Shown: positions 1 through 64,000 of the stretch, piece by piece
How positions within the stretch are numbered: the stretch's first letter is position 1
Layout of the letters: every line of letters starts with the position of its first letter
Virus record (IMG/VR): IMGVR_UViG_3300049217_000071
Span: 62,001 to 126,000 of that record
DNA length: 64,000 nucleotides
Reading direction: 5' to 3' (one strand)
Made by a program: the position numbers and the translations under genes
The notes under the pieces: generated by a model
Seen by the model: the letters and a program-made list of their open reading frames with translations, nothing else
Databases searched by the model: none
Told to the model about the DNA's origin: nothing

Positions 1-70
1 CAAACACAAACTGGGCGGCCTCACCAGGGGACCGACAGAAAATCATTTCGAGTGGCCGATTGGTCATTTC

Positions 71-397
71 GTGGTCAAGATCTATCCTAAGGAGATACAA
101 GACCCAAGTAGTTCACCTTATCTATACTTGCCACCTCCTACAGGCAGGACGGCTAAGCGGCCGGATTGTATCCTCCGATACGAACAGGTAGATGTTCACG
201 TGGAGGAATCTTCTCCCAATTCGCCACCATACTACGTCAACCTAAACACTGACAAACGTTTCAAGGACTTCACGCCTATCCAATATCATGTGGTTGGCGG
301 AATCAACCTCAGTGATGGCACTAAGATGCCTATCATTCATTTGTGTGAACTCATCCGATATCTTTATCGCCTATCTAACCTAACCGCGTTTCTGTAA
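71..397 (+). CDS. hypothetical protein
   Basis: 108-aa ORF in the dominant orientation; ends ...LSNLTAFL. Confidence 0.5.
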   Translation: MVKIYPKEIQDPSSSPYLYLPPPTGRTAKRPDCILRYEQVDVHVEESSPNSPPYYVNLNTDKRFKDFTPIQYHVVGGINLSDGTKMPIIHLCELIRYLYRLSNLTAFL

Positions 398-407
398 GAG
401 GTGTCCA

Positions 408-599
408 ATGAACAGCCAAGATAAACTGGCACTCGCACTTATAGTGAAGGACTATCCTATCATTGAGGTGCTTGATGCTTTGCAAGAAGCAATTGAAAAC
501 CAGATCGATGAGTTGGTGGATTTGGAATCTGGTCATTCGGGTATGACCAAGGAAATGTCGTTGGTAGCTCACCACTTGGGAATTTTTCCGAGGCAGTAA
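408..599 (+). CDS. hypothetical protein
   Basis: GAGGTG RBS upstream; TAATG overlap with next gene. Confidence 0.6.
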   Translation: MNSQDKLALALIVKDYPIIEVLDALQEAIENQIDELVDLESGHSGMTKEMSLVAHHLGIFPRQ

Positions 600-1120
600 T
601 GATTCAGCATACTAGTATGCTGTCTATTTTTCTTACCGCCTTTATTTCCTTCTTCATTTCCGGGTTTTTCGGCTACTCAATTCACCGTATGCTGCATCAG
701 CCTTGGTCTGGGCGCTTCAACAAATCCCATATGACTCATCACCTGATTCTGTATCCGCCCTCTGATTACCAGTCGGACACCTATAGGGAGCCGGGCAAAG
801 ACAACACCGTCAAGATCTTTTTCCTCTTTGCCCTGCCCCTTATCATCCTGCCCATCCTCTTGTGTTTGCTAAAGATTATCTCGGTGGCTATGATGATTAC
901 CGCCTTTCTGGTTATGGGGGTCATGAGCTACCTGCACGACTACCTGCACGATGCTTTTCACATCAAGAACCATTTCCTCACACGTATCCCAGGCTTTAGC
1001 GTTATATTCGCATACTGGGTGCACCTACATTATCTACATCACGTAGATATGAATACCAACTTTGGCATTTTCTTATTTCATTGGGATCGCATATTGAAAA
1101 CATTTTGGTCAGGTCCCTAA
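599..1120 (+). CDS. fatty-acid hydroxylase/sterol desaturase family membrane protein
   Basis: His boxes HRMLH, HMTHH, HDAFH, HYLHH plus NFGI..WDR motif and hydrophobic segments. Confidence 0.85.
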   Translation: MIQHTSMLSIFLTAFISFFISGFFGYSIHRMLHQPWSGRFNKSHMTHHLILYPPSDYQSDTYREPGKDNTVKIFFLFALPLIILPILLCLLKIISVAMMITAFLVMGVMSYLHDYLHDAFHIKNHFLTRIPGFSVIFAYWVHLHYLHHVDMNTNFGIFLFHWDRILKTFWSGP

Positions 1121-1150
1121 CCTCCGATCCTTTATCAAGGTAAGTTTATC

Positions 1151-1345
1151 ATGGAACACGTAAGCATTGAGAGATATCGAAACATTGGAATCATGGCGCA
1201 TATTGACGCTGGCAAGACCACTGTGTCCGAGAACATCCTCTATTACTCCGGTCGTATCCACATCATGGGCAAAGTCCACGATGGAGATACTGTCATGGAC
1301 CATGATCCCAGAGAGCGTGCCAGAGGCATTACTATCCTTGAATAA
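1151..1345 (+). pseudogene. fusA: elongation factor G N-terminal fragment
   Basis: [15 protein letters not shown] (G1) and ERARGITI (switch I); homology stops at ~1336 where the antisense HNH remnant begins. Confidence 0.9.
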
Positions 1346-1492
1346 AAAATATGATAGTCTGTGGGCACCATACTGCGTTTTGCCAATGCTGATAATTCCG
1401 TAGCCTGACTGATCTAAATTGCTTGACCACAGCCAGCATCCCGTGTTTGGCTCGGGCACATAAGAACTTTCGAGTCGATCAATGAGCCGCAT
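1337..1492 (-). pseudogene. HNH homing endonuclease N-terminal fragment
   Basis: PNTGCWLW...GYG.I.....AHRLSY typical of the region before the HNH motif; catalytic part missing; CGCGGTATATA motif just upstream of ATG. Confidence 0.8.
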
Positions 1493-1510
1493 ACTACTTA
1501 TATACCGCGT

Positions 1511-1858
1511 TCACTTCTCCTTTTTCTTCTTTCGTTTCTTAGACTTACCCCCCATTTTTTGATATACATCCATAACGACCGCCCATGGTTCGCTGTATTT
1601 TTTCCAATAAGGCTTGACAGCTTTCTTAGCGCGGTTCCAAGTTTTTTCACTAGCGACTGCACCCGGAGGATTATGGGACTTGTCGAAGGGGATGTATTCT
1701 TGGCTAGTTCCGTTTTCCTTGATCTCTTGGAATGTTTGTTCATCGATCCAACTAAGGTCTTCAGCCTTAACATCTTCAGGTTCTTTTCCTGCATAATGGG
1801 CCTCCGCTATTTTGATAGCAAATTCCTCTGCTAATTCGGCTAGTTTCTGTAAACTCAT
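1511..1858 (-). CDS. hypothetical basic phage protein (possible virion/internal protein)
   Basis: 115-aa ORF, Lys-rich tail, N-terminal KLAELAEEFAIKIA. Confidence 0.7.
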   Translation of the reverse strand: MSLQKLAELAEEFAIKIAEAHYAGKEPEDVKAEDLSWIDEQTFQEIKENGTSQEYIPFDKSHNPPGAVASEKTWNRAKKAVKPYWKKYSEPWAVVMDVYQKMGGKSKKRKKKKEK

Positions 1859-1880
1859 ACCCTAATACAAAGATAGTAAT

Positions 1881-2141
1881 ATGCAATTAGATTTCCAATT
1901 CCGAGGCGTCAGGTATATGCTCAACTTTGAGGATTATCTCTGTAAAGAATATGCGGAAAAGGGTGTCAAATCGGTAGAATTAAGAGTGTATTACACTCTA
2001 GCTCCCGAAAGTTTATATGCTTCTTCTATGAAGCTTATCAAGGATAATAAGATTGTCTGGGGTCAGTGGGACAATATGCATCTTCCTAAAGAAGCTCAAG
2101 ATCATTGTGATCGTATAATCAAACTGGCGGTTTTTGCATGA
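1881..2141 (+). CDS. hypothetical protein
   Basis: ATGA overlap with rnhB; ends IIKLAVFA. Confidence 0.6.
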   Translation: MQLDFQFRGVRYMLNFEDYLCKEYAEKGVKSVELRVYYTLAPESLYASSMKLIKDNKIVWGQWDNMHLPKEAQDHCDRIIKLAVFA

Positions 2142-2767
2142 TCGACAAACCATTTACTATTGGCTGTGATGATGTGGGTCACGGCAGTTTGGCTGGCCCC
2201 TTGGTTCTCGTGGGCGTCAGGGCGCCCAAGGATTGGGCCCTGGAGGGTCTCAACGATTCCAAGAAATTGTCCGCCAAGAAGCGTGAGGTCATGCGAGCTA
2301 AGCTGGGAAAACTGATCGAGGACAAGGTTATAACTTGGCACCTGGCCGAGCGCACCAATAACTTCATTGATCGATTTGGGGTAGGGGTAGCAATGAAAGA
2401 CGCCCTGGTGGAATGCTTTCACGCACTTTACCAGCCGGATTCATTGATAATTAGCGACGGAATTCTAAAATTTGACAACCTGGGAGTGGATGCTTACGAT
2501 ATAGAATCCGTTATCAAAGCGGATACTAAATTCCCAACCGTAATGGCGGCTAGCATTTTGGCCAAAACCTATCGTGATGAAAAGATGAAGACTTTTCATT
2601 TGCTTCATCCGATGTATGGCTGGGATCACAATGTGGGTTATGGATCCAAAGATCACCTGGAGGCTATTGCTAAGTATGGCCCTTGCCCTCTTCACCGATA
2701 CTCTTATGCTCCTATGAGACATATGACGATAGTGGATTCTAGCCAAACTTCATTCAAGGATTTCTAA
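2138..2767 (+). CDS. rnhB: ribonuclease HII
   Basis: GCDDVGHGSLAGP, LNDSKKLS, KAD...AASILAK..RD, GYG..H..A...G....HR. Confidence 0.95.
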   Translation: MIDKPFTIGCDDVGHGSLAGPLVLVGVRAPKDWALEGLNDSKKLSAKKREVMRAKLGKLIEDKVITWHLAERTNNFIDRFGVGVAMKDALVECFHALYQPDSLIISDGILKFDNLGVDAYDIESVIKADTKFPTVMAASILAKTYRDEKMKTFHLLHPMYGWDHNVGYGSKDHLEAIAKYGPCPLHRYSYAPMRHMTIVDSSQTSFKDF

Positions 2768-3013
2768 ATGTCAGAAGATAGTACCGAAACTAAAGACTCC
2801 GATAATTTACGCAGAATCAGAATGCTGGCCCGCAAAGTTTCTTTTTTGATGCAGCACCAGCATATTTTGCCGGATTTACAACATATGTTGGAGGAGATAT
2901 ATCCATCAGGCGTTGATGCTAGCGTCATCAACCGAGAGTCCCCAGAGTATTTATTGGGCGCTTATGAGGCCCTACTCAATCTAATTACAGACTTAGAAGA
3001 AAAAGGTCATTGA
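2768..3013 (+). CDS. hypothetical protein
   Basis: tightly packed ORF. Confidence 0.55.
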   Translation: MSEDSTETKDSDNLRRIRMLARKVSFLMQHQHILPDLQHMLEEIYPSGVDASVINRESPEYLLGAYEALLNLITDLEEKGH

Positions 3014-3303
3014 TGAAAACGGAATTTCCCAAGCTCCTCAAGGATATGCGTATCGCCCTGAACCCAGAGTTCAAGACTATTGTAAGCGACTCTACTCTGA
3101 CTGCCGATCAGTTTGACAAAGCCCTAATGGAAATTGAGGCCAAACAAGAGCAGATGGTCAAAGACCACGGATATACTCAGGAAGAGTTCTCTCAACTCAT
3201 CAAGGAACACTTCATTGATTTCTCCTCAACTAATCCTGACGAGTGGGTCATTAAGCTTGATACCGAGAATCCTCAGATCATTATTGGTTCCAAGACCAGC
3301 TAA
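3010..3303 (+). CDS. hypothetical protein
   Basis: tightly packed ORF. Confidence 0.6.
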   Translation: MMKTEFPKLLKDMRIALNPEFKTIVSDSTLTADQFDKALMEIEAKQEQMVKDHGYTQEEFSQLIKEHFIDFSSTNPDEWVIKLDTENPQIIIGSKTS

Positions 3304-3330
3304 TATCGTGATATATAGACTCAGCACCAT

Positions 3331-3405
3331 CGTGGTGTAGCATATTGGATGTGCGGCCGTCTCATAAGCGGTTATGAGTGGGTTCGATTCCCACCATCAC
3401 GACCA
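3331..3405 (+). tRNA. tRNA-Met/Ile2 (CAT)
   Basis: CGTGGTG/CATCACG acceptor, gccgt-ctCATaa-gcggt, GTTCGA T-loop, CCA; paired 1-72 so not an initiator. Confidence 0.9.
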
Positions 3406-3410
3406 TCTCT

Positions 3411-3851
3411 TTATTGTTTAGCAATTCCTGTGCCTGGTGTTGGTTGTTGTTGAGTACCTGGCTCATACTTCAACGACAAGGTAAGGTTGCTGTAGCTAAT
3501 GGTTTCGCCATTCTTTTGAGATGGAAATAGCTCAATATATTTTTCCAGGTAAGCCTTGACTTGTTCAGACAGTGGGGCGTATTTGCCCGTCAATTCAGGT
3601 GGATCTACACCCGGAGGAGAGACGGAAATAGTACTACCATCTCTTGTCACGTTGATAGCTAAGGCTGCTTGGTCAGTTGCCAGCATCTGCATAAACGGCA
3701 TAATCCCTAGTGATTTGACGCCAGAAGCGTGGGCCACTGAATCCTGAATATGCTGTTGAATCTCATCTTTGAGCGTGTTAGCATCAATACTGGCGTATTT
3801 CTTACGGAATTGCGAGGCAAGCTTGAAGAGGCGTAGTTCAGACTTTTTCAT
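3411..3851 (-). CDS. hypothetical protein
   Basis: 146-aa ORF; N-terminal LFKLASQFRKKYA. Confidence 0.7.
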   Translation of the reverse strand: MKKSELRLFKLASQFRKKYASIDANTLKDEIQQHIQDSVAHASGVKSLGIMPFMQMLATDQAALAINVTRDGSTISVSPPGVDPPELTGKYAPLSEQVKAYLEKYIELFPSQKNGETISYSNLTLSLKYEPGTQQQPTPGTGIAKQ

Positions 3852-3891
3852 ACTCGTATATCATTTTAGTGGTATATAGGATACCGACAAT

Positions 3892-3966
3892 GGGCGATTA
3901 ACTCAGCGGTAGAGTGCAACCCTTACAAGGTTGAAGTCGGGGGTTCGAATCCCTCATCGCCTACCA
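3892..3966 (+). tRNA. tRNA-Val (TAC)
   Basis: cloverleaf, caacc-ctTACaa-ggttg, CCA. Confidence 0.95.
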
Positions 3967-4072
3967 GATTTAGTGATAGTTAGGGGAGCCCCCTGTTGAT
4001 AGTTGCGATTCGACTAAGCTATCTGAACACGAAATCCTGTTGCCATGTCGAATAGGCGCAGGTCACTAGATT
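3967..4072 (+). ncRNA. candidate structured RNA (closing stem, two hairpins, 7-bp kissing loops)
   Basis: 3968-3977 pairs with 4062-4071; loop ATTCGAC (4008-4014) complementary to loop GTCGAAT (4047-4053). Confidence 0.55.
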
Positions 4073-4074
4073 AC

Positions 4075-4148
4075 GGGCGATTAGTTCAATGGCAGAATGC
4101 TTGCATGACTCGCAAGATACAGGGGTTCGATTCCCTTATTGCCTACCA
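4075..4148 (+). tRNA. tRNA-Val (GAC)
   Basis: cloverleaf, cttgc-atGACtc-gcaag, CCA; atypical anticodon loop. Confidence 0.9.
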
Positions 4149-4162
4149 CCAGGAGAAAGTAT

Positions 4163-4363
4163 ATGAGCGGCTCTGTGGAAGATTTTGATGGGTTGTGTGG
4201 TATCATCTACCTTCACGCTTGTTCGGATCAGCAAATTCGTTGCAAGTATGAATTTGGGCACGAAGGCCCTCACTCTTATGAGGGAACCTTAGCCACAGAT
4301 TGGTGTTTCCTGGGAGGTGTTGCCACTCATCCTGTTGAGAAATATACTCAGACAAAGAAGTAA
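4163..4363 (+). CDS. small protein with C-x4-GHxGxH possible metal-binding motif
   Basis: AGGAG RBS; CKYEFGHEGPH. Confidence 0.55.
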   Translation: MSGSVEDFDGLCGIIYLHACSDQQIRCKYEFGHEGPHSYEGTLATDWCFLGGVATHPVEKYTQTKK

Positions 4364-4368
4364 GACAT

Positions 4369-4443
4369 GCCCTGTTGGCGCAATGGTAGCGCGCTAGTTT
4401 CACACTCTAGAGGTTGTTGGTTCGATTCCAACACGGGGTACCA
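4369..4443 (+). tRNA. tRNA-Val (CAC)
   Basis: cloverleaf, ctagt-ttCACac-tctag, CCA. Confidence 0.9.
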
Positions 4444-4481
4444 GATTCGCAATTAACCATTTACATATCAAGGAAAGTCAA

Positions 4482-4706
4482 ATGAAGAAGTTCGTATCTG
4501 CCTTGTTTGCAGCTTTTGCTATCGTAGTTTTTACCGCTTCCACCTCTAACGCTGCTCCTCAGGTTCCTACCGAGAATGCCTGGTGTGGTGCCTGTTGCGG
4601 TATGATCAATGGAGCCCCGGTCGTTGGTTGCGGCTTGGTGAGTCCTTTGGTTTGTGGTTCATCCTGTTGGTGCACCAATGTGCCAGGCGTAGGCTTTGCT
4701 TGCTAA
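4482..4706 (+). CDS. small secreted Cys-rich protein
   Basis: signal-peptide-like N-terminus (MKK-hydrophobic-SNA) and 8 Cys in the last 40 aa. Confidence 0.75.
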   Translation: MKKFVSALFAAFAIVVFTASTSNAAPQVPTENAWCGACCGMINGAPVVGCGLVSPLVCGSSCWCTNVPGVGFAC

Positions 4707-5047
4707 TGACGCAAGAAGAATTCATAGAGCTGGTCAAACAATACTCTAGGGAGACGGGGATGCTGTCTTTCCTCAAACAGGATCACCCGGCTTACCTCAA
4801 GCTGATTCAAGCTGCACCTGAGATAATTCCTTGGGCTATGGAGAGGTTGAGGGCTACCATTGGCCGTGATCAAGGAGAGAGCTACGATCATGAAAATGAT
4901 CCCTGGCTTTTGATTCGCGTCATTGACCTTCAGGCTAAGGGTAGAGCTTTAGCGAACTATCCATACGAAGATTCAGGAAAGCTAGGCAAGTTGAGAGCTT
5001 ACTGTCTCAAGTGGGGCGAATCACAAGGACTGATCAAGCTCGATTAG
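4706..5047 (+). CDS. hypothetical protein
   Basis: TAATG coupling at 4706 (MTQEEF...). Confidence 0.6.
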   Translation: MTQEEFIELVKQYSRETGMLSFLKQDHPAYLKLIQAAPEIIPWAMERLRATIGRDQGESYDHENDPWLLIRVIDLQAKGRALANYPYEDSGKLGKLRAYCLKWGESQGLIKLD

Positions 5048-6027
5048 AGCTGGGTCCAGGTCTTGGTAGATCCGTTGAAGGACCAGGTGTCGTTAGCTGG
5101 GTAGTTAGCAGTAGCATAGACCCCACCGAACATAATGGTAGTGCCGCTCTGAGGATCAAAGGTCATTTGAGCATTGATACGACCGGCTGGGCCAGCGCCA
5201 TTAGCGACAGATGCTTGAGTCCAGGTAGTACCATCAAAGGTCCAAGTTTCTACCAAGTAGTTGTATTCGTTCTTACCGCCGAACATAACCCACAGGCTGT
5301 TGACAGTGTCATAAGCCATGCAGTGTCCGCTTCTGACAGAAGGGGAGGTAGCTGTGGAAAGTTGAGTCCAAGTGCCACCTGCCACAGCGGTGAACTTCCA
5401 AGTGTCATTGAACTGACTGTTGGTTCCTTGACCACCGAATAGAACGACTGATTGAACACCACCGATAGCGCCAGATCCTGCCATAGCGGCACCGATTCTT
5501 GCGGCTGGGCCTGCACCGTTAGCGACAGTAACCTGAGTCCAAGTGCTTGCAGTTCCGTCCCAAAGCCAAGTTTCGACTAGTTGAGAAAGAGTGGTTTCTC
5601 CACTGAACATTACCACACCACCAGCGGCCCCAACAGAAGCTAGGTAGCCGTCTACGGCATTGTATCGTCCAAATGGAACAGTAGCTGGGGCAGCTTGACT
5701 CCAGGTTTGACCAGAAGTGCTCCATACCCAGGTGTCTTCTAAGACGCCGGCAGCAGCAGAGGCTCCTTGACCACCATACAACATAACATTGACCCCGTCA
5801 AATTGCATGACGAAATTGACACGACCTGGAAGAGGTCCGTTAGCATTGACTAGGGTAGCACTGGTGTTAGACCAGTCGGTACCAGTGAACTCCCAAGTTT
5901 CATTGAGGAAATTTGAGAAGGATGGATAATTGCCAGTATCCATCAAAACAACTTTCTTGCCAGAAGCCGCAGTAGGATCGGTGGCCATAGCAGAGTTTGC
6001 GCAACGAAGTGGGGTGTGAGTGGTCAT
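5044..6027 (-). CDS. Kelch-repeat beta-propeller protein
   Basis: repeated (L/M)FGG...(D/E)TW...W...P.AR units. Confidence 0.9.
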   Translation of the reverse strand: MTTHTPLRCANSAMATDPTAASGKKVVLMDTGNYPSFSNFLNETWEFTGTDWSNTSATLVNANGPLPGRVNFVMQFDGVNVMLYGGQGASAAAGVLEDTWVWSTSGQTWSQAAPATVPFGRYNAVDGYLASVGAAGGVVMFSGETTLSQLVETWLWDGTASTWTQVTVANGAGPAARIGAAMAGSGAIGGVQSVVLFGGQGTNSQFNDTWKFTAVAGGTWTQLSTATSPSVRSGHCMAYDTVNSLWVMFGGKNEYNYLVETWTFDGTTWTQASVANGAGPAGRINAQMTFDPQSGTTIMFGGVYATANYPANDTWSFNGSTKTWTQL

Positions 6028-6163
6028 ATTATCCTCTTAGTAAGAATCAAAACTTTCAATATAGCTAAACATTATGGCAGAAAAGTCATAGAATATTTCG
6101 TGGGATTTTGCCCTATTATTTTCCTTTCAATATCAACGCATAAGGTGATATAAATAGTAGCAC

Positions 6164-6238
6164 GCGGGTATGGTATAGGGGTTGTGCCCAAGCCTTCCAA
6201 GCTTGAGAGGACCGGTTCGATTCCGGCTACCCGCTCCA
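6164..6238 (+). tRNA. tRNA-Gly (TCC)
   Basis: caagc-ctTCCaa-gcttg; U73; CCA. Confidence 0.95.
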
Positions 6239-6252
6239 AGTAGTTTCAGTAA

Positions 6253-6327
6253 GCGGATATAATTCAGTGGTAGAATGTATGCTTGCCAAGCATAATGTCG
6301 TCGGTTCGAGCCCGACTATCCGCTCCA
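6253..6327 (+). tRNA. tRNA-Gly (GCC)
   Basis: tatgc-ttGCCaa-gcata; U73; CCA. Confidence 0.95.
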
Positions 6328-6339
6328 CGAGAAAGATAC

Positions 6340-6446
6340 ATGTCAGACTATTCTCTAATTCTAGATACGCTTAATGGCGATCCCAATATTGCTTATTATA
6401 TTCTTGGAGTGTTTATAACTGACGGATCAGTTAGACATAAAATTGA
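6340..6446 (+). pseudogene. LAGLIDADG endonuclease N-terminal remnant
   Basis: IAYYILGVFITDGSV resembles a LAGLIDADG helix; AT-rich, directly after tRNA-Gly; rest absent. Confidence 0.55.
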
Positions 6447-6475
6447 AACGTATTCTCGGAATCTGGTGAGTTGCT

Positions 6476-6731
6476 ATGAAAATAGAAATCGAAGCGGTAG
6501 AGCTAATGGACTTGTTGGCCCAGCAAGAGCGTCAGGTGCGAGCTAACATTCAGCTCGTCCAATCACAAGAGGCTATTCCTGAGGGGGCGTGAGTTGGCTA
6601 TCAAGATGAGCGAGATTGTTCGCTTCATTAGGTTTGGTGATAGGGTAGGGGCCATCAAAATGGTTCGCGATCTAACAGGCATCGGCCTGAAAGAGGCTTA
6701 CGATTTGGTTGATGGCAACCTTCTCTTCTGA
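6476..6731 (+). pseudogene. ribosomal protein L7/L12 C-terminal-domain-like gene, frameshifted at a G5 run (6583-6587)
   Basis: 6606-6731 reads ...RVGAIKMVRDLTGIGLKEAYDLVDG; the upstream part 6476-6592 is in another frame. Confidence 0.75.
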
Positions 6732-7496
6732 TTAGTGTTTGGTTACGACTGTAGTGTAGACACCTGGCAGAGATAGGGCCATTCTTCGACCGCCTCTGGC
6801 GAATTGAGCCTGCTTCATATCTCTTCTCCACTGTGGCATAGCTTCACCGAAGATTTGTTTCTCAGTGCCTGGTCCACCCGTTCTGACGATAGCATACCCG
6901 CCAGATAGAATAGTGTAGGGAGCTTGCACAGACTTGAGATAATTGAAGGGACCATTCTTACCAACAGTGGCTTGTGGGTTGAAGAAGTTAGGAAAGACGA
7001 AGTCACTGACAGAGACATTGACGCCATTGGCTACTACGCCATATCCGATTTGTTCTACGGGATCACATAGCTCTGCACACCAAGAGGTGTTGCCGTTATC
7101 ACAGTAGCAGTTGGTGAATCGATCGCCTACCGTCTCGATAACTTCGTGAGACAGTGTGCCAGAGACGGTGTATTGTCCTGGGTTGGAGGGGTCAAACTTC
7201 ATCACAGTTCCGCCGTTGGACAAGATAGGATCACACATAATATAGCCGGTAATCTTGTCGCCCTCTTCTTGATGGAAGCCTAGGGCACCTGGGACTTGGG
7301 CATCGTTGTCAATGACAAAGATGGTCCAGGCGTGGCCGGGGACATTAGCTGGGTTGGCGTAGAACTTGATAGCCCCGCCTTTGAGGTTCCAAGCTGGGAA
7401 AACGTGTAGATTGAGTTGAGTTTGAATAGCCTGGCACATGGTGTTGACATCCGCGTTCGCCACCTTAGCGCTCTGATTTACGACAGCAATTTGCAT
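6732..7496 (-). CDS. putative zinc metallopeptidase (HExxE)
   Basis: GALGFH, TLSHEVIETVGD, ELCDPVE, VSDFV.P.FF. Confidence 0.7.
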   Translation of the reverse strand: MQIAVVNQSAKVANADVNTMCQAIQTQLNLHVFPAWNLKGGAIKFYANPANVPGHAWTIFVIDNDAQVPGALGFHQEEGDKITGYIMCDPILSNGGTVMKFDPSNPGQYTVSGTLSHEVIETVGDRFTNCYCDNGNTSWCAELCDPVEQIGYGVVANGVNVSVSDFVFPNFFNPQATVGKNGPFNYLKSVQAPYTILSGGYAIVRTGGPGTEKQIFGEAMPQWRRDMKQAQFARGGRRMALSLPGVYTTVVTKH

Positions 7497-7557
7497 ATAG
7501 CCTCCATATTATTGTCTCACCCCTATGGTAGATTATTACTCATATAGGGGAGGTCAT

Positions 7558-7734
7558 ATGGAAACGGTCATAGAGATTTTGCTTATGATGTTGTGGGATT
7601 TAGGGAAGACCGTATTGATCCAATGGTTATGGGTCAAGATCAAAGAAATGTATTCATCTCACAAGATGGGTAATCCCGCAATCGGCTTGAGACAATTATA
7701 TGGATTTGGGATCGACTTATTAGGGGCTAATTGA
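7558..7734 (+). CDS. small hypothetical protein
   Basis: GGAGG RBS before ATG 7558. Confidence 0.45.
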   Translation: METVIEILLMMLWDLGKTVLIQWLWVKIKEMYSSHKMGNPAIGLRQLYGFGIDLLGAN

Positions 7735-7752
7735 AAAAATAGCGCCGGCCCC

Positions 7753-7780
7753 TTGACTTGCATTTCGTAAGATATACATT
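7753..7780 (+). promoter_or_regulatory. sigma70-type promoter of tsf
   Basis: TTGACT-16nt-TACATT. Confidence 0.7.
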
Positions 7781-7799
7781 GACGGAAGAGGAAGATATT

Positions 7800-8699
7800 A
7801 TGAACAACGCTGAACTAATTAGGGAGCTTCGTGCTTTGACATCTGCTGGTATGAAAGACTGCCGTGATGCCTTGGAAGAGTCCGCCTGGGACTTGCAGAA
7901 AGCCGTCGACATTGTCAAGATCAAAGGCCTCAATATTGCTGATGGTCGCACTGGTCGTGTGGCCTCAGAAGGCAAAGTCGGCATTCTGTTCACATCCCCG
8001 ACTGAACCGGCTCACATTGTCGAGATCAATTGCCAGACTGACTTCGTAGCCAACAGCGATGGTTTCAAGAAGTTTGCTGCCATTACTCTAACTAAGTTGG
8101 GCGAGGTAGGACCTACCTTCACTGCTGCTATGGTAGAGGGTGACCGTAAAGAACTTGTCTCTACAACCAAGGAGAACATTGTGGTTCGTAGGTGGCAGAC
8201 CATTACTCCGGCCGCCTTCTCTCCTCTTACCAGAGTGTTCGGATATCAGCACTCCAATGCCAAGCTGGGCGTTTTGATGGTGCTACAAGCTTCCAATGAA
8301 GCTGTGGCCAATAGCCCCGAGCTACAGATTCTGGGCGAAGACCTGGCTATGCAAGCCTGTGCTATGAACCCTATAGCCGTCTCCCCGGAAAGCGTTCCCC
8401 AAGAAGAGAAGGATCGTCAAAAGGTTATCTTTGAAACTCAACTTCAAGAAGAGAAGAAGCCAGAGAAGATGTGGACCAAGATTTTGGAAGGTAAGTTCCG
8501 TAAGTGGAACTCCGAAGTCTGTCTGCTGGAGCAGGATTCGGTGGTTGTCGAGAAGACAGCCGTGAAGCAAGTAGTCAAGAATGTAGGAACCAAATTGGGC
8601 GGAGAGATTCAAGTGTTGAGTTTCGTTCGCTATCAAGCTGGTGAAGGAATCGAAAAGAAACAAGACAACCTCGCTGAGGAAGTCGCTAAAATGATGTAA
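7800..8699 (+). CDS. tsf: elongation factor Ts
   Basis: ELR..T.AGM.DC..AL, R.ASEG, EINCQTDFVA, AMQ..AM.P, CLLEQ. Confidence 0.95.
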   Translation: MNNAELIRELRALTSAGMKDCRDALEESAWDLQKAVDIVKIKGLNIADGRTGRVASEGKVGILFTSPTEPAHIVEINCQTDFVANSDGFKKFAAITLTKLGEVGPTFTAAMVEGDRKELVSTTKENIVVRRWQTITPAAFSPLTRVFGYQHSNAKLGVLMVLQASNEAVANSPELQILGEDLAMQACAMNPIAVSPESVPQEEKDRQKVIFETQLQEEKKPEKMWTKILEGKFRKWNSEVCLLEQDSVVVEKTAVKQVVKNVGTKLGGEIQVLSFVRYQAGEGIEKKQDNLAEEVAKMM

Positions 8700-8707
8700 G
8701 GTGTAAG

Positions 8708-9007
8708 ATGACCGATAATACGCAAGAATTGATCAACAAGTTGACGAACGCTATCTCCTTCAAGTTCAAGGAAGATGGCACCTCCCCAGGTCTAACTATC
8801 TCTCGCCTGAGAAATAGCTACTACTGTTCTGTGGTCCGCTACCCTAAGGGTTCGGCGCTCTCCACCAAGAACAAGGTCGTAGTGTGCAAGGCCGAAGCTG
8901 ATACTTTGGACTCGGCTCTCAAGACCGTGGCTAAGGAGTTTGTCAATTTGGCCAAGGTGCAACGCGATCCTCTGCAAGAGCTGAGCGATATCGTTCAGGG
9001 GGCCTAA
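8708..9007 (+). CDS. hypothetical protein
   Basis: operon packing. Confidence 0.65.
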   Translation: MTDNTQELINKLTNAISFKFKEDGTSPGLTISRLRNSYYCSVVRYPKGSALSTKNKVVVCKAEADTLDSALKTVAKEFVNLAKVQRDPLQELSDIVQGA

Positions 9008-9369
9008 TGAAGCGAGAAGAGCTATTAGCTGAGATGAAGGGGTGCATTGGCACTCAAGAACCCGTTGTCTTCTTTGAGAAGATGGTGGACGTTTTTGATA
9101 TGCTGTTTGATCGTATTGATGAGTTAGATGCCGAAGTGCATCGAGTCAAACTGCAATCGGCGTTGGCCATTCAATGGGAGCCCAAGATGGCCTCCGCCAT
9201 GTTGGCTGGCCAAATCAATTTTCTTCGTCAAGACAAAGACACTTACTTCAATGAGATTACAGAATTGAAGAAGGCTTTTGTGGAAGATTCGATCACGCAA
9301 AACTACAACGACTTCTGTGAGTTTTGGACAAGAACTCTTGGTTGGCACCCTTTCTTGGAATACAAATGA
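9007..9369 (+). CDS. hypothetical protein
   Basis: TAATG coupling. Confidence 0.65.
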   Translation: MKREELLAEMKGCIGTQEPVVFFEKMVDVFDMLFDRIDELDAEVHRVKLQSALAIQWEPKMASAMLAGQINFLRQDKDTYFNEITELKKAFVEDSITQNYNDFCEFWTRTLGWHPFLEYK

Positions 9370-9644
9370 CACCTCTCGAAGCCTTAGAACGAGCTATGTT
9401 TTTTATTTCGGGAGTCTGTTCCCAAAAGACATTGAATGTGCCAGGCGCGGTAGTGAGTCGTCTTTCTAAAGAAGCACGAGAAGCTTTGTGTGAATTAAAG
9501 TCGTCTGATGTAGACGGTAAGACTGCGCCAGTGGAACATATCCGTTATTGGATAGCCCCTCATCAGTATGAGCCTATGTATCGAAAGCCCGAGTATGTCC
9601 AAGATCGTTTGGACTTTGACAAGAAGATCCTCAAAAATGCTTGA
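9366..9644 (+). CDS. hypothetical protein
   Basis: ATGA coupling. Confidence 0.55.
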   Translation: MTPLEALERAMFFISGVCSQKTLNVPGAVVSRLSKEAREALCELKSSDVDGKTAPVEHIRYWIAPHQYEPMYRKPEYVQDRLDFDKKILKNA

Positions 9645-9864
9645 TAAGGATTTAGACGGGTTAAGTGCAGAGGAGTTAAAAATCGAGGTCAAAAAGCTTC
9701 GTGCCGGCATCAGGCAGCACCGCGATGCCACTGGTCATAATCTTTGCTGGTTTGTTCCTGAACTTTGGGACCTATTGCCAGAGAAGATTACGCCTGTTCC
9801 CCAGGTGCCATCCGAGGAGGAGTTCTTGTATAACTGTCGTCTGTATCGTCAAACCCTGAAATAA
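9637..9864 (+). CDS. hypothetical protein
   Basis: LRAGIRQHRDATGHNLCW..PELW.LLPE. Confidence 0.65.
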   Translation: MLDKDLDGLSAEELKIEVKKLRAGIRQHRDATGHNLCWFVPELWDLLPEKITPVPQVPSEEEFLYNCRLYRQTLK

Positions 9865-9899
9865 GGCTCTGGTAATACCGCGTTATATACGGTAGGTAT

Positions 9900-9974
9900 T
9901 CAGGGTTCGACTAATGGTCGGTCGCAAGCCTCCGAAGCTTTGAAATATGGGTTCGAATCCCATACCCTGAACCA
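9900..9974 (+). tRNA. tRNA-Arg (CCG)
   Basis: TCAGGGT/ACCCTGA acceptor, aagc-ctCCGaa-gctt, CCA. Confidence 0.9.
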
Positions 9975-10153
9975 TGAAAACTTTAGAACACAACCTTTAT
10001 ATTGAAGTGCAAGACACTCCTGATGGTCAAAAGATCCTGGATGAGCTAGTGGTTTGGCTCTGTGGATTGAAACACGAATATCCTAAAGCATATCTCAATG
10101 GTTGGATCGGCCCAGTCAAAGAGACTAAGAAGAAGTCCAAAAAATCAAAATGA
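9974..10153 (+). CDS. hypothetical protein (59 aa, below the ORF-track cutoff)
   Basis: MKTLEQHLY...KKSK*; stop overlaps the stub ATG at 10150. Confidence 0.6.
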   Translation: MKTLEHNLYIEVQDTPDGQKILDELVVWLCGLKHEYPKAYLNGWIGPVKETKKKSKKSK

Positions 10154-10194
10154 AATCCTTGGGCAAGCTGGTTTACTCACCACGCACCCACCTC
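10150..10194 (+). pseudogene. orphaned N-terminal stub of the 10939 gene
   Basis: MKSLGKLVYSPRTHL vs MKSIGKLVYNPRSHL at 10939. Confidence 0.9.
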
Positions 10195-10891
10195 AAGACA
10201 GATTCTGCAATGCAGAAATCTGTCCAACCTTCGCAAGAAAATTCTCTTGGGAGAGTGTTCCCTTCATTTTATTGCACGTGAAACAGCAGGATACGCAGTT
10301 GTCCAACTCATATCCTCGATCGTTATCGATTCGATCAATGCCGTTTCTAACCTCCCTGCCGACTTGTGTTTTGGTATGCGGCAGATCACCGCAATAAAAG
10401 CATCGAGCCGTGCATAGTTGTTTGAACTCATCAACAGTCATATCGAAATGAAGACTAGATTTTCTGTGCAGATCTGCCCTTCTAACGATGACCCTGGCGA
10501 CATAGGATCTGTATTCTGTGGGCCATGGGTCTTTTGAAATGGACTTTACCTTGTTATAGCAGCCACAAGATACCGTAGGAGATTTACCAGGTCCACTCTG
10601 TACTCTCAAGTTGCTAATCAATACCGTAGTGGTATTGCCACATTCACACCGGCACAATACAGTTGGGCATCCGTTTTTCCAAGTCCCTACTCTCGCTAAC
10701 ACCGTAAGCTTTCCAAACGTCTGTCCAACATACCTGTAAGGTCTTTCTGATAGGTGTGCACTCTCGATCAATCGTCTGACTGCATGTTCCGAAAGCTTCA
10801 ATCGTTTGGAAATGCTTTTTCGGCTATGACCGGCCGCCCACAGTTTGAATATCTCGTCCGTTTGAACCTGGCTAAAAACGATCCTTTTCAT
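10193..10891 (-). mobile_element. free-standing HNH endonuclease gene
   Basis: HTH, G.TFGKLTV, CRCECG, SCGC, CFYCG, NGIDRIDN..GY...NCVSCC..CN..K; GAGGTG RBS before ATG 10891. Confidence 0.9.
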
Positions 10892-10938
10892 CTTGCACCT
10901 CTCACCCATTATGCCCATATATAGCGAACAGATGCCAA

Positions 10939-11343
10939 ATGAAATCCATAGGGAAGCTAGTGTACAATCCTCGTAGTCATCTAGGATCGAGTGAAAAGTG
11001 GGCCATTTTGGCATGTGATGATGAGATTTCCAAATACTACAGGCATCTCTTCACCAAGGACTACCCGTATTTGAACGGAGAGCGAGTGGGCAAGCTGACC
11101 CGTCCGGTGTGGGGAACTCACATTTCTATCATTCGAGGGGAATATATTCCGAACTTCAAGCTATGGGGTCTGGACGCCAACAAGGTGATCGAGTTCACTT
11201 ACGAAGGTGGCGTTATAGACAACGGTGAATACTACTGGTTGAAAGTCAACTGTCCTTATATTGGAGATTTGCGCGAGAAGTATGGGTTGAAGAGGGAGCC
11301 GAAATTTGGTTTCCATTTGACTATCGGGAGAACCACAGAATGA
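10939..11343 (+). CDS. putative 2H phosphoesterase
   Basis: two Hx[ST] motifs: THISII and FHLTIG. Confidence 0.65.
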   Translation: MKSIGKLVYNPRSHLGSSEKWAILACDDEISKYYRHLFTKDYPYLNGERVGKLTRPVWGTHISIIRGEYIPNFKLWGLDANKVIEFTYEGGVIDNGEYYWLKVNCPYIGDLREKYGLKREPKFGFHLTIGRTTE

Positions 11344-11443
11344 ATAAGAACGAAATCAAGAAGATGGAAATCAAGAACGCAGAAATTGTCGCTTTGGTTC
11401 TTCTATTCGGCATCCTGATTTGGCTGATTTTCAGGAGATAATT

Positions 11444-11770
11444 ATGAGCCAAGTAACATCTACCTTCTATATGATGTGTTGGGGTTGCAATAGAACTTTG
11501 CCACGTCCCTATCTTGGTGAAGAAGATTATGCTCGTCAAATGCAAGAGCTAATGACAATGGGTTGGCAGCGAAGGGTTTTTGGACCAGGCGCTGATCCTT
11601 GGTTCTGTAGTGATGACTGCGCCCACAACTCAGCCAATGCCAAACGAGCGGAAGCTTGGTGGGCCAATAAAAAGAACAAAGAAGAAGTCTCCCTTTACCT
11701 AACCATTGCGGGAAGCGGAATGCTTCTCCTCGTTGGTTTGGCAGCTTTACTGGTGGCGGTGTTTCGATGA
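11444..11770 (+). CDS. Zn-finger protein with C-terminal TM helix
   Basis: CWGC...FCSDDC; hydrophobic C-terminus. Confidence 0.6.
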   Translation: MSQVTSTFYMMCWGCNRTLPRPYLGEEDYARQMQELMTMGWQRRVFGPGADPWFCSDDCAHNSANAKRAEAWWANKKNKEEVSLYLTIAGSGMLLLVGLAALLVAVFR

Positions 11771-12432
11771 TTCATCACAATGAGTTCTATCTCAGCCTAA
11801 TTAGGCACGGTCAGTCGGCCGTCAATATCCAACCGGATATGATGGGCCAAGCACCAGATACTCCCTTGACTGATAAGGGTATTTCTCAAGCAGCACTGCT
11901 GGGACAGCGTCTCAAGGGAGAGGATAAGAAGTTCGACTACGTCTTTACCTCTGACTATATTAGGGCCTACAACACCGCTAAGATTGCGATGGGAGAAGAT
12001 TATCCAATGATAGTCAGCTCCGCTCTCCGAGAATATAGTGCAGGCGATTGGGATGGGGCCTCCCGTAAAGAGATTCAGACAGAACGTCTGAAGCTAAGAA
12101 TGGCCGCTATGACCAATGCCTTCTGTCCGCCTAATGGCGAATCATTGCATATGGTGGAGCGCCGAGCCTCCCAATGGTTGGAGGATACCGTCCTCTACAA
12201 CGAAGGATTTATCAACGAAACGGCCGCTCGTCATGAGCTTGGCCTCAAGCCGATGGAGATAGCAGTTTTCTCCCACGGTATGACTATCAAGTGTCTACTA
12301 CATTACATTATGGGGTTTGATCAGAGCTTTACTTGGAAGCTCACCCTGGAAAACACATCTATCTCAAAACTACATTTTGGAATGGAAGGATGGCGATTGC
12401 TTACGATCAATGATCACGCACATTTACTATGA
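11767..12432 (+). CDS. histidine phosphatase family protein
   Basis: LIRHGQS, LRE..AG.W, P..GES, FSHG, N.SIS, ND.AHL. Confidence 0.93.
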   Translation: MIHHNEFYLSLIRHGQSAVNIQPDMMGQAPDTPLTDKGISQAALLGQRLKGEDKKFDYVFTSDYIRAYNTAKIAMGEDYPMIVSSALREYSAGDWDGASRKEIQTERLKLRMAAMTNAFCPPNGESLHMVERRASQWLEDTVLYNEGFINETAARHELGLKPMEIAVFSHGMTIKCLLHYIMGFDQSFTWKLTLENTSISKLHFGMEGWRLLTINDHAHLL

Positions 12433-12962
12433 ATGAGGTCTCCATGGGAGTCCAAGAACGAAAACGACAAAAACGAATACGAGACTATGTTATTGACCGA
12501 GATGGAATGTTGTGCTGCTACTGCGACAAGGTGTTAGAGCCAGAGACTGTCACGATGGAACATATTGTTCCAGACAGTCGAAGAGGAACTTTCAATACGA
12601 CGAACCTGACCGTCTCCTGTGCAGAATGCAACAACAGACGAGGCAACAAGCCCTTCTTTGATTACTGTAAGAAGTTCAACTTCCCGGAAGATAAACTGAA
12701 TAAGTATAAGCAACTATACTTCAACAACTTACGAATCAAGGTATTGAATATCTCCAAAGAGGAATGTCTCAAAGATGATGAGGATATTCCGGCTGCGCTT
12801 ATCAAACGAGCTTGTCAGATTCTCAAGATCAAAAGCATGGACTTTGATGATTACGAGAAGGCTTATCCCTTTGAGATAAAATTCAGTGAGCCTTGCGACC
12901 GCAGAAAGATCAAGTTTTGTTTCGAGCAATTGATCAGGATTATCGAAGAAGACAGCAAGTGA
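12429..12962 (+). CDS. HNH nuclease
   Basis: RDG..CCYC, TMEHIVP.S..G, NL..SC..CN..RG. Confidence 0.9.
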   Translation: MNEVSMGVQERKRQKRIRDYVIDRDGMLCCYCDKVLEPETVTMEHIVPDSRRGTFNTTNLTVSCAECNNRRGNKPFFDYCKKFNFPEDKLNKYKQLYFNNLRIKVLNISKEECLKDDEDIPAALIKRACQILKIKSMDFDDYEKAYPFEIKFSEPCDRRKIKFCFEQLIRIIEEDSK

Positions 12963-12991
12963 GGCGATATATTTGGCATAGGAGATAAACT

Positions 12992-13282
12992 ATGCTAAAG
13001 CCACTCAGAGATTTCATCGTTGTATCGGTTGCCAAGAAGACGGAAGAGAAGACCCCCAGCGGATTACTGCATCTTCCCGGCAACATTGAAGAGAAGGTCG
13101 TCACTGGCCAAGTTGTTGCTGTAGGTTCCGGCTACTTGACAGACAGCGGAACCGTGGTTCCCTTGGAAGTCAAAGCCGGCGACAGTATCTTGTTCAACAA
13201 GCAGATGTCGGTAGAAGTCAAGCACGCAGGGGAAACAATGTTCCTTCTTCGTGAAGAGCACATTCTCAGCGTCATCAGCTAA
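12992..13282 (+). CDS. groES: co-chaperonin GroES
   Basis: LKPL.D, T.SGL.LP, G.VVAVG.G, PL.VK.GD, LRE..IL. Confidence 0.95.
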   Translation: MLKPLRDFIVVSVAKKTEEKTPSGLLHLPGNIEEKVVTGQVVAVGSGYLTDSGTVVPLEVKAGDSILFNKQMSVEVKHAGETMFLLREEHILSVIS

Positions 13283-13341
13283 TCAAATCATTTTCCAACT
13301 TTTGCCAAAGCCATTCTTGTTAGGATGGCTTTTGTGTTCCT

Positions 13342-13965
13342 ATGAAGACCAAACACAACTACGTTGAATGCCATAATTGCAAGTGGAGACTTGAGCACCA
13401 GCCAGATTTTGACTGGGCCAAAAATCCTTGCCGTAGATGTAATAACGTTCGAGAGATCATTGATCCCAAAGAAGTTCTCTGCAATATGTGTGGAGAGGGG
13501 ATGTGCCACAACATAGAAGTTCCATCTGGACTCTGTAGCACTGACGATCCGCACGGCCTGTATGACGCTAAAGTTCAGGGCGGATATGATTCGTATCACT
13601 TGTTGGATATGAATGAATACACTTTCAGCTTCTGTGAGAAATGTTTGAGGCAATTGTTCATTCAGTGCAAGATCAAACCAGATGTAGTCTATATTGCTGG
13701 CGGTCATGACGAATATGGTTGGAAGCAAGATCAAGAAGGTTATGAATATCGTGTCTGGTGTGATGCGGGCTACCATCATCAAGCCTATCTCGATCGCAAG
13801 TGTAATATCGTCAAGGACTGTCCCAACCGAGCGGAGTATACGCGATTGTGCAACGATCACTTCGATGAAGACTGCTGTTGTGAAGAGCACAAACCAGATT
13901 ATAGTGGGCGTGGTAGCTATTCACTCACCAAGTTTATCCCCAACGTATTGAAACCCTTCCTGTGA
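13342..13965 (+). CDS. Cys-rich hypothetical protein
   Basis: multiple CxxC. Confidence 0.7.
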   Translation: MKTKHNYVECHNCKWRLEHQPDFDWAKNPCRRCNNVREIIDPKEVLCNMCGEGMCHNIEVPSGLCSTDDPHGLYDAKVQGGYDSYHLLDMNEYTFSFCEKCLRQLFIQCKIKPDVVYIAGGHDEYGWKQDQEGYEYRVWCDAGYHHQAYLDRKCNIVKDCPNRAEYTRLCNDHFDEDCCCEEHKPDYSGRGSYSLTKFIPNVLKPFL

Positions 13966-13971
13966 TTTTCT

Positions 13972-14283
13972 ATGGAACAGCCTGAGATATGTCCGCGTTG
14001 CCATTTAGAATGGAGCTTTCAAGATAGGTGGACTATCTGCCTCCCGTGTAATGTTGTTCTTTTCAAACACATAAAAGAAGTGTGTTGGTATAGTCCGTTG
14101 AATTCCGATTATGTTATCATGTCCAACATAGAAAACACCGCGGGCCACCCATTTTTAGCTTGGCATTACTCCCACAATATTTGTTCCTATGGATTAGATG
14201 GTGGGGGCGATCCTATTACTTTGCCCTGGCTTCCCTTCGACATAACGTCAGATCGTTTGAAACTTTTGCTACTGTTCTCGTAA
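13972..14283 (+). CDS. CxxC protein with C-terminal RLKLLLLFS
   Basis: see finding on shared C-terminus. Confidence 0.65.
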   Translation: MEQPEICPRCHLEWSFQDRWTICLPCNVVLFKHIKEVCWYSPLNSDYVIMSNIENTAGHPFLAWHYSHNICSYGLDGGGDPITLPWLPFDITSDRLKLLLLFS

Positions 14284-14287
14284 ACCT

Positions 14288-14359
14288 ATGAAACACTATC
14301 CTACTATCACCAAAGAGATTAGGCACGACCTATCAATACTTCCCTATAGTAGTATCTAA
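14288..14359 (+). pseudogene. orphaned N-terminal stub of the RNA-ligase-like gene
   Basis: MKHYPTITKEIRHDLSI vs MKLYPSIPRMQRNDIPSI at 15409. Confidence 0.75.
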
Positions 14360-14378
14360 CCAACATGGGGGTGTAGTC

Positions 14379-15449
14379 ATGGGCAAAATAGTGGGAAAGT
14401 GTATCGAATGTGGCAGAGAAAACAGACTAACACGAGGGTACTGTTCAACCTCTTGTTATTCGAGGTTGTTGCGATCTGGAAAACTGGATAGACTTCCTAT
14501 CATCCCACTTCCAAACGTTATGACTGGTCGTCAATCCGAAATGCTTACTGGACTAATGTTGGGAGATGGATGTCTATTCAAGTTCTCCGACAATGCTTTT
14601 CCGGTTCTATCGGTTGTCCGACAAAGAGGAGATGTAGGCTATTTGGATGATCGGTATCAAGAGTTCAAGTCGTTTTGTTTGAGTGGCATTCGTTTATATG
14701 AGGTCTTTGATGATCGAACGAACAAGACATATGAGGGGTGTAAGTTTACCACCAGAGGTTGCTCCGTTTTCACCCCCTTTTACGATGCGTGGTACGGTGG
14801 TGGAACAAAAACAGTACCAAGAGAGGTACGACTCTCGCCATTTGTGTGCTCTATATGGTTCTGTGATGATGGATGCGTTTTTGCAGACGATAGAAAGCGT
14901 CTCCATTTGAAACTGGCTACTCACGGTTTTCCGAATGAAGATACGGTATGGTTAGCTAAACGGCTGTCATCAAAGTTAGGAGAGCATTTCTATGTTGGAC
15001 ACGATCAGGGCCATGCATTCATTATGGCATCTGATGCGGCCACCAAGTCTTTCATTGGGTACATACAGGACATCATTCCATCCAGTATGGCTCGAAAGAT
15101 TACGTGGACAGACGAGCATTTTTTGATGGCCCGCTCTCGCCCACAGCTCAAAAACAGGCGCGTAGAGGATCTAAACGACAAGGAGTTTTCGTTGATGTCG
15201 TTTTTGTCCAGGTGCAAGTTGCCCCAATCATCCCTTGAGATGTGTACCAAAGTAGGTTGGATGGGCAAAACCGGTAGGACGCCATCAGCCTACAATAGGT
15301 ACCTGAAAAGGTTCTTGAGTGCGGGATGGATGAAGCCGACCAAGCTGGTCATACATGGTAAGAGCAACACCAAATACATGATCACTAACAAGGGAAGAGG
15401 AGTCTTACGTGAAGCTGTATCCTTCAATACCAAGAATGCAAAGGAATGA
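14379..15449 (+). mobile_element. free-standing double-motif LAGLIDADG endonuclease gene
   Basis: LTGLMLGDGC and SIWFCDDGC; C-terminal winged-helix-like tail. Confidence 0.9.
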
Positions 15450-16026
15450 TATTCCAAGCATCTACTTGTACTTGTTTGCGAAGGTCGACGGATCTAATAT
15501 CCGTGCGGAATGGAATAACAAACGAGGCTTCTACAAGTTTGGCACCCGCAATCAATTGACGGATGAGAAGACGATGCCTTTTGGCCGCTCTATCCCTTTG
15601 CTGCGAGATAAGTATGAAGCTGACCTGGCCAAGGTGTTCAAGGAGCAGGGTTGGAAGGACGCTATCTGTTTCTTCGAGTATTGGGGTGCCGAGTCTTTTG
15701 CCGGCAACCATAACTTTGAGGCCACGATGGATATTACCCTGATTGATGTCAACCCTTATAAAAAAGGAATACTGGTGCCGGTCGATTTCATCGAACTCTT
15801 CGGGCACCTTGATATACCAAGAGTTTGCTACCAAGGCCACGTCTCGACCGAGCTGTTTGACGGAGTCAAGCAATCCACTTTTCCTGGAATGACTTTCGAG
15901 GGTGTGGTGTGTAAGGGTGAGGAAGATGGTCGCATTGTGATGTTCAAGATCAAATCGCAGGCTTGGTTGGATAAATTGAGAACCTTTTGTAAAGGTGATG
16001 AAGGTTTGTTTGAGAGACTATCGTAA
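15409..16026 (+). CDS. RNA-ligase-like nucleotidyltransferase
   Basis: KVDGSN (motif I), FFEYWG, LIDV, FEGVVCK, FKIK. Confidence 0.75.
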   Translation: MKLYPSIPRMQRNDIPSIYLYLFAKVDGSNIRAEWNNKRGFYKFGTRNQLTDEKTMPFGRSIPLLRDKYEADLAKVFKEQGWKDAICFFEYWGAESFAGNHNFEATMDITLIDVNPYKKGILVPVDFIELFGHLDIPRVCYQGHVSTELFDGVKQSTFPGMTFEGVVCKGEEDGRIVMFKIKSQAWLDKLRTFCKGDEGLFERLS

Positions 16027-16034
16027 GGAATAAG

Positions 16035-17231
16035 ATGAGTAAACATAGCCCGGAAACTTGGAACGACTCCCATTTGTGGGACAGAATGACGCTCGCTCCT
16101 TCTATGGACAGCAAGAGTGAGATTAGCGCCAATTCAATCGGTATTATGCCGCTGATGAAGAAAATGTTGGAGTCTAAGGTAGGCCACCTAACTGAGTTTT
16201 ACGCAGAGGGCCATGTCAAAAAAGAAGAGCTTCAGCTGCCACAAGACAAAGAATTGCTGGCCAAACAAGACCACGGTAAGAAGTATTTGGACTGGCTTCA
16301 TGAATTGGGTGGCCGCTTGATCTACAAACACATCAGTGATGGTCAAGGCAGTACAGTCGCCATCTTTCTGTGGCAAGATTCCATAGTAGAATTCAATGTT
16401 GCTGGCACTTGGATGAGCTTCAGCGGCTTTTCTCATCAAGAAAGCTTTGTTCGAGGGATGTTGAAATCCCTCGAATCGCAATGGAAACCAACCACTGTAG
16501 CGGGTACTGTCTATGCCATCATGAGCCAGAACAGCCGTCTGAGTATGGGTTCCATAGGAAATGCCGGCATCCCGGTAGTAGAGGGCAACTACCATCCTGA
16601 GGTGATGAAAGGCTATAAATTCATTGTCAAAGACCTACAATCCTCGGCACCCTCCGGTCGCATTGTGGTAATGAAGGGTAAGCCGGGCACTGGCAAGACC
16701 CATTTGATCCGAGCTATGACTTTGGAAGTGCCAGACGCTATGTTCGTCTTGGTGTCTCCTGAGATGGTTCCCAGCCTGAGTGGTCCAGAACTATTGCCTC
16801 TCTTGTTGCAATATAAGAGTGGCGAAGGTCCTATCGTTTTGCTCTTGGAAGATGCTGACAAGTGTTTGGTAGCCAGAGACACAGACAACATCAATTCTAT
16901 CCAAGCTCTGCTGAACTTGAGCGATGGTATCTTGGGTTCCCTTTTGGACTTGCGTATTGTGGCCACTACTAATGCCGATGAGTTGGAGATGGAGCCGGCT
17001 ATGATGCGTCCAGGTCGTTTGAGTAAGATGCTAGATGTGGGGCCACTAGATGCTGAAACGGCTTGGAATATTTTCAAGCGATTGCTGCCAGATAATGATC
17101 CACCAGGTGAGTTGGCTCAAGAAGTCGCAATAACTTTGGCGGAAGTATACGCTTTGGCTCGCAAATATGGTTGGGAGCCCGAGGTTAGAAAAGTTGAAGA
17201 GAAAACCCCTGATCCGAACGAAGACTATTGA
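16035..17231 (+). CDS. AAA+ ATPase
   Basis: GKPGTGKT, LLLEDAD, LLN.SDG, TTN, RPGR. Confidence 0.92.
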   Translation: MSKHSPETWNDSHLWDRMTLAPSMDSKSEISANSIGIMPLMKKMLESKVGHLTEFYAEGHVKKEELQLPQDKELLAKQDHGKKYLDWLHELGGRLIYKHISDGQGSTVAIFLWQDSIVEFNVAGTWMSFSGFSHQESFVRGMLKSLESQWKPTTVAGTVYAIMSQNSRLSMGSIGNAGIPVVEGNYHPEVMKGYKFIVKDLQSSAPSGRIVVMKGKPGTGKTHLIRAMTLEVPDAMFVLVSPEMVPSLSGPELLPLLLQYKSGEGPIVLLLEDADKCLVARDTDNINSIQALLNLSDGILGSLLDLRIVATTNADELEMEPAMMRPGRLSKMLDVGPLDAETAWNIFKRLLPDNDPPGELAQEVAITLAEVYALARKYGWEPEVRKVEEKTPDPNEDY

Positions 17232-17286
17232 TCAGATTTGGGCATAAAATGGCCTTGATGTAGGACATCGTCCACAAGGAGATTTT

Positions 17287-17529
17287 ATGCAACAAGGCGA
17301 ACTTATCATAACGGGGAAGAGCAGAATTAGCATTCCGCTACACGGTTTCCCTAGCGAAGTCCGTGCCCACTTCAAGGATGAATTGGAATTGAACCCTTGC
17401 AACCCTCATCATTTTGATGAGTTAGAATACGAAGTTCAGGTCAGTAATACTGTTAGAGGTGGATTCATCTTGCTTATTACTTGGAACGTTTCGAGTGTCC
17501 GCGAAATCAAGTGGCACGTAGCTTACTGA
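17287..17529 (+). CDS. hypothetical protein
   Basis: AAGGAG RBS. Confidence 0.65.
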   Translation: MQQGELIITGKSRISIPLHGFPSEVRAHFKDELELNPCNPHHFDELEYEVQVSNTVRGGFILLITWNVSSVREIKWHVAY

Positions 17530-17538
17530 GAAAACACA

Positions 17539-18516
17539 ATGAAAGTTCTCGTCTATGGTTGGTATTACAAGGGTAATATCGGGGATAACTTGTTTGTTCA
17601 CGCTTTCAAACGACTGTTTCCTAATCTTCAGTTAGTTTTTACTGATACCATTAGCGAGAAGAGATTAGAGGATGTAGGTGCCGTTTTCTTCGGAGGCGGC
17701 TCTTTTCTTTTGGATCCTCCCTCTATCACGGGGCCTTTTGATAAGACGTGGGGCCTATTGAAGGCCAAGAAAATATTCTATCTGGGCGTAGGAGTGGAAT
17801 TAGAAATCCATCCTTTGCATCAAGAGCTGATGGCTCAAGCCGGTCTCATTGCCATCCGCTCTGCTGATCAAGTGGAACGTGTCAAGGCTATCAACCCGAA
17901 CACACGTTTCGTGCCGGATTTAGTATACGCTTTACAGGCAGATGTCAAGTCTGCTTATCGTAAAGAAGAGAAGTCTATCTTTGTGATGCCGAATATCACT
18001 GTAGTTCCGCAAGCTACCGATCCTTATTGGAAACATGCGGCCTGGTCTTATTTCAAGTCGGAGTTCGCTCAGTTCTTGGACTGGACAGTAGAGGAGGGCT
18101 ACAAACCACAGCTTTTCTCTATGTGTCGTAATCGAGATATGAGCGATGAGTGGGCAGCCACCGAAATCCTCAGTCATATGAAGAATCGCAATAGTGGGTT
18201 CATTCAGGAAGATCGTCCCCTGGAAATAGGTTTTATGTCCGAGGTGATGTCTAAACACGATTTGGTTATCACGCAGAGGTTTCACGGAATTGTTTTGGCC
18301 GAGATGACCAGGCTCCCGTATATTGCTATTCACCATCACGATAAGCTAAAGTTTTCTTCTCCTAATGATGGTGCTTTTCTTTCCTATTATAATTGTTCCA
18401 AACGACTGTTGATGGATACATTTGTGAGTGCTTTACAGATGAATTATCCTACTCTCCTACCAATAGAATCAAATATCTTTGAGACGCTCACTTCAGATGT
18501 GATGAGCCTCCTATGA
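17539..18516 (+). CDS. polysaccharide pyruvyl transferase family
   Basis: GWY..GNIGD, GGGS, PDLVY, RFHG. Confidence 0.88.
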   Translation: MKVLVYGWYYKGNIGDNLFVHAFKRLFPNLQLVFTDTISEKRLEDVGAVFFGGGSFLLDPPSITGPFDKTWGLLKAKKIFYLGVGVELEIHPLHQELMAQAGLIAIRSADQVERVKAINPNTRFVPDLVYALQADVKSAYRKEEKSIFVMPNITVVPQATDPYWKHAAWSYFKSEFAQFLDWTVEEGYKPQLFSMCRNRDMSDEWAATEILSHMKNRNSGFIQEDRPLEIGFMSEVMSKHDLVITQRFHGIVLAEMTRLPYIAIHHHDKLKFSSPNDGAFLSYYNCSKRLLMDTFVSALQMNYPTLLPIESNIFETLTSDVMSLL

Positions 18517-18528
18517 TATGGGTGATGG

Positions 18529-19830
18529 ATGGTGCGATTTGTCGGAGTCAAAGACAACTACATTTGTGTAGTCTCAGATAGTTCATTTACTGACGAAACT
18601 CTACAAGTGATAGAGGTTCCGGCCGAATTGTCGCACATTTCTCCTACTGACCTGATTACTAACTGTATTATAAAAAATGGTCAGATTAGATGTAAAAGCT
18701 CCCATAAGCCAACTAATCAACTAAAGGTAGCATTAGTAGGCAATTGGAAAATGAGATGTGGTATCGCTACCTATTCAGAACACCTCTGGCCCCAAGTCGT
18801 CAAGTATATTGGTGATTACAAACTCTTCATAGAGAAAAACGATTTGCCGACCGGCGACATTCACCAAATAGGTGATCAGATGATCCCTGATTCACAAGTA
18901 GTGGCTTGTTGGAAACGTGGCGAATCTCTCCGACCTTTGATCAAAGAGTTGAAAGAATATCACCCAGACATCGTTTGGATTCAGCACGAGTTTGGTTTGT
19001 GGCCCAACGCCAGTTATTGGTTGGCTATGATGAACCAGCTCTCTGATTATCGAGTCATCGTCACGATGCACTCCGTTTTCCATCACCGAGACAAGACCAT
19101 CATCGAGGCCTCAATGCCAGAGATTGTGGTGCACCTGGAGGGCGCCAAGAAACTTCTGCAAGAAGAAAAGGGCTTGAGTGCCAAGGTGTCTGTTATTCCT
19201 CACGGCTGCTACGATTATAACGGAGAGCGCCTGTGGAATACCTACAAGTCTCAAAAGACTTTCTTGCAGTTTGGGTTTGGGTTTCGCTACAAAGGATGGG
19301 AAAACGCCATTCGAGCTACTGCCCTTCTCAAAGAGAAGTATCCTGACATCTTTTTCACTGGTTTGTTTTCCGAATCTCCTTATGCCAAAACAGAGCACCA
19401 AATGTATTACAATGAGCTAATGCGTTTGGTAGACGAGTTGGGAGTGCGGGAAAATGTCTCCATCTTGCGAGGTTATCAGTCGGATGCCGCTTTGGACAGC
19501 TTCTTACGCACCAATCAGGCCACTATTTTCCCTTACATCTCTCATCCAGAACATGAAGTCTTTGGGGCTTCGGGAGCGGCTCGTATGGCTATGTCCAAAG
19601 GGCTGCCTGTCATCACCTCTTCCGTCAATCATTTCTCGGATTTACCTACTATCAAGGCCGATTCGCCAGAAGAGATTGCTCAAGCTTTGGAAAACCTTTT
19701 CACTGTCTCGGGTGCTAAGGAAAAGCAGATCCAAGCCCAAATAAGCTATATACAGGAAAACACTTGGGAAAAAGTTGGTTTACGCTACATCTCTCTCCTT
19801 GAAGATGAAATTGTTGATAAAAAACGATAA
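18529..19830 (+). CDS. GT4-like glycosyltransferase
   Basis: CGIATYS, IQHEFG, IPHG, FGF...YKG.E, GASGA...AM..G.PVI. Confidence 0.9.
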   Translation: MVRFVGVKDNYICVVSDSSFTDETLQVIEVPAELSHISPTDLITNCIIKNGQIRCKSSHKPTNQLKVALVGNWKMRCGIATYSEHLWPQVVKYIGDYKLFIEKNDLPTGDIHQIGDQMIPDSQVVACWKRGESLRPLIKELKEYHPDIVWIQHEFGLWPNASYWLAMMNQLSDYRVIVTMHSVFHHRDKTIIEASMPEIVVHLEGAKKLLQEEKGLSAKVSVIPHGCYDYNGERLWNTYKSQKTFLQFGFGFRYKGWENAIRATALLKEKYPDIFFTGLFSESPYAKTEHQMYYNELMRLVDELGVRENVSILRGYQSDAALDSFLRTNQATIFPYISHPEHEVFGASGAARMAMSKGLPVITSSVNHFSDLPTIKADSPEEIAQALENLFTVSGAKEKQIQAQISYIQENTWEKVGLRYISLLEDEIVDKKR

Positions 19831-19835
19831 GATCT

Positions 19836-20036
19836 ATGAAATTGTCGCTTGACGGCACTGACATCCTAACTGGTAAGCCAGCTGATACTCAAGTTTCCAA
19901 GGATATGTGGGTAGTCGATGGAATGAAATCCATTTCTCTCAAGGCTTGGCCTGAAGATAACAATGGTGGGGCCGCCTTCATCTTTACCAGCGCTAACAAT
20001 AGCGTAGCTGTTCATACTCACGGCGATTTGTCTTAA
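19836..20036 (+). pseudogene. probable fragment of a longer phage gene
   Basis: ends abruptly at the start of the HNH remnant. Confidence 0.4.
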
Positions 20037-20208
20037 CGGAATTGATAGAGTTGACAACGAGACGGGTTATATATTGGATAACTGTATTACGTGTTGTAAG
20101 ATATGCAATTACGCCAAATCTACGATGCCTTACGAAGATTTCATTACGTGGATCGATAATCTTGTCAAATATCGAGTATCACTAAATAATACGGAGAATG
20201 TCCTATGA
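20035..20208 (+). pseudogene. HNH endonuclease C-terminal remnant
   Basis: no start; NGIDRVDNETGYILDNCITCCKICNYAK, same family as the 10193 and 24278 HNHs; stop overlaps NAMPT ATG. Confidence 0.88.
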
Positions 20209-21602
20209 ATGAGAATTACCTGTTTGATACTGACAGCTATAAAGCAAGCCATTATCTTCAGTATCCCGAAAAAACCACGAGTATGTTTTCTTACGTCGAA
20301 AGCAGGGGCGGAGATTACAATGCAACCGTTTTCTTTGGGCTACAATACTTCCTCAAGGCTTATCTTACTTATCGCGTTACGCCCAAGGATGTGGAAGAAG
20401 CTAAAGAGTTCTATACTGCTCATGGCGTGCCATTCAATTATGATGGTTGGATGTATGTTGCTAAAGACCTAAAAGGTAGGTTGCCTGTCAGGATTAGGGC
20501 AGTGCCAGAGGGAACTATCGTTCCAACCCACAATATCTTGGTAAGCATCGAATCGACCGATCCTAAGGCCTTTTGGGTTGTTTCCTGGTTGGAGACAATG
20601 TTGCTACGATACGTGTGGTATGGAACTACCGTAGCCACCAGAAGTCGTAGAATTAGGCAGACAATCTTGGAAGCTTTGCGAAAGACTGCCGATGCTCCTG
20701 ATACAGAAATCAGCTTCAAACTTCATGACTTTGGTTCTCGTGGGGTGAGCAGCCAGGAAAGTGCTATGCTTGGAGGCGCAGCTCATCTCATCAATTTTAT
20801 GGGCAGCGATACCATCGCGGGCATCAGATGCGCTAACAAATACTACGACTGCCCGATGGCAGGTTTTAGTATTCCTGCTGCGGAACACTCTTCTATCACT
20901 TCGTGGGGTAAAGAACACGAGGTAGATGCGTATGCCAACATGCTAACACAGTTTGCCAAACCAGGAGCTTTGGTAGTTGTGGTAAGCGATAGCTATGATT
21001 TGTGGAATGCCTGTGAGCATCTCTGGGGCGAACAGCTCAAGCAGAAAGTTATAGATTCCGGTGCGACGGTTGTAATTCGTCCTGATAGTGGCCATCCTCC
21101 GGCCGTAGTGCTCAAGACCCTACAGATATTGGATAGTAAGTTTGGACACACAATCAATACTAAGGGGTATAAAGTCTTGAACAATGTTAGGGTTATCCAA
21201 GGTGATGGCATCAATGAGCACTCGATAAGAGACATTCTGAATGAGTTTATGTGGGATAAATACAGTGCCACCAATGTTGCCTTTGGTATGGGTGGTCAGC
21301 TATTGCAAGGTCTCAACCGAGACACTCTCAAGTTTGCTATGAAGTGTTCTTCCATTACTGTCAATGGTGAAGTGCGAGATGTCTTCAAGGATCCGATCAC
21401 CGATCACGGTAAAGTAAGCAAGGCAGGACGCTTGGATCTGGTCAAACGAGATGGTCATTTTGAGACGATTGAGATTAGCCGAGGAGACCAGGCTTCTCAC
21501 GACAACTTCAGTGAGATGCAAACTGTCTATGAGAACGGTCAGATTTTGATTGACGATACGTTCGAGAATATCCGTGCTCGTGCTAAAGGAGAAATGGTAT
21601 AA
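20205..21602 (+). CDS. nadV: nicotinamide phosphoribosyltransferase (NAMPT)
   Basis: TDSYKASH, HDFGSRG, SIPAAEHS, VSDSYD, IRPDSG, IQGDG, FGMGG.LLQ, RDT..FA.K. Confidence 0.95.
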   Translation: MNENYLFDTDSYKASHYLQYPEKTTSMFSYVESRGGDYNATVFFGLQYFLKAYLTYRVTPKDVEEAKEFYTAHGVPFNYDGWMYVAKDLKGRLPVRIRAVPEGTIVPTHNILVSIESTDPKAFWVVSWLETMLLRYVWYGTTVATRSRRIRQTILEALRKTADAPDTEISFKLHDFGSRGVSSQESAMLGGAAHLINFMGSDTIAGIRCANKYYDCPMAGFSIPAAEHSSITSWGKEHEVDAYANMLTQFAKPGALVVVVSDSYDLWNACEHLWGEQLKQKVIDSGATVVIRPDSGHPPAVVLKTLQILDSKFGHTINTKGYKVLNNVRVIQGDGINEHSIRDILNEFMWDKYSATNVAFGMGGQLLQGLNRDTLKFAMKCSSITVNGEVRDVFKDPITDHGKVSKAGRLDLVKRDGHFETIEISRGDQASHDNFSEMQTVYENGQILIDDTFENIRARAKGEMV

Positions 21603-21622
21603 ATTGTTTGAGATATTAAAAA

Positions 21623-22189
21623 ATGATATACGCCATCAGTTTCAAGCATAAGATTCCTGAGGGCGTCCTGTCTATGGATGTGACGTCCAGGTCAGGCACC
21701 TGGGGTAGGCACTTTAGCCCTTTCAATCTGGGGCCGGTCGATCTATATGACGGCTATGTGTCCCGCAACATCGAGAATGCCTTTCAGTATTCCAAGGTGT
21801 ATGCGGAATATTCTACCGTCTATGAACTGCCGGCTCCCCATTATTGGGAGTGGGCCAAAGCTGGTTGGGATAATCCTAAACCCAACAAGTATCCTATGGG
21901 TGCTTGGAACAAACACTTGTATCATTGGTGGGATAATAAGAAGCTGACCAACCTGGAAGCTCAAAACCAAATCTTCTTACCTCTCTACAAGAAGGCGGTG
22001 ATTGATACGCCAGCTTTCAAGAAACTGAAGGACAATTATCTGCATTCCGACAAGGATATTTATTTGATTGACTTCGAGGGGTATAATCATCGATTTTTGG
22101 AAAAGACCTGGGATCAGGTTATAAATGATCCCGACCGACCTGTGGGGCAAGCTTTTGCCCTGTGTATGTTGTTAGAAGGATACTTATGA
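21623..22189 (+). CDS. uncharacterised protein, paralog 1 (DUF6939-like, possibly NADAR-related)
   Basis: DVTSRS, FSPF, IENAFQYSKVY, YPMG, DFEGY. Confidence 0.7.
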   Translation: MIYAISFKHKIPEGVLSMDVTSRSGTWGRHFSPFNLGPVDLYDGYVSRNIENAFQYSKVYAEYSTVYELPAPHYWEWAKAGWDNPKPNKYPMGAWNKHLYHWWDNKKLTNLEAQNQIFLPLYKKAVIDTPAFKKLKDNYLHSDKDIYLIDFEGYNHRFLEKTWDQVINDPDRPVGQAFALCMLLEGYL

Positions 22190-22749
22190 TTCATGTCATT
22201 GGGCCTAATGATAAAGCTCCTGAAGGGGCTGCCATCATCAATACTACTTCCAGATCGAATACCTGGAGTCATTCACTGAGCCACTTTTTCTGTGGCCCCG
22301 TGGATTTATATGGTGGCTACAAATCTCTCAATGTGGAGAATGCTTGGCAGTTTTCCAAAGTGTATGAATACTACTTGGAAGCGGATGGTTCTGTAGGAGA
22401 ACGATACTTCAAGTGGGCCCAAGACGGATGGAACGATAAGTATGCTCATCGATATCCAATGGGTAAAGGAGTGGCCCCTCTGTTTTCCTATTGGGACGGA
22501 TATAGCCTGACATATGTAGAGGCTCGTAAAAAGATTTACATTCCTCTGTATTCTAAGGCGGTGCAAGAAACTTTCGCCTTTGAGAAATTGAAAAAGATGC
22601 ATCAGGAAGGCGCCGACCTTTACTTGTGGGATTTCGATGGTTATGATCATAAGATGTGCAATTTGTCTTATGAGCAGGTCATCAATAATCCTGACAGGAA
22701 GATGGGACACGCTTTTGTCATTGCAATGTTGTTAGAAGGCCACTTATGA
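22186..22749 (+). CDS. uncharacterised protein, paralog 2
   Basis: TTSRS, VENAWQFSKVY, YPMG, ARKKIYIPLY, DFDGY, GHAF. Confidence 0.75.
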   Translation: MIHVIGPNDKAPEGAAIINTTSRSNTWSHSLSHFFCGPVDLYGGYKSLNVENAWQFSKVYEYYLEADGSVGERYFKWAQDGWNDKYAHRYPMGKGVAPLFSYWDGYSLTYVEARKKIYIPLYSKAVQETFAFEKLKKMHQEGADLYLWDFDGYDHKMCNLSYEQVINNPDRKMGHAFVIAMLLEGHL

Positions 22750-23042
22750 TGACTATCGAAGAAGAGATTCAACATCTCATTACGTTTTTACGACACCCTG
22801 GTGGATTCGATGTAGATATGAGTGGGATCTTATGTATTCGTCCTATTGATGAGGGCTCTCCTCCTACTTCCTGGGAAGTTGATTGGGAAGAGATAGATGA
22901 CGGTATCATCCTCAATTTCTCAAAAGAATTTCCCAACCTTGAAGAGGCGGCTCAGTTCTTCGTGGAGAAAAGGCACTACCTGTGTGAAGGTGCGGATTTT
23001 CAATTGATAAGAATGAAAGAAGCGGGATTGATCAATGAGTAA
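22746..23042 (+). CDS. hypothetical protein
   Basis: ATGA coupling. Confidence 0.6.
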   Translation: MMTIEEEIQHLITFLRHPGGFDVDMSGILCIRPIDEGSPPTSWEVDWEEIDDGIILNFSKEFPNLEEAAQFFVEKRHYLCEGADFQLIRMKEAGLINE

Positions 23043-23949
23043 TGTCATACTGGGAACGGCAGTAGCGGATGCTTTGGGAATGCCCTTCGAGAAGAAGCTG
23101 TCTAACGACCCGCTTTTGTTGGCTTGGGACGGTAAGACCTTTTTAGGCAGCGAGCATCATAAGCTGAAGCCGGGTCAATGGACAGACGATTCGCAATTCT
23201 CTCAGGCGGTTGCCCAATCTCTGATTCAGAATAATGGATTCAATCCACAGGATTTGGCCGATCGTTATGTGGATCTGTTTACTTCGGAAACCATTCGAGG
23301 TTATGGAAGAACTACTTTGTTGGCCGTGACCAACCTCTTGGAAGGGAAGCACTGGAGTGAATCTGGCGTAGCCGGTTCCTATGGTAATGGCACGGCAATG
23401 AGAGCCGCCCCCTTCGGTATTTACTTCCGCAATGACTTGAAGATGTTGGTAGAGGCTTGCAAGATTGATAGCGCCATCACTCATGCTTCCGAAGAAGCCG
23501 AGGCCGGTTCTATCGCCATTGCTTTGGCCACAGCCTATGCGGTCAATAATGATCTGGAAGATGTATTGGAGCGCCTGCATGAGAAACTGCCTGACAGTAA
23601 GGTCAAGACACTGGTGTATAGTTTGAGTGCCTTGCTGGATACCAAGCACATTGCTCCTTCAACGGCTCTGCGTGTTCTGGGCACCAAGGCTGATGTGAGA
23701 GAGACAGTGCCTTCTGCCCTATATTGCTTCCTCAAGTTCAAGAAGTATGGGGACGCTGTTATTGCGGCTATTCGAGCCGGGGGAGATACTGATACTACAG
23801 GCGCCATTGTTGGCGCGATGTTTGGAGCTAAGCTGGGGATGAACGGAATGGATCGTGCCATCTATCAGCAGGTAGAAGATTTCGATAAGCTGGTGGAATT
23901 AGATAGCCAGCTTTACAATCGATCCAACGACAACTTTCTAAGGAACTAA
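23035..23949 (+). CDS. ADP-ribosylglycohydrolase (DraG/ARH family)
   Basis: G.AVADALG, WTDD, GNG.AMR, ITH, GGDTDT.GA. Confidence 0.95.
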   Translation: MSNVILGTAVADALGMPFEKKLSNDPLLLAWDGKTFLGSEHHKLKPGQWTDDSQFSQAVAQSLIQNNGFNPQDLADRYVDLFTSETIRGYGRTTLLAVTNLLEGKHWSESGVAGSYGNGTAMRAAPFGIYFRNDLKMLVEACKIDSAITHASEEAEAGSIAIALATAYAVNNDLEDVLERLHEKLPDSKVKTLVYSLSALLDTKHIAPSTALRVLGTKADVRETVPSALYCFLKFKKYGDAVIAAIRAGGDTDTTGAIVGAMFGAKLGMNGMDRAIYQQVEDFDKLVELDSQLYNRSNDNFLRN

Positions 23950-23953
23950 GATC

Positions 23954-24223
23954 GTGAAAAAGAAAAATGTCAAACCCAAAGAAACTACTATTCAGATAAA
24001 GTTCGCCAATGAAGCTGCTGCGCATCATTTTGCACTCTGGCTGTGTGAGGGCGGTGAGCAAGATTATTGGAATTGGATGGAGTATCGTGAACGAGAAGAA
24101 AAGGGCGATATTACTGTTGTCATTTTTGATTATCACGGCCCCGAAGATAAGCCAGAACTTTGTGGTGAGTTTATGCACGATAACACAATTAGAACCACTG
24201 TAGGTCGATTAGATAAAGATTAG
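23954..24223 (+). CDS. hypothetical protein
   Basis: WLCEGGEQDY..WM. Confidence 0.65.
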   Translation: MKKKNVKPKETTIQIKFANEAAAHHFALWLCEGGEQDYWNWMEYREREEKGDITVVIFDYHGPEDKPELCGEFMHDNTIRTTVGRLDKD

Positions 24224-24228
24224 CTCTC

Positions 24229-24273
24229 TGCTCCTACTATGTCAATATCGCGGTATATATGATAGTAGGAGCA
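24229..24273 (+). promoter_or_regulatory. 12-bp hairpin occluding the HNH RBS, with promoter motif in the loop
   Basis: TGCTCCTACTAT / ATAGTAGGAGCA; loop contains CGCGGTATATA. Confidence 0.75.
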
Positions 24274-24277
24274 AACG

Positions 24278-24853
24278 ATGAAAAACGCTGATTATGTGGG
24301 CATCGAGATCAATGGGCTGAAAATTGTAGGATATCGATGCACCAAAGGTGCCAGTCGCCGAACATATTTTACCTGCATTTGTCTTTGTGGTAAAGAGTTT
24401 GAGTCGCGTGCTGAAGCTATTAAAAATGGTATGGCCAGAAGCTGTGGGTGTAAGACTTCTGAATTGATGTCTGCGGCCCATACTTTAGATGGTGATTTTG
24501 CCGCCATAAATATAGTCTATAGACGTTACAAATACACGGCAAAAAGAAAAAGCATACCGTTTTTACTATCATCAGATCAATTCAAGCAATTTATTTTTCA
24601 GGATTGCAGTTATTGTGGAGCTAAACCAAAATTGTCTATTATGAAAATTGGTGGTAATGCAGGCCGAAAAACTGTCAAACAACTGACATATAACGGAATT
24701 GATCGTGTAGATAATAACATTGGCTATACAGTTAGTAATTGTATTACGTGTTGCTCATTTTGTAATGGTGCCAAGTCTGATTTTTCGTTGGAAGAATTTC
24801 GGATTTGGATCAAACAACTCGTCTCATTTATGAATGGTAGGAATAATGCCTGA
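24278..24853 (+). mobile_element. free-standing HNH endonuclease gene
   Basis: CICLCG, SCGC, CSYCG, NGIDRVDN..GY...NCITCC..CN.AK. Confidence 0.9.
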
Positions 24854-26354
24854 TAAAAAATGGAGTAAGTTCCCGCCCAAGAAGCCGGATAATTCGCACA
24901 TTATTTTGCCGCGATTGAAGCTAAATTGGTCGGAGTTTCAGAAAGATGTGTTTCGCAATATTGCTAAAGCTGATGAAGGGCACTTGATCGTAGAGGCTTA
25001 TGCTGGAGCGTCCAAGACCACTACTATCATTGAAAGTTTCCGATACATACCAAAAGGTAAAAAATCTATCGCTTTGGCTTTCAACAAAAAGATACAAGAG
25101 GAATTGCAGGCGCGTGCACCGTCCTATATTGAAACCTTTACTTTTCACTCTTTAGGTTATCGTGCTATCAGGCAAAGATTTGGTAATGTAGAGCTGGATG
25201 ATAACAAGGTTTTTACTCTAATCAAAAACCAGTTAGATAAAGACACGGATTACGAATTGATTATCGCTCTTTGCGAAACTGTGGCGTTTTGTAAATATGG
25301 ATTGCTGGACACTTTCAATCAAATCTCTAATTTGATCGATCATTTCGGTATCGATTTATGTGAGATGGATCGTAAAGTATTTATTGGTATAGTTACCAAA
25401 ACTCTTGGTTATGATAAGGCACAGACAGACAAGATCGACTTCAACGATATGTGTTGGCTCCCGTTTGTCTATAACTTACCGTTAGGTCAATATGACTATG
25501 TCTATATAGACGAGCGACAAGATCTCAATAAATCTCAGTTAGTTATGGTCAAGAAAGCGTGTCGTGCCAATACTGGACGTATAATTGCAGTTGGTGATGA
25601 AAATCAGGCATTATACTCTTGGCGTCTTGCTGACACCTCAATCATTGATGAGATCAAAAGTTTGCCCACTACAAAAACACTACCACTCCCAATCTCTTAT
25701 CGTTGTCCTAAAGTGATTATTGACCTGGCGAAGAACTGGGTATCAGATATTAGTTGCCCGCCAACCGCCATTGACGGGGAGATTAGAGACATTTCTCTGA
25801 ACGAACTTTATAAGTTGGTGAAGCCGGGGTGCTTCATCCTGTCGCGCACCAACGCGCCAATGGTTAAAATTTGTATGGCCCTCATAAGAAATGGCACCAA
25901 GGCCAACATCCGAGGCCGTGATGTCGGCCGACAGCTTCAGTCCCTGATCAAGAAGTCCAAGAAGAAGAGCATCGCTCTCTTTCTCAAATGGTTGGAGGAC
26001 TGGAAAAAGGAAGAAGTGGCCAGATTGAGGGAAAAGAATCTCAATCCGGAGAACGTTTTGGATCGAGTGGAATGTCTGACCAATCTCTGTGATGAATGCA
26101 CTACCCTATCAGAAGTTTCCGATAAGATAGGTGAGTTGTTCGATGATTCCGATGAGAACAACATTGTCATCCTGAGCACGGTGCATAGGGCCAAAGGCTT
26201 GGAAAGGGATGACGTTTTCCTACTCCGCTGGACCTTCCGAGTTTGGTTCGACCAGATGGAAGACATTGAAAAGCCCAATGAAGAAGCCAACATTGCTTAT
26301 GTAGCGGCCACTCGTGCCAAAAAGCGTTTGTTTATCGTGCAAAGAGCTATCTGA
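24846..26354 (+). CDS. UvrD/Rep-family SF1 helicase
   Basis: AYAGASKTT, TFHSLG, IDERQD, VGD..QALY, SYRCP, LSRTN, STVHRAKGLE, YVA.TRAK. Confidence 0.93.
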   Translation: MPDKKWSKFPPKKPDNSHIILPRLKLNWSEFQKDVFRNIAKADEGHLIVEAYAGASKTTTIIESFRYIPKGKKSIALAFNKKIQEELQARAPSYIETFTFHSLGYRAIRQRFGNVELDDNKVFTLIKNQLDKDTDYELIIALCETVAFCKYGLLDTFNQISNLIDHFGIDLCEMDRKVFIGIVTKTLGYDKAQTDKIDFNDMCWLPFVYNLPLGQYDYVYIDERQDLNKSQLVMVKKACRANTGRIIAVGDENQALYSWRLADTSIIDEIKSLPTTKTLPLPISYRCPKVIIDLAKNWVSDISCPPTAIDGEIRDISLNELYKLVKPGCFILSRTNAPMVKICMALIRNGTKANIRGRDVGRQLQSLIKKSKKKSIALFLKWLEDWKKEEVARLREKNLNPENVLDRVECLTNLCDECTTLSEVSDKIGELFDDSDENNIVILSTVHRAKGLERDDVFLLRWTFRVWFDQMEDIEKPNEEANIAYVAATRAKKRLFIVQRAI

Positions 26355-26369
26355 ATAACTCAGCATTTA

Positions 26370-27608
26370 GTGGAGATGCTCCGCTTTAGAATGCTTGCCA
26401 GGGATGTCAATTCCATTCCCACACAATACCGAACTTGGGTTGTTCCCAATACACCAGATTATACGGGTCAGTTCTATACTGGTCTCAAATCTGGACCGGC
26501 CCCTTTTGTGGATGTTTTAGCTTTCGCTATCACTGACGATTCGGTCATTGCGGATTTCAACCTACCCTTACCAGCAGATTGGAATGCCGGCGCCCCAATT
26601 GTGCCTGTCGCTTTTCCTATCCAACTGAACCTACCTTTTCCGGTAGAAGATTCCCAACTGGCCATCATTGACGGTTATGCCTATATGTTTGGTGGCAAGC
26701 TGACTGACAAGATTTTTAGAGCTGACATCAATAATCCGGCCAATTGGTTTGATACTGGCGCCACTTTACCTACACCACTGTATGGTAGCTCCTTGGCCAT
26801 TGTCAGTGATACTATCTATCTATTTGGTGGGGATGATGGTTATGGAGCAGGCGAGGGGCCTCTGGGTGCTATTTACTCTGCACCTGTCAGCAATCCATTA
26901 GATTGGACTAATACCGGGCACACTTTACCAGAGCCTCTACTTTATTCCAGCTTGGGAATGTTTAGTGGAAAGCTGTATCTATTTGGTGGATTGACTCCTG
27001 CCGGAGCCACCGATGTTATCTATAGTGCTGCTACATCCAGTCCATTGAATTGGATTGCTGATGGCTATATACCGGTGCCAGTTTATGGTTCCAGTGTGGC
27101 GCAGTTGGATGGATATTGGTTCTTATATGGTGGGCAGCTAACCCCCGATGCAGCTACCGGCGCTATTTGGACGGCCTCGACTTCCGATCCTACTTTCTGG
27201 TATCCAGATGGATATTTGCCTTGGCCATGTTCTTTCGGACAGTTTGTTACGGCCGGCAATGATGGCTACTTGTTTGGACCGATGCCAGGTTCCGCACCTA
27301 TGGGATATACGCACATTGTGCAATCCCATATATCTGCTCCTGAAACTTGGATAGACATCAAGCGATTCATTCCGGCTAATATTTCTCACTCACAAGTGGC
27401 TATCATCTATGATCGAATATGGTTCTTTGGAGGTAGTGGGGAGACTGGTATTTTTGCTTGCAACCAGAATGTCAAGTATCCGCTGTATAGTCCGGTAGTA
27501 GAAGGTTATGGTCAGGCTACCCGCGTTCTTTTTCCAATGACGAACAATGTGGCTAATCCGTTCTTGGCATTAGGTTTTCCATATTGGAAAACCGATTATT
27601 CGATGTAA
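26370..27608 (+). CDS. Kelch-like repeat protein (possible virion protein)
   Basis: repeated YLFGG...IY.A....P..W...G.LP. Confidence 0.8.
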   Translation: MEMLRFRMLARDVNSIPTQYRTWVVPNTPDYTGQFYTGLKSGPAPFVDVLAFAITDDSVIADFNLPLPADWNAGAPIVPVAFPIQLNLPFPVEDSQLAIIDGYAYMFGGKLTDKIFRADINNPANWFDTGATLPTPLYGSSLAIVSDTIYLFGGDDGYGAGEGPLGAIYSAPVSNPLDWTNTGHTLPEPLLYSSLGMFSGKLYLFGGLTPAGATDVIYSAATSSPLNWIADGYIPVPVYGSSVAQLDGYWFLYGGQLTPDAATGAIWTASTSDPTFWYPDGYLPWPCSFGQFVTAGNDGYLFGPMPGSAPMGYTHIVQSHISAPETWIDIKRFIPANISHSQVAIIYDRIWFFGGSGETGIFACNQNVKYPLYSPVVEGYGQATRVLFPMTNNVANPFLALGFPYWKTDYSM

Positions 27609-27627
27609 TTTTTCACGATGGCGGGGC

Positions 27628-27655
27628 TTGACAGCTCTTCCTCAATGATTAGGTT
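27628..27655 (+). promoter_or_regulatory. sigma70-type promoter
   Basis: TTGACA-16nt-TAGGTT. Confidence 0.6.
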
Positions 27656-27661
27656 TTTGCT

Positions 27662-28156
27662 ATGGAAGACTATAATTCTCCCGAGGCCGTCAAAGCACGA
27701 GCCGACCAAGAAGATCCTATTGTGATGTATCTCATCTACCACGAAGGTATTGGGATGGGTACGGGTAAGGCTTGAGCTCAATCAGGGCATGCGGCCGTGA
27801 TGGTGACGCTGGATTACTTCAAGCTGAAAGAAGAGTCCGTCAAACTACAGAGAGTGATACGAGATAATATGTCGTATCACGGTGAGTCCCCCGCTCCCGA
27901 ACTCTTGAAGTATAAAGAGATGGCCCCTTTACTTTCTATCTTTGGCGAGTGGCTCAATACTTCCTACCGCAAAGTGACATTGACCGCCAATGATAAAGAG
28001 TGGGCCAAGATCAAAGCTGAACCGATGTATAAAGCTATGGTGATAGATGCCGGTCTGACGCAGATACCGGCCGGTAGCGAAACGTTCATCGGTCTCTGGC
28101 CGATGCGTAAGAGTCAGCGTCCCAAGTGTATCAAACGTTTGCAAGCCTTGGAATAA
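27662..28156 (+). pseudogene. peptidyl-tRNA hydrolase Pth2-type gene with one in-frame TGA (27773-27775)
   Basis: MYLI...MGTGKA*AQSGHA, RKVTL, DAGLTQI..GS.T..GLWP. Confidence 0.85.
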
Positions 28157-28160
28157 AACG

Positions 28161-28814
28161 ATGAAGCTTGATTTCAAGATCAAAGAAGTTAGACCGAAGG
28201 TCTTCTTGTTCGAGTTCAAGGACACATACGATATGTGTATGCACTTCTTGCGTTATCAGGAATACTACGAGTCCGCCTCTTCTAAATACAGGGGCCATAA
28301 GTTTACCATCTTCGACTTTATGCGATGGTATTCCAAAACCTACGGCCACGGTGCTTTTACCTATTGCACTGATTGGGATGGTTTCAATATTCCTGGCTCT
28401 GTTATTAGGGAGATAGCAACCCGGGGCATTTTAGATTACAACAAGTATGATCGAGCTATGTGGGAAGGTTATTGCCACGGTGTCAATAAAGCTGGCAACA
28501 AAATCTATATCATTGGCGCTGTCAATGGTAGCAACGCCCTCAAGCACGAAGTGGCTCACGCCTTCTTTTACCTGCATCCAAAGTATAAGAAGGAGATGAC
28601 CAAGCTGGTCAAAGCTTTACCGGCTACTATCACAGATAAGATGAAGCATCATCTCAAAAGAGTAGGTTATACACCCAAGGTTTATGTAGATGAAATGCAA
28701 GCATACTTATCTACTGGACTAACGGAATTGTTTGGACACGATACTACTAAGTGGAAAACAGAACGTGAGCCATTTGAGAAAGCGTTCAACGAGTTTTACG
28801 GAGAATCAAAATGA
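28161..28814 (+). CDS. HExxH putative metallopeptidase
   Basis: FLRYQEYYES; LKHEVAHA; DEMQAY. Confidence 0.7.
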   Translation: MKLDFKIKEVRPKVFLFEFKDTYDMCMHFLRYQEYYESASSKYRGHKFTIFDFMRWYSKTYGHGAFTYCTDWDGFNIPGSVIREIATRGILDYNKYDRAMWEGYCHGVNKAGNKIYIIGAVNGSNALKHEVAHAFFYLHPKYKKEMTKLVKALPATITDKMKHHLKRVGYTPKVYVDEMQAYLSTGLTELFGHDTTKWKTEREPFEKAFNEFYGESK

Positions 28815-29641
28815 GTAGCAAGGATAGTTTAGGCGATCGTATGAAGTCTTATGAGGACTCTTATCGATTTAGTTTGCCAGTCAGATTGCCAGTGATTGTA
28901 AGGGTTGACGGGAAAGCCTTTCATACTTACACCAAGAATTGTAAGCGTCCCGTAGATCCGGGCCTGGTGGAATGTATGAACTTGACCGCTATGGAGCTGT
29001 GCAAGACGATGCAGGGCTGTCAATTGGCCTACGTGCAGTCAGATGAGATCTCTCTCTTGCTAACCAATTTCCAAACGGTGGATACTCAGTCGTGGTTTGA
29101 GAACAACCTACAAAAGATGGTCAGCGTAGCTGCCTCTATTGCGGGCGTCACCTTCACTACCAACTCAGAGGAGATTTGGGGATATGGCGGTGATATGGGA
29201 GACTTCCCTATTCAGAAGCCCGCTTACTTCGATGCTCGTGCTTTCGTCCTTCCCAAGGAGGAAGTATGCAACTACTTCTTGTGGAGACAGTTAGATGCTA
29301 CCCGCAACTCGGTGCAGATGTTGGCTCGTAGTATCTATTCTCACAAGCAACTGGAGGGAAAGAACAACTACGAATTGCAAGAGATGATTTTCAATGCCGG
29401 TACCAACTGGGATAAATGCCCTATCCCTCAGAAGAGGGGTCGCTGTATTGTCAAGACCAAGATAGAGAAAGAAGCTTTCAACCCCAAGACCAAGCAGACT
29501 GTCAAGGCTTTGCGTTCTGAGTGGATAGTGGATAATGAAATCCCTATTTTCTCTCAAGACCGCCGATACATCGATAAGTTCTTGTTTCCCAAGGAAGTCT
29601 TGGAATCTTGGGACTTGACTGCGAATGAGTTGACCCCGTAA
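28811..29641 (+). CDS. tRNA(His) guanylyltransferase-like protein (Thg1/TLP)
   Basis: RMK.YE, RVDGKAFH, YVQSDEISL, FDAR, YFLWRQ.DA.RNS. Confidence 0.95.
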   Translation: MSSKDSLGDRMKSYEDSYRFSLPVRLPVIVRVDGKAFHTYTKNCKRPVDPGLVECMNLTAMELCKTMQGCQLAYVQSDEISLLLTNFQTVDTQSWFENNLQKMVSVAASIAGVTFTTNSEEIWGYGGDMGDFPIQKPAYFDARAFVLPKEEVCNYFLWRQLDATRNSVQMLARSIYSHKQLEGKNNYELQEMIFNAGTNWDKCPIPQKRGRCIVKTKIEKEAFNPKTKQTVKALRSEWIVDNEIPIFSQDRRYIDKFLFPKEVLESWDLTANELTP

Positions 29642-29651
29642 AGGAAATACT

Positions 29652-30719
29652 ATGAGCAATATTACTCCCAGCATCGAGAGCAAAATCGGGCGCGGTCTCT
29701 ACAAGATTGCGGAGCACCCGTTGTGCATTGTCAAGGAGAAAGTGTTTGAGTATTTCGATGATATGGCCCGTATCGAGATAGATACCCCATATGTTTCTGT
29801 GATCGATAATTTCGATAGACTACGTGTGCCTCCCGATCATCCTTCCAGGCAAGCGACCGATACCTACTACAAAGATGATAGCACCTGTCTCCGCACTCAC
29901 ATGACTTGCTACCTATATCCATTAGGACAGTCTAAAAGTGGAGAGAGTCAGCTTCGCTACATCACTTGTGGAGATGTGTATCGTAAAGATGCCATTGATG
30001 CCACTCACTATCCCGTCTTCCATCAAATGGATGCCTTCTATATTGTGGATGATGAGGTGGATGTCAAGAAGCACTTGCGAAAGAAGTTGACCGGCTTGGT
30101 CAAGCATCTCTTCGGCACCAAAGTAGACTTCCAATTCCTGGAAGACTCAGAACACAAAGATGTCTACTTCCCCTTCACGGTAGATTCTTTGGAAGTTAGT
30201 GTCTCGCTCAAGGATGAAAACGGTCAGATTCAGCAGTTGGAAATTTTGGGGGCAGGCACCGTCCATCCTGAAATTATGACCGCTTTGGGCCTGCCTAATA
30301 AAAGAGCTTGGGCCTTCGGTTTGGGTCTGGAACGTCTGGCTATGGTGATGTTTGACATTCCTGACATTCGATTGTTCTGGTCTACCGATAAGCGTTTCAC
30401 CAGCCAGTTCACATCAGGTCAGATTACCAAGTTCGTCCCCTTCTCTAAGTATGAAGTTTGCTACAAGGACATATCTTTCTACTTGAGCAACGGGTTCTCT
30501 TACAACGATTTGTGTTCTATTGCCCGAGATGAGGATGCCGACAACTTGATCGAATCTATTGCGTTAGTGGATGCTTTCGAGCACAAAGGGCGAGCCTCGC
30601 ATTGTTATAGGATCACATACCGTTCGATGGATAGCACGCTCCGTAATGCAGACGTCAACAAAATCCAAAAGGGTATTCGAGAAAGAGTAGCTTCGGAATT
30701 AGGAGTAGAGATTAGATGA
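29652..30719 (+). CDS. single-chain (mitochondrial-type) phenylalanyl-tRNA synthetase
   Basis: HP.R...DTYY, LRTHMT, YRKD.IDATHYPVFHQM, YFPFT, LEILGAG, WAFGLGLERLAM, DIR.FW, C-terminal FDX-ACB (KDISF...CYRITYRS). Confidence 0.93.
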   Translation: MSNITPSIESKIGRGLYKIAEHPLCIVKEKVFEYFDDMARIEIDTPYVSVIDNFDRLRVPPDHPSRQATDTYYKDDSTCLRTHMTCYLYPLGQSKSGESQLRYITCGDVYRKDAIDATHYPVFHQMDAFYIVDDEVDVKKHLRKKLTGLVKHLFGTKVDFQFLEDSEHKDVYFPFTVDSLEVSVSLKDENGQIQQLEILGAGTVHPEIMTALGLPNKRAWAFGLGLERLAMVMFDIPDIRLFWSTDKRFTSQFTSGQITKFVPFSKYEVCYKDISFYLSNGFSYNDLCSIARDEDADNLIESIALVDAFEHKGRASHCYRITYRSMDSTLRNADVNKIQKGIRERVASELGVEIR

Positions 30720-31039
30720 GCTGTTTTCTGTGTTCCAAAGATTTCGTTAGGCCTCCTAATGGGGACTGGTCTAGTGATCGCGAGATATGCGATCTATGTG
30801 AGCGAGAGTTCTGTTTTGATTGTGGCGAATTGGAAGCTTACGAATTCACTTTTCCAAATTGTTGTCCTGGTGTTTATTGGTGTGTTATCTGTAAAACCAG
30901 GTATTTAGAAGAGGCCAAGGGACATTTATTCGTTATAGCTAATCACGACAACCACCCCGACCTATTGACGTATTGCAGCATTGATACCACTAATGGCGCT
31001 TTTGCCGACCGATGCAACAAATGTGGTATGTGGGCTTAG
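30716..31039 (+). CDS. Cys-rich Zn-finger protein
   Basis: five CxxC. Confidence 0.6.
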   Translation: MSCFLCSKDFVRPPNGDWSSDREICDLCEREFCFDCGELEAYEFTFPNCCPGVYWCVICKTRYLEEAKGHLFVIANHDNHPDLLTYCSIDTTNGAFADRCNKCGMWA

Positions 31040-31352
31040 CAAGGTTCCCAAAGAGGGATATACTGAGCGTCTGCAAAACTGTCCCAATTGGAAAGTTGGG
31101 GCTATCAAAATGTGCGACCGATTGGATAATTTGCGCTCTTTGATGATACCGGGTAATACTTTGGAGTTTCAGAAAAAGCAGATCAAAGAAACAAAAGAAA
31201 AATACTTCCCAATTTTTGATAAAACGGCCGACACTCTCTGTCCTCCTGAATATGCTCATCATGTCAGGGCGGTTCGAGATGAAATAAAAAGATTAGTTGA
31301 GCGTTATAGTACCATTATCGAGTTGCAGCAAAACGCGACAACTAACTGTTAG
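31032..31352 (+). pseudogene. C-terminal half of a Mesh1/SpoT-type HD (p)ppGpp hydrolase
   Basis: LSK....Y..RL......IK.CDRLDNLRS; N-terminal HD motif absent. Confidence 0.65.
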
Positions 31353-31361
31353 GAGGTCAAT

Positions 31362-31946
31362 TTGACCTGTATAGTCGGATTAGTAGATAAGGGCGATGTA
31401 TACATTGGTGGTGATAGTGCTGGAGTAGCTGGATTATCTCTCTCTATTAGGGCAGATGAGAAGGTCTTTGGTAATGGTCCGTTTTTGATGGGCTTCACAA
31501 CTTCTTTTCGTATGGGTCAGTTGCTCCGATATAAGTTTGATCCTCCCGCCCAAACAGTGGGACAAGAGGATATGCGGTATATGGTGACCAGCTTTATCGA
31601 TGCTGCCCGCCAATGTTTTTCCCAGAATGGTTTCGGTGATAAAGAGGCCACTCAGGGAGGTTCTTTCTTGGTAGGGTATAAGAGCAAGCTCTACTCTATT
31701 GAATCTGACTACCAGGTAGGTATTCCCGCCACCCCGTTTGATGCAGTGGGTTGTGGTTCTGATTTGGCTCTGGGAGCCTTATATGCCACTGCCGGCCTCA
31801 AACCAGAATTGCGTGTTCGCACCGCTTTGGAAGCTGCCAGTTCTTTTAGTGCCGGAGTAGCTCCTCCATTTACTATTCTCAAGTTGTCTGGGGCCCCACC
31901 CAAGAAGGTCAAGCCTAAGAAGAATGCCGCTAAGCCAGTCAAGTAA
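31362..31946 (+). CDS. Ntn-hydrolase, HslV/proteasome-beta-like peptidase
   Basis: MTCIVGL..GGDS, KVF, AVGCGSDLALGAL. Confidence 0.8.
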   Translation: MTCIVGLVDKGDVYIGGDSAGVAGLSLSIRADEKVFGNGPFLMGFTTSFRMGQLLRYKFDPPAQTVGQEDMRYMVTSFIDAARQCFSQNGFGDKEATQGGSFLVGYKSKLYSIESDYQVGIPATPFDAVGCGSDLALGALYATAGLKPELRVRTALEAASSFSAGVAPPFTILKLSGAPPKKVKPKKNAAKPVK

Positions 31947-31964
31947 TCATTTGGAGATAATGCG

Positions 31965-32984
31965 ATGTCAAAGTTAGAGTATGTTTGGTTAGATGGCTGT
32001 AAACCTATGCAGAGTTTACGTAGTAAAACCAAAATCTTCAATAGGGTAAACTTACTAGACAGTTTTCGATTAGATCAATGCCCCATGTGGGGGTTTGACG
32101 GCAGCTCTACGGAACAGGCTACCGGAGACAAATCAGATTGTGTATTACAGCCAGTCTTTATGACCAGAGATCCTCAACGTAAAGGTGATTGTTATTTGGT
32201 AATGTGTGAGGTGCTCAATGCAGATGGCACACCTCATGCCTCTAATACCCGAGCCACCATTGAAGACGATAGTGAGGATTATTGGTTTGGTTTTGAGCAG
32301 GAGTATTTCCTATGGAATCCTGAGACCAATAAACCATTAGGTTTTCACGAAGTGCATACCACTCGTCCTCAAGGCCCTTATTATTGTTCAGTAGGTGCCA
32401 GCAATGCCTTTGGTCGAGAAATTGTGGAAGAGCACCTGGATGTATGTCTCGAAGCTGGCCTCAAGATCGAGGGCATCAATGCTGAGGTGGCCCCGGGCCA
32501 ATGGGAGTTTCAGGTTTTCGCCAAGGGAGCTAAGTTAGCAGGAGACCAATTATGGTTGGCCCGCTATCTATTGGAACGAATTGGCGAGAAACACGGAGTA
32601 GCTATCAATTGGCATTGTAAGCCCCTTGGTGATACAGACTGGAATGGCAGTGGAATGCATACCAACTTCTCTAATTCTCTATTGAGAACCTGTGGTAAAT
32701 CAGAAGTCTATGCCAAGGTATGTCAGGCTTTCAAGCCCGTGGTCAAAGAACATATGGATGTCTATGGCCCCCATAATGAAATGCGCTTGACAGGTAAACA
32801 CGAAACGGCTGCCATTGACCAGTTCTCCTACGGGATATCTGACCGAGGAGCCTCTATTCGTATCCCGATGGCTACCGTCAATAACGATTGGAAGGGCTGG
32901 TTAGAGGATAGGCGACCAAACAGTGCCGCTGACCCTTATCTGGTAGCTTCTAGAATTATCAAGACTCTCAAGACCGTTGGCTGA
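31965..32984 (+). CDS. glnII: glutamine synthetase type II
   Basis: EYVWLDG, LRSKT, FDGSST.QA, GFEQEY, QGPYYC, NAEV..GQWEFQ, WNGSGMH.NFS, RLTG.HET, RGASIRIP, EDRRP. Confidence 0.95.
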   Translation: MSKLEYVWLDGCKPMQSLRSKTKIFNRVNLLDSFRLDQCPMWGFDGSSTEQATGDKSDCVLQPVFMTRDPQRKGDCYLVMCEVLNADGTPHASNTRATIEDDSEDYWFGFEQEYFLWNPETNKPLGFHEVHTTRPQGPYYCSVGASNAFGREIVEEHLDVCLEAGLKIEGINAEVAPGQWEFQVFAKGAKLAGDQLWLARYLLERIGEKHGVAINWHCKPLGDTDWNGSGMHTNFSNSLLRTCGKSEVYAKVCQAFKPVVKEHMDVYGPHNEMRLTGKHETAAIDQFSYGISDRGASIRIPMATVNNDWKGWLEDRRPNSAADPYLVASRIIKTLKTVG

Positions 32985-33021
32985 GCAAAAGAGCCAGGCA
33001 AAGTAATAAATTGCCCTGCGC

Positions 33022-33049
33022 TTGACACGCCCCGTCTAAGCCTTACATT
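33022..33049 (+). promoter_or_regulatory. sigma70-type promoter of ligA
   Basis: TTGACA-16nt-TACATT. Confidence 0.7.
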
Positions 33050-33130
33050 GAGGGTGGCTGTTGGGAGAGGTGTATCCGCCCTCCGATTTTTAACTGGCCC
33101 GCACTTACCCAACCCTAAAAAGGTGAAAGA

Positions 33131-35002
33131 ATGTCATCAAATCGCATTACCGAGCTGGCTGATAAGATTACCCAGGCTCGATTGGACTATTACAATGGTC
33201 AGCCAACCGTTTCTGACAAGATTTTCGATGCTTGGGCCGATGAGCTTCGCACCCTGGACGCTAATCACATAGCTTTGACGGCTGTAGGTGCTCCTGTCGG
33301 CCCTTCCGAATGGAAGAAAGCTAAGCACCAGATCCCGATGGGATCTCTCAACAAAGTCAATCAACCTGCCGAAATGTTGGACTGGGCCAGTGATAAGAAC
33401 TGCAAGTCCTGGTTTATGACGGAAAAGCTGGACGGACTCTCTATAGAAGTGATCTATGAGGGTGGTAAGGTGGTACAAGCCATTACCCGAGGTGATGGTG
33501 AGACGGGCGAAGACATTACGGTCAACGTGATTCGTATGGGTGGAGTCAATCCCGATTTGAAAACTGACTTCAATGGTTCCCTTCGTGGTGAAATCATTAT
33601 GAAGAAGAGCATTCATCAGAAGTTCTTCGCTGATAAAGCCAATCCTCGCAATGCAGCTTCTGGTGTTTCCAAGCGTTTGGATGGTGTGGATGTGGATAAG
33701 CTCGACATTCTCTTCTACCAAGTTTTGGGTGATGTAGATTTCAAAACGGAAGAAGACCAGTTCAAGTGGTTGCAGAAGCATAAAGTCGGCACTCCCAACT
33801 ATTGGATCTGGAGTTCGGCTCTTGCCATCAATGTTATGTGGCGTGAATACCAAGACAAAGAGCGCGATAAGCTGGATTATGATATCGACGGACTGGTGGT
33901 TCGTATCAATGACATGGCCGATCAAATGGCTTGTGGTGATAAAGACCTCCGCCCCTTGGGTGCTATGGCCTTCAAGTTTGACAATGAGACCCGTGAGAGC
34001 ACTATCAAAGACATCATCTGGCAGGTGGGCAACAGTGGACGCCTAACTCCGGTGGCTGTGGTGGAGCCCGTTCTCCTGGTGGGAGCTATGGTTTCCCGAG
34101 CCAGCTTGTATAACATTGCCTACATTGAGGAATTGGGTTTGGATATCGGGGCCCGCGTCCTGGTGGCCCGAGCTAATGACGTGATTCCTCGCATTGAGGA
34201 GTTGGTCAAGGGTACCAAGACGGTAGCCAAGATGCCCAAGAAGTGTCCTGATTGTGGTGGAATAGTGGATATGCAGGGTGAGAACCTGATTTGCACCAAC
34301 ACGGAGAACTGCCGATCCCAGATCATTGGTCGCATCAAGAACTGGATCAAAGAACTCAACCTGTTGGAGTGGGGGGATTCTTTGGTGGAGAAGTTGGTGG
34401 ATGCTAAGAAGGTCAAGAACATTGCTGACCTCTATACTCTTCAAGTGGATGACATTTCCAAGTTGGATCGCTTGGGAGATAAGACGGCCAAGAAGTGTTT
34501 GGATATCTTGAACGCTAATAAGAATGTAGCTTTGGAAGTCTTTTTAGGCGCTTTATCCATTCCAACTATTGGGCAATCGACGATTAAATTAATAATGAAA
34601 GATGGTTGTGATACTTTAGAAAAGTTTGGTCAGTTAAGTAGCGTTCAATTTGAGCAGGTATCGGGAGTAGGTCCGGTCAAAGCGCGATTTTTAGCTGATG
34701 GACTCAAACATAATCAGCAACTAATCCTTGATTTGTTAAAAAATGGAGTGGAGATCAAAGAAATTGTTGATGGCAAATTGACTGGTAAAAGTTTTGCTAT
34801 TACTGGAACGCTCTCTATCAAGCGCGCTGAGGTTGAAAAATTGATTCAAGACAATGGCGGTGAAGTGAAAAGTAGCGTTGGAAAAGGATTGAACTACCTA
34901 ATTATTTCTGATCCACAATCTACCAGCAGTAAAGCACAAGCCGCCCGAAAGTTGGGTACCGTTCTTATTAACGAGGCACAATTTTTAGACTTGATTAGCT
35001 AA
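33131..35002 (+). CDS. ligA: NAD+-dependent DNA ligase
   Basis: EKLDG, TRGDG..GEDIT, NPRNAA, DGLVV, Zn finger, HhH, BRCT. Confidence 0.97.
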   Translation: MSSNRITELADKITQARLDYYNGQPTVSDKIFDAWADELRTLDANHIALTAVGAPVGPSEWKKAKHQIPMGSLNKVNQPAEMLDWASDKNCKSWFMTEKLDGLSIEVIYEGGKVVQAITRGDGETGEDITVNVIRMGGVNPDLKTDFNGSLRGEIIMKKSIHQKFFADKANPRNAASGVSKRLDGVDVDKLDILFYQVLGDVDFKTEEDQFKWLQKHKVGTPNYWIWSSALAINVMWREYQDKERDKLDYDIDGLVVRINDMADQMACGDKDLRPLGAMAFKFDNETRESTIKDIIWQVGNSGRLTPVAVVEPVLLVGAMVSRASLYNIAYIEELGLDIGARVLVARANDVIPRIEELVKGTKTVAKMPKKCPDCGGIVDMQGENLICTNTENCRSQIIGRIKNWIKELNLLEWGDSLVEKLVDAKKVKNIADLYTLQVDDISKLDRLGDKTAKKCLDILNANKNVALEVFLGALSIPTIGQSTIKLIMKDGCDTLEKFGQLSSVQFEQVSGVGPVKARFLADGLKHNQQLILDLLKNGVEIKEIVDGKLTGKSFAITGTLSIKRAEVEKLIQDNGGEVKSSVGKGLNYLIISDPQSTSSKAQAARKLGTVLINEAQFLDLIS

Positions 35003-35078
35003 AATCTATGCATATTATCACCTATCATTGGGATATTTATAGGATATATACGCCTATGAAGACTTAATGTGAGGAACG

Positions 35079-35669
35079 ATGAGGAAACGCAAAGTATATT
35101 TAGCTGATTCACCAGGACGCCCATCATCACGAGCAGTGTATTTCAATGGGGCTGTGTGGAAACCTGTCGATGACAAGACAAACTATTCGGTGGCTGATGT
35201 AGTTGAATGTTCGACTAATGGTAATCTTCTTTTGGTTGGTAATGAAACTTGGGAAGAAGTTTTTAGGAATAAAGGCGCTGTTAAGTGTAAAATACAAGAG
35301 TGTGAGAATGGGCCCCCTTTCATTAGGGGATTATGTAATACTCATTATCAACGAGCGCAGAGATGTGGTGATGAAAATTACATACCATATATGGCTCCCA
35401 AAGGAACTGGATTCACTCATAAATCAGGATATCGTATAGTTTCTGATGGCAATGGTGGTAAAATTAAAGAGCACCGTTTGGTAATGGAAAAGCATTTAGG
35501 TCGCAAACTTTTACCAGAAGAAAATGTTCACCACAAAAATGGAAACCGCTCTGATAATAGATTAGAAAATCTTGAATTGTGGAGTACAAAACAACCACAA
35601 GGTAAAAGAATAGAAGATTTAGTGGTGTATGCCAAGGAAATATTGAAGCTTTATGGAGATGAATTATGA
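35079..35669 (+). mobile_element. free-standing HNH endonuclease gene
   Basis: EHRLVME.HLGR.L...E.VHHKNG.R.DNR.ENLELW. Confidence 0.92.
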
Positions 35670-35830
35670 CTGTTTATAAAAAAGGTATATTAGATTGGTG
35701 TTCATCCGTGGAAGAAACTTTTCAGCCACGCGAGAATTTAACACGTGCAGAAGATGCTAAACAAATTCCAGAGCAATTTTTAGCAACAGCCATCCGATAT
35801 CTACGTGCTGTATGCAAGTAGCTTCCCGAT

Positions 35831-35866
35831 ATTTCTAAAGATGAGTTCTTGGAGTTGGTGAAATGA
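35831..35866 (+). pseudogene. probable orphaned C-terminus of ligA
   Basis: ISKDEFLELVK* vs INEAQFLDLIS*; stop overlaps the next ATG. Confidence 0.6.
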
Positions 35867-36264
35867 GTATCTTTGTAAGAATGGCTGACGCAATAATCAA
35901 TATCATTGGCCCGCCCGATGATATCAAGGCCGTCTATGTGCCTGCCAAGCGTGTAAGAGAAGATTTGGATGTCCCCAATATCTTTGTGGGCAAAATTATG
36001 GACGATGGAAACATCAAGTGTGAAGTTGTTGCCCATAATAACAAGAACAATATGCACGTCAAGATACTGGAGATCAAATGGGAACGTCTGGGAACCTATT
36101 TTGATGTAGGTAAAATCTATCCCGTGTTTATGCACTCTAACGGAATCTTGGGCGAAGGAATGCAGATTTGGGAGATTTCTTCCAAACGTATGAAGCGAGA
36201 TACTTCTCAGGTATTGTTGTGCTGGGAAAAAGATATTGGTTGGAGTTGGGACTTAGATTTTTGA
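35863..36264 (+). CDS. hypothetical protein
   Basis: 133-aa ORF. Confidence 0.65.
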   Translation: MSIFVRMADAIINIIGPPDDIKAVYVPAKRVREDLDVPNIFVGKIMDDGNIKCEVVAHNNKNNMHVKILEIKWERLGTYFDVGKIYPVFMHSNGILGEGMQIWEISSKRMKRDTSQVLLCWEKDIGWSWDLDF

Positions 36265-36273
36265 GGTGAGACG

Positions 36274-36495
36274 ATGAAGAAGGTCAAGATTGATAATGTG
36301 TGGCCACATGACATAATCAAAACAGAAAATGGTATCGGCCAAGTAGCCAGTGTTGAACAGGTATCGGATGGCGGGGCTCCCGCTAAGATTGAGTTTGCCT
36401 GGCATCAGGCCGGTTATCCATACACGGCTTATTTTTACTGGTCAACAGAAGTTGTTGTTCTTTCAGATGAAGATCTGCTACATCTTCGGAATTGA
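36274..36495 (+). CDS. hypothetical protein
   Basis: GAGGTG RBS. Confidence 0.6.
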   Translation: MKKVKIDNVWPHDIIKTENGIGQVASVEQVSDGGAPAKIEFAWHQAGYPYTAYFYWSTEVVVLSDEDLLHLRN

Positions 36496-36510
36496 GATAT
36501 AGGAGGTTCT

Positions 36511-36813
36511 ATGAAGAAGTTATTTACTGCCTTGGTTTTTTGTTTGGGTCTGATGGGTCTGACAAGCTGCACCGAGAGTGTGGCTTATGCTCAGCCAGTG
36601 GTTGTCAATCAACCTGTCCAAATCTGTGACCAATATGGTTGCCGTTATGTGGTAGCCCCATACTACTACAATACGCCTCGTGTATGGGTGACCTATCGTA
36701 GGCCCTATGGCGGTTATTACTACAACGCTCCTCGCTACTATTACCGTAGTGGTGTACGTTATTACTACCGTGGCGGATATCGCGGTGGATACCGTGGAGG
36801 CTGGCGTAGGTAA
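36511..36813 (+). CDS. putative lipoprotein with Tyr/Arg/Gly-rich tail
   Basis: lipobox LTSC; YYY and RGGY repeats. Confidence 0.75.
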   Translation: MKKLFTALVFCLGLMGLTSCTESVAYAQPVVVNQPVQICDQYGCRYVVAPYYYNTPRVWVTYRRPYGGYYYNAPRYYYRSGVRYYYRGGYRGGYRGGWRR

Positions 36814-37013
36814 TGTGCACCTGTGAGAATAGAATGTGCCCCAAATGTGATCCGGGCATTGAAGCTTTCTATCAGCAAAAGCTAAAAGAAGCTGGTTCGT
36901 TTGCAGACTATATTGATGCTAAGGATGTTTGGTATGAGTATTGCGCTCTCAAAGCCGAAGAAGCGGCTGATGATGCTGTGCAACCTAAAGATGAATCGGA
37001 ATGCACTTACTAA
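36813..37013 (+). CDS. hypothetical protein
   Basis: TAATG coupling. Confidence 0.5.
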   Translation: MCTCENRMCPKCDPGIEAFYQQKLKEAGSFADYIDAKDVWYEYCALKAEEAADDAVQPKDESECTY

Positions 37014-37297
37014 TTGCTCTCCTTGCCATTTTCGGTTTAGCCTTTGCTATCAAAGAGACCTCCGGTCCTTTTGATGTCTTGGATAAGCTGCGTGGTTTAC
37101 TGATGCGAAACAAATACGTGGGAGTTTTCTTCTACGGTTTGCTTTCCTGCTATTTCTGCGTGGGTTTCCACTGCGGGTGGATCGTTTATCTATTGAGCGA
37201 GGAAAATTACACGTGGCAATTTTTTATGCTTTATGGTTTGGCTGGCGGAACGGTTTGTTTAATCATTGATGCCTTGCTCTCGAAGCTCCATCAATAA
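37001..37297 (+). CDS. membrane protein (DUF1360-like)
   Basis: GPF....LR, LLSCYFCVGFH, TM helices. Confidence 0.7.
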   Translation: MHLLIALLAIFGLAFAIKETSGPFDVLDKLRGLLMRNKYVGVFFYGLLSCYFCVGFHCGWIVYLLSEENYTWQFFMLYGLAGGTVCLIIDALLSKLHQ

Positions 37298-37964
37298 CAT
37301 TTTGTTTGGCTGATAACGGTCGCAAATTATCTAATGCCCAACATTTTTGGAAGTTAGCATCATTCATAGAAGAATAAAGCAGAGTTGATTGAGGGACAAT
37401 ATGATCAATCTGCCAAGTCCAAGTGGATGAATCATTATCATCCCAAATTTTATGATTGTACGAGCCATGATTTTGCCAGGTCATCCACGGCTCAAAATGC
37501 TTTTCGAGATGCGATTTTAATTCTTGGAAAGAATACGGAAGATATTTAGTTATCGATCCGTTTTTGGATATGGCTTTCTGAACGCTTCTACTAATAATTT
37601 TTCTCAATCGAAAAGCGATATCGTTTTGTCTTCTCTTTCTATCTTGCTCTCTTCGTATTGCCTTATGTTCTGCACGATAATTTCTGTTGTACTCTGAGAT
37701 TTTATCTTTATTCTTTTTCTTGTATGCAGATTTTCTCTTCTTCACCACTTCTGCGTGGTTCAGTCGATATCTTTTTTCGTTTTCTCTACACCGTTCTTTG
37801 TTGTTTTGGTGCCACTCAGTAGTTTTGTTATTTTGACATTCTATACAATAGGGGGCCCAATAAATAGAGATGACACCCGATTTTTTTATGTATTTTCTTT
37901 GCTTAAAGTTGTCTACTGTTAGTTCCAAACTACGATTACAGCTAATACAAATCTTGTGTTTCAT
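37263..37964 (-). mobile_element. free-standing HNH-type endonuclease gene
   Basis: CISC, YCIEC, HLEKHF..WMTW.N.G, WQIDHIVP, CWAL.NLRPL....N. Confidence 0.88.
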
Positions 37965-37988
37965 ATATAGTTATATATCGGACCGAAT

Positions 37989-38069
37989 TTTTTTATTTTG
38001 TGGGGACTTGCGCTGCTCGTTATGAGCCTTATTATAGATGGAGTCTTGACACGTCTCCACCGTGAATAA
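37989..38069 (+). pseudogene. orphaned C-terminus of the 37001 membrane gene
   Basis: FFILWGLALLVMSLIIDGVLTRLHRE* vs FFMLYGLAGGTVCLIIDALLSKLHQ*. Confidence 0.85.
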
Positions 38070-38416
38070 TCCCGTATCGGATTTATGAGATACTGGTTGA
38101 TTATCACGACGTTGTTGCTGTCTGGATGTGGCGGTGAGTTATGGTTTACTCCTAACGGGCATCAATAGAAATACATAATATTCCTCTGTATCTTCCAAAG
38201 AATGATACTATTTTTGTTTTTACTACTGGTAATGAAATGACCGCAGCATTACAAAATGTGAATAAAAATAAAGTAAGACTAATTGATCGAAAGATTATTT
38301 CTGGTCTTGTTGATAATAATGAAAATTTTTGGTTGCAGGTTAATGCATTGCTATATGATACTTTTACTGATTAAATAAATGGATATATTATGGCTAAAGT
38401 AATTAAATAAGCAGAC

Positions 38417-39880
38417 ATGGGAAGCGTCAAAGTTGAAGAATCTATTAAACAATGGACTCTTAACTATACTGACATAATTTTGAATAGTAATAAATTCTAT
38501 TCACTTGAGGTAGTTAAAACTAATAAAGGCTATTTCTTATACACCCAATATGGCAGGGTCGGAGGCACCAAAGCCAAGGAATATCGCCAATGCTCCGATC
38601 AAGCTGATGCCGAATCTGAAGCTACCAAAATCGTCAAAGCTAAAACCAAGAAAGGATATGTAGAAGTATCTTTGGTCAAGTCGGATGTCGGAAGTGATGC
38701 TGCCCAAGCTAAAATAGAAAAAGTCTCAGCTACCACTGAACAACTAAAGAAAGCTGGTATTACCGTTAAAGAAGAGCCTGCCGTTGCCAGCAAACTTCAT
38801 ACAGAGGTTCAGGATTTAGTCAGAACATGGTTCGGCGTAACTCAAGAGTTCGTCGATCTTAACCTTGACACATCCAAATGTTCTTTAGGACAACTTTCAA
38901 TTCTACAGATTACCAAAGGCAAAGACCTATTGGATGAAGCTCGCAAAATTGTTCATATGACAAAACCAGATGAACAAGAGCTTAATAAGTTGACTAATTC
39001 TTACTATAGCAATATTCCTCACAATTTTGGTTATACCAGAATTGATGCCAACGCTTTGCGTTTGGACTCAGACGTTAAGATTGATAAGGCTTTTGATATG
39101 CTTGACGTTCTAAATCAAGCTAAAGATGTCGAAGCAGTTATCTCCAAGAAGAGTGCAGTCGATGCACAGTATGCTACTCTCAATGCCGACCTTGAGTTCA
39201 TTGAGCAGGGTACTCCCACGTTCAAGTGGATTGAGAAGATGGTTCTGGAAACCCGAGCCAGCAACCACAGCGGCTTAGGTAAACTGAAGGTTCACAAGGT
39301 CTTCCGTGTCACTCGTCACGATGAGGACAAGCGATTCATTGAGAATTGCCAAGTCATCGCCAAGGAGTGCGGTAAGTTCGTGCCCTCTGATGTGTATGCT
39401 GGTTTGGTCAAGAACCGTCCTGATGTTCCCAAGGCATTGGAAGACCTCTACCACAAAGCAAATGTCCTTCCTGGTTGGCACGGAACTCGTAGAGCCAATA
39501 TGATTGGTATTACCACCAAGGGACTTCTTATTCGTCCTTCTGGTGTTATTCACGCTGGTAGTATGTTTGGAGATGGCTGTTATTTTGCTTCATCTTCGTC
39601 AAAATCAATTAATTATTGTGATGTTAAGGGATCATATTGGGCACAAGGAAATAATAAAACAGGATATCTATTTCTGTGTGATGTAGCTTTTGGAAATCAA
39701 AAAATGGCTACTGGCTCACATTATTATAATTCAAATAACATCAAGCCATATCACAGCGTATGGGCTAAAGCTGGTCAAGGCGGAGTTATTAATGATGAAA
39801 TGATTACTTACCATGCTACGGGACCAAATCAGCAGCATGCTATAAAATATATAATCGAGTTTGAGACGCAGGTGAAGTAA
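38417..39880 (+). CDS. PARP-family ADP-ribosyltransferase (WGR + regulatory + catalytic)
   Basis: NKFY..E, QYGRVG, K.KKGY; LGQLS..QI; YYS.IPH; WHGT, G.MFG.G.YFA..SSKS.NY, NDE (H-Y-E). Confidence 0.93.
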   Translation: MGSVKVEESIKQWTLNYTDIILNSNKFYSLEVVKTNKGYFLYTQYGRVGGTKAKEYRQCSDQADAESEATKIVKAKTKKGYVEVSLVKSDVGSDAAQAKIEKVSATTEQLKKAGITVKEEPAVASKLHTEVQDLVRTWFGVTQEFVDLNLDTSKCSLGQLSILQITKGKDLLDEARKIVHMTKPDEQELNKLTNSYYSNIPHNFGYTRIDANALRLDSDVKIDKAFDMLDVLNQAKDVEAVISKKSAVDAQYATLNADLEFIEQGTPTFKWIEKMVLETRASNHSGLGKLKVHKVFRVTRHDEDKRFIENCQVIAKECGKFVPSDVYAGLVKNRPDVPKALEDLYHKANVLPGWHGTRRANMIGITTKGLLIRPSGVIHAGSMFGDGCYFASSSSKSINYCDVKGSYWAQGNNKTGYLFLCDVAFGNQKMATGSHYYNSNNIKPYHSVWAKAGQGGVINDEMITYHATGPNQQHAIKYIIEFETQVK

Positions 39881-40140
39881 TGAAAACAGATGACGCTCTC
39901 TATAAAGAGATACAAAAAGATATAGCTAATGGTGTAGCGGTAGTTCTTCGAGAAACTATCACATTCGATGGTATAATCAAACAGCAATATATCGTAAGAA
40001 TGTTTTTAGATGGAATCAATATTATGCTTTGGAAATACTCAGACATCACATCTAGGTGGGAATCCAAGTCAATGAGTTGGCTACAGTTGGACGCGCAAGA
40101 AATAAAGACGCTACAAACATTTCTACTCAAGTTCAACTAA
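39880..40140 (+). CDS. hypothetical protein
   Basis: TAATG coupling to PARP. Confidence 0.55.
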   Translation: MKTDDALYKEIQKDIANGVAVVLRETITFDGIIKQQYIVRMFLDGINIMLWKYSDITSRWESKSMSWLQLDAQEIKTLQTFLLKFN

Positions 40141-40806
40141 GTGGGGCCAAGTAATTCCTCTAATAGCTCGTGAGATAGCTGATTCACTAACATTTAACAT
40201 TTTGCTCAGTTGAACGAATGTCATCCCTTCTCGATGTAATTTTCGTGCTTGAAGAACGATTTCGTCGGTAAGTTTGGCAAAGCTATTGGCACTACCTAAG
40301 ATTTTTTTACCATAGAATGGATTATCGGCCCCAAAGAACTTTCTATTTGGATTTTGGCTCATTAGCTGTTTAGATTGTTGGCTGTGTTGTTTTCCGAAGA
40401 AACTGTTTCCGGCACCCTGTCTTTGTTCTGACATTGATTGTTTGGTTTCTTCTGAATGATGTTTTCCGAGCATACTTGGTGTTCGAGGTTTTATCACTAC
40501 CGTTTTGGTAGCTAACTGTCCGCCTCCCGTTAGGTTATAGCCAAACTCTTTTTTGTTAGACCGGAAAAATTGAACCCAAAATTGTTCAGCCTCATCTATT
40601 GTTTCTTTTGTGTGTTGCTCAATTTCTATAAACTCAAAATTATCTAAACCATATTTTCTGATGCTTCGATATATTGGCTTGTTGTTGAGCTTCGTGAAAG
40701 CTTCGTATTTATGGCGGCCCTGGCGCCTTTTCATATTGTTAGTTTGCCCTACATAAAGTTTTGAGTTTGTTTTGTTGCGGATAATATAGATAGAATACAT
40801 AGTCAT
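40123..40806 (-). mobile_element. GIY-YIG endonuclease gene (NUMOD3-like repeats)
   Basis: SIY.I.N..N.KLYVGQT, GYNLT.GG, GKHHSEETK, FFGKQHS. Confidence 0.92.
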
Positions 40807-40867
40807 ATTCCTATATCATCATATTGATAGGATGTGGCGGTGCAGGCCGAAATAAGTCGAGGAAATA

Positions 40868-41350
40868 TTGATCGAAATAATTACTGGCGACCTCTTGGCG
40901 TCTAAAGAAAAGTATCTGTTGCATCAGACTAACTGTATCTCTACCAAAGGTGCAGCCGGAGTTGCCAAATCTATTTTTGATAAGTATCCTTATGCTGATT
41001 GCTATGCTGATCGTATCGAAACGTCCAAGCCCGGAACAATCGATATTCGGGGTAATGATCAAGATCAGAGGTTGATAATCAATCTTCACGGTCAGTATTA
41101 TCCTGGTCGCTCCCGATATCCTCTTTCAAGTTTAGATGGTCTAGCTCCTCGTCAGAAATACTTTTACAATGGTTTATTGCGTGTAGCCAAGATCGAGAAC
41201 CTGAAAAGTATAGCATTGCCTTGGAGGGTTGGTTGTGGTCTTGGTGGCGGAGACTGGGAATGGTATTTGGGAACGCTGACTAACTTCGCTAACTATGTAG
41301 GTGAAAAGGGCGTCAGAGTTTGTGTTTACCGTAGAGAAGGAGACGAGTAA
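40868..41350 (+). CDS. macrodomain ADP-ribose hydrolase
   Basis: I.GDLL, HQTNC, GAAGVAK.I, SIALP..VGCGLGGG.W. Confidence 0.92.
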   Translation: MIEIITGDLLASKEKYLLHQTNCISTKGAAGVAKSIFDKYPYADCYADRIETSKPGTIDIRGNDQDQRLIINLHGQYYPGRSRYPLSSLDGLAPRQKYFYNGLLRVAKIENLKSIALPWRVGCGLGGGDWEWYLGTLTNFANYVGEKGVRVCVYRREGDE

Positions 41351-41781
41351 TGGCTATCAAATTCTATCGCACTAAAGATCCGCACGGGTATATGGGCAAC
41401 TTCTATCGAGCTAGAATGTTCATCTATGGCCGTTGGTGGAACTGGGTGGAGTCTCCTTATCAGGCAGAGAAGAGTTTAGATCGAGCGGAACAGGATATGA
41501 TCTGGCAGGCACAGAAGCCAATGGAGGCCAGAGACCTGGGACAGAAGGTCAAGATGCGAGAGGGCTGGGATCTCGTCAAGGATATGGTGATGTATGATTG
41601 CGTCATGGCCAAGTTCTTGCAACACAAGAACATCCGCGACCAATTGATCGCTACCGGAGACGAAGAGCTAATCGAAGATTCACCCGTCGATTGGTATTGG
41701 GGTTGCGGCAAAGATGGAACTGGACAGAATCATCTGGGCCAGATTCTTATGCGAGTTAGAAAAGAGTTGCAGGGCGAGTAA
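41350..41781 (+). CDS. NADAR (YbiA) family protein
   Basis: FY, NF, VE..YQA.K, W..VK..VM, AKF.QH, L..TG...L.E.SP.D.YWG, GQN.LG.ILM.VR. Confidence 0.95.
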   Translation: MAIKFYRTKDPHGYMGNFYRARMFIYGRWWNWVESPYQAEKSLDRAEQDMIWQAQKPMEARDLGQKVKMREGWDLVKDMVMYDCVMAKFLQHKNIRDQLIATGDEELIEDSPVDWYWGCGKDGTGQNHLGQILMRVRKELQGE

Positions 41782-41795
41782 ATTATCGCTGGCCC

Positions 41796-41823
41796 TTGAC
41801 ACGGTATTTACAGGATTTAGGTT
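41796..41823 (+). promoter_or_regulatory. sigma70-type promoter
   Basis: TTGACA-16nt-TAGGTT. Confidence 0.6.
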
Positions 41824-41849
41824 CATCAAACATTTCAGGAGAAAACAAA

Positions 41850-42344
41850 ATGGCTACTTTAGAAGATACGGTTCGTTCGGTTGTGCAGGATTTCATCAAC
41901 AATGCCACGCTCTTTACAGCGTTGGATGTCAGCAATGCGGTCAAGCAGTCGCTCCCCAATGCTCGCCACCGTGAGGTGAGGGACGTGGTGCGCAATATGT
42001 TCTGCTCTGACATCGAGTCGCAGGGTTGGGCTCGTAAGGGTATTACGGTCAATCTGGAGGACGGCACTACGGCCGAGGCTCTTCTGTATCATCCCGCCAG
42101 CGATGCCTGGGACTTGGATACCAAGTATGATGATCAGAAGCGTGCTCAAACTTCCTTCCGCCCCGTGGTGGCAGCACAAGCCGCTTTGGCTCAGGCAGTT
42201 GCTTTGGCTCCGGTTGTTGCTACGTCCGGTCCCGCTTCAACCCCAGCTCCTGCTGCTATGGCTTCGACTCCTATGCCGAATGCCAGAACCATGTGGGACG
42301 ATATGTTCAAGACGCAGCCCTCTCTTTTCCCGGTGAAGTCGTGA
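41850..42344 (+). CDS. hypothetical protein
   Basis: AGGAG RBS; Ala/Pro-rich tail. Confidence 0.7.
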   Translation: MATLEDTVRSVVQDFINNATLFTALDVSNAVKQSLPNARHREVRDVVRNMFCSDIESQGWARKGITVNLEDGTTAEALLYHPASDAWDLDTKYDDQKRAQTSFRPVVAAQAALAQAVALAPVVATSGPASTPAPAAMASTPMPNARTMWDDMFKTQPSLFPVKS

Positions 42345-42571
42345 AAGTCAAGTTGCAAGGCCGCGCCACCAACATCAAACGTGGTGATGAGTTTACGGAG
42401 GTAACCTTGGCTTTTCAAGGCAAGGTGCTGAACACCAGGTTCATCGTAGCCAAAGAAACTACGATGCAAGTGGAGTTGAAGATCAAGTCAGTCATTGCTG
42501 ATGAAATCAAGTTCGGCTCTCTCTTCACGGTTACCTTGGATGACGAGACGCACGAAGAACGCCTGGACTAA
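42341..42571 (+). CDS. hypothetical protein
   Basis: GTGA coupling. Confidence 0.6.
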   Translation: MKVKLQGRATNIKRGDEFTEVTLAFQGKVLNTRFIVAKETTMQVELKIKSVIADEIKFGSLFTVTLDDETHEERLD

Positions 42572-42573
42572 CG

Positions 42574-43383
42574 ATGTATCGGCAAACCAATGTCATCTAC
42601 TATCGTGGAATAGAGTTTGAGCGAGAAGAGTTAGTTCACGCCCAAAAACTTTTTACCTGCACTAACCGATTGCCAGAGATCCATAAAGGAGATTTGGTGA
42701 TCGGTAGGTATTCTCTGTATCCATTCTATGCGGATCAAGAGAAAGATATCGAGTATCTGGGCGCTACACTCATCAATTCTTATCAGCAGCACCGCTACAT
42801 TGCGGACTTGCAAAACTATGTGTATGACTTGCAAGATCTAACTCCCAAGACTTGGGATGATCTGCAAAGCATTCCTGAGGTAGGTCCTTTTGTCATCAAG
42901 GGAGAAACCAACTCTCGTAAGTCTAACTGGCTACGAGATATGTATGCTCCCGACAAGAAGGCGGCCATTGATATCTGTAATCGATTGGGTAATGATGGGC
43001 TGATGCAACAGCAGAAGCTTTACATCCGACAGTATGTGCCTTTGGCCAAGTTGTTGGACGGTGTCAATGGCATGCCTGTCACGATGGAGTTTCGCTTCTT
43101 TGTCGCCTGTCAAAAACTATTGTGCGGCGGCTACTATTGGCAAAACTATGTGGATGATTTACCGGCCAAACCCAGTGAGACGCAAGTTCCACTTGATTTC
43201 CTCAACAAAGTCATTACTCGTGTGGGAGATAAGTCTAACTTCTACGTCATTGACGTGGGGCTGACACAAAGTGGTGAGTGGATTGTTATTGAGCTGAATG
43301 ATGGCCAGCAATCTGGTCTCTCTTGTATTGATCCGGCCGAACTATACCAGAAGTTGGGTTTGGTCATTGAGGGATTGATCTAA
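42574..43383 (+). CDS. ATP-grasp protein (R2K/DUF4343-like)
   Basis: FVIKG, EFRFF, FYVIDVG, WIVIELNDGQ.SGL. Confidence 0.85.
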   Translation: MYRQTNVIYYRGIEFEREELVHAQKLFTCTNRLPEIHKGDLVIGRYSLYPFYADQEKDIEYLGATLINSYQQHRYIADLQNYVYDLQDLTPKTWDDLQSIPEVGPFVIKGETNSRKSNWLRDMYAPDKKAAIDICNRLGNDGLMQQQKLYIRQYVPLAKLLDGVNGMPVTMEFRFFVACQKLLCGGYYWQNYVDDLPAKPSETQVPLDFLNKVITRVGDKSNFYVIDVGLTQSGEWIVIELNDGQQSGLSCIDPAELYQKLGLVIEGLI

Positions 43384-44043
43384 TCAGCGATTCTTAGCGG
43401 ATGGAACGGCCGGGTAAGTAATTGGTTCATTACCAGCCGAAGGTAATGTATCATCAAATGATTCTGGTGGAATGATGCTGGTTCCCTGAGGGCTCGTCGG
43501 TTGCCGTTGTGCCGGTGGTGGTGCTGGTGGTCTCACAGTATCACGCAATTGAATCAGTGGGTTGTCTTTCAGATAAGATTGAAGAACGTTGCCCAAAGAC
43601 TTTAGCTTACGAATCCCTAAGTTTTTAGGATGCACCACACGTGCACCCGTTTGGAAATCTTCGTTGGTACCTTGCAGGTGTTTACTAGTAGTTTCGATGA
43701 GATGGTCAATGACTTCTTTATCGGGGCTGGTTGAAGTAAACTGCACCACTTTTTCTGCCACTTTCTGAGCCTCACGAGGATGAATTTTTACCTCGTTATA
43801 TAGGCGCATAAGCTCTCGGTGCACCTTCATAATGTGTCGCAAAATTTGAGGGTCCATCTTGCGTTCCCACAAGACTCGGAGATCGCCTTCAATTTCATTT
43901 GCAATACCAAAGAGTTTGGACTCCAGGGTTCGGCCCAAACGCTCTAATCTGGCTTGTTCAGCCTCAAAAGGAGTCTGTGCCACTAAATCAGCGATTTTGG
44001 CAAGCATTTGATTGGCGAGTTGGATAACTTCTTGATGAGACAT
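43384..44043 (-). CDS. hypothetical protein
   Basis: 219-aa ORF; N-terminal QLANQMLAKIA. Confidence 0.7.
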   Translation of the reverse strand: MSHQEVIQLANQMLAKIADLVAQTPFEAEQARLERLGRTLESKLFGIANEIEGDLRVLWERKMDPQILRHIMKVHRELMRLYNEVKIHPREAQKVAEKVVQFTSTSPDKEVIDHLIETTSKHLQGTNEDFQTGARVVHPKNLGIRKLKSLGNVLQSYLKDNPLIQLRDTVRPPAPPPAQRQPTSPQGTSIIPPESFDDTLPSAGNEPITYPAVPSAKNR

Positions 44044-44051
44044 ATAGGTAT

Positions 44052-44678
44052 ATGAAATTATTCAATACTGTTCAAGAGCTATGGTCGTATTGCGCCTTTT
44101 GTCCCCTCTGCGAGGATATTTGCCGTGACGTCATTGTAGATGTAGCGATGGACTCCGATTTCAATATTGAGACCTCTTTCGAGAAGAAGGATCAATTCCT
44201 TCACATAACTTGTGAGAGGCGTTTGTGGAGAAGCCGCCCCATCGATAAGAAAAAGAACAGGACGCACGAAACTGTTTGTAAGTATGTGATTGATTGCACG
44301 AAAAACACTTTCACGCTGTTATCTCAACCCGATACGCCAGAACAGGCATCCTGTTATATACAGAGTATGTGTGAGTCATGCGCTAACACTTTTACTTACG
44401 GTGCAGATATGGAACTGTATGCACATAGTCAAAAGGTTTTCAATATTGGGTTGGAGCGGGAGTCAATTGAATTGTCTGATGACACCCACAGATATGAACT
44501 CAACTACTATTACAGCAATGACACGCCACCAGGCGTAGGTATGTTTGTTTACCGCAGTCTTTTAGATGCGGAAGGCGATCCCGACAATTTGGGCATCAAA
44601 CTTCCTCTCATGGAATTAGATTTCTACGACCCTAAGAAAGTCATCAACAAACTCAAGACACTTATTCTTTTCAGCTAA
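44052..44678 (+). CDS. CxxC protein with C-terminal KLKTLILFS
   Basis: shared C-terminus. Confidence 0.7.
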   Translation: MKLFNTVQELWSYCAFCPLCEDICRDVIVDVAMDSDFNIETSFEKKDQFLHITCERRLWRSRPIDKKKNRTHETVCKYVIDCTKNTFTLLSQPDTPEQASCYIQSMCESCANTFTYGADMELYAHSQKVFNIGLERESIELSDDTHRYELNYYYSNDTPPGVGMFVYRSLLDAEGDPDNLGIKLPLMELDFYDPKKVINKLKTLILFS

Positions 44679-44687
44679 GGAGTTCCT

Positions 44688-44891
44688 ATGTCTACCTTCC
44701 ACGAAGCCAATCAAGTCCGTCTGGCACTCAAGATGAAACTTTCTCAACACGCTTGGTATAACAGCAGCGTTGTCCTGTCTTCCGAAGATGGATATAGCAT
44801 TCTGGTCCGGGTCAAGCAGGTCGACAATAAAGTCCGTAAGATTATCGCACCCGTCATAGACGGTGTTAGTATAAAGGTAGAAGGCGAATGA
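44688..44891 (+). CDS. hypothetical protein
   Basis: AAGGAG RBS. Confidence 0.65.
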   Translation: MSTFHEANQVRLALKMKLSQHAWYNSSVVLSSEDGYSILVRVKQVDNKVRKIIAPVIDGVSIKVEGE

Positions 44892-45541
44892 CACTCAAGA
44901 TAGTAGCAATAAGTGATACGCACTCTCATCACCGCAAGCTGAGCTTGCCCGATGGGGATGTTCTCATTCATGCCGGAGATATCTCCTGGCGTGGCGAGCT
45001 TCCTATCATCGAGGACTTTGCTGCCTGGTTGAAAGAGCAGCCGCACAAGAAGAAGATTGTTATCTTCGGTAATCACGAGATCGGTTTTCAGCACGGCTAT
45101 AAGAGGCCGATGGCTATCAAATTGATCCAAGACGCCGGTGCCATCTATTTGGAGAACAGTGGCGTGGAGATTGACGGCGTCAATTTCTATGGTTCCCCAG
45201 TGCAGCCGTGGTTCCACGATTGGGAGTGGAACTATCAGCGAGGTCCCGAGATTGCAGCAATTTGGGCCCAGATTCCTACAAATACCAACGTGCTCATCAC
45301 CCACGGCCCGCCCTATCTAATTATGGACGAAGCTCCTCGGGGAGTCTTTGATCACGAGAATGTAGGTTGTAAAGACTTGATGAACAGACTGGGAGATTTG
45401 CCCGATCTGAAAGCTCATGTCTTTGGTCATATCCACGCAGGCTATGGCACCCGACAGATCGGTCCTTGCCTCTTTGTCAATGCCGCTTCCTGCACGGAAC
45501 AATATGCGGCCACTAACCCACCCATTGTATTCGAGGTGTAA
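44888..45541 (+). CDS. calcineurin-like metallophosphoesterase
   Basis: SDTH, HAGD, GNHE, THGPP, FGHIH. Confidence 0.93.
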   Translation: MTLKIVAISDTHSHHRKLSLPDGDVLIHAGDISWRGELPIIEDFAAWLKEQPHKKKIVIFGNHEIGFQHGYKRPMAIKLIQDAGAIYLENSGVEIDGVNFYGSPVQPWFHDWEWNYQRGPEIAAIWAQIPTNTNVLITHGPPYLIMDEAPRGVFDHENVGCKDLMNRLGDLPDLKAHVFGHIHAGYGTRQIGPCLFVNAASCTEQYAATNPPIVFEV

Positions 45542-45542
45542 G

Positions 45543-45974
45543 ATGAAAGTCAAGCCTAAAGAAATTATGGTAGTGCTACCGGCTGCTCATCTCTTCCAGT
45601 CCGAGGATGAGATGGCCAGCTTTGCTTCCGCTATCAATACCATCATTCACGGCAAGGTCAAGATCAAATACGAAGTGCTGGGCCAATTGGGCGGCCAGTA
45701 TGTCGGGCTCTTCTACATTCAGAGGAACAACGAGTCGCAGGAAATTCACGATGAGTTTGTTCGTCTGATTGAACAGGAAGAGATTAGAGATCATTTTTCG
45801 GGGGAAGAATTGCCGGAAGATGATGAGATGCAAGTTTCAGATGCCGGCGCCACCATATTTCATCGAATCTGTCCTGACTGTGATGCATTGAGTATGCTAC
45901 ACCAAAAAGGTCTTCAGCACTGTGAGTGTGGTGAAGATTGGGTGAATGGCCGATGTGAATCTCGAAGGGAATAA
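45543..45974 (+). CDS. hypothetical protein with C-terminal Zn ribbon
   Basis: CPDC...CECG. Confidence 0.6.
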   Translation: MKVKPKEIMVVLPAAHLFQSEDEMASFASAINTIIHGKVKIKYEVLGQLGGQYVGLFYIQRNNESQEIHDEFVRLIEQEEIRDHFSGEELPEDDEMQVSDAGATIFHRICPDCDALSMLHQKGLQHCECGEDWVNGRCESRRE

Positions 45975-45980
45975 ATCAAA

Positions 45981-46025
45981 ATGATTGTTGCATTCACGGG
46001 TCATCGACCTGACAAGCTGGCGTAA
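45981..46025 (+). pseudogene. orphaned N-terminal stub of the SLOG/YspA gene
   Basis: MIVAFTGHRPDKLA* vs MIVAFTGHRPEKIGG. Confidence 0.93.
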
Positions 46026-46045
46026 GCCGCGATATATACCTTTGT

Positions 46046-46750
46046 ATGAAGGCAACCGTAGAAAAAGTCATCCAAACTTATCTTGAAGTAAAAAGTATCC
46101 GTAAAGCCGCCGAATTGACAGGCTATTCAAAATCTGGTGTTCAGCATTTGTTGACGACCAATAATGTCGCCTTGTTTCCACGCAGCAGGGGTGGGGCCGA
46201 AAATTCTTCTCGCAAAGCCATTTTGGATTTGGACGCTTCTAATCCAAGAAGGTTAGTTCGTAATACCGGCTATATGACGGATTTATACATTGACAAGAAG
46301 ATGTCAGTCCCTGAAATTGCTCTCCAATTAGGAATAAGTACCGCAACAGTTTTTACTGGTTTAGAACGGTGTGGCATTGCATCAAGAACAATAGAAGAAG
46401 CATTGACCGGTAAGCCAAGGCCAGCCTCACAAGGATCCAAAAACCATAACTGGAAAGGTGGACTATCTGGCTGGAGGAAACTGGCCCGTGGTAGGCTCAA
46501 CGAACATTTTGTTCGCCCAATAATGAAACGAGATAACTTCTCCTGTCAGTGGTGTGGCTCGAAGAAGAATATCGTAGTTCATCACCACAAACGCTCGTTT
46601 ATGGAGATTGTCAATCTAGTCAGACAACAGTGTGATGAAAAAGATATAGACCAGTTTGTCAAACTCATAATTAGCGAACATTCATTAGATGACGGAATTA
46701 CGCTTTGCAAGAAGTGCCACGACAATCACCATAAGGAACACGGGAAATGA
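46046..46750 (+). mobile_element. free-standing HNH endonuclease gene
   Basis: two HTH, NHNWKGG, RDNF.CQWCG, VHH, GITLCKKCH...H. Confidence 0.9.
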
Positions 46751-47220
46751 TAGTAGCTTTTACGGGTCATAGGCCAGAAAAAATCGGAGGATACAGACTC
46801 CCTAACCCCACTTACATTCACGTCTGTCAAGAGATCGAAAAGACTCTGACGGAACTCCGGCCCTATATGGTCATCACGGGAATGGCTTTGGGTGTCGACC
46901 AATGGGCAGCTAACATAGCCCGTAAGATGAAGATTCCTTATATCGCTGCCATTCCTTTCGAGGGCCAAGAGTCCAAATGGCCTAAGCGGAGTCAGCGGAC
47001 TTATCGCGCTCTCCGTAAGCTGGCTATGGGTGAAACCATTGTCAGCCCTGGAGAGTACTCGGTAGAGAAGATGCAGATCCGTAATCAGTGGATGGTAGAT
47101 AACGCGGATGCCGTCATTGCCGTGTGGGATGGAACTCGGGGTGGAACCAAGAACTGTATTGAGTATGCTAAATCTCAGAACAAGCAAATTTATTACATTG
47201 ACCCGCGCCTTGACAAGTGA
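46747..47220 (+). CDS. SLOG superfamily YspA/DUF1273 protein
   Basis: FTGHRP, GMALGVDQWAA, PF.GQ...W, RN.WMVD, VWDG..GGT.NC..YA. Confidence 0.9.
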   Translation: MIVAFTGHRPEKIGGYRLPNPTYIHVCQEIEKTLTELRPYMVITGMALGVDQWAANIARKMKIPYIAAIPFEGQESKWPKRSQRTYRALRKLAMGETIVSPGEYSVEKMQIRNQWMVDNADAVIAVWDGTRGGTKNCIEYAKSQNKQIYYIDPRLDK

Positions 47221-47429
47221 ATTGGTGGTAATTATGCTCTTACAACCGTGCCACGAATTATCCGACTTTCCAGTGAAGCTTTGGTGGCCTGATACTGTTG
47301 TAGGTGCACTGATATGCACTGTGATATGTCTGGTGATTATTACGGTGATTTGGGCACTGGCCGCTCTCTATATAAAGATTTTCGATCTCTAAGGTTGGCA
47401 ATATCGAGATATATTAGAGACACAGGAAT

Positions 47430-47513
47430 GCCTATGTGGCGGAATGGCAGACGCGCTCGTCTCAAACACGAGTCCCGAAAGGGGTGTGGGTTCGACTCCC
47501 ACCATCGGTACCA
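47430..47513 (+). tRNA. tRNA-Leu (CAA)
   Basis: ctcgt-ctCAAac-acgag, long variable arm, CCA. Confidence 0.93.
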
Positions 47514-47514
47514 A

Positions 47515-47775
47515 TCATTTCAGGTTCTTGTAAGTCTTGATTCCCCTTCGTAGCAGTATTCTTCCCAATGTAGAATTGGTGATTTCGTTCTCAAAGAACT
47601 CTTCGTTGATATTATTGATGTCTTCTAAATCTGAAGCACTTACTCTAATGTTGAGCTGATAGGTATAAGTGTATCCATCATTGGCGGGAAAGCCAGGATG
47701 TCCTGGAAATCGTTTTCCATAACCATCACTGTAGCCGTCATTATCAACATTGTATATGTGTTTGTTTTTAGGCAT
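47515..47775 (-). CDS. possible ribbon-helix-helix DNA-binding protein
   Basis: AAGGAGG RBS; LNIRVS..D...I.......STLGR.LL..G. Confidence 0.5.
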   Translation of the reverse strand: MPKNKHIYNVDNDGYSDGYGKRFPGHPGFPANDGYTYTYQLNIRVSASDLEDINNINEEFFENEITNSTLGRILLRRGIKTYKNLK

Positions 47776-47850
47776 TTAGCCTCCTTGTTAGTTTCGTTAG
47801 GCTCGTTAGCTTTCCTACTCATAACTCTTTATTGATAGATCCGGTGCAAA

Positions 47851-48238
47851 ATGGGTGATGTGCAAGTTTATAAGCTGGTGCTCCAGGTGAGCCCAAGTTC
47901 TCGGATGACTTCGAGGTGGTCAAGAAAGCTGTTCTGCAAGTAACGGATATCAAGACTAACCGCAACAAATACTACGCTATTGAGCTGCACTCCAACAAAG
48001 ACAAGTACCGTGTCTTCACTCATTATGGCCGCACGGATGATTTGGATAGCAATCCTAATGCAGGTGCCCGAGAGGGAAGATGAAAAACTACTCCAATATT
48101 ACTTATGGGCTGAAAGAGCCGCCGGCCGGATATGATAGTTGCCACGGAGTTAGAGGAACGCAGTTCGCAGATGATGAGTTTGTTATCTATTCTCATGACC
48201 AGCAAAAGCTGGAATATTTGGCGGAATGCACTTATTGA
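47851..48238 (+). pseudogene. second PARP gene, frameshifted and internally deleted
   Basis: WGR part: TDIKTNRNKYYAIELH...VFTHYGRT; 48080-48238: GYDSCHG...DDEFVIY...QQKLEYLAE (PARP catalytic end). Confidence 0.8.
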
Positions 48239-48254
48239 GGAAAATTAGCTGGGC

Positions 48255-48283
48255 TTGACCATTCAACCGCCCATCGTTATATT
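48255..48283 (+). promoter_or_regulatory. sigma70-type promoter
   Basis: TTGACC-17nt-TATATT. Confidence 0.65.
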
Positions 48284-48299
48284 AGGTCGAGAGGTTATA

Positions 48300-48911
48300 A
48301 TGTTCAAGAAAATTGCTTTGGTTTGTGCTTTAGTATTGGCTGGTTGTGCTTCGCCTACTGCGGTTGCAGTGCAGCCGGTTGTTCCAGTCAAAGCAGAACC
48401 CCCAGCTTGGGTAGTTCTCAAGACCGCTAATTACTCTATCTCAGTCCCACCTGATTTCATCAATGTCAAGGACTCTAAAGAAAACCTTTTGGACTTTGTC
48501 TATAAGTCTCCCGACAGTATGTTGGTGCTAACTTTGACAACCGATCAAACTACGGATGATCTGGATACTTATGCCAGCGCTTTCGTGCAAGCAATGATCA
48601 ATGATGGGGCCGACCTCTTGCAAGCTAAAGAGGGAATGATGGGTGGGCTCCGAACCGCACTTCTTGTGATGGGGATGAACCGTAGATTTATTACTCTGCA
48701 CTTCTTGGCCCAAGACAACAGGATAATGGCCGGTGGGGCAGCCAGAGGCCCGAACTCTCCTAAAGTTGCTACCAAGGTGTATTACGTCAGTTGTGCCATC
48801 AATCCCTTGATGCTCAAAGATAAAGCCGCTACTTGCTTGGAAATCACCAAGAGTTTTACTCCTGCACCGATAGGAGACGATGCCGTTCACATCAGGAAGC
48901 TCCCTGAATGA
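48300..48911 (+). CDS. putative lipoprotein
   Basis: lipobox LAGC; YSISVPPDF (PsbP/DcrB-like). Confidence 0.75.
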   Translation: MFKKIALVCALVLAGCASPTAVAVQPVVPVKAEPPAWVVLKTANYSISVPPDFINVKDSKENLLDFVYKSPDSMLVLTLTTDQTTDDLDTYASAFVQAMINDGADLLQAKEGMMGGLRTALLVMGMNRRFITLHFLAQDNRIMAGGAARGPNSPKVATKVYYVSCAINPLMLKDKAATCLEITKSFTPAPIGDDAVHIRKLPE

Positions 48912-49026
48912 GTTTTTGGATGCACCTGTTGCTGGCGGTGAGTTTGACGCTGACTTTTAGCCTCTTGGCTTATCAGTTATTTTTCGATGAATAACATAGC
49001 AATAACGAGATATATACATACCAAAT

Positions 49027-49112
49027 GTCACTGTGGTGTAATGGTAGCCACGAAAGTTTTAGAAGCTTTTGCTCGAAAGGGCGTGTAGGTTCGAGTCCTA
49101 TCAGTGACACCA
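49027..49112 (+). tRNA. tRNA-Leu (TAG)
   Basis: aaagt-ttTAGaa-gcttt, long arm, CCA. Confidence 0.93.
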
Positions 49113-49115
49113 AAT

Positions 49116-49201
49116 GCGGTTGTGTTGTAATGGTAGCCAAGGCAGAATGAGAGTCTGTTGGGGGAAACCCCGTGTAGGTTCAAGTCCTATCAACCGCACC
49201 A
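49116..49201 (+). tRNA. tRNA-Leu (GAG)
   Basis: gcaga-atGAGag-tctgt, long arm, CCA. Confidence 0.9.
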
Positions 49202-49207
49202 AATAAT

Positions 49208-49293
49208 GCTCACGTGGCGGAATGGTATACGCGAATGTCTCAGAAGCATTTGGGAGAAATCCCTTGGAGGTTCAAGTCCTCTCGTGAGCACCA
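49208..49293 (+). tRNA. tRNA-Leu (CAG)
   Basis: aatgt-ctCAGaa-gcatt, long arm, CCA. Confidence 0.93.
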
Positions 49294-49301
49294 ATTATTG
49301 A

Positions 49302-49667
49302 TTAGCTATACTTTTTGACTAACCTATCGACAATCGTAGCGATATTAGTTGAAGCAACAGGTGGGGTTGGCTTATTGATTTCTTTGATCCACCACATCAG
49401 TCTGTTGTAAGTTTCCAAACTTTGCTTGGCTAAAATCTTGCCTTGAGTGCTGACATCGGATTGAATGGTAGGTAGCACTTGACTTTGCAAGTCAAAAGCC
49501 ATCTGACTCAACTGTGTATAGAGTGGTCGTTTATCAGCAGGTAATGTGTTGGAATGCTGTTGTTGTTGAAGTTAGGTGATAAAAGCTTCAGCCTGTTCAA
49601 TAGCTTCACCAGCGGCTTCTAAATTAGCAGCCTGTCCATACCTCTTGAAGAGTTGTTCTAAAGACAT
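49302..49667 (-). pseudogene. paralog of the C-terminal domain of the upstream gene, with in-frame TAA (49572-49574)
   Basis: MSLEQLFKRYGQAANLEAAGEAIEQAEAFIT*LQQ...LYTQLSQM vs MNAAGDVISKATAFLQAL...IYLQLQQM. Confidence 0.7.
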
Positions 49668-50782
49668 TAGGATTGTCCATACTTAGCAATTAGCTTATCA
49701 AGTGCGGAATCGGTAGCTGGAGCAGCCGGTCTTCTTTGTTGTGGTCTTCTGTTATGTTGTCCGGCTGTACGAGCTTGACCCGCTATTTGGGTGAGCCACT
49801 GTCCAATTTGCTGAGATACTTGTTGAGCTTGTCCCAACTGTTGTGGATTGAATTGTAAAGATGGTAAAGCGGCAGCAAGTTGTCCACCCATCTGTTGTAG
49901 TTGCAAATAAATCTGATTGAGGTTCTTAGGACGACCCATCTGGAATTGAGCTGGTAGTGCTTGTAGAAAAGCAGTAGCCTTGCTAATAACATCACCCGCC
50001 GCATTCATCTCAGGACTTTGACCACTGGATGCAGCAGGAGCATCACCCGCATATCCGCCAGGCGCTCTTCCTTCTGAAGCGGTATCTAAAACACGCTGCA
50101 TAGCGATAGCATCGGTTGCTTGCGGCATTCCGTATTCGGTTTTGTAGGACTGTAAAGCAAATTGAGTATTAGGGCCTATGACACCGTCAACGGCCAATGG
50201 TTTACCATCTTTACCAGTTAGCTTGTAAGTGAATCGTAGAATGGTTTGTAGCTGTCTCACCTTAGGATCGGAAGCGGCTTTTTGAGGTTCTGCCGGTTGT
50301 CTAATACCAGTTCCACTCATATCTGGCTGTCCAGCAGCGGGCTCGCCCCAAAGACCACTTTGGGTTCCAGGAGCACTCCAAGGAGTGGTTTGAGCATACT
50401 TGTTCAATAGCTCTTCACTCACATCTAAAGATGAATTCTTTTTCTTATCAGACTTCCCAATGCTAGGATATTTAGAATGCACCTTGCCACTAACCAAAGA
50501 CTGTAAGCTTTTTAGGGAGCCGCCATACCAAGATGGCACAGAGCTGTATTGATGAACTCTGGCCAGAGCATTTCTGGCTTGGCCCTCATCATTGATTGGG
50601 AAATGATCCTTCTTATCCTTGGCACTGGAAGCTGGGACACAAACAGTTCCACGATTACGAACCTTGGCCTTAGGATCTAGCTTTTTCTTTTCCTTTTTCT
50701 TAGCCTCGATAATTAGAGAGGTGATCCCTATTTTTTCGTAATTACAGGTTATTTTTAGTAATTTGTTTGCATCGCGGGACAT
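49667..50782 (-). CDS. Gln-rich protein with peptidoglycan-binding domain
   Basis: VRQLQTIL...LAVDGVIGPNT..AL..Y; HFPI.....ARNALAR. Confidence 0.8.
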   Translation of the reverse strand: MSRDANKLLKITCNYEKIGITSLIIEAKKKEKKKLDPKAKVRNRGTVCVPASSAKDKKDHFPINDEGQARNALARVHQYSSVPSWYGGSLKSLQSLVSGKVHSKYPSIGKSDKKKNSSLDVSEELLNKYAQTTPWSAPGTQSGLWGEPAAGQPDMSGTGIRQPAEPQKAASDPKVRQLQTILRFTYKLTGKDGKPLAVDGVIGPNTQFALQSYKTEYGMPQATDAIAMQRVLDTASEGRAPGGYAGDAPAASSGQSPEMNAAGDVISKATAFLQALPAQFQMGRPKNLNQIYLQLQQMGGQLAAALPSLQFNPQQLGQAQQVSQQIGQWLTQIAGQARTAGQHNRRPQQRRPAAPATDSALDKLIAKYGQS

Positions 50783-50846
50783 TGAAACCTCTTTCGACAG
50801 GTGGTATAGAAGAGACATACTAATAATTACGGGATTATTGCCATAG

Positions 50847-51323
50847 ATGGTCGAGTTTAGTAATAGGGAAAGTTTGCTGGCTTGGGCGGCAGGTTTGTTC
50901 GATGGTGAAGGAACAATCTATATTTCCAAGGCTAGAATTAGAGCTTCCGTTCATATGACAGATCTGGATATCTTGGAAACTTTTCGCTCTAACTTTGGTG
51001 GTTTCATCCATCCACAGAAGAAGCAAAAAGAACATCATAAAAAGTCGTGGAGATGGTCTTTGCAGGCTTCAGATAAGGCAATGTCTTTCTTGACGGATAT
51101 ATTACCGTTTTTACACGCCAGGAGATCAAAAAGGGTGGCAGAGGCAATTAGCTGCTATTCTCTGGCGATGCAGGAAAGAAAATCCAAGCAAAATAAGGTA
51201 AAGGAAGTAAGGGAGAAGATTAGAGAATTAGGAAAAACTGATATGACGCATAAAGACATATCAATATTATTCCATGTAGATAGAAGCTACGTTTCCCATG
51301 TGCTAAATGGGTCTTACGTATAA
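50847..51323 (+). mobile_element. single-motif LAGLIDADG endonuclease gene in tRNA region
   Basis: LAWAAGLFDGEGTIYI; FL..ILPFL; C-terminal HTH. Confidence 0.88.
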
Positions 51324-51326
51324 TAT

Positions 51327-51402
51327 GGTGTCGTTTGTCATCTAGTGATGATGGCTGACTGTGAATCAGCTAAGGCGAGTGCAATCCTCGTACGACACCC
51401 CA
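51327..51402 (+). tRNA. tRNA-His (GTG) with encoded G-1
   Basis: G-1:C73, gctga-ctGTGaa-tcagc; T-loop TGC rather than TTC. Confidence 0.9.
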
Positions 51403-51410
51403 AGCCAAAT

Positions 51411-51485
51411 GGCTCGTTCGTCTATCGGTTAGGACAAGAGGCTTTCAACCTCTGAAGAGGAGTTCGACTCTCCTACGGGTCACCA
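51411..51485 (+). tRNA. tRNA-Glu (TTC)
   Basis: agagg-ctTTCaa-cctct, CCA. Confidence 0.93.
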
Positions 51486-51503
51486 GCAGCACAAACCAGT
51501 AAT

Positions 51504-51578
51504 GGTCCCATCGTCTAGCGGCTAGGACGCGACCCTCTCAAGGTCAAAACACGGGTTCGATTCCCGTTGGGATCACCA
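51504..51578 (+). tRNA. tRNA-Glu (CTC)
   Basis: gacc-ctCTCaa-ggtc, CCA. Confidence 0.93.
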
Positions 51579-51610
51579 AAGCTATCAATAGCTTGATATA
51601 GTTAGAGTAT

Positions 51611-51685
51611 GCCTCTGTGGTCCAAGGGATGGGCAGCCGCCTTCTAAGTGGCCTTATGTAGGTTCGAATCCTACCAGAGGTGCCA
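51611..51685 (+). tRNA. tRNA-Arg (TCT)
   Basis: gccgc-ctTCTaa-gtggc, CCA. Confidence 0.92.
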
Positions 51686-51696
51686 GATAGTTAGAT

Positions 51697-51771
51697 GCGC
51701 TTATGGTCTAATGGAAGGGCAACAGCCTACGAAGCTGTCCTATGCAGGTTCGAGTCCTGCTAAGCGCGCCA
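51697..51771 (+). tRNA. tRNA-Arg (ACG)
   Basis: acagc-ctACGaa-gctgt, CCA. Confidence 0.93.
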
Positions 51772-51772
51772 A

Positions 51773-52210
51773 ATGAAAGTCTGCACAAAGTGCAAATTCG
51801 ATTATCCTGCACCATTGGAAGATCATTTCAATAGAAGAAGTTCAGCTAAAGACGGATTTCAATACCGTTGTAAAAAGTGTATGGTTGAAGTTCATAAAGA
51901 GCACTACCAAGAGAATGTGTCCTACTATAAAAAGAAGGCGCTAAAACACAACGCTAAATATAGACTAAGAAATCTTCAGTATATGGTTGATTATCTCAAA
52001 CAGCACCCATGCGTTGACTGTCCCGAAATAGATCCGGTAGTACTAGAATTTGATCATCGTGGTAATAAAGATTACAATGTCGGCGAGATGTCGAATTACA
52101 GTTTGAGCACTATAATAAAAGAGATTGCGAAGTGTGATATAAGGTGTGCCAATTGTCATAAACGAAAGACGGCCAAGCAATTCAACTACTATCAAGGTAT
52201 TACTTTGTAA
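51773..52210 (+). mobile_element. HNH endonuclease gene between tRNA-Arg genes
   Basis: CTKC, CKKC, PCVDC, LEFDH, EIAKC.IRCANCH. Confidence 0.88.
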
Positions 52211-52224
52211 GAATATGTCTCTAT

Positions 52225-52299
52225 GTCTCTATGGTCCAATGGAAGGGCAGCGGCCTTCGAAGCCGCCTTATGTAGGTTCGAGTCCTATTAGAGATACCA
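52225..52299 (+). tRNA. tRNA-Arg (TCG)
   Basis: gcggc-ctTCGaa-gccgc, CCA. Confidence 0.92.
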
Positions 52300-52302
52300 C
52301 AT

Positions 52303-52379
52303 ACGCCTGTAGCTCAGTTGGATAGAGCGCAACCCTGCGAAGGTTGAGGTCATCGGTTCGAATCCGATTAGGCGTGCCA
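52303..52379 (+). tRNA. tRNA-Arg (GCG)
   Basis: caacc-ctGCGaa-ggttg, A20, G73, CCA. Confidence 0.92.
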
Positions 52380-52381
52380 AA

Positions 52382-52403
52382 AGCTCCGCAAGGAGCTATT
52401 TTT
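52382..52403 (+). terminator. intrinsic terminator after tRNA cluster
   Basis: AGCTCC-gcaa-GGAGCT then ATTTTT. Confidence 0.7.
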
Positions 52404-52407
52404 ATTT

Positions 52408-52860
52408 GTGGAGCCTGAAATGAAAGCACATGAGCTGGCCACGATTACTCAGCAAGCTATTACCAAGCGAAACAACGAGAGACCTGCCCAACTCTACAAA
52501 GAGTTGATGGCATCGATGGAATCTATAGCTAAAACTGGATATGATCACATTGATTTTCTCTTCAGTGATCCACCTGAGGTGATAGCGGAAGTACTTGACT
52601 GTCTCCGAAAAGATGGTTATAGTCTCGGTAAGTTAGAGAAGGGTGTTGTTAGAATTACTTGGGGCAAGAATGTCCAATGCGAATTCGATATTGCTTGGGT
52701 AGGTCGTTGCAAAGAGCCAGCAGGTAAGACTGGGTTTTGTGTTGAGCACACATCTCGTAGATGCACTTGCGGTAGGCAAGCTGTCCGAGAATGTGAAGCT
52801 ACCATTGGCGCTTTTGTGTGTGGACATCTAACTTGTGGCAAATGCCGCCACCAACACTAA
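52408..52860 (+). CDS. hypothetical protein with Cys-rich C-terminus
   Basis: 150-aa ORF. Confidence 0.65.
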   Translation: MEPEMKAHELATITQQAITKRNNERPAQLYKELMASMESIAKTGYDHIDFLFSDPPEVIAEVLDCLRKDGYSLGKLEKGVVRITWGKNVQCEFDIAWVGRCKEPAGKTGFCVEHTSRRCTCGRQAVRECEATIGAFVCGHLTCGKCRHQH

Positions 52861-52861
52861 A

Positions 52862-53089
52862 ATGGATGACGATGATGATAAGCTGACTCTGCGTGATAAG
52901 TTGGCTGCTGCCGCTTTACCCGCACTGATGCAACGATACAATGATCACGTCTCCTCCAAGTGGACTATGATGAAGAATGGCAACACCATCACCACGGAAG
53001 CCTTTCGAGAAGATGCGGAGATCATTTCCGTTATGGCTTACAAGCTTGCCGATGCAATGCGCAAGGCCCGATTGAAGGCCTTTACCTAA
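52862..53089 (+). CDS. conserved phage protein (LRD..A..A...AY..ADAM..AR)
   Basis: motif common in small phage proteins. Confidence 0.7.
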   Translation: MDDDDDKLTLRDKLAAAALPALMQRYNDHVSSKWTMMKNGNTITTEAFREDAEIISVMAYKLADAMRKARLKAFT

Positions 53090-53103
53090 TAGAATGGAGC
53101 TAC

Positions 53104-53409
53104 ATGCCCCGACCAGAATTCGTAACGAATGAAGACCTACAACGATGGTCAGACAAGATAGATAACGATCCACTGATGTCGCCAGCCTTGGCGCAAAGCC
53201 CTCTAATAAGAGAAGTCTGTTTAGCAGGACGGTGGTTGAACGAGAAACTGATAGAGCTGGATTGTCCCGACCATATCATTGGCTGTATTATGTATACGGC
53301 CGGAGAGATTTGTTTTGGACGTTCCGATCCTTGGAAAGTGCATCAAGATATCCTGGATAGGTATGTCAATAACACGCTCGTGATTGATCCGCCAGATGAA
53401 TCCAACTGA
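53104..53409 (+). CDS. hypothetical protein
   Basis: GGAG RBS. Confidence 0.6.
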   Translation: MPRPEFVTNEDLQRWSDKIDNDPLMSPALAQSPLIREVCLAGRWLNEKLIELDCPDHIIGCIMYTAGEICFGRSDPWKVHQDILDRYVNNTLVIDPPDESN

Positions 53410-53818
53410 AACTAAACTCTCGGCTATGGAGAGCTTCGTCAAACTATTTGATGAAGAGCAGCCCACCTGTATCTATTGCAAAACTCTCTGTGGGATCAGT
53501 TCACGGACAGTAGCTAATGATGGTAAGATTTGGACTACCAATACCTACAGTTGTATAGAGTGTAAAGAAACTGTCAATACCTATGTAGTGGATGGTCTCC
53601 AGACTCTTTTTGATCCGCTTAGGAAGATGCCAGTTTGTTATGACTTCCGATTGTCTTGCAATGAGCTGGTTCTGTGGTATGGTGATAACCCAGAAAACTT
53701 CTTGGTTGGCAATAGGGTGATGAGCGTACATTGTGCGAAAATCCCCACTTTTGTCATGGATTTTTCCGACAAAAACAAACTGTATCGTAAGCTCAAGACT
53801 TACCTACTATTTTCCTGA
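53396..53818 (+). CDS. CxxC protein with C-terminal KLKTYLLFS
   Basis: shared C-terminus. Confidence 0.7.
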   Translation: MNPTETKLSAMESFVKLFDEEQPTCIYCKTLCGISSRTVANDGKIWTTNTYSCIECKETVNTYVVDGLQTLFDPLRKMPVCYDFRLSCNELVLWYGDNPENFLVGNRVMSVHCAKIPTFVMDFSDKNKLYRKLKTYLLFS

Positions 53819-53851
53819 ATAGCTGCTTCAATCTTTTTTCTTTGCATCACA

Positions 53852-53879
53852 TTGACAGTAATTGTATCGTGAGTATATT
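53852..53879 (+). promoter_or_regulatory. sigma70-type promoter
   Basis: TTGACA-16nt-TATATT. Confidence 0.7.
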
Positions 53880-53912
53880 GTAAGGGTATCTTTTGATTAG
53901 GGAAGGAATAAC

Positions 53913-55046
53913 ATGCCGAAGGATCTAACCGCACCGACTATGTCCTCTTCAGACTTCAATCTGGAGAAATTGAATACGAAAGACTTGTCCGAGCATTTGG
54001 GCGCCTCCATTCAGATGGGCGGCAATATTGCCGTCTTCGGTCGCAGAGGCACCGGTAAAACGGAAATCGCCAAATACGAAATCAAGAAAGCAGATTTTAC
54101 GGAAGTCTATATCAACCTCTCCGTTTTGGAACGAGTAGATATGGGCGGTTATCCCAACATTATGGCCGCTGGTCAACGGAAGAAGTTCGTTGACTTTTTG
54201 CTCCCCGAGTTCTATGAACAGATGATGGAAGGCAAGAAGCCAGTCGTTGCTCTGTTAGACGAAGTGGATAAGGCCGACCCCAGTTTATGGGCGCCACTCT
54301 TGGAGTTCACGCAATTCCGCAGCATCAACCATCGTCCCCTTCCTAAGTTGCATGCCATTATTATGACCGGCAACTTGATTTCAGAAGGCGGCTCTCGTCC
54401 CAGCTTGCCGCTGTTGGATAGAGCAGAAAAGTATTTAGTGGAAGCTGACGCCACCTCTTGGTTGGATTGGGCCGGTAAGTCAGGTCGCATTCATCCTTCC
54501 ATTACGGCCTATGTCAACGACCATCCTAAGGATTTGTTCGGGGCTGTTGACCCAGAAGAGCGTTATGCCGATCCTTCCCCTCGTGGTTGGGATAGAGCCT
54601 CTCAAATTCTCTTCAAGGGAGAAGAGCGCGGTTGGAGCACCTACCTGCTCAACAAGAAGGTGGCAGGATGCGTGGGCAAAGATGCCGGCATCAAGTACTC
54701 TAACTACTATGAGCACTATATGGAACTTCTACCGATGGTGGAAGACATCTATCAGGGCCGAGACGTTTCTGGCAAGTACGCCACCTTGGAGCCTACCAAG
54801 AAATTGGTAGCTTGTATGATCACCTGTGCCCGTTTGGCAACTCAGTTGGATCAAGTCAAGGAGTCTGATGAACTGCCGGTTTCTATCAAGCACGTCGGCA
54901 AGTTCCTGCACAAGGTCTCTTACGAAAACGTTTTGGTGGCTGTGAGAAGTCAAGTTCAGATTGAGCGTATGGTCAAATTCAATCTTGACGAACATCCTGA
55001 TTGGGCTAATGTATTGAGCAAGATCAACAAGCAGGTAGATCAATAA
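53913..55046 (+). CDS. MoxR-like AAA+ ATPase
   Basis: GRRGTGKT, LLDEVDKA, TGN, PL.DR, PSPRGW. Confidence 0.9.
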   Translation: MPKDLTAPTMSSSDFNLEKLNTKDLSEHLGASIQMGGNIAVFGRRGTGKTEIAKYEIKKADFTEVYINLSVLERVDMGGYPNIMAAGQRKKFVDFLLPEFYEQMMEGKKPVVALLDEVDKADPSLWAPLLEFTQFRSINHRPLPKLHAIIMTGNLISEGGSRPSLPLLDRAEKYLVEADATSWLDWAGKSGRIHPSITAYVNDHPKDLFGAVDPEERYADPSPRGWDRASQILFKGEERGWSTYLLNKKVAGCVGKDAGIKYSNYYEHYMELLPMVEDIYQGRDVSGKYATLEPTKKLVACMITCARLATQLDQVKESDELPVSIKHVGKFLHKVSYENVLVAVRSQVQIERMVKFNLDEHPDWANVLSKINKQVDQ

Positions 55047-55085
55047 GACCTATCCCCCAATTGATATATACTCAATGGAGTCTCA

Positions 55086-56780
<1,695 letters not shown>

Positions 56781-56782
56781 GA

Positions 56783-57262
56783 ATGAACAACCTCATCAAC
56801 ATTGAGTTCCTGGACAAGAAGGCTTTTCCTAAAGGGCCTTGGATGAGTGAGCCAGATATCTGTGCTTGGGAACATAAGATTCCTTGCTTGGCTCTGCGTG
56901 ATATGAGCTTGGGTATTTGGAGGGGTTTTGCGGCCCTAACAGAAGGTCATCCTTTCTATGGTAGGATTATGGAAGAGTTGATCAAGATTCCTCAAGCCAC
57001 TGAAATCTTCCTATCTACTTATGGCGGAATTAGTGGAGTGGGTCGTTTGCCTACCGAGTATGCCAGGTTTGACAAGAACTATTGGTGGGTTAGTGTCGCC
57101 ACCATTCACGGTGGAGATTTGGTACCACTCCTCAAGATGGAGGACGTGGACGCTAATATGGCCAAGATGATGTCTAACCAAACCTACAAGAACCTCAAGT
57201 TCATTAGAAGAGAAGTCAATAAGCTGGCAGAAAGTTTAGCCAGAATTACTTCAGTGGAGTAA
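56783..57262 (+). CDS. hypothetical phage protein
   Basis: GPW..EPD; HPFYG. Confidence 0.7.
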   Translation: MNNLINIEFLDKKAFPKGPWMSEPDICAWEHKIPCLALRDMSLGIWRGFAALTEGHPFYGRIMEELIKIPQATEIFLSTYGGISGVGRLPTEYARFDKNYWWVSVATIHGGDLVPLLKMEDVDANMAKMMSNQTYKNLKFIRREVNKLAESLARITSVE

Positions 57263-57267
57263 GTCAA

Positions 57268-57795
57268 ATGGTTTTTATGATCGCCTTGATGGGCGGACTC
57301 TTTGCAGTCCTGGCCTTCATTCATTTCTTTGTGGATTGGATCTTCCAAAGCCACGCTGAAGCTATGGTCAAGCACAACAATCCCTACATTCGAGCTAAAC
57401 ATTGCCTCATCTATACGCTGGGTTTTACTCCGCTCTTTTGGTTAGTAGGCTTTGGTCGTTTGGAATGGATGATTGGTCTCAACATTCTTTTCCTGTCTCA
57501 TTTCATTGAAGACACATATTGGCCAGTGTTCCTCTGGGCCAAATACATTCGCAGACCGCCCGAGATGACTCAACCTCGTAAGCAGGTGGGGTTTGATGGA
57601 TACGTTGCTGTTCTACCGCCCGATGCCAAGGCTGGGTTTATGGAGTTTGTGCAGACTCCGCTGGGCAAGATCCTGATGATTGCTATTGACCAAATCATTC
57701 ATCTGTTTTTCCTCTTCCCTATTGCTTGGATGATCCTGAGCCATATTACGGATGACTTTGGGATTACGCTCCTTTCTTTTATCCGCCCAATCTGA
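57268..57795 (+). CDS. DUF3307-like membrane protein
   Basis: HF.VDW.FQ, H..IY, SHFIED, DQI.H. Confidence 0.8.
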   Translation: MVFMIALMGGLFAVLAFIHFFVDWIFQSHAEAMVKHNNPYIRAKHCLIYTLGFTPLFWLVGFGRLEWMIGLNILFLSHFIEDTYWPVFLWAKYIRRPPEMTQPRKQVGFDGYVAVLPPDAKAGFMEFVQTPLGKILMIAIDQIIHLFFLFPIAWMILSHITDDFGITLLSFIRPI

Positions 57796-57811
57796 AAAAT
57801 TCGCGCCACCC

Positions 57812-57839
57812 TTGACGCCGCAATTTACGTGGATACGTT
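57812..57839 (+). promoter_or_regulatory. sigma70-type promoter of rIIA/rIIB
   Basis: TTGACG-16nt-TACGTT. Confidence 0.6.
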
Positions 57840-57884
57840 GGGGTCAGGTGTGCGAAGTGTTTTACCGGAGAGGTATACTGCGAA

Positions 57885-59996
57885 ATGAAACTGGATGGCG
57901 CTAAACCGTTTTTTGAGTCATCAGGAGATATGGAGGAGCAATTCTTCTCCGTAGAAGATCAGGGAATGATCTTCGACATCTTGCGCAACAAGATGTATTC
58001 CAATCCTATTCTGGCAATCTGTCGTGAGATTGCTTGCAACGCCCGAGATGCCCATCGTGAAGTGGGCAAGCCAGACGAGCCCATCCATATTCAGTTGCCA
58101 GTTGGCTTGCAGCCCGAATATCGAATCAAAGACTTTGGCCCCGGCATCAGCACAGATCGTATGCTCAATGTTTTCATCAAGTATACGGCCAGCACTAAAC
58201 GCCAAGACAATATGCAGACGGGTGGTTTTGGCCTGGGTGCTAAGACGCCTTTCTCCTATAGTGATCAGTTCCACATTACTACGGTAGTAGATGGTATCAA
58301 ATACAGCTATACTTGCGGTATCGACGAAACCAAGGTAGGTAAGCTGGTGCTCTTGGGCAAAGAACCGTCCGAGGAACCCAATAGCACGGAAATTGCCGTA
58401 CCTGTTAAGCCACAAGACTACAATTCCTTCCGTCAGTATACGGAACAAGCCTGTCGTCGTTGGACGGTTAGACCCAGTATTACTGGATCCAATATTGTCT
58501 GGTCAGAACACAAGAAGCTTCTGGAGGGCGCCAACTGGGTTATGGAAGAGTCAGATGGCGGCTATTATGGAGGTCAACATCCCAAGTTAGTGATTGATGG
58601 CATTGAGTATCCTTTGGAGTTAGAAGCCCTCAGAAAGTATGCAGATGCTAAACTGATCGCCTCTATCAAAGGTGATCTGGTTATGTATTTCGGAGTGGGC
58701 GAGCTAAGCTTGTCAGCTAACCGTGAGCAAGTTTATTTGGATAAGCCGACTCAGGATAAAATCGGCACTCGTTTAGAAGAGATCCAAAAAGAAATCAAGA
58801 TACGAGTGGAAACCAAGATTGAGACCTTCCTCAATTATTGGGATGCCAATCTTTACTACCGTAAAGAGATGAATGCATACTTCAACAACATAGACTTTTT
58901 GTTGCCTCTGTCCTGGCACGGTCATCAACTGACTAACAGGCAAGGCTCCGTCAACATCGGCTGTAATGTCTATTACTTCGAGCGAGGTAAGTATTCCCGT
59001 AAGTATGGACCTCAGCCCGACAAGCTGAGTCGTAGTATTATGCAGGTTCTTACTTTTGAGAATGATTATGAGTTGTATCTCAATGATCTCTCTATCAAAG
59101 AGCCCACCATCAAGCACGTCAAGAAAGCCTTTGACGATAACCCAGCTCTCAAACGCATCCAAGTTATCTGTCCGACAGATACTGTCACAGAAGACAGCTT
59201 GAACACCAAGTTTCATTTGGATCTGATGTTGCCTAAGAGGCTCTCTTCCATTACCAAGGCAAAGGGCCGTGCTTACACGCCCTCAGCATCCAGGCTGTTC
59301 ATCTTCAAGTTTGACCCCGTCCCTGGAGATTTTCGTCAGGTGAGTTATGATGCGATGGAGGAAGATCCTCACCCCACCAAGGTGCTGTGCCTACTGCATC
59401 GTCGTGATAATGATCGTATTCCGATCCTGATCAATCAGCCTACCCAACCTTTCGATCTTTTCCGAGCCCTCTTGGAAAAGAATTCAGACGTTTCTTTTTA
59501 TGGAGTGGATCAAAACACCGATAAGGATAGGTTGGAAGAAGAGTTCAGTGATTTCACCAAGGCAGATGATTTTATGGACACTGAAGTCTTCAATAACAAA
59601 GCTATCAACTTCTTGGAGATCAAATTCGCACAGGACAAAGATGATTATCGGAATCATCATATGATAGAAATTCTGGATCAGATAGAACCACTAATCCTAG
59701 ACAAGCAGAGTCTTTTTCTTACCAGGCTCTTCTTACTGCAAAAACTGGCGAAGCTCAAGGATACTAACAAAGCGTTGCTGTTCATTTATGAGCAGGTCAA
59801 AGGCGAGATTACTGACGTAGCCTTGGGAGATTTTGCCACGGACAATCCAGAGTGGGATATTGGGAAGATTGACAATCAATATGAGTCGAGATATCCTCTG
59901 CTGACGGCCTACGACATTTACACTAAGGCCTACGCTCGCATTGAAGACATCGCGCACTACGTAAATCTAATAGACAAAGAACTAGCAGGAGTATAA
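57885..59996 (+). CDS. rIIA: RIIA-like protein (GHKL ATPase domain)
   Basis: YSN...AICRE...NA.DAH, D.GPG, STK, GGFGLG.K.PF.Y; adjacent to rIIB. Confidence 0.88.
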   Translation: MKLDGAKPFFESSGDMEEQFFSVEDQGMIFDILRNKMYSNPILAICREIACNARDAHREVGKPDEPIHIQLPVGLQPEYRIKDFGPGISTDRMLNVFIKYTASTKRQDNMQTGGFGLGAKTPFSYSDQFHITTVVDGIKYSYTCGIDETKVGKLVLLGKEPSEEPNSTEIAVPVKPQDYNSFRQYTEQACRRWTVRPSITGSNIVWSEHKKLLEGANWVMEESDGGYYGGQHPKLVIDGIEYPLELEALRKYADAKLIASIKGDLVMYFGVGELSLSANREQVYLDKPTQDKIGTRLEEIQKEIKIRVETKIETFLNYWDANLYYRKEMNAYFNNIDFLLPLSWHGHQLTNRQGSVNIGCNVYYFERGKYSRKYGPQPDKLSRSIMQVLTFENDYELYLNDLSIKEPTIKHVKKAFDDNPALKRIQVICPTDTVTEDSLNTKFHLDLMLPKRLSSITKAKGRAYTPSASRLFIFKFDPVPGDFRQVSYDAMEEDPHPTKVLCLLHRRDNDRIPILINQPTQPFDLFRALLEKNSDVSFYGVDQNTDKDRLEEEFSDFTKADDFMDTEVFNNKAINFLEIKFAQDKDDYRNHHMIEILDQIEPLILDKQSLFLTRLFLLQKLAKLKDTNKALLFIYEQVKGEITDVALGDFATDNPEWDIGKIDNQYESRYPLLTAYDIYTKAYARIEDIAHYVNLIDKELAGV

Positions 59997-60000
59997 GATC

Positions 60001-60933
60001 ATGAGCAAAGAAGTAAGTTGGTTGGTCACGAACGAGAACGTAACCGTTAGGTGGGAAGGTCAGTCGCACATTGTTAGTCGAGGTACGCCCTTGGCAGATG
60101 ATCTGATTGCCGCCCTCAAAGATGGCAGGAAGGACGAGATACCTGAGCTTATCTCGGTGGCCTCCCGAATCAAGACCTTTTCCAAGGGAAATTTCGTGGT
60201 GGACAAAGGCCGTGTGCTCATCAATGGGGTGGAAGCTCCTCGTGTCTTGAGTGATAGAATTGTCCAGTTCTCTAATGAAGGACTACCTTTTCAGCCCTTG
60301 CTCAAGTTTGCCGAGAACTTGCAACAGAACCCGTCCTTCCGAGCGGTCAATGAACTGTTTCAGTTCTTGGAGAAGAACAATCATCCTCTAACGGAGAATG
60401 GCTGTTTCATTGCTTACAAGAAGGTTCGTTCTGACTTCAAGGACGCCTACACCGGCACCTTCGATAACTCGGTAGGTGAAACACCTTCTATGCCGCGCAA
60501 TCAGGTCAATGAAGACCCTACGCAAACTTGTAGCGATGGTTTGCACGTGGCTAACTGGCACTATGCGGCCAACGTCTACTCGGCAGAGACAGACGCTATT
60601 ATGATTGAGGTGGAAGTCAACCCAGCTGATGTGGTAGCCGTTCCAGTCGACTATGACCAGGCCAAGATGAGGTGCTGTAAGTATAAGGTTCTTTCGGTGG
60701 TAACTCAGCCCCACAATGACAACGTGGCTCTTCGAGTAACCAGTCCAAGTTATACGGAAGAAGAGGAAGAGCCTTGTTATTATTGTGGAGAGACCGATTG
60801 CACCTATTGTGATGAATGTGATAGTGAGTGTGGGAATAACTGTGATTGCGATCGTAGCGAAGCCTCTCTCGATGATGACGATGAGGAAGAGGAAGAAGAG
60901 TATCCTTACGAGGATGAGATTGAGGGCGAATGA
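60001..60933 (+). CDS. rIIB: RIIB-like protein with Cys/acidic tail
   Basis: NPS.RAV.EL..FL, G.F.AYK.V, MPR..V, CS.GLHV, V.P.DVV.VP.D...K.R.C.Y.V. Confidence 0.9.
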   Translation: MSKEVSWLVTNENVTVRWEGQSHIVSRGTPLADDLIAALKDGRKDEIPELISVASRIKTFSKGNFVVDKGRVLINGVEAPRVLSDRIVQFSNEGLPFQPLLKFAENLQQNPSFRAVNELFQFLEKNNHPLTENGCFIAYKKVRSDFKDAYTGTFDNSVGETPSMPRNQVNEDPTQTCSDGLHVANWHYAANVYSAETDAIMIEVEVNPADVVAVPVDYDQAKMRCCKYKVLSVVTQPHNDNVALRVTSPSYTEEEEEPCYYCGETDCTYCDECDSECGNNCDCDRSEASLDDDDEEEEEEYPYEDEIEGE

Positions 60934-61115
60934 TTTTTGAGGTGGGAGCCAGACTATGGATTTGTGATACCTGTGGTATAGAAGTATTATTACAAGTACG
61001 CAATTACTCTGCTGGCCCTCCAGAAGGCTGGACTATGAGAAGAGAGCGGCTTCATTGGTACTCTCTTCCAATCATCAAATGCTATTGTTCTGAATGCTCC
61101 AGCGTTTCCCATTAA
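60930..61115 (+). CDS. small Zn-finger protein
   Basis: CDTCG...PEGW...CSEC. Confidence 0.6.
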   Translation: MIFEVGARLWICDTCGIEVLLQVRNYSAGPPEGWTMRRERLHWYSLPIIKCYCSECSSVSH

Positions 61116-61689
61116 CAATGCGTGAAATTTGTGCGGCAGACAGGCTGAATATTCTACAAAGTTCAGCCTGTTTATATTTGCCTGTGGCAAACAGGTCGCA
61201 TATTTCTTTTACCTGCTCTTTGGTAATTTTTGCTCTTACTTTAAGTAAAGCTTCTTTTACATGAGACTTCATACTATTTCCATAGTTGCCATTAGCCTTA
61301 CCAAACAGTTGAACGCCATGCATTGGATTACCTTCGCCTGAATTCAATCTGCTCATACGCCGTTTACGCTCTTCAGTCCATTTAGTACCAGTCACCCCAT
61401 CGCCACCATCCGTTTCATTGTATACTTGATAAGAGTTTTCTTTTAGAAATTTGATCCATTCAGCTTCTCTATCATTAGCTTGCTCTTTGGTTTCTAATTC
61501 CTCAATTACTTTGAAGGCAAACTTATCGGCACCATATTTGTTTATGGCGCAATGAACCGCGTATCTCTTTTTAGATTTGGCATCTGATTTATGGCGCTTC
61601 CAACGCTCCCTGGGATTATTGGTAATTCCTACGTAAAGCTTGCCATTAATTGTATTGAATATCAGATATAAATAAAACATTACCTTCAT
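61075..61689 (-). mobile_element. GIY-YIG endonuclease gene
   Basis: YLY.I.N.INGKLYVGIT, YNETDGG, C-terminal HTH. Confidence 0.92.
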
Positions 61690-61737
61690 CTCCGTATGTG
61701 AGATATAGTTTTATTGATAGGATTTTACGGAGATATT

Positions 61738-62916
61738 ATGAATATTGCAATACTTGGGGCAGCTTGGGGTGATGAAGGTAAAGGACACATTACTCACCAC
61801 CTTTCCAAAGATTACGATTGGGTAGTTAGGTTTGGTGGTGGTGCCAATGCGGGCCACACTATTTACCGAGATGGTAAGAAGTATGTCCATAACCTGCTTC
61901 CTTCTGTTGACTTCCGAGTTCCTCAGGTCAAAGCCTATTTGGGCTCGGGAATGGTCATTGACATTGAAAAGCTGCGTGATGAAGTGTATGATGCCGATGA
62001 AGCTTTTCCGGGAGTGGGTAAGCGTATCTATGTTGACAAGAACGCCTTCATCGTAACCGACCATCACAAAGCAGAAGATAAAGCTAAGAACGGTCATCTG
62101 GGAACTACCTGTCGTGGTATTGGTCCCGCTTATAGAGATAAGATTGAGCGCACTGGCACACGCGTTGGAGATCTTCTCAAAGGTGGAGATCCATACTGGA
62201 ATGACTTTATGTATCAGTTGGTTGGTAAGGGTGTCCGATTCGTGGATCTCTTGCAAATGCGAGATGAGATGTCTCGTGGCAATATTCTTTACGAGGGAGC
62301 CCAAGGCGTTCTCTTGGACATCAATAACGGCATCTATCCTTACGTGAGTTGCAGTGATTGCACTGTAGGCGGCATCTATTCCAGCGGTTTTCATTTTGCA
62401 CCTCCTCAAAAGGTTTATGGAGTAGCTAAAGCTTACACTACTAAAGTAGGTGAAGGTCCTTTCCCTACCGAGCTATCTGGTGAAGAAGCAGAGGCCCTTC
62501 GTAAGAGAGGTAAAGAATATGGAGCCACTACAGGTCGTCCCAGGCGAGTAGGTTGGTTGGATTTGCCAGCCTTGGATTATGCTTGCAAAGTTTCTGGCAT
62601 TACCGATCTTATCCTGACCAAATTTGATGTCTTGGCTGGAATGGAGAAGGTTCCGGTTTGTGTCTTGTATGAAGAACAGCCTCGTAGTCCAACGGCGTTC
62701 TTTGATGCCAAGCCCCAGTATGTCAATCTAAAAGGTTGGGAGACTGTGGAAAGGCACGAACACGAAATTAGGGGGTCGGGTTTTAGAGGGGTCGATTTTG
62801 CTGGCGAGCTGTATGATTTCATTGACCAGGTCGAAAAGTCTACTGGTCATCGAGTCGGATACGTTTCTCTGGGGACCGAAGACAAAGATATAGTCAAGTG
62901 GCACTACTACGGTTGA
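61738..62916 (+). CDS. purA: adenylosuccinate synthetase
   Basis: G..WGDEGKG, GG.NAGHT, GIGPAY.DK, EGAQG, YPYV, GATTGRPRR.GW.D. Confidence 0.96.
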   Translation: MNIAILGAAWGDEGKGHITHHLSKDYDWVVRFGGGANAGHTIYRDGKKYVHNLLPSVDFRVPQVKAYLGSGMVIDIEKLRDEVYDADEAFPGVGKRIYVDKNAFIVTDHHKAEDKAKNGHLGTTCRGIGPAYRDKIERTGTRVGDLLKGGDPYWNDFMYQLVGKGVRFVDLLQMRDEMSRGNILYEGAQGVLLDINNGIYPYVSCSDCTVGGIYSSGFHFAPPQKVYGVAKAYTTKVGEGPFPTELSGEEAEALRKRGKEYGATTGRPRRVGWLDLPALDYACKVSGITDLILTKFDVLAGMEKVPVCVLYEEQPRSPTAFFDAKPQYVNLKGWETVERHEHEIRGSGFRGVDFAGELYDFIDQVEKSTGHRVGYVSLGTEDKDIVKWHYYG

Positions 62917-62932
62917 TGATATAGAACAGGGT

Positions 62933-63964
62933 ATGTTAGCTCTGGATAAGATTGATCCACAATTTAGAAAGCTGGTCGACCAACTATTTTTCACCGATAG
63001 AACCGATCTGGACACTTCTAATTTCTCAGCATTGCTGGGAAACAAAGACGAACACTTTGCCTACCTACATGATCGCTTTACTCGCAGTTTAGAGATCTTC
63101 TGGGATGAGGCTTTTTGGTTACATCGTTTTGATCTACTATTGTCTTTACATTCCAAAAGGGCCTCTATGGTTTTAGAGCCGCACCTGATTTCTCAGTTCC
63201 GTTCTTTGATCATTAGGAATTCGCAAGCTAATATCAACACTGATAATGCCTATATACAGTTCGTAGCTTGGTCGAAAGCCAAGAGCAGTAGGAAGGAAGA
63301 CGTTTCGGCTATTCGAGATTTCTTGTTGGGCCTTCCTCATATCATTCAGATCAATAGACTAACTGGTATAGTTTCTAACTTTGCCCCTCATATCTTCCAA
63401 AGCTGTGATGAATACATCGAGATTATCTCCAAGAAGATTGGGCAAGTAGCTCGCAACTTTGAGGTCTTGCAGCAATTAGAAAAGCAGGGACTCAAAATTG
63501 ATAAGGGCCCCGTCTTCAAGTTAGCTAAAGACCTGTTTCTCAAAAGAGTGCCTAATCGTAGTAATAAGCGCGCCCTGTTCATTATGATGGAAGATACGGC
63601 AGTGATGGGTCATTTGCAATCGGAATATCGTCCCCCCGTTCATCGATCCCGTTTGACCGATCTAATAGTATCCTGTGATTACAAGGAATTAGAACAGCAT
63701 CACTTGCGCAACATCAAGAACCTGCTTATCTTGGACGCCACCTTAGCGGATGAAATCTTATTCACCTATCTAGACAGTTTATACACATGTAGGGCTGGAT
63801 ATAAACGATCTAACATCAAGCGACTCATCCGTGTTTGCAAGACTTTCTCACAACTCTCTTCCAAAAAAGTATTGGCTTATCTGGCATCTACTAACAGAAT
63901 GTCTGACATCAAATATGTCTTGAAGGCATTCCCAGAGTTGAAACCCCTCGCCCCTTTTATATGA
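62933..63964 (+). CDS. hypothetical protein
   Basis: 343-aa ORF. Confidence 0.7.
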   Translation: MLALDKIDPQFRKLVDQLFFTDRTDLDTSNFSALLGNKDEHFAYLHDRFTRSLEIFWDEAFWLHRFDLLLSLHSKRASMVLEPHLISQFRSLIIRNSQANINTDNAYIQFVAWSKAKSSRKEDVSAIRDFLLGLPHIIQINRLTGIVSNFAPHIFQSCDEYIEIISKKIGQVARNFEVLQQLEKQGLKIDKGPVFKLAKDLFLKRVPNRSNKRALFIMMEDTAVMGHLQSEYRPPVHRSRLTDLIVSCDYKELEQHHLRNIKNLLILDATLADEILFTYLDSLYTCRAGYKRSNIKRLIRVCKTFSQLSSKKVLAYLASTNRMSDIKYVLKAFPELKPLAPFI

Positions 63965-63971
63965 GCCTATT

Positions 63972-64000
63972 ATGATGCACCTAACTGAAAAAGCCGCCAA
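63972..64000 (+). CDS. partial ORF, possibly HesB/IscA-like start
   Basis: MMHLTEKAA only; truncated by window. Confidence 0.3.

What the first reader, a model, noticed from the sequence alone, without database searches (positions are those of the whole stretch)
1499..55070. Phage-specific promoter-like motif CG(C/A/T)G-(A/T/G)-TATATA before tRNAs and endonucleases
Instances: 1499-1509(-) CGCGGTATATA, 3307 CGTGATATATA, 9879 CGCGTTATATA, 24249 CGCGGTATATA, 46028 CGCGATATATA, 47405 CGAGATATATT, 49006 CGAGATATATA. Weaker ones occur at 10917(-), 12963, 35042, 37972(-), 38381 and 55062. All are intergenic and oriented toward the next gene, with no TTGAC -35. At 1492, 37964 and 46046 the ATG follows within 6-7 nt and has no RBS, implying leaderless mRNAs.
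Basis: partly seen in the sequence, partly recalled or inferred. Interest (0 to 1): 0.6.

Follow-up and report, generated by a model that had tools for sequence, protein, structure and literature searches.

The report
Clade-wide phage promoter with leaderless starts
The flagged motif is the strongest version of a promoter used throughout an uncultivated giant phage and its relatives: a TATATA box with a G two bases before it and an AATA box one DNA turn upstream, placed just ahead of tRNA genes, homing-endonuclease genes and start codons that have no ribosome-binding site.

Summary
All seven strong instances are at the stated coordinates (6 exact matches against 0.15 expected). The window lies in a 268-kb fragment (about 62% complete) of a huge metagenomic phage with 53 tRNA genes and a tmRNA.

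It is a GC-rich spacer that relatives do not keep. The conserved element is bipartite: (c)T(G/A)nnAATA(t/a), three variable bases, G(A), then TATA(T/A)n. The AATA-N6-YATA spacing is rigid, with 27 upstream sites at N6 against 2-9 at other spacings.

The element recurs in four related phage contigs (31-48% GC). It sits upstream of orthologous genes at identical distances (odds ratio 8.8, p=7e-7). It lies 7-15 nt before tRNA 5' ends, and exactly 7 nt before start codons far more often than at other distances, which supports leaderless mRNAs.

A second, canonical class (cCTTGACA-N16-TAnnnT) precedes early-type genes such as rIIA, the NAD ligase and a PARP-like gene.

Most likely the motif is a -35-independent, extended -10-like promoter class read by the host's multisubunit RNA polymerase. 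A phage factor may take part: complete relatives encode a 209-aa sigma. No RNA data exist, so start sites and the recognising factor are inferred. I rate it a new variant of a known kind, of moderate interest.

The parts
1499..1509 (-). Promoter core CGCGGTATATA (hexamer 1504-1499). The ATG at 1492 follows after 6 nt with no Shine-Dalgarno. It drives the short HNH endonuclease ORF 1109-1492 (minus). The upstream AATA box is absent here.
3297..3317 (+). Full bipartite promoter: box CAGCTAATAT, spacer CGTGA, hexamer TATATA. tRNA-Met starts at 3331, 13 nt after the hexamer.
3858..3878 (+). Promoter (GGTATATA, weak box) 13 nt before tRNA-Val(tac) at 3892.
6134..6154 (+). Promoter (GTGATATAAA) 9 nt before tRNA-Gly(tcc) at 6164.
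9869..9889 (+). Full bipartite promoter: CTGGTAATAC, CGCGT, TATATA. tRNA-Arg(ccg) starts at 9900, 10 nt after the hexamer.
10903..10923 (.). Palindromic TATATA at 10918-10923 between divergent genes. On the plus strand it lies 15 nt before the ATG at 10939 (2H phosphoesterase-like). On the minus strand it lies 26 nt before the Shine-Dalgarno-preceded ATG at 10891 of the HNH ORF. The direction is undecided.
12964..12973 (+). GCGATATATT, 18 nt before the Cpn10 gene (12992-13282). The same core sits at the same 18-nt distance upstream of the orthologue in relative G001.
24239..24259 (+). Full bipartite promoter: ATGTCAATAT, CGCGG, TATATA. The ATG at 24278 of an HNH endonuclease follows after 18 nt, with an AGGAG Shine-Dalgarno, so this mRNA has a leader.
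35041..35050 (+). Weak site AGGATATATA, 28 nt before the HNH_3 endonuclease gene 35079-35669, which has a GAGGA Shine-Dalgarno.
37972..37979 (-). GATATATA on the minus strand. The ATG at 37964 follows after 7 nt with no Shine-Dalgarno. It drives the endonuclease VII-like ORF 37263-37964 (minus).
38374..38389 (+). AATA-N6-TATATT, 27 nt before the PARP-like gene 38417-39880. That gene also has a canonical class B promoter at about 38045.
40810..40830 (-). Bipartite promoter: CTATCAATAT, GATGA, TATAGG. It lies 9 nt before the ATG at 40806 of the GIY-YIG homing endonuclease 40123-40806 (minus).
46028..46038 (+). CGCGATATATA. The ATG at 46046 follows after 7 nt with no Shine-Dalgarno. It drives the HTH-HNH endonuclease 46046-46750. 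The upstream box is weak (GCGTAAGC).
47395..47415 (+). Near-consensus promoter: TTGGCAATAT, CGAGA, TATATT. tRNA-Leu(caa) starts at 47430, 14 nt after the hexamer.
48996..49016 (+). Near-consensus promoter: ATAGCAATAA, CGAGA, TATATA. The three-gene tRNA-Leu cluster starts at 49027, 10 nt after the hexamer.
51582..51602 (+). Promoter: CTATCAATAG, CTTGA, TATAGT. It lies 8 nt before tRNA-Arg(tct) at 51611.
55061..55070 (+). TTGATATATA, 15 nt before the gene 55086-56780 (DUF2201 metallopeptidase/VWA-like). The same core sits at the same 15-nt distance upstream of the G001 orthologue.

Best explanation
These sites are transcription promoters of one clade-specific class, which I call class A. They are used across the whole phage genome by a bacterial-type multisubunit RNA polymerase, that is, the host core enzyme.

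**Anatomy**, numbered with the hexamer at -12 to -7:
- T(G/A)nnAATA(t/a) at about -26 to -18;
- G at -14, usually A at -13;
- TATA(T/A)n.
- There is no -35 element at 16-18 nt.

**Inferred mechanism.** The sites work like extended -10 promoters. The G(-14)+TATA core is read by regions 2 and 3 of a sigma-70-family factor, and region 4 contact with a -35 box is dispensable. The AATA box lies one helical turn upstream, on the same face of the DNA. It is the clade-specific strength or specificity element, most likely read by a phage-encoded factor. Two candidates exist: the 209-aa sigma found in complete relatives, and the conserved 146-aa protein with a sigma-region-4/LuxR-like helix-turn-helix.

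**Consequences.** Initiation about 7-8 nt after the hexamer gives tRNA precursors with leaders of only about 0-8 nt. Where an ATG sits 6-7 nt after the hexamer, it gives leaderless mRNAs.

**Temporal logic.** Together with a separate canonical class B (cCTTGACA-N16-TAnnnT) in front of early-type genes, this suggests a T4- or P23-45-like switch from -35-dependent to -35-independent promoters.

**Shown:** the motif, its spacing, its positions and its conservation. **Inferred:** promoter activity, start sites, the factor and the timing.

**How the confidence splits.** That these are promoters for a bacterial-type polymerase: about 0.85. That a phage factor is also involved: about 0.55-0.6. The confidence given for this explanation refers to the full statement.
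For: **Enrichment.**
- Bipartite pattern AATA-N6-YATAWW: 11 in the window against 1.7 expected.
- Position-weight-matrix hits of at least 14 bits: 30 in the contig against 1.3 in Markov shuffles, 27 of them intergenic.
- TATATA and GATATATA are the most enriched intergenic k-mers.

**Rigid spacing.**
- AATA-N(k)-YATA in upstream regions peaks only at k=6: 27 sites against 2-9 at other k in this phage.
- The complete relative G001 gives 27 against 2-16.

**Fixed geometry to products.**
- 39 of 123 tRNA/tmRNA genes in four genomes have GnYATA within 30 nt upstream, against about 4-5% expected. Most lie 7-15 nt from the mature 5' end. Infernal confirms those 5' ends.
- Hexamer-N7-ATG coincides with 11 called gene starts, against about 2 per other spacing. 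In G001 the count is 18 against about 7.5.

**Conservation.**
- The same architecture precedes tRNAs in G001 and G003 (31% GC) and in G004 (48% GC).
- Among 188 reciprocal-best orthologue pairs between this contig and G001, the core is upstream in both in 17. Fisher odds ratio is 8.8, p=7e-7. Distances are identical or nearly so in most of the 17 pairs (18/18, 15/15, 7/7, 7/7, 7/7, 6/6, 8/8, 9/9), while flanking sequence has diverged.

**Distinct from class B.**
- Class B is TTGAC(A/G)-N16-TAnnnT with T frequent at the -7 position (32 of 55 aligned CTTGAC sites). It precedes the NAD ligase, rIIA and the PARP-like gene.
- In class A the -7 position is A 46%, T 26%, G 17%.

**Polymerase and factors.**
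- No phage RNA polymerase domains were found in this contig or in two nearly complete relatives.
- Relatives encode a 209-aa sigma with regions 2 and 4.
- All three genomes encode a 146-aa protein with a sigma-region-4-like helix-turn-helix.

**Bacterial host.** The phage carries a tmRNA, and many of its genes use Shine-Dalgarno sequences.
Against: - No transcript data exist. All 15 sequencing runs that hold this DNA are DNA libraries, so no start site is observed.
- The host is unknown, so class A cannot be compared with host promoters.
- T at -7 is poorly conserved, which is unusual for a primary-sigma -10 element. T at -15 is absent from this phage's strongest sites.
- A box at -22 to -19 is too close to the hexamer to be a -35 element bound by sigma region 4 in the normal geometry. 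Its reader is therefore speculative.
- The sigma gene is not on this contig.
- Gene starts come from my own simple gene caller.
- The position weight matrix was trained on upstream regions, so its intergenic enrichment is partly circular. The spacing, shuffle and cross-genome tests are not.
Confidence: 0.58

Rival explanations
1. Plain host promoters. Class A sites are ordinary extended -10 promoters read by the host primary sigma alone. The AATA box would be only an AT-rich spacer or DNA-shape feature that helps DNA opening. No phage factor and no temporal switch would be involved.
For: - In the AT-rich relatives the core is often TGATATATA or TGTTATAAT, which is the textbook TGnTATAAT extended -10.
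- No phage polymerase was found.
- Class A sites are spread over the whole genome, including replication and structural regions.
Against: - T at -7 is weak in class A (26%), whereas it is the preferred base at that position in the same phage's class B promoters.
- The AATA box is sequence-specific and rigidly spaced in genomes of 31% and 45% GC. That is more than general AT-richness.
- Related genomes keep a dedicated sigma and a sigma-region-4-like protein.
Confidence: 0.28
2. One reading: promoters for a phage-encoded RNA polymerase, either single-subunit or a highly diverged multisubunit or two-barrel enzyme.
For: - The motif is about 21 nt and contiguous, and it sits very close to the start of the product.
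- This contig is only about 62% complete.
- Several very large proteins of the relatives have no family assignment.
Against: - There are no matches to T7-like RNA polymerase, Rpb2_6 or Rpb1_2 domains in this contig or in relatives that are 100% and 97% complete.
- The unassigned giant ORFs lie among baseplate and tail-fibre genes.
- The bases between box and hexamer and around the start are not conserved, unlike T7-type promoters.
- The geometry (hexamer, then 7 nt, then the start) is that of sigma-dependent initiation.
- The Pfam control for the T7-like family matched in none of the 14 control genomes, so that one negative is weak.
Confidence: 0.07
3. Not a promoter. The motif would be an RNA-level signal, such as an AU-rich RNase E or processing site ahead of tRNAs or an AU-rich translation enhancer replacing the Shine-Dalgarno. 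Or it would be a DNA signal linked to the mobile endonuclease genes, such as a target site or cassette border.
For: - The motif is AU-rich and lies just 5' of tRNAs and start codons.
- Many instances flank free-standing homing-endonuclease genes.
Against: - The same element serves tRNAs, endonucleases and conserved core genes such as Cpn10.
- It has an upstream DNA-type bipartite structure with helical-turn spacing.
- It is conserved at orthologous, non-mobile positions.
- A translation enhancer would have no role before tRNAs.
Confidence: 0.05

Closest known systems
Extended -10 (TGnTATAAT) sigma-70 promoters, for example E. coli galP1 and the -16 region of Gram-positive promoters (from established knowledge)
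   Same: - A TATA-type hexamer is preceded by a conserved G at -14, with T at -15 in the AT-rich relatives.
- No -35 element is present at 16-18 nt.
- The product starts about 7 nt after the hexamer.
   Different: - T at -7 is not conserved (A > T > G).
- T at -15 is missing in this phage's strongest sites.
- There is an extra sequence-specific AATA box at -22 to -19 with rigid spacing.
Thermus phage P23-45 middle and late promoters, with gp39/gp76 control (from established knowledge)
   Same: The phage carries two promoter classes. Canonical -35/-10 sites are followed by -35-independent extended -10 sites read by host RNA polymerase. This is a likely basis for a temporal switch.
   Different: - No homologue of those regulators was tested here.
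- P23-45 early genes use a phage polymerase, and none was found in this clade.
- The upstream AATA box has no counterpart.
T4 middle promoters (MotA box plus -10, sigma appropriation by AsiA/MotA) and T4 late promoters (TATAAATA, gp55) (from established knowledge)
   Same: - A bipartite phage promoter in which a non-canonical upstream box replaces the -35 element.
- An AT-rich -10-only flavour.
- Use in front of tRNA and free-standing endonuclease genes.
- Early and later promoters occur in tandem, for example class B followed by class A before the tRNA-Thr cluster.
   Different: - The box sequence (AATA, not TGCTT) and its position (about -22, not -30) differ.
- There are no MotA or AsiA domain matches.
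- TATAAATA itself is not enriched.
Leaderless mRNAs, for example lambda cI from PRM and the abundant cases in Actinobacteria and Deinococcus (PMC4007540)
   Same: - A -10 hexamer lies 6-7 nt before the AUG.
- No Shine-Dalgarno is present.
- The base before the A of the ATG is T, as expected for a start site.
   Different: - Here the arrangement is a recurrent design in a huge phage that otherwise uses Shine-Dalgarno sequences.
- It is conserved at orthologous genes across relatives.
- Start sites have not been measured.

Membership tests
Extended -10 sigma-70-type promoter | A -10 hexamer of TATAAT type with conserved A at -11 and T at -7 | tested here: inconclusive
   T-12, A-11 and T-10 are at 75-95%. 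Position -7 is A 46%, T 26%, G 17%.
Extended -10 sigma-70-type promoter | TG at -15/-14 | tested here: inconclusive
   G-14 is at 64% overall and present in all strong sites. T-15 is frequent in relatives (TGATATATA) but is C, A or T in the window's strongest sites.
Extended -10 sigma-70-type promoter | Independence from a -35 hexamer at 16-18 nt | tested here: met
   None of the class A sites is picked up by the sigma-70 scan, whose counts are at background. The upstream box lies only 5-6 nt from the G(N)TATA core.
Extended -10 sigma-70-type promoter | Transcription starts 6-9 nt after the hexamer | not testable with these tools
   No RNA runs hold this DNA. Indirect support comes from the N7-ATG peak and the 7-15 nt distance to tRNA 5' ends.
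T4 MotA-dependent middle promoter | MotA box (TGCTT core) centred at -30, about 12 bp from the -10 element | tested here: not met
   The box is T(G/A)nnAATA, ending 5-6 nt before the G(N)TATA core and centred near -22.
T4 MotA-dependent middle promoter | MotA and AsiA proteins encoded by the phage | tested here: not met
   No match at or above the cut-off for the MotA C-terminal domain (PF09158) or AsiA (PF09010) in this contig or in two near-complete relatives.
T4 late promoter (gp55) | TATAAATA octamer at -13 to -6 | tested here: not met
   TATAAATA occurs 6 times on the plus strand and 4 on the minus strand in the contig and did not rank among the enriched intergenic 8-mers. The class A core is G(A)TATAT(A), and the ATG lies 7 nt after it.
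T4 late promoter (gp55) | gp55-type sigma, gp33 and a sliding-clamp activator | not tested
   No family accession was at hand. The relatives' 209-aa sigma has regions 2 and 4, unlike gp55.
Leaderless mRNA | Promoter -10 element 6-8 nt upstream of the start codon, with no Shine-Dalgarno | tested here: met
   Met at window 1492 (minus), 37964 (minus) and 46046. Contig-wide there are 11 cases at N7. Orthologue pairs keep 6/6, 7/7 and 8/8 spacing, and their alignments begin within the first few residues (position 1 in most).
Leaderless mRNA | Primary 5' end at the A of the start codon | not testable with these tools
   No RNA data.
Single-subunit (T7-like) phage RNA polymerase promoter | T7-like RNA polymerase gene present | tested here: not met
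   PF00940 gives no match in this contig, G001 or G002. The control genomes did not match either, so sensitivity is unverified.
Single-subunit (T7-like) phage RNA polymerase promoter | Contiguously conserved promoter of about 20 bp running through +1 | tested here: not met
   The bases between box and hexamer and the bases after the hexamer are not conserved, either within the genome or between relatives.

The most novel reading that the evidence does not exclude
The compact bipartite element (AATA box, then a YATA core exactly one helical turn later) is read by a phage-encoded specificity factor. Candidates are the 209-aa sigma of this clade and its conserved 146-aa sigma-region-4-like protein. 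The geometry, with an upstream box at about -22, is not known for any sigma-70-family holoenzyme. It would form a new route by which huge phages retarget host RNA polymerase. It would also drive tRNA precursors with almost no leader and leaderless mRNAs.
Probability: 0.3. Interest if true: 0.65.

Novelty: new variant of a known kind. Interest (0 to 1): 0.45.

Why it matters
Huge uncultivated phages are known almost only from gene content, and how they schedule transcription is unexplored. This work gives a testable promoter grammar for one clade:
- a canonical class before early-type genes;
- a -35-independent class with a clade-specific upstream box before tRNAs, homing endonucleases and many other genes.

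The grammar improves gene-start and operon annotation and predicts leaderless translation in a phage that otherwise uses Shine-Dalgarno sequences. It also names two candidate regulators to test.

It shows as well that each free-standing endonuclease gene, including those on the opposite strand, carries the phage's own promoter. That explains how these selfish genes are expressed.

If a phage factor reads the box at about -22, this would be a new promoter geometry for bacterial RNA polymerase.

Tried and rejected
**Archaeal BRE/TATA promoter.** Rejected. The hexamer lies only 7-15 nt from tRNA 5' ends, where an archaeal TATA box would sit about 25 nt from the start. The phage also carries a tmRNA, which is a bacterial feature.

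**T7-like promoter.** I noticed that TAATAC...TATA resembles the T7 promoter. Rejected, because the middle of the motif is not conserved and no T7-like polymerase was found.

**Sigma-28/sigma-D -10 element (GCCGATAA/T).** Some sites read CCGATAT, but the CG shifts by two bases between sites, and no TAAA lies at the 15-nt spacing of sigma-28/sigma-D promoters upstream of them. This was judged by eye on the listed sites and not pursued.

**Phage polymerase in giant ORFs of relative G001.** One protein has a DxDGD motif. The ORFs lie among baseplate and tail-fibre genes and have no family match, so there is no support.

**Near-identical phage records.** None were found.

**Host identification through the NAD-dependent ligase.** The best bacterial matches are only about 30% identical and come from several phyla, so the result is uninformative.

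**Expression data.** No RNA run holds this DNA.

**First motif search.** An EM run seeded only with TATATA converged on an over-broad motif in this contig and drifted in the AT-rich relative. It was replaced by seeded runs and by the spacing test.

**Large protein searches.** The three large-database protein searches (search for homologous proteins, the search of protein representatives, the protein-atlas search) and structure prediction were not used, because no claim here rests on them.

Full report
**Context.** The window is bases 62,001-126,000 of a 268,344-bp linear IMG/VR virus contig that CheckV estimates to be 62% complete. GC content is 44.7%. My gene caller places 346 of 378 genes on the plus strand. 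The contig carries 53 tRNA genes and a tmRNA, 17 of the tRNAs inside the window. The tmRNA and the frequent Shine-Dalgarno sequences point to a bacterial host. The DNA occurs in moss, lake-water and soil metagenomes, and no RNA library holds it. No close phage record exists. Proteins are distantly similar to those of other large phages.

**Observation.** These are the only exact matches in the whole contig. CGAGATATATT at 47405 is also there. The weaker sites all contain GATATAT(A/T) or TATATA.
- The downstream features are tRNA-Met, tRNA-Arg and tRNA-Leu (twice), with 5' ends confirmed by Infernal.
- The other downstream features are HNH, endonuclease VII-like and helix-turn-helix-HNH homing-endonuclease genes.
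- The three proposed leaderless starts (1492 minus, 37964 minus, 46046) have the ATG 6-7 nt after the hexamer, no Shine-Dalgarno and no alternative ATG start nearby.

**What the motif really is.**
- An EM run on all 195 upstream regions gave cT(A/G)nnAATA(t/a)-N3-G(a)-TATAT(a), with about 64 sites.
- A scan with this matrix finds 30 sites of at least 14 bits, against 1.3 in Markov shuffles; 27 are intergenic.
- Because the matrix was trained on upstream regions, I added independent tests. AATA-N(k)-YATA in upstream regions peaks sharply and only at k=6, with 27 sites against 2-9 at other k. AATA-N6-YATAWW occurs 11 times in the window against 1.7 expected. TATATA and GATATATA are the most enriched intergenic k-mers.
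- The two AT-rich blocks start exactly ten bases apart, so they face the same side of the helix.

**A second promoter class.** CCCTTGAC is also enriched between genes. Aligning intergenic CTTGAC(A/G) sites from four genomes, without choosing a register, shows T-A-n-n-n-T exactly 16 nt downstream; among the 55 aligned sites the T that opens TAnnnT occurs in 43 and the closing T in 32. This is the universal sigma-70 consensus. In the window it precedes the NAD-dependent DNA ligase (33131), an rIIA homologue (57885), the PARP-like gene (38417) and two unknown genes.

**Geometry to products.**
- Across four genomes, 39 of 123 tRNA/tmRNA genes have GnYATA within 30 nt upstream, where about 4-5% is expected. 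Most lie 7-15 nt from the mature 5' end. These are the first genes of tRNA clusters.
- For protein genes, the distance from hexamer to ATG shows a single peak at 7 nt: 11 called gene starts against about 2 per other spacing. In the relative G001 the count is 18 against about 7.5.
- Most of these ATGs are preceded by GT, so the A of the ATG follows a pyrimidine, as expected of a start site.
- If initiation is 7-8 nt after the hexamer, the mRNAs are leaderless and the tRNA precursors have leaders of only 0-8 nt.

**Relatives.** A helicase query found six related IMG/VR contigs. I fetched G001 (447,763 bp, 100% complete, 31% GC), G003 (31% GC) and G004 (48% GC).
- This contig is collinear with G001 positions of about 78-300 kb, at about 52% mean protein identity.
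- In all of them, tRNA clusters are preceded by the same architecture: cTAATA(t)-N3-GATATAnn in the AT-rich genomes and CTGGTAATAAGGCGGTATATA in G004.
It is therefore spacer composition and not a recognition element. G at -14 and the AATA box persist, and T at -15 is common in relatives.
- Class B is also conserved, often at orthologous genes.
- Among 188 reciprocal-best orthologue pairs, the core is present upstream in both genomes in 17 (Fisher odds ratio 8.8, p=7e-7). Distances to the ATG are the same or nearly so. This footprint across genomes with very different base composition is the strongest evidence for function.

**Who reads it.**
- No T7-like, Rpb2 or Rpb1 polymerase domains occur in this contig or in relatives that are 100% and 97% complete. 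The relatives' unassigned giant ORFs lie among baseplate and tail genes. Host core polymerase is therefore the likely enzyme.
- G001 and G002 encode a 209-aa sigma-70-family protein with regions 2 and 4, next to the small subunit of ribonucleotide reductase. It lies at G001 382.5 kb, outside the part covered by this contig. Its absence here is therefore expected.
- In G001 that sigma gene has a class B site one gene upstream and an AATA-N6-TATAAC site directly upstream.
- All three genomes also encode a 146-aa protein with a sigma-region-4/LuxR-type helix-turn-helix. It is followed by a conserved class A leaderless gene.
- MotA and AsiA domains are absent.
- A box at -22 to -19 cannot be bound by sigma region 4 in its usual position. 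Either a separate phage protein reads it, or it acts through DNA shape.
- My weighting is: host polymerase directed or assisted by a phage factor, about 0.55-0.6; host primary sigma alone, about 0.28; a phage polymerase, about 0.07; not a promoter, about 0.05.

**Comparison with known systems.**
- The core behaves like an extended -10 promoter, but T at -7 is weak and there is an added upstream box.
- The two-class layout parallels Thermus phage P23-45 and T4 (early -35/-10 sites, then -35-independent sites). No defining component of those systems was found.
- phiKZ early promoters are described as an extended -10 box with a T-rich upstream motif, and no phiKZ transcript was leaderless (PMC8244752). 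That phage uses its own polymerases, which this clade lacks.
- Leaderless mRNAs with a -10 element just upstream of the AUG are common in Deinococcus (PMC4007540) and in Actinobacteria. Here they appear as a conserved design in a phage that otherwise uses Shine-Dalgarno sequences.

**Verdict.** The promoter and leaderless interpretations are well supported by comparative evidence but unproven at the RNA level. 'Phage-specific' recognition remains open. This is a new variant of a known kind (a -35-independent phage promoter class) and is of moderate interest.

Noticed in passing
window 27627, 33021, 38045, 41795, 57811 (plus strand): A second promoter class with the canonical sigma-70 form, (g/c)cCTTGAC(A/G)-N16-TAnnnT. 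It precedes an unknown gene, the NAD-dependent DNA ligase, the PARP-like gene, another unknown gene and rIIA. It is conserved in relatives and probably marks early promoters.
   Followed up: yes
window 38417-39880 (+); also 20205-21602 and 33131-35002: A phage-encoded PARP-like protein with WGR, PARP regulatory and PARP catalytic domains. The same window holds a nicotinamide phosphoribosyltransferase and an NAD-dependent ligase. Together they suggest manipulation of the NAD+ pool, possibly as counter-defence.
   Followed up: partly
window 1109-1492(-), 10193-11014(-), 24278-24853, 35079-35669, 37263-37964(-), 40123-40806(-), 46046-46750: Seven free-standing homing-endonuclease genes (HNH, endonuclease VII-like, GIY-YIG) in 64 kb. 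Four lie on the strand opposite to almost all other genes. Each has its own class A promoter.
   Followed up: partly
contig 161750-161822 and 163289-163362 (outside the window); G001 212881 and 212960: Two tRNAs with a CUA anticodon (amber suppressors, which ARAGORN labels Pyl), conserved in the relative. Coding density under the standard code is 89%, so wholesale TAG recoding is not evident. Late-gene TAG readthrough was not examined.
   Followed up: no
contig 157740-158091 (outside the window): A phage-encoded tmRNA with the tag ADEFAFAEAA, placed just after a tRNA-Thr cluster. That cluster has a class B promoter followed by a class A promoter.
   Followed up: no
contig 33569-33647; G001 108213: tRNA-like genes that ARAGORN calls with four-base anticodons (taat, gttt). 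Each occurs once in two related genomes.
   Followed up: no
all tRNA genes of the window, e.g. 3329-3330, 9898-9899, 47428-47429: Nearly every tRNA is preceded by A-T or A-C at positions -2 and -1. The tRNAs also appear to encode their 3' CCA. With the promoter so close, the predicted 5' leaders are only 0-8 nt, which is unusually short for RNase P substrates.
   Followed up: partly
window 52382-52397 (+): A clean intrinsic terminator (6-bp GC-rich stem followed by a T run) lies directly after the last tRNA-Arg of the cluster. It closes the tRNA transcription unit.
   Followed up: no
window 10918-10923, 24254-24259; contig 33846-33851: The TATATA hexamer is its own reverse complement. At several divergent intergenic regions the same hexamer scores as a promoter core on both strands, so bidirectional use is possible.
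   Followed up: no
whole contig versus G001, G003, G004: Collinear relatives with about 52% mean protein identity range from 31% to 48% GC. That is an unusually wide compositional spread within one phage clade.
   Followed up: partly
window 20063-20073 (+): CGGGTTATATA is preceded by a perfect TTGACA at only 11 nt spacing, 132 nt upstream of the nicotinamide phosphoribosyltransferase gene. It fits neither class cleanly.
   Followed up: no

What the first reader, a model, noticed from the sequence alone, without database searches (positions are those of the whole stretch)
3967..4072. Candidate novel structured RNA with kissing loops between two tRNA-Val genes
Nearly the whole spacer folds. A 10-bp closing stem (3968-3977/4062-4071) encloses hairpin A (3998-4004/4017-4023, loop GCGATTCGACTA) and hairpin B (4036-4044/4055-4062, loop ATGTCGAATA). 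The loops are complementary over 7 bp (ATTCGAC/GTCGAAT), and there is a small AGGGG-agc-CCCCT element. It starts at the base after CCA, so tRNA processing would release it as a discrete RNA. I cannot match it to a riboswitch or ribozyme that I know.
Basis: partly seen in the sequence, partly recalled or inferred. Interest (0 to 1): 0.75.

Follow-up and report, generated by a model that had tools for sequence, protein, structure and literature searches.

The report
Conserved pseudoknotted RNA in phage tRNA array
The 108-base spacer between two valine tRNA genes of an uncultured huge phage is a real, conserved, tightly folded small RNA element that matches no catalogued RNA family; its job is still unknown.

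Summary
Window 3967-4074 fills the whole gap between tRNA-Val(UAC) and tRNA-Val(GAC). It folds into a 10-bp end-to-end stem enclosing three hairpins, and two hairpin loops are complementary over 7 bp. The window is part of a 268-kb huge-phage record with 53 tRNAs and a tmRNA.

I found two full-length homologues at the same position in other metagenomic phage contigs (L019, 78% identical; L038). Sequencing runs gave one partial variant and near-identical copies. Across the three full sequences, 97% of the proposed pairs are kept. Six pairs changed on both sides and still pair: two in the closing stem, two in hairpin B and two in the loop-loop helix. G-U pairs fit only the tRNA strand, and 1-nt indels rule out coding.

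Nothing in Rfam 15 matches. It is not a tRNA, YrlA, HDV-like or hammerhead RNA, nor a homologue of T4 rnaC/rnaD. It is single-copy and patchy: close relatives carry a second tRNA-Val, an ORF or other spacers in this slot.

Best reading: a new small structured RNA co-transcribed with tRNAs and excised by tRNA processing, as T4 species 1/2 RNAs are. Expression, processing and function are untested. A self-cleaving or self-assembling role is not excluded.

The parts
3892..3966 (+). tRNA-Val(UAC), with encoded CCA; the upstream neighbour whose 3' end abuts the element
   Evidence: ARAGORN; Rfam tRNA 69.8 bits
3967..3976 (+). Closing stem, 5' strand (element positions 1-10); G1 pairs with U106 as an invariant G-U
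   Evidence: MFE; RNAalifold; pairs 2-105 (A-U to G-C) and 7-100 (G-C to A-U) covary in L019
3977..3982 (+). Junction strand J1 (UAGUUA), identical in all three full-length sequences
   Evidence: Alignment A7
3983..3994 (+). Hairpin 1: GGGG / CCCU stem (positions 17-20/25-28) with a 4-nt loop. The homologues have AGCG or AGCA loops and a G-C in place of the G-U
3995..4028 (+). Hairpin A: lower 3 bp (3995-3997/4026-4028), a UG bulge, a 7-bp stem (3998-4004/4017-4023) and a 12-nt loop (4005-4016)
   Evidence: U37-G52 becomes C-G in L019, L038 and the X5/X7 variants, and A35-U54 becomes G-U in L038
4008..4014 (+). Loop A kissing strand AUUCGAC (conserved core 4010-4014)
4029..4035 (+). Junction strand J3 (ACGAAAU); only the last base varies among the homologues
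   Evidence: Alignment A7
4036..4062 (+). Hairpin B: outer stem 4036-4039/4059-4062, inner stem 4041-4044/4055-4058, loop 4045-4054
   Evidence: Outer pairs U72-A94 to C-G and G73-C93 to A-U in L038. Inner G76-C91 is G-U in L019 and A-U in X3
4047..4053 (+). Loop B kissing strand GUCGAAU (conserved core 4047-4051)
4063..4072 (+). Closing stem, 3' strand (positions 97-106)
4073..4074 (+). 2-nt 3' tail (AC here, AU in the homologues), directly before the RNase P site of the next tRNA
4075..4148 (+). tRNA-Val(GAC); the element lies 2 nt upstream of it in every carrier found

Best explanation
It is a gene for a small (106-109 nt) structured non-coding RNA embedded in the valine-tRNA operon of a clade of uncultured huge phages.

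**Shown**
- The sequence folds as a four-way junction: a 10-bp helix made by its own 5' and 3' ends, a short G-C hairpin, and two longer hairpins of similar length.
- Hairpins A and B are tied together by a 5-7 bp loop-loop (kissing) helix.
- This fold is kept by compensatory substitutions in independent phage lineages, on the tRNA strand.

**Inferred**
- It is transcribed with the flanking tRNAs.
- RNase P cleavage at the 5' end of tRNA-Val(GAC) makes its 3' end, leaving the 2-nt tail.
- 3' maturation of tRNA-Val(UAC), or an RNase P-type cut at the base of the closing helix, makes its 5' end.
- The blunt-ended, pseudoknot-locked RNA resists exonucleases and accumulates as a stable RNA. It then acts in trans through its invariant junction strands, most likely by binding a protein or another RNA.
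- This is the way phage T4 species 1/2 RNAs (rnaC/rnaD) are produced from its tRNA cluster.

It is an accessory module, not needed for tRNA processing as such, because close relatives lack it.
For: - **Fold.** MFE fold z = -2.63. The same architecture is predicted independently by RNAalifold on 2 and on 3 sequences.
- **Homologues at the same position.** L019:1493-1601 and L038:64-169 (78 bits, E = 4e-21). Near-identical copies occur in soil runs X5/X7, and a third divergent variant in lake run X3.
- **Covariation.** 97.2% of cells are paired and 6 pairs changed on both sides. Only 1 of 500 (paired cells) and 2 of 500 (covariation score) shuffles reach the observed values, and slid controls give 0-1 such pairs.
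P(>=4 compensatory doubles) = 0.007; jointly with <=4 broken pairs, P = 0.001.
- **Strand.** G-U pairs (1-106, 4-103, 37-52, 76-91, 48-81) make sense only on the + strand.
- **Not coding.** The homologues differ by 1-nt indels.
- **Copy number.** One copy per genome.
- **Precedent.** T4 rnaD and rnaC abut tRNA-Arg in the same way, and rnaC has an end-to-end stem.
Against: - No RNA data: no RNA run could be listed, so transcription, ends and stability are unproven.
- Only three full-length, distinct sequences exist, so the statistics are modest.
- The alignment used for counting was fitted to a model built on the nested helices. The kissing pairs were not in that model.
- The inner stem of hairpin B is not kept in L038.
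- No target for the conserved single strand was found in the phage genome above chance.
- No partner protein was identified.
- A stable 10-bp helix directly after CCA is an awkward substrate for the usual bacterial 3'-trailer pathway, so how the 5' end is made is open.
Confidence: 0.5

Rival explanations
1. Self-cleaving ribozyme that cuts at its own boundary, directly after the CCA of tRNA-Val(UAC) or before tRNA-Val(GAC). This would free the tRNAs without host nucleases, as proposed for HDV-like theta ribozymes next to phage tRNAs.
For: - The element starts on the first base after CCA with an invariant G1-U106 wobble.
- Its compact junction, with invariant junction strands clamped by a covarying loop-loop helix, is typical of small ribozymes and aptamers.
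- Ribozymes abutting phage tRNAs are known (PMC10879173).
- A helix directly after CCA leaves no obvious single-stranded site for host endonucleases.
Against: - No Rfam ribozyme family matches, even at E <= 10.
- Covariation pairs the 5' strand with the 3' end, not with an internal strand as the HDV fold requires.
- CUGAACACGAAA lacks stem II and the G8 of the hammerhead core.
- Cleavage after an encoded CCA would leave a cyclic phosphate that blocks charging of the tRNA.
- Relatives process the same tRNAs without it.
Confidence: 0.12
2. Structured but functionally inert spacer. It is selected only to fold on itself so that it does not disturb folding or processing of the neighbouring tRNAs, and it is degraded after processing.
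For: - Other inter-tRNA spacers of this genome and of relatives also close end to end: Lys-Lys 108 nt, Thr-Thr 113 nt, and the 88-nt spacer in L031.
- The element is dispensable in relatives.
Against: - A mere insulator does not need a conserved pseudoknot.
- The loop-loop helix is kept by two double substitutions and by a matched change in L038.
- Junction strands are nearly invariant at 78% overall identity.
- The other stem-closed spacers are not conserved between relatives.
Confidence: 0.2
3. Self-assembling RNA. ROOL and GOLLD RNAs, which lie near phage tRNA islands, also assemble partly through kissing loops.
For: - Covariation cannot tell intra- from intermolecular pairing. A ROOL quaternary kissing loop was first read as tertiary (PMC12286853).
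- ROOL and GOLLD lie near tRNA islands of phages.
- From memory, not tested: phi29 pRNA has an end-to-end helix and complementary loops at positions 45-48/82-85, close to 44-48/81-85 here.
Against: - Junction strands of 0 nt between hairpin 1 and A and between B and the closing stem, and of 6-7 nt elsewhere, favour two side-by-side coaxial stacks. That places loops A and B next to each other within one molecule (inference).
- The Rfam pRNA, ROOL and GOLLD models do not match.
- No assembly data exist.
Confidence: 0.1
4. Decayed tRNA gene or other non-RNA-level feature: a pseudo-tRNA left where relatives have a second tRNA-Val(UAC), or a small mobile DNA element with terminal inverted repeats.
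For: - Relatives L002/L003 and L009/L010 have a tRNA-Val(UAC) copy in this slot.
- The slot is a hot spot for insertions: ORFs in L007 and L024, and a tRNA-like remnant in L025.
- The ends of the element are inverted repeats.
Against: - ARAGORN finds no tRNA even at 60% thresholds or with introns.
- There is no significant similarity to any of the genome's tRNAs.
- In L019 the element sits beside the second-type tRNA-Val(UAC), so it does not replace it.
- Compensatory changes and G-U pairs show selection on an RNA fold.
- It is single-copy per genome.
Confidence: 0.05

Closest known systems
Phage T4 species 1 and species 2 RNAs (rnaC, rnaD)
   Same: Both are small stable RNAs of unknown function, encoded inside a phage tRNA cluster on the tRNA strand and abutting a tRNA gene. 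rnaD starts 1 nt after tRNA-Arg. rnaC pairs its 5' and 3' ends. Sizes are 119-139 nt against 108 nt here.
   Different: There is no sequence or model similarity. rnaC ends in a canonical T-arm plus an acceptor-like stem; the present element has no T-arm and has a loop-loop pseudoknot instead.
HDV-like theta ribozymes next to phage tRNAs (PMC10879173)
   Same: Both are structured RNAs placed immediately downstream of a phage tRNA, possibly concerned with its 3' end. Both start with a G in a G-U wobble at the boundary.
   Different: Theta ribozymes are minimal nested double pseudoknots and are mostly linked to CCA-less tRNAs of gut phages. Here CCA is encoded, the RNA is twice as long, and the 5' strand pairs with the 3' end. 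No HDV-type model matches.
ROOL and GOLLD RNAs
   Same: Both are phage-borne structured RNAs of unknown function found near tRNA islands, with kissing loops supported by covariation.
   Different: Those are far larger: GOLLD members often exceed 800 nt, and both form nanocages wider than a ribosome. Their Rfam models do not match here.
phi29-type packaging RNA (pRNA)
   Same: From memory: about 117 nt, with a helix formed by the 5' and 3' ends, a central junction, and two hairpin loops complementary to each other at nearly the same positions.
   Different: The Rfam pRNA model does not match. pRNA belongs to small protein-primed podoviruses and lies next to the packaging genes, not in a tRNA array. 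The loop pairing there is strictly intermolecular.
Bacterial Y RNA (YrlA) with Ro60/Rsr
   Same: The phage encodes a Ro60/Rsr orthologue. Y RNAs are also about 110 nt with an end-to-end stem and a multi-hairpin module.
   Different: The YrlA model does not match the element, and the closing stem lacks the Ro-binding motif. A different short RNA in the tRNA array (genome 32255-32317) does match that motif.

Membership tests
Any Rfam 15 family (4227 models) | Covariance-model score at or above the gathering threshold | tested here: not met
   Only tRNAs are reported in the window. At E <= 10 on 3800-4500, nothing overlaps 3967-4074.
tRNA / tRNA pseudogene | Cloverleaf with 7-bp acceptor stem, D-arm, 7-nt anticodon loop and T-arm; similarity to tRNA sequences | tested here: not met
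   ARAGORN at 60-80% thresholds, with introns and in the mitochondrial mode, finds no gene. The best local alignment to the genome's 53 tRNAs is within the shuffled range.
HDV-like / theta ribozyme | Nested double pseudoknot: P1 from nucleotide 1 pairs with the strand directly after P3; P2 is closed by the 3' end; catalytic C in J4/2 | tested here: not met
   Covariation supports positions 1-10 pairing with 97-106 as one continuous helix. The only internal partner for 1-7 (positions 48-54) lies 20 nt after hairpin 1 and has a mismatch in each of the two sequences checked (ref and L019; read directly from alignment A6). No HDV model hit.
HDV-like / theta ribozyme | Self-cleavage at the 5' boundary | not testable with these tools
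   This needs an in-vitro cleavage assay.
Hammerhead ribozyme | Core CUGANGA - stem II - GAAA - stem III - UH around a three-way junction | tested here: not met
   The junction reads CUGAACACGAAA (4023-4034), with no stem II between CUGA and GAAA and a C where G8 should be. No hammerhead model hit.
YrlA / bacterial Y RNA | Ro-binding stem motif (GAAUGC ... ACUUGUC in the Rfam consensus) plus a tRNA-like module | tested here: not met
   No YrlA hit on the element at E <= 10. The same model scores 28 bits on a different locus of this genome.
T4 rnaC / rnaD | Homology to the T4 stable RNAs | tested here: not met
   Model R2 gives no significant full-length hit on the T4 tRNA region. blastn of the element against 50,697 phage records finds no match.
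T4 rnaC / rnaD (works-like) | Excised from a tRNA precursor and accumulates as a stable RNA | not testable with these tools
   No RNA run was listed. The position relative to tRNAs is the same.
Paralogous family of tRNA-spacer RNAs within this genome | Other spacers (e.g. the Lys-Lys 108-nt spacer) recognisable as homologues | tested here: not met
   Models R1 and R2 find one copy only. The local alignment of the Val spacer to the Lys spacer has z = -0.27.
Miniature inverted-repeat mobile element | Multiple copies with shared terminal inverted repeats | tested here: not met
   The element is single-copy in each genome. Its terminal repeats covary and contain G-U positions.

The most novel reading that the evidence does not exclude
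The element is a new class of catalytic or self-assembling RNA dedicated to phage tRNA arrays.
Probability: 0.15. Interest if true: 0.85.

Novelty: new variant of a known kind. Interest (0 to 1): 0.55.

Why it matters
Huge phages carry near-complete tRNA sets, and what else is encoded in those arrays is largely unexplored. Stable RNAs inside phage tRNA clusters have been known since T4 (species 1/2 RNAs), yet their function remains unexplained. ROOL and GOLLD show that RNAs near phage tRNA islands can have surprising architectures.

This element is short, easy to synthesise, has a clear testable fold and is backed by natural compensatory variants. That makes it a tractable new case for asking what such RNAs do: tRNA-end processing, protection of phage tRNAs, decoy, or scaffold.

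If it proved catalytic or self-assembling it would be a new RNA class. If not, it is still a new Rfam-type family.

Tried and rejected
- **Paralogue family with the Lys(CUU)-Lys(UUU) spacer.** That spacer is also 108 nt, closes end to end and has two T-arm-like hairpins. I rejected the link: the models do not find it and the alignment is not significant. The Lys spacer is instead significantly tRNA-like.
- **Kissing loops as a by-product of two palindromic T-loop remnants (UUCGAA).** Rejected. L019 and X3 have non-palindromic UUGGU/GCCAA loops that still match each other.
- **YrlA-type Y RNA for the phage Ro60.** There is no model match.
- **HDV-like and hammerhead threading.** Not met; see the membership tests.
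- **Small ORF.** The ATG at 4045 is not conserved, and indels break every frame.
- **Antisense target of the conserved single strand within the phage genome.** Hits are at the chance level.
- **Terminator.** None found.
- **Exact-pattern scans for more homologues.**
  - Four viral scans added only L019.
  - Two bacterial-genome scans gave nothing or chance hits without a model match.
- **Neighbour-protein route.** It gave 24 loci and one new carrier, L038.
- **RNA-seq.** No run was listed.
- **Stop-codon recoding check.** Uninformative.

Full report
**Setting.** The window is bases 62001-126000 of a 268-kb IMG/VR virus record estimated to be 62% complete. The record carries 53 tRNA genes and a tmRNA, all on the + strand, interspersed with small ORFs. 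It is therefore an uncultured huge phage. The reads that hold it come from moss, soil and lake-water metagenomes.

**The observation.** tRNA-Val(UAC) ends with its encoded CCA at 3966, and tRNA-Val(GAC) begins at 4075. The 108 nt between them fold as follows (-32.9 kcal/mol, z = -2.63, 1 of 200 shuffles as good):
- a GGGG/CCCC hairpin;
- hairpin A (3998-4004/4017-4023, 12-nt loop);
- hairpin B (4036-4044/4055-4062, 10-nt loop).

The opposite strand folds less well. Loops A and B contain ATTCGAC and GTCGAAT. A 7-bp match between shuffled versions of these loops occurs in 0.13% of trials. No Rfam 15 family matches at gathering score or at E <= 10. ARAGORN finds no tRNA at relaxed thresholds or with introns.

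**Relatives without the element.**
- RNase HII and a 146-aa neighbour protein led to related phage contigs.
- L002/L003 (RNase HII 77% identical) and L009/L010 (64%) have a second tRNA-Val(UAC) in this slot.
- L007 has a small ORF there.
- L024 has an HNH-type ORF.
- L025, L027 and L030 have a 72-nt tRNA-like remnant ending in ACCA.
- L031 has an unrelated 88-nt stem-closed spacer.
- In L037 and L040 the two tRNAs are adjacent.

The slot is therefore variable, and the element is an accessory module.

**Homologues.**
- Contigs of four metagenome runs laid on the region showed near-identical copies in two soil runs, differing only by T4003C, which turns a U-G pair into C-G.
- A lake run held a copy about 80% identical, with 25 differences and one insertion.
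- A 19-mer that is identical in the window and in that variant found L019:1493-1601 in another viral contig. It is 109 nt, 78% identical, and lies between a second-type tRNA-Val(UAC) and tRNA-Val(GAC).
- Homologues of the 66-aa ORF downstream of tRNA-Val(GAC) gave 24 further loci. A covariance model built from the first two sequences found one more carrier, L038:64-169. It scores 78 bits (E = 4e-21), is 106 nt, and again sits exactly between tRNA-Val(UAC) and tRNA-Val(GAC).
- The models find one copy per genome and none in four related contigs.
- L019's phage is about as distant from the window's phage (RNase HII 73%) as the element-less L002 (77%). The distribution is therefore patchy.

**Covariation.**
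Hairpin 1 has 4 bp with a 4-nt loop, and hairpin A is extended by three invariant pairs below a UG bulge. Hairpin 1 then stacks directly on A, and B stacks directly on the closing stem. The junction strands are 6 and 7 nt.
- With the loop-loop helix added, 97.2% of the 107 cells pair on the three-sequence alignment, and six pairs changed on both sides and still pair. They are 2-105 and 7-100 (closing stem), 72-94 and 73-93 (hairpin B), and 45-84 and 47-82 (kissing).
- Only 1 of 500 and 2 of 500 shuffles reach the observed paired fraction and covariation score. Sliding the partners gives 0-1 double changes.
- The lake variant adds G76-C91 to A-U. L019 shows the G-U intermediate at that pair.
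- The kissing sequences are AUUCGAC/GUCGAAU (window), UUGGU/GCCAA (L019 and X3) and AUUGACU/AGUCAAU (L038). The L019 and X3 pair is not palindromic. This removes my early worry that the match merely reflects two T-loop-like UUCGAA remnants.
- Several conserved G-U pairs fit only the + strand. The homologues differ by single-base indels, so the region is not coding.
- Caveats:
  - There are only three full-length distinct sequences.
  - The alignment was fitted to a model of the nested helices, although not of the kissing helix.
  - The inner stem of hairpin B is absent in L038.
  - The lake variant is known only from a table that leaves four differences unlisted.

**What it is not.**
- It is not a paralogue of other spacers of this genome. 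The Lys-Lys spacer is also 108 nt and stem-closed, but no model recognises it, it is not significantly alignable, and it is itself significantly tRNA-like.
- It is not YrlA, although the phage encodes a Ro60/Rsr orthologue and another locus matches the YrlA stem.
- It is not HDV-like, because the 5' strand pairs with the 3' end rather than with an internal strand.
- It is not a hammerhead, because there is no stem II and no G8.
- It is not homologous to T4 rnaC/rnaD.
- It is not found in 50,697 phage records or in bacterial genomes.
- No terminator lies nearby, and no antisense target was found above chance.

**How it most likely works.**
- *Shown:* a conserved four-way junction with two zero-length junctions, which implies two coaxial stacks. 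Two arms of similar length are joined by a covarying loop-loop helix, and the junction strands are nearly invariant.
- *Inferred:* it is co-transcribed with the tRNAs. RNase P, cutting at the 5' end of tRNA-Val(GAC), leaves the 2-nt tail. The 5' end arises during 3' maturation of tRNA-Val(UAC), or from an RNase P-type cut at the base of the helix.
- *Inferred:* the resulting compact RNA is exonuclease-resistant and acts in trans. This is the T4 species 1/2 pattern.
- No RNA data could be obtained, and the one complex prediction was not folded.

**Verdict.** The element is a new small RNA family, so far with few members, of a known general kind: structured RNAs embedded in phage tRNA clusters. 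Function is unknown, and the decisive tests are simple bench experiments.

Noticed in passing
G000:C1:25220-26797 (L017:1312-2889), outside the window; also G005 (L021/L022): The phage encodes a Ro60/Rsr orthologue. Pfam gives TROVE at 37.5 bits and the Ro60 vWA domain at 67 bits. The best solved relatives are bacterial TROVE proteins and Deinococcus Rsr. The contig that carries the L019 homologue has one too.
   Followed up: partly
G000:C1:32255-32317 (L012:256-318): A 63-nt hairpin matches the Ro-binding stem of the Rfam YrlA model (28 bits, below the gathering score of 69) but lacks the tRNA-like module. It is wedged between two tRNA-like sequences with oversized anticodon loops (L012:173-252 and 318-391) that ARAGORN does not call. 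It may be a minimal Y RNA for the phage Ro60.
   Followed up: partly
G000:C1:41089-41196 (L012:9090-9197): The spacer between tRNA-Lys(CUU) and tRNA-Lys(UUU) is also exactly 108 nt. It is closed by a 13-bp end-to-end stem with a 2-nt tail and contains two T-arm-like hairpins (GGUUCGAUUCC and GUUCGAAUC). It is significantly similar to tRNA T-arms but is not a homologue of the Val element. A relative has an ORF there instead.
   Followed up: yes
G000:C1:157512-157624 and 157327-157436 (L013:713-825, 528-637): The Thr-Thr-Thr tRNA cluster has spacers of 110 and 113 nt. The 113-nt spacer also closes end to end. I did not examine them for conservation.
   Followed up: no
G000:C1:157740-158091, 161750-161822, 163289-163362: There is a tmRNA (tag ADEFAFAEAA) and two tRNAs with the CUA anticodon (amber suppressors; ARAGORN labels them Pyl). 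A crude comparison of open-frame lengths gave no clear sign of stop-codon recoding.
   Followed up: partly
L025:2337-2411 (also L027, L030): In related phages the same slot holds a 72-nt tRNA-like sequence. It has a 6-bp acceptor-like stem, a T-arm (loop UUUGACC) and a 3' ACCA, but only a 4-nt loop where the anticodon loop should be. ARAGORN does not call it.
   Followed up: partly
L031:2317-2404 and 2405-2480: Another relative has an unrelated 88-nt spacer closed by an 8-bp end-to-end stem right after tRNA-Val(UAC) (z = -2.6). It is followed by a degenerate tRNA-Val(GAC)-like sequence that ARAGORN misses.
   Followed up: partly
window 4482-4706; L002:6435-6638: A small secreted-looking, cysteine-rich protein (signal-peptide-like N-terminus, 74 aa) is encoded within the Val tRNA cluster and has a homologue in a relative. 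It has no Pfam match.
   Followed up: no
window 3852-3891; L002:6130-6162; L009:2963-3010 (minus strand): A conserved AT-rich motif lies just upstream of tRNA-Val(UAC) in three relatives (consensus roughly GATATAT..TTTAGC.G.ATATA). It may be a phage promoter for the Val tRNA operon.
   Followed up: no
L012:~8590-8990 (G000:C1:~40590-40990); L024:1651-2337: HNH-type endonuclease ORFs sit between tRNA genes of the arrays: one between two tRNA-Lys(CUU) copies here, one between the Val tRNAs in a relative. This fits the arrays being insertion hot spots.
   Followed up: no

Follow-up and report, generated by a model that had tools for sequence, protein, structure and literature searches.

Phages with genomes above 200 kb have been described that carry dozens of tRNA genes (up to 67) along with tmRNA, EF-Ts, aminoacyl-tRNA synthetases, and RNA ligases (Al-Shayeb et al. 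2020, PMC7162821); the part of that study considered here reads such translation genes as redirecting or sustaining translation and does not analyze anticodon strategy. In Mollicutes that lack TadA, tRNAs with anticodons GCG and UCG decode the CGN codons; GCG replaces ACG upon loss of tadA, and the proposed route is a point mutation in the tRNA-Arg anticodon (PMC3711424). Within the tRNA clusters of T-even phages, the GIY-YIG homing endonuclease SegB drives tRNA gene amplification (PMC13096335) and causes the tRNA region to be inherited preferentially (PMC2330249). Other phage tRNAs have been proposed or shown to counter tRNA-cleaving defenses (PMC10264068, PMC11464382, PMC11555353, PMC13096335), including a T5 tRNA acting against PARIS (PMC11464382) and a case of retron evasion (PMC11555353).

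The locus described here lies in a 64-kb window (the whole stretch of DNA that was analyzed), which comes from a 268-kb IMG/VR phage record (~62% complete). Relatives reach ~450 kb, one of them with terminal repeats, and the full genome is probably ~430–450 kb, that of a huge environmental phage; relatives of its EF-Ts form at least 120 clusters, the majority on contigs of 430–500 kb. Its gene content is comparable to that of the huge phages above: 53 tRNAs and a tmRNA in the 268-kb record, EF-Ts, PheRS, a Thg1-like enzyme, and three Rnl2-family RNA ligases, one of which is followed by a phosphoesterase. Searches of the genome found neither RtcB nor T4 Rnl1. No TadA-like gene or ArgRS was found in the 268-kb record, though the absent ~38% of the genome could encode a deaminase; some relatives have a small HAE..PCxxC deaminase, which adjoins tRNA genes in one of them. 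The tRNA set has 43 sense anticodons and can read 60 of the 61 sense codons (43 by Watson-Crick pairing and 17 by wobble), leaving only ATA uncovered. Neighboring genes serve the same amino acid in 26 of 52 adjacent tRNA pairs across the genome (2.2 expected, p<1e-5), extending the earlier note's remark that Val and Leu isoacceptors are grouped by amino acid. In this phage, the Arg box can be resolved gene by gene: six anticodons of apparently at least two origins, with ACG and GCG both present.

Table 1 Features of the window and the sixth tRNA-Arg gene (window positions unless stated).
Feature	Position	Strand	Evidence	Remark
tRNA-Met(CAT); Val TAC, GAC, CAC; Gly TCC, GCC	3331..6327	+	ARAGORN, Rfam	amino-acid groups
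EF-Ts (elongation factor Ts)	7758..8699	+	PF00889, E=5e-44	translation-module context
tRNA-Arg(CCG)	9900..9974	+		solitary; atypical D-loop without A20/A21
Thg1-like tRNA 5'-end enzyme	28811-29641	+		translation-module context
PheRS, monomeric mitochondrial type	29652-30719	+		translation-module context
tRNA-Leu(CAA), then TAG, GAG, CAG	47430..49293	+	ARAGORN, Rfam	Leu group
Second predicted homing endonuclease, weak LAGLIDADG	50847..51323	+	phrog_5046	just upstream of Glu-Arg unit
tRNA-Glu(TTC), tRNA-Glu(CTC)	51411..51578	+		start of Glu-Arg tRNA unit
tRNA-Arg(TCT)	51611..51685	+		type-B body
tRNA-Arg(ACG)	51697..51771	+		type-B body
Predicted free-standing HNH homing endonuclease	51773..52210	+	phrog_2255, E=5e-30	between ACG and TCG tRNAs
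8-nt tandem duplication (ATGTCTCT twice)	52215..52230	+	read from sequence	junction of HNH 3' end and tRNA(TCG) 5' end
tRNA-Arg(TCG)	52225..52299	+		type-B body
tRNA-Arg(GCG)	52303..52379	+		canonical 77-nt body; last gene of Glu-Arg unit
Terminator-like hairpin, AGCUCC-GCAA-GGAGCU plus T-run	52382..52407	+	consensus scan	3 nt past GCG tRNA
ORFan, 150 aa	52408..52860	+		directly downstream of GCG
tRNA-Arg(CCT)	genome position 164973			sixth Arg tRNA; beyond the window

Each of the window's 17 tRNA genes lies on the plus strand and was detected by both ARAGORN and the Rfam model RF00005, by the latter with 44.6–70.4 bits (gathering score 29). Among them were the five Arg anticodons listed in the earlier note (CCG, TCT, ACG, TCG, and GCG), each where it had been placed by that note, whose observations were confirmed while its interpretation was partly supported. 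The Arg tRNAs of the window all form canonical cloverleaves, and the anticodon loop is canonical (YU-NNN-AA) in all six Arg tRNAs of the genome. Of the six-codon families, Arg alone has a separate Watson-Crick tRNA for each codon, with one gene per codon regardless of usage (1.2 to 13.2 per 1000 codons); CGT is the commonest Arg codon of the phage (28%), while CGG accounts for 2.5%. The CCG gene is the ortholog of CCG in the complete relative G001 (tree support 100/99), and the synteny of the Glu-Arg unit is kept across the clade.

The TCT, ACG, and TCG genes share a body that we call type B. The motif TGGTC.AA.GGA.GGGCA, in which the earlier note had recognized their resemblance, occurs in exactly these three genes of the window, with zero occurrences expected by chance. 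Their mutual identity (73–82%) is the highest among all 1378 tRNA pairs of the genome (mean 55%, 99th percentile 69%), and the trio falls inside one clade (support 94/97). In sister phages the type-B body carries TCT only, and the TCG gene finds its closest relative anywhere in L004, a sister phage with a TCT gene 83% identical to it. Base pairs vary at 13 of 21 positions within the family, 10 of them changed on both sides, and none of the 105 pair cells is non-canonical, pairing having been kept by compensatory changes. The TCT-only body of the sisters, this kept pairing, and the flanking HNH gene support the duplication with anticodon change that had been proposed. One type-B gene, TCT as in the sisters, may have given rise to copies around an HNH homing endonuclease already in place. 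Changes of one anticodon base at a time (TCT to TCG to ACG) would have retargeted these copies without affecting the ArgRS identity elements (A20, C35, G/U36), and the copies would now occupy slots from which they displaced earlier ACG and TCG genes. The ACG anticodon loop, CUACGAA, is a perfect fit to the TadA motif YUACGAA (PMC12255301).

Homologs of the HNH gene lie within the Arg clusters of L001/L021 and L004/L005 (tblastn, 63–66% identity). The endonucleases are polymorphic between strains: the HNH gene has zero depth in lake and soil strains (X3–X5), and the LAGLIDADG-like gene is cleanly missing in the lake strain (X3, joint 50829->51324). The 8-nt duplication is a possible recombination scar. 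Like SegB, the HNH gene would encode a free-standing homing endonuclease inside a phage tRNA cluster, and just as SegB favors inheritance and amplification of neighboring tRNA genes, paralogous tRNAs here flank the predicted enzyme (PMC2330249, PMC13096335). However, SegB is a GIY-YIG enzyme, while those of the present phage are predicted HNH and LAGLIDADG-like endonucleases, and whereas T6 shows a recent amplification, with identical copies in tandem, the copies here are old (18–27% diverged) and have new anticodons.

The GCG gene appears to have an origin separate from that of the TCT, ACG, and TCG genes and to have been acquired rather than mutated in place. It scores 67.9 bits, the third best RF00005 score in the window, and has the Arg identity elements A20, C35, G36, and G73 with an encoded CCA. 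A lake-water metagenome contig from a separate study covers positions 52297-52451 with 0 differences, so G34 is not an assembly error. The anticodon arm is of the type found in cellular GCG tRNAs, unlike that of ACG tRNAs: identity to GCG tRNAs has a median of 78% (maximum 82%), with 6–10 of 10 anticodon-stem positions shared, compared to a median of 68% (maximum 74%) and 0–4 of 10 positions for pattern-matched ACG tRNAs (n=102; p=3e-29 for the contrast). In a tree with many unresolved forks, tRNA genes being short, it clusters with GCG tRNAs (support 88/93). Thirteen metagenome tRNA arrays contain the identical 27-nt anticodon arm; in its acceptor and T arms, the gene also resembles the tRNA-Arg(TCT) of T5-like phages. 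The gene is missing from all 22 related loci and all five large related genomes; its confinement to the present lineage and near-identical strains tempers any claim of long-term selection for GCG. The ORFan, which has no Pfam or PHROG match, was likewise not found in any of the 22 related loci, and together the two genes mark what reads as a lineage-specific insertion at a variable spot; the hairpin between them is a putative terminator by pattern match. A GCG-type tRNA-Arg would have entered this spot at the cluster end alongside the ORFan; its family is also present in other tRNA-rich phages and in bacteria that show neither an ACG gene nor TadA.

Other histories of these genes can be weighed against duplication and acquisition. 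Concerted evolution, in which gene conversion homogenized three pre-existing genes and spared their anticodons, would draw on L001/L021, where the same slot order (TCT-ACG-HNH-TCG) holds three mutually unlike bodies, and on the promotion of conversion by endonuclease-induced breaks. We consider it unlikely, as in two genes the 3-nt anticodon would have to lie untouched between conversion tracts, the type-B paralogs are already 18–27% diverged with compensatory changes, and the single-step path from TCT through TCG to ACG is simpler and agrees with the tree order. It is very improbable that GCG arose in place, by an A34-to-G change in the clade's canonical (type-A) ACG gene after a type-B ACG copy took over its role: although the type-A ACG genes of L004, L014, and L001 are similar to it in acceptor stem and D-arm (68% overall), it sits at the end of the same cluster, and an ACG-to-GCG step has been proposed in Mollicutes (PMC3711424), the anticodon-stem contrast with all 102 ACG tRNAs, its tree position away from the type-A ACG group, and the identical arm in unrelated arrays argue against this. 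The apparent acquisition differs from the Mollicute route. Doubtful, though less so, is the idea that GCG is a recent and effectively neutral passenger, not yet purged, that homing-endonuclease activity or illegitimate recombination delivered to a recombination hot spot. Its restriction to one lineage, the ORFan neighbor in a variable segment, the polymorphic mobile endonucleases nearby, and its redundancy if ACG is edited would fit such a passenger; against it stand a perfect cloverleaf in which no Arg identity element is missing and CCA is encoded, an identical copy in an independent lake sample, and the recurrence of the TCG-GCG pairing and of the ACG+GCG combination in unrelated tRNA arrays, which suggests repeated retention.

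In cells, ACG and GCG are alternative strategies. Our Chloroflexota sample contained 59 genomes with GCG only, 12 with ACG only, and 1 with both, and the Planctomycetota sample 4, 65, and 0, respectively. The combination of the two, which had been called unusual, is indeed so for cells (1 of 141 pattern-positive genomes from these phyla). The view of GCG as rare held for phages (5 viral contigs versus at least 120 with the matched ACG pattern) but not for the Chloroflexota sample, where GCG predominates as the Arg-CGY tRNA; there are bacterial phyla in which GCG is the norm. In five GCG-bearing cellular genomes, no ACG gene was detected and no TadA scored above the cut-off. Of ~10 tRNA-rich phage arrays carrying GCG, 3 also carry ACG, and the TCG-GCG adjacency was seen again in phage L082. 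As in Mollicutes (Yokobori et al. 2013, PMC3711424), GCG and UCG of the phage could decode CGN without inosine, but while GCG replaces ACG in Mollicutes and in the checked Chloroflexota, Planctomycetota, and Patescibacteria genomes, the phage keeps both.

Our main reading, to which we assign a probability of about 60%, is that the phage has a near-complete tRNA set that includes Arg decoding of at least two origins, independent of inosine and of the host. The data establish the genes with their structures, relationships, and distribution; from these we infer the expression, charging, editing state, and selective benefit of the Arg set. GCG, TCG, and CCG would decode all four CGN codons without inosine, and ACG would add direct reading of CGU, which the phage uses more than any other Arg codon. 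An A34 left unmodified reads CGU well, with increased frameshifting at CGC and CGA (PMC10454642). If the host provides TadA, ACG would become an I34 reader; GCG and TCG would then be largely redundant. The independence from TadA suggested in the earlier note is plausible, given the cellular genomes that have GCG-type tRNAs but no detected ACG gene or TadA, the repeated TCG-GCG adjacency in another phage, and the parallel with the solution of TadA-less Mollicutes (PMC3711424). The set also fits the phage's EF-Ts, PheRS, Thg1-like enzyme, tmRNA, and RNA ligases.

Codon-usage compensation is the classic account of phage tRNAs, and would have them serve Arg codons more frequent in the phage than in its host. 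Together, CGT and CGC account for 43% of the Arg codons in the phage, with two genes, ACG and GCG, to serve them, but a dedicated CCG tRNA exists despite the use of CGG at 1.2 per 1000 codons, gene number is the same at every level of usage, and coverage of 60 of 61 codons amounts to a complete repertoire and not a supplement, all of which makes compensation highly unlikely here. Backup against anticodon nucleases that target tRNA-Arg (colicin D-like enzymes or other tRNases), whereby extra isoacceptors would replace or out-titrate host tRNA-Arg cut by a defense system, is slightly less improbable. The known counter-defense tRNAs are likewise phage-encoded versions of tRNAs at risk of depletion by a host nuclease (PMC10264068, PMC11464382, PMC11555353), and three RNA ligases (one with its phosphoesterase), a Thg1-like enzyme, and homing endonucleases flanking the Arg cluster, as with SegB in T6, would suit such a role. 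Yet the evidence there comes from experiments or from loops or stems that differ from those of host tRNAs, whereas the six Arg loops of this phage are all canonical; several tRNAs for nearly every amino acid mean that Arg is not singled out, and the failure to find RtcB and T4 Rnl1 in the genome also counts against a backup. The colicin D proposal of the earlier note thus gained no Arg-specific support.

A translation-autonomy module is the best reading of the wider setting in which the Arg tRNA set is found. The phage would be a well-documented, though not unprecedented, example of a large phage that frees its translation from the host; in this phage, Arg decoding would be free of both the host tRNA pool and the TadA status of the host.

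All 17 tRNA genes called by ARAGORN in the window lie on the plus strand and are supported by Rfam (44.6–70.4 bits; gathering score 29). They include the five arginine tRNAs that an earlier note had recognized from the sequence alone, with anticodons CCG, TCT, ACG, TCG and GCG, at the positions listed in the table; a sixth (CCT) lies beyond the window in the 268-kb record, which carries 53 tRNAs and a tmRNA with the tag ADEFAFAEAA. All six arginine tRNAs fold into canonical cloverleaves and encode the CCA end. Arginyl-tRNA synthetase (ArgRS) of the E. coli type recognizes A20, C35, G36 or U36, and A73 or G73; A20, C35 and G36 or U36 occur in the GCG, ACG, TCG, TCT and CCT tRNAs, as predicted for functional tRNA-Arg. 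The CCG tRNA has a 3-bp D-stem, a U1–A72 pair and neither A20 nor A21, and is 68% identical to the phage's own tRNA-Gln(TTG); it is kept as an ortholog in the large related genome G001 (tree support 100/99). Pattern matching placed a terminator-like hairpin 3' of the GCG gene and gave weak promoter-like matches. A tRNA-like gene elsewhere in the record, with an apparent four-base anticodon (TAAT), fell short of the Rfam gathering score at 27 bits.

Features of the phage and its relatives (window coordinates unless marked as genome positions or given for a related locus)
Feature	Position	Strand	Evidence or remark
EF-Ts	7758-8699
tRNA-Arg(CCG)	9900-9974	+	ARAGORN, Rfam
NAMPT	20205-21602
ADP-ribosylglycohydrolase	23035-23949
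Thg1-like tRNA 5'-end nucleotidyltransferase	28811-29641		directly 5' of PheRS
Monomeric mitochondrial-type PheRS	29652-30719		catalytic domain and FDX-ACB
Eukaryote-like PARP	38417-39880		WGR, regulatory and catalytic domains
LAGLIDADG-like homing endonuclease ORF	5' of tRNA unit
tRNA-Arg(TCT)	51611-51685	+	ARAGORN, Rfam
tRNA-Arg(ACG)	51697-51771	+	ARAGORN, Rfam
HNH homing endonuclease	between ACG and TCG tRNAs		phrog_2255 E=5e-30
tRNA-Arg(TCG)	52225-52299	+	ARAGORN, Rfam
tRNA-Arg(GCG)	52303-52379	+	ARAGORN, Rfam
150-aa ORF	52408-52860		directly 3' of GCG tRNA
ATPase and DUF2201/VWA pair	53913-56780		5' of rIIA/rIIB; clade-conserved
rIIA and rIIB homologs	57885-60933		phrog_612 E=1e-81; phrog_609 E=6e-72
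tRNA-like gene (TAAT)	genome 33569-33647
Three stand-alone Rnl2-family RNA ligases	genome 138228-138791, 142244-142765, 52612-53142		loci L338, L339
tRNA-Ser(ACT)	genome 58438-58525		beside Ser(GCT); second A34/G34 pair, splits AGU/AGC
tmRNA	genome 157740-158091
Two tRNAs with anticodon CTA (amber suppressors)	genome 161750-161822, 163289-163362
Small HAE..PCxxC zinc deaminases (112-132 aa)	L159 1483-1872 (G002); L157 1498-1836 (G003); L158 1432-1830 (G004)		in relatives

The 43 sense anticodons of the record supply Watson–Crick readers for 43 codons and, through standard wobble, readers for 17 more, with ATA alone left open. Four-codon boxes usually combine G34, U34 and C34, and arginine alone among the six-codon families has a separate cognate tRNA for each codon. 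CGT is the commonest arginine codon in the phage (28%); CGG, at 2.5%, nevertheless has a cognate tRNA. The grouping of tRNAs by amino acid remarked on in the earlier note was also pronounced: in 26 of 52 pairs of neighbours both tRNAs carry the same amino acid, where chance would give 2.2 (p<1e-5).

Our data favour the earlier proposal that the TCT, ACG and TCG genes arose by duplication with anticodon change. The motif on which it was based has exactly three copies in the window, where chance predicts none, and the mutual identity of the three genes (73–82%) stands at the top of 1378 tRNA pairs from the genome (mean 55%, 99th percentile 69%). A Leu-(His)-Glu-Arg cluster is syntenic 5' of the DUF2201 gene across 22 related loci, in which the shared gene body (type-B) carries only the TCT anticodon; a maximum-likelihood tree places our TCT, TCG and ACG genes inside the type-B clade (support 94/97), and our TCG gene is 83% identical to the TCT gene of one such locus (L004). 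A comparison of five type-B genes showed variation at 13 of the 21 base pairs, at 10 of them through two-sided changes, and none of the 105 pair cells is non-canonical, which argues that all copies are under structural selection. A free-standing HNH homing endonuclease sits within the tRNA cluster, its homologs lie inside the arginine clusters of the related loci L001/L021 and L004/L005, and an 8-nt tandem duplication marks the HNH/tRNA junction; the second endonuclease, upstream, is cleanly absent from a near-identical lake strain.

In T-even phages, SegB exemplifies how such endonucleases favour the inheritance and amplification of adjacent tRNA genes (PMC2330249, PMC13096335). The layout here is SegB-like as far as sequence can tell, though SegB is a GIY-YIG enzyme, whereas ours are of the HNH and LAGLIDADG types and fall outside that family. 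This precedent favours a history in which a type-B gene was duplicated and then underwent single-base anticodon changes (TCT to TCG to ACG) that would spare C35 and G/U36; since these changes stay within one amino-acid identity, they would carry no risk of mischarging. Gene conversion is an alternative route to the three genes, as their slot order is the same as in L001/L021. Long flank homology was considered as proof of segmental duplication and set aside, since the paralogous tRNAs around the HNH gene share only 3–4 nt beyond the tRNA ends.

The GCG tRNA appears to have a separate origin from these duplicated genes. None of the 22 related loci and none of the five large relatives carries it. 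Neither the relatives nor viral contigs contain a homolog of the ORF directly 3' of the tRNA, whereas every relative conserves the ORF after that. An independent lake contig spans positions 52297–52451, including the whole GCG gene and its 3' flank, with 0 differences, so G34 is not an assembly error. The tRNA is 80–82% identical to chromosomal tRNA-Arg(GCG) of Dehalococcoidia and 78% identical (maximum 82%) to a set of 87 GCG tRNAs, compared with 68% (maximum 74%) for 102 viral ACG tRNAs, a control matched for D-arm and variable loop. Its anticodon lies on the C-A-R-C-C / G-G-Y-U-G stem of GCG-type tRNAs: the ACG tRNAs share 0–4 of 10 anticodon-stem positions with it, and 75 of the 87 GCG tRNAs share 6–10 (one shared 4; 12 of the 87 fell outside the parsing pattern for the stem comparison; p=3e-29 versus ACG). 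A tree groups it with GCG tRNAs (support 88/93), and 13 metagenome contigs, nearly all of them dense tRNA arrays, with G+C of 0.38–0.68, share its 27-nt arm without change (the closest is 85% identical). On the strength of the stem match, the tree and the shared arm, the preferred reading is that the GCG gene belongs to a GCG-type lineage and was acquired, rather than arising recently by an A34-to-G mutation; this falls short of certainty because tRNAs are short. Other GCG-bearing phages have few proteins in common with ours, and the available parts of their genomes lack the EF-Ts of our phage's clade. A mobile cassette of the GCG tRNA plus its 3' ORF was rejected, given that the ORF has no relatives in viral contigs, and the distant matches to the tRNA proved to be T5-like Vibrio phage tRNA-Arg(TCT).

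How unusual is the joint presence of ACG and GCG? Among viral contigs, the GCG pattern was found in 5, against at least 120 for a matched ACG pattern. At least 120 prokaryote species carry the GCG pattern, mostly Chloroflexota, Planctomycetota and Patescibacteria among the matches listed. Five such genomes (from Dehalococcoidia, Uhrbacteria, Planctomycetota and others) had no ACG tRNA, as a relaxed ACG pattern matched them no better than its reversed control; nor did any TadA exceed the cut-off. In a Chloroflexota sample, 59 genomes had GCG only, 12 ACG only and 1 both; the corresponding Planctomycetota counts were 4, 65 and 0. These counts indicate that ACG and GCG are alternatives in cells, as has been proposed for Mollicutes (PMC3711424), and together with the five genomes they show that replacement of ACG by GCG is far wider than the Mollicute case found in the literature. 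The earlier remark that GCG beside ACG is unusual thus holds for cells, but in tRNA-rich phages the combination recurs: three of about 10 GCG-bearing arrays examined that have at least 10 tRNAs also carry ACG (ours, L082 and L348). The TCG–GCG adjacency is also present in L082. Two further loci are densely packed with arginine tRNAs, one with four GCG and two CCG genes in a stretch of ~1 kb on a 'Proteobacteria' MAG contig (JAJPJO010000334.1) and one with three GCG genes plus TCT, CCT and TCG in 2.4 kb (L342); they are more likely to be mobile tRNA arrays than chromosomal loci.

Between them, GCG, TCG and CCG would cover the whole CGN box with no need for inosine. With its loop CUACGAA closed by a stem of 5 bp, the ACG tRNA perfectly fits the stem-closed TadA substrate motif YUACGAA (PMC12255301), so its state would depend on the host. 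Unmodified A34 reads CGU well and CGC and CGA poorly (PMC10454642); if the ACG tRNA were left unmodified, its weak codons would be those covered by GCG and TCG. A search for a phage-encoded TadA or ArgRS in the 268-kb record (62% of the genome) gave no PF00383 match, no homolog of the small deaminases of relatives and no ArgRS. Those deaminases have TadA as their best NCBIfam match, at a weak 29 bits where the cut-off is 150, and their presence is uncoupled from A34 tRNAs: G002, in which the deaminase gene adjoins tRNA genes, has no A34 tRNA, and G001 has three and no deaminase. The loop of tRNA-Ser(ACT), CUACUAA, fails the TadA motif, so A34 there is probably unmodified. Other unusual A34 tRNAs in relatives are Leu AAG and Pro AGG in G001, Phe AAA in G003 and Val AAC in L023; a G34/A34 switch between Leu genes in the same slot (GAG versus AAG) was dropped because orthology was not established.

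These observations bring into view a tentative reading, to which we give a probability of about one in five, that the phage runs wobble-free, modification-free arginine decoding in which two otherwise exclusive cellular strategies are combined as an adaptation to host range or host shut-off. Unmodified A34 (ACG) would serve CGU, G34 CGC, U34 CGA and C34 CGG, with UCU and CCU for AGR and Ser ACT/GCT as a parallel for AGU/AGC. The earlier note had also suggested that the arginine tRNAs are a backup against arginine-specific tRNA nucleases. The RNA ligases and the Thg1-like enzyme leave room for a general role in countering tRNA nucleases, but the anticodon loops are canonical and nothing ties such a role to arginine in particular. 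Overall, the observation in the earlier note was confirmed, and its interpretation was supported in part.

The window encodes EF-Ts, a Thg1-like enzyme and a monomeric PheRS, and many canonical tRNAs are thus found with translation factors in a viral genome larger than 200 kb. The PheRS matched human mitochondrial PheRS at E=4e-70 versus ~1e-30 for bacterial alpha subunits, and its pairing with a Thg1-like enzyme is unusual for a phage. A calcineurin-like phosphoesterase follows one of the Rnl2-family ligases, an arrangement suggestive of two enzymes that heal and seal RNA ends; a search for repair enzymes returned no RtcB and, in a search run without a positive control, no T4 Rnl1. This content matches the translation-rich gene profile for which huge phages are known (PMC7162821). 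Relatives of the EF-Ts form at least 120 protein clusters (60–73% identity), mostly on 430–500 kb contigs, indicating a large and widespread huge-phage group. EF-Ts did not serve to infer a host, since all of the best 120 matches are proteins of the phage clade; the sole 'Saccharimonadales' match, on GenBank MAG contig DATCDO010000057.1 ('Candidatus Saccharimonadales'), is a mis-binned piece of this group, judging by its shared Kelch/HNH context and lack of rpsB and pyrH.

The record is 268,344 bp long, with a CheckV completeness of 62% (~38% missing); related contigs reach 446–452 kb, and one of them has direct terminal repeats, which puts the probable size of the full genome at ~430–450 kb. 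The record comes from a moss metagenome. Lake-water and soil metagenomes from other studies contain near-identical pieces, no RNA run was found to contain the sequence, and megablast against INPHARED found no near-identical deposited phage. The two CTA tRNAs, also present in relatives G001–G003 and G006, suggested recoding of TAG as sense, which we rejected: code 11 was kept throughout (coding density 83% overall, 94–98% in the late half), TAG stops end 12 of 282 called genes, and TAG readthrough joined no long ORFs and yielded no additional ORF of at least 500 aa. Recoded genes might lie in the missing part of the genome. The NAMPT, ADP-ribosylglycohydrolase and PARP genes of the window make up an NAD/ADP-ribose set that may serve NAD+ salvage or counter-defence.

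Large tRNA sets in huge phages are well known, but their assembly and decoding rules have seldom been worked out. This locus offers a probable natural example of tRNAs gaining new anticodons after duplication beside a homing endonuclease, and of lateral uptake of an isoacceptor characteristic of bacteria in which neither an ACG gene nor TadA is detected. It also holds together inosine-dependent (ACG) and inosine-independent (GCG) readers of CGY, which are near-exclusive in cells, where replacement of ACG by GCG is common in whole bacterial phyla beyond the Mollicutes. If expressed, these tRNAs would provide a simple system for testing phage independence from host tRNA modification; if the decoding scheme proposed here were true, one phage lineage would translate with equal success whether its host has TadA or belongs to the GCG lineages, including much of the Chloroflexota, in which TadA is not detected.
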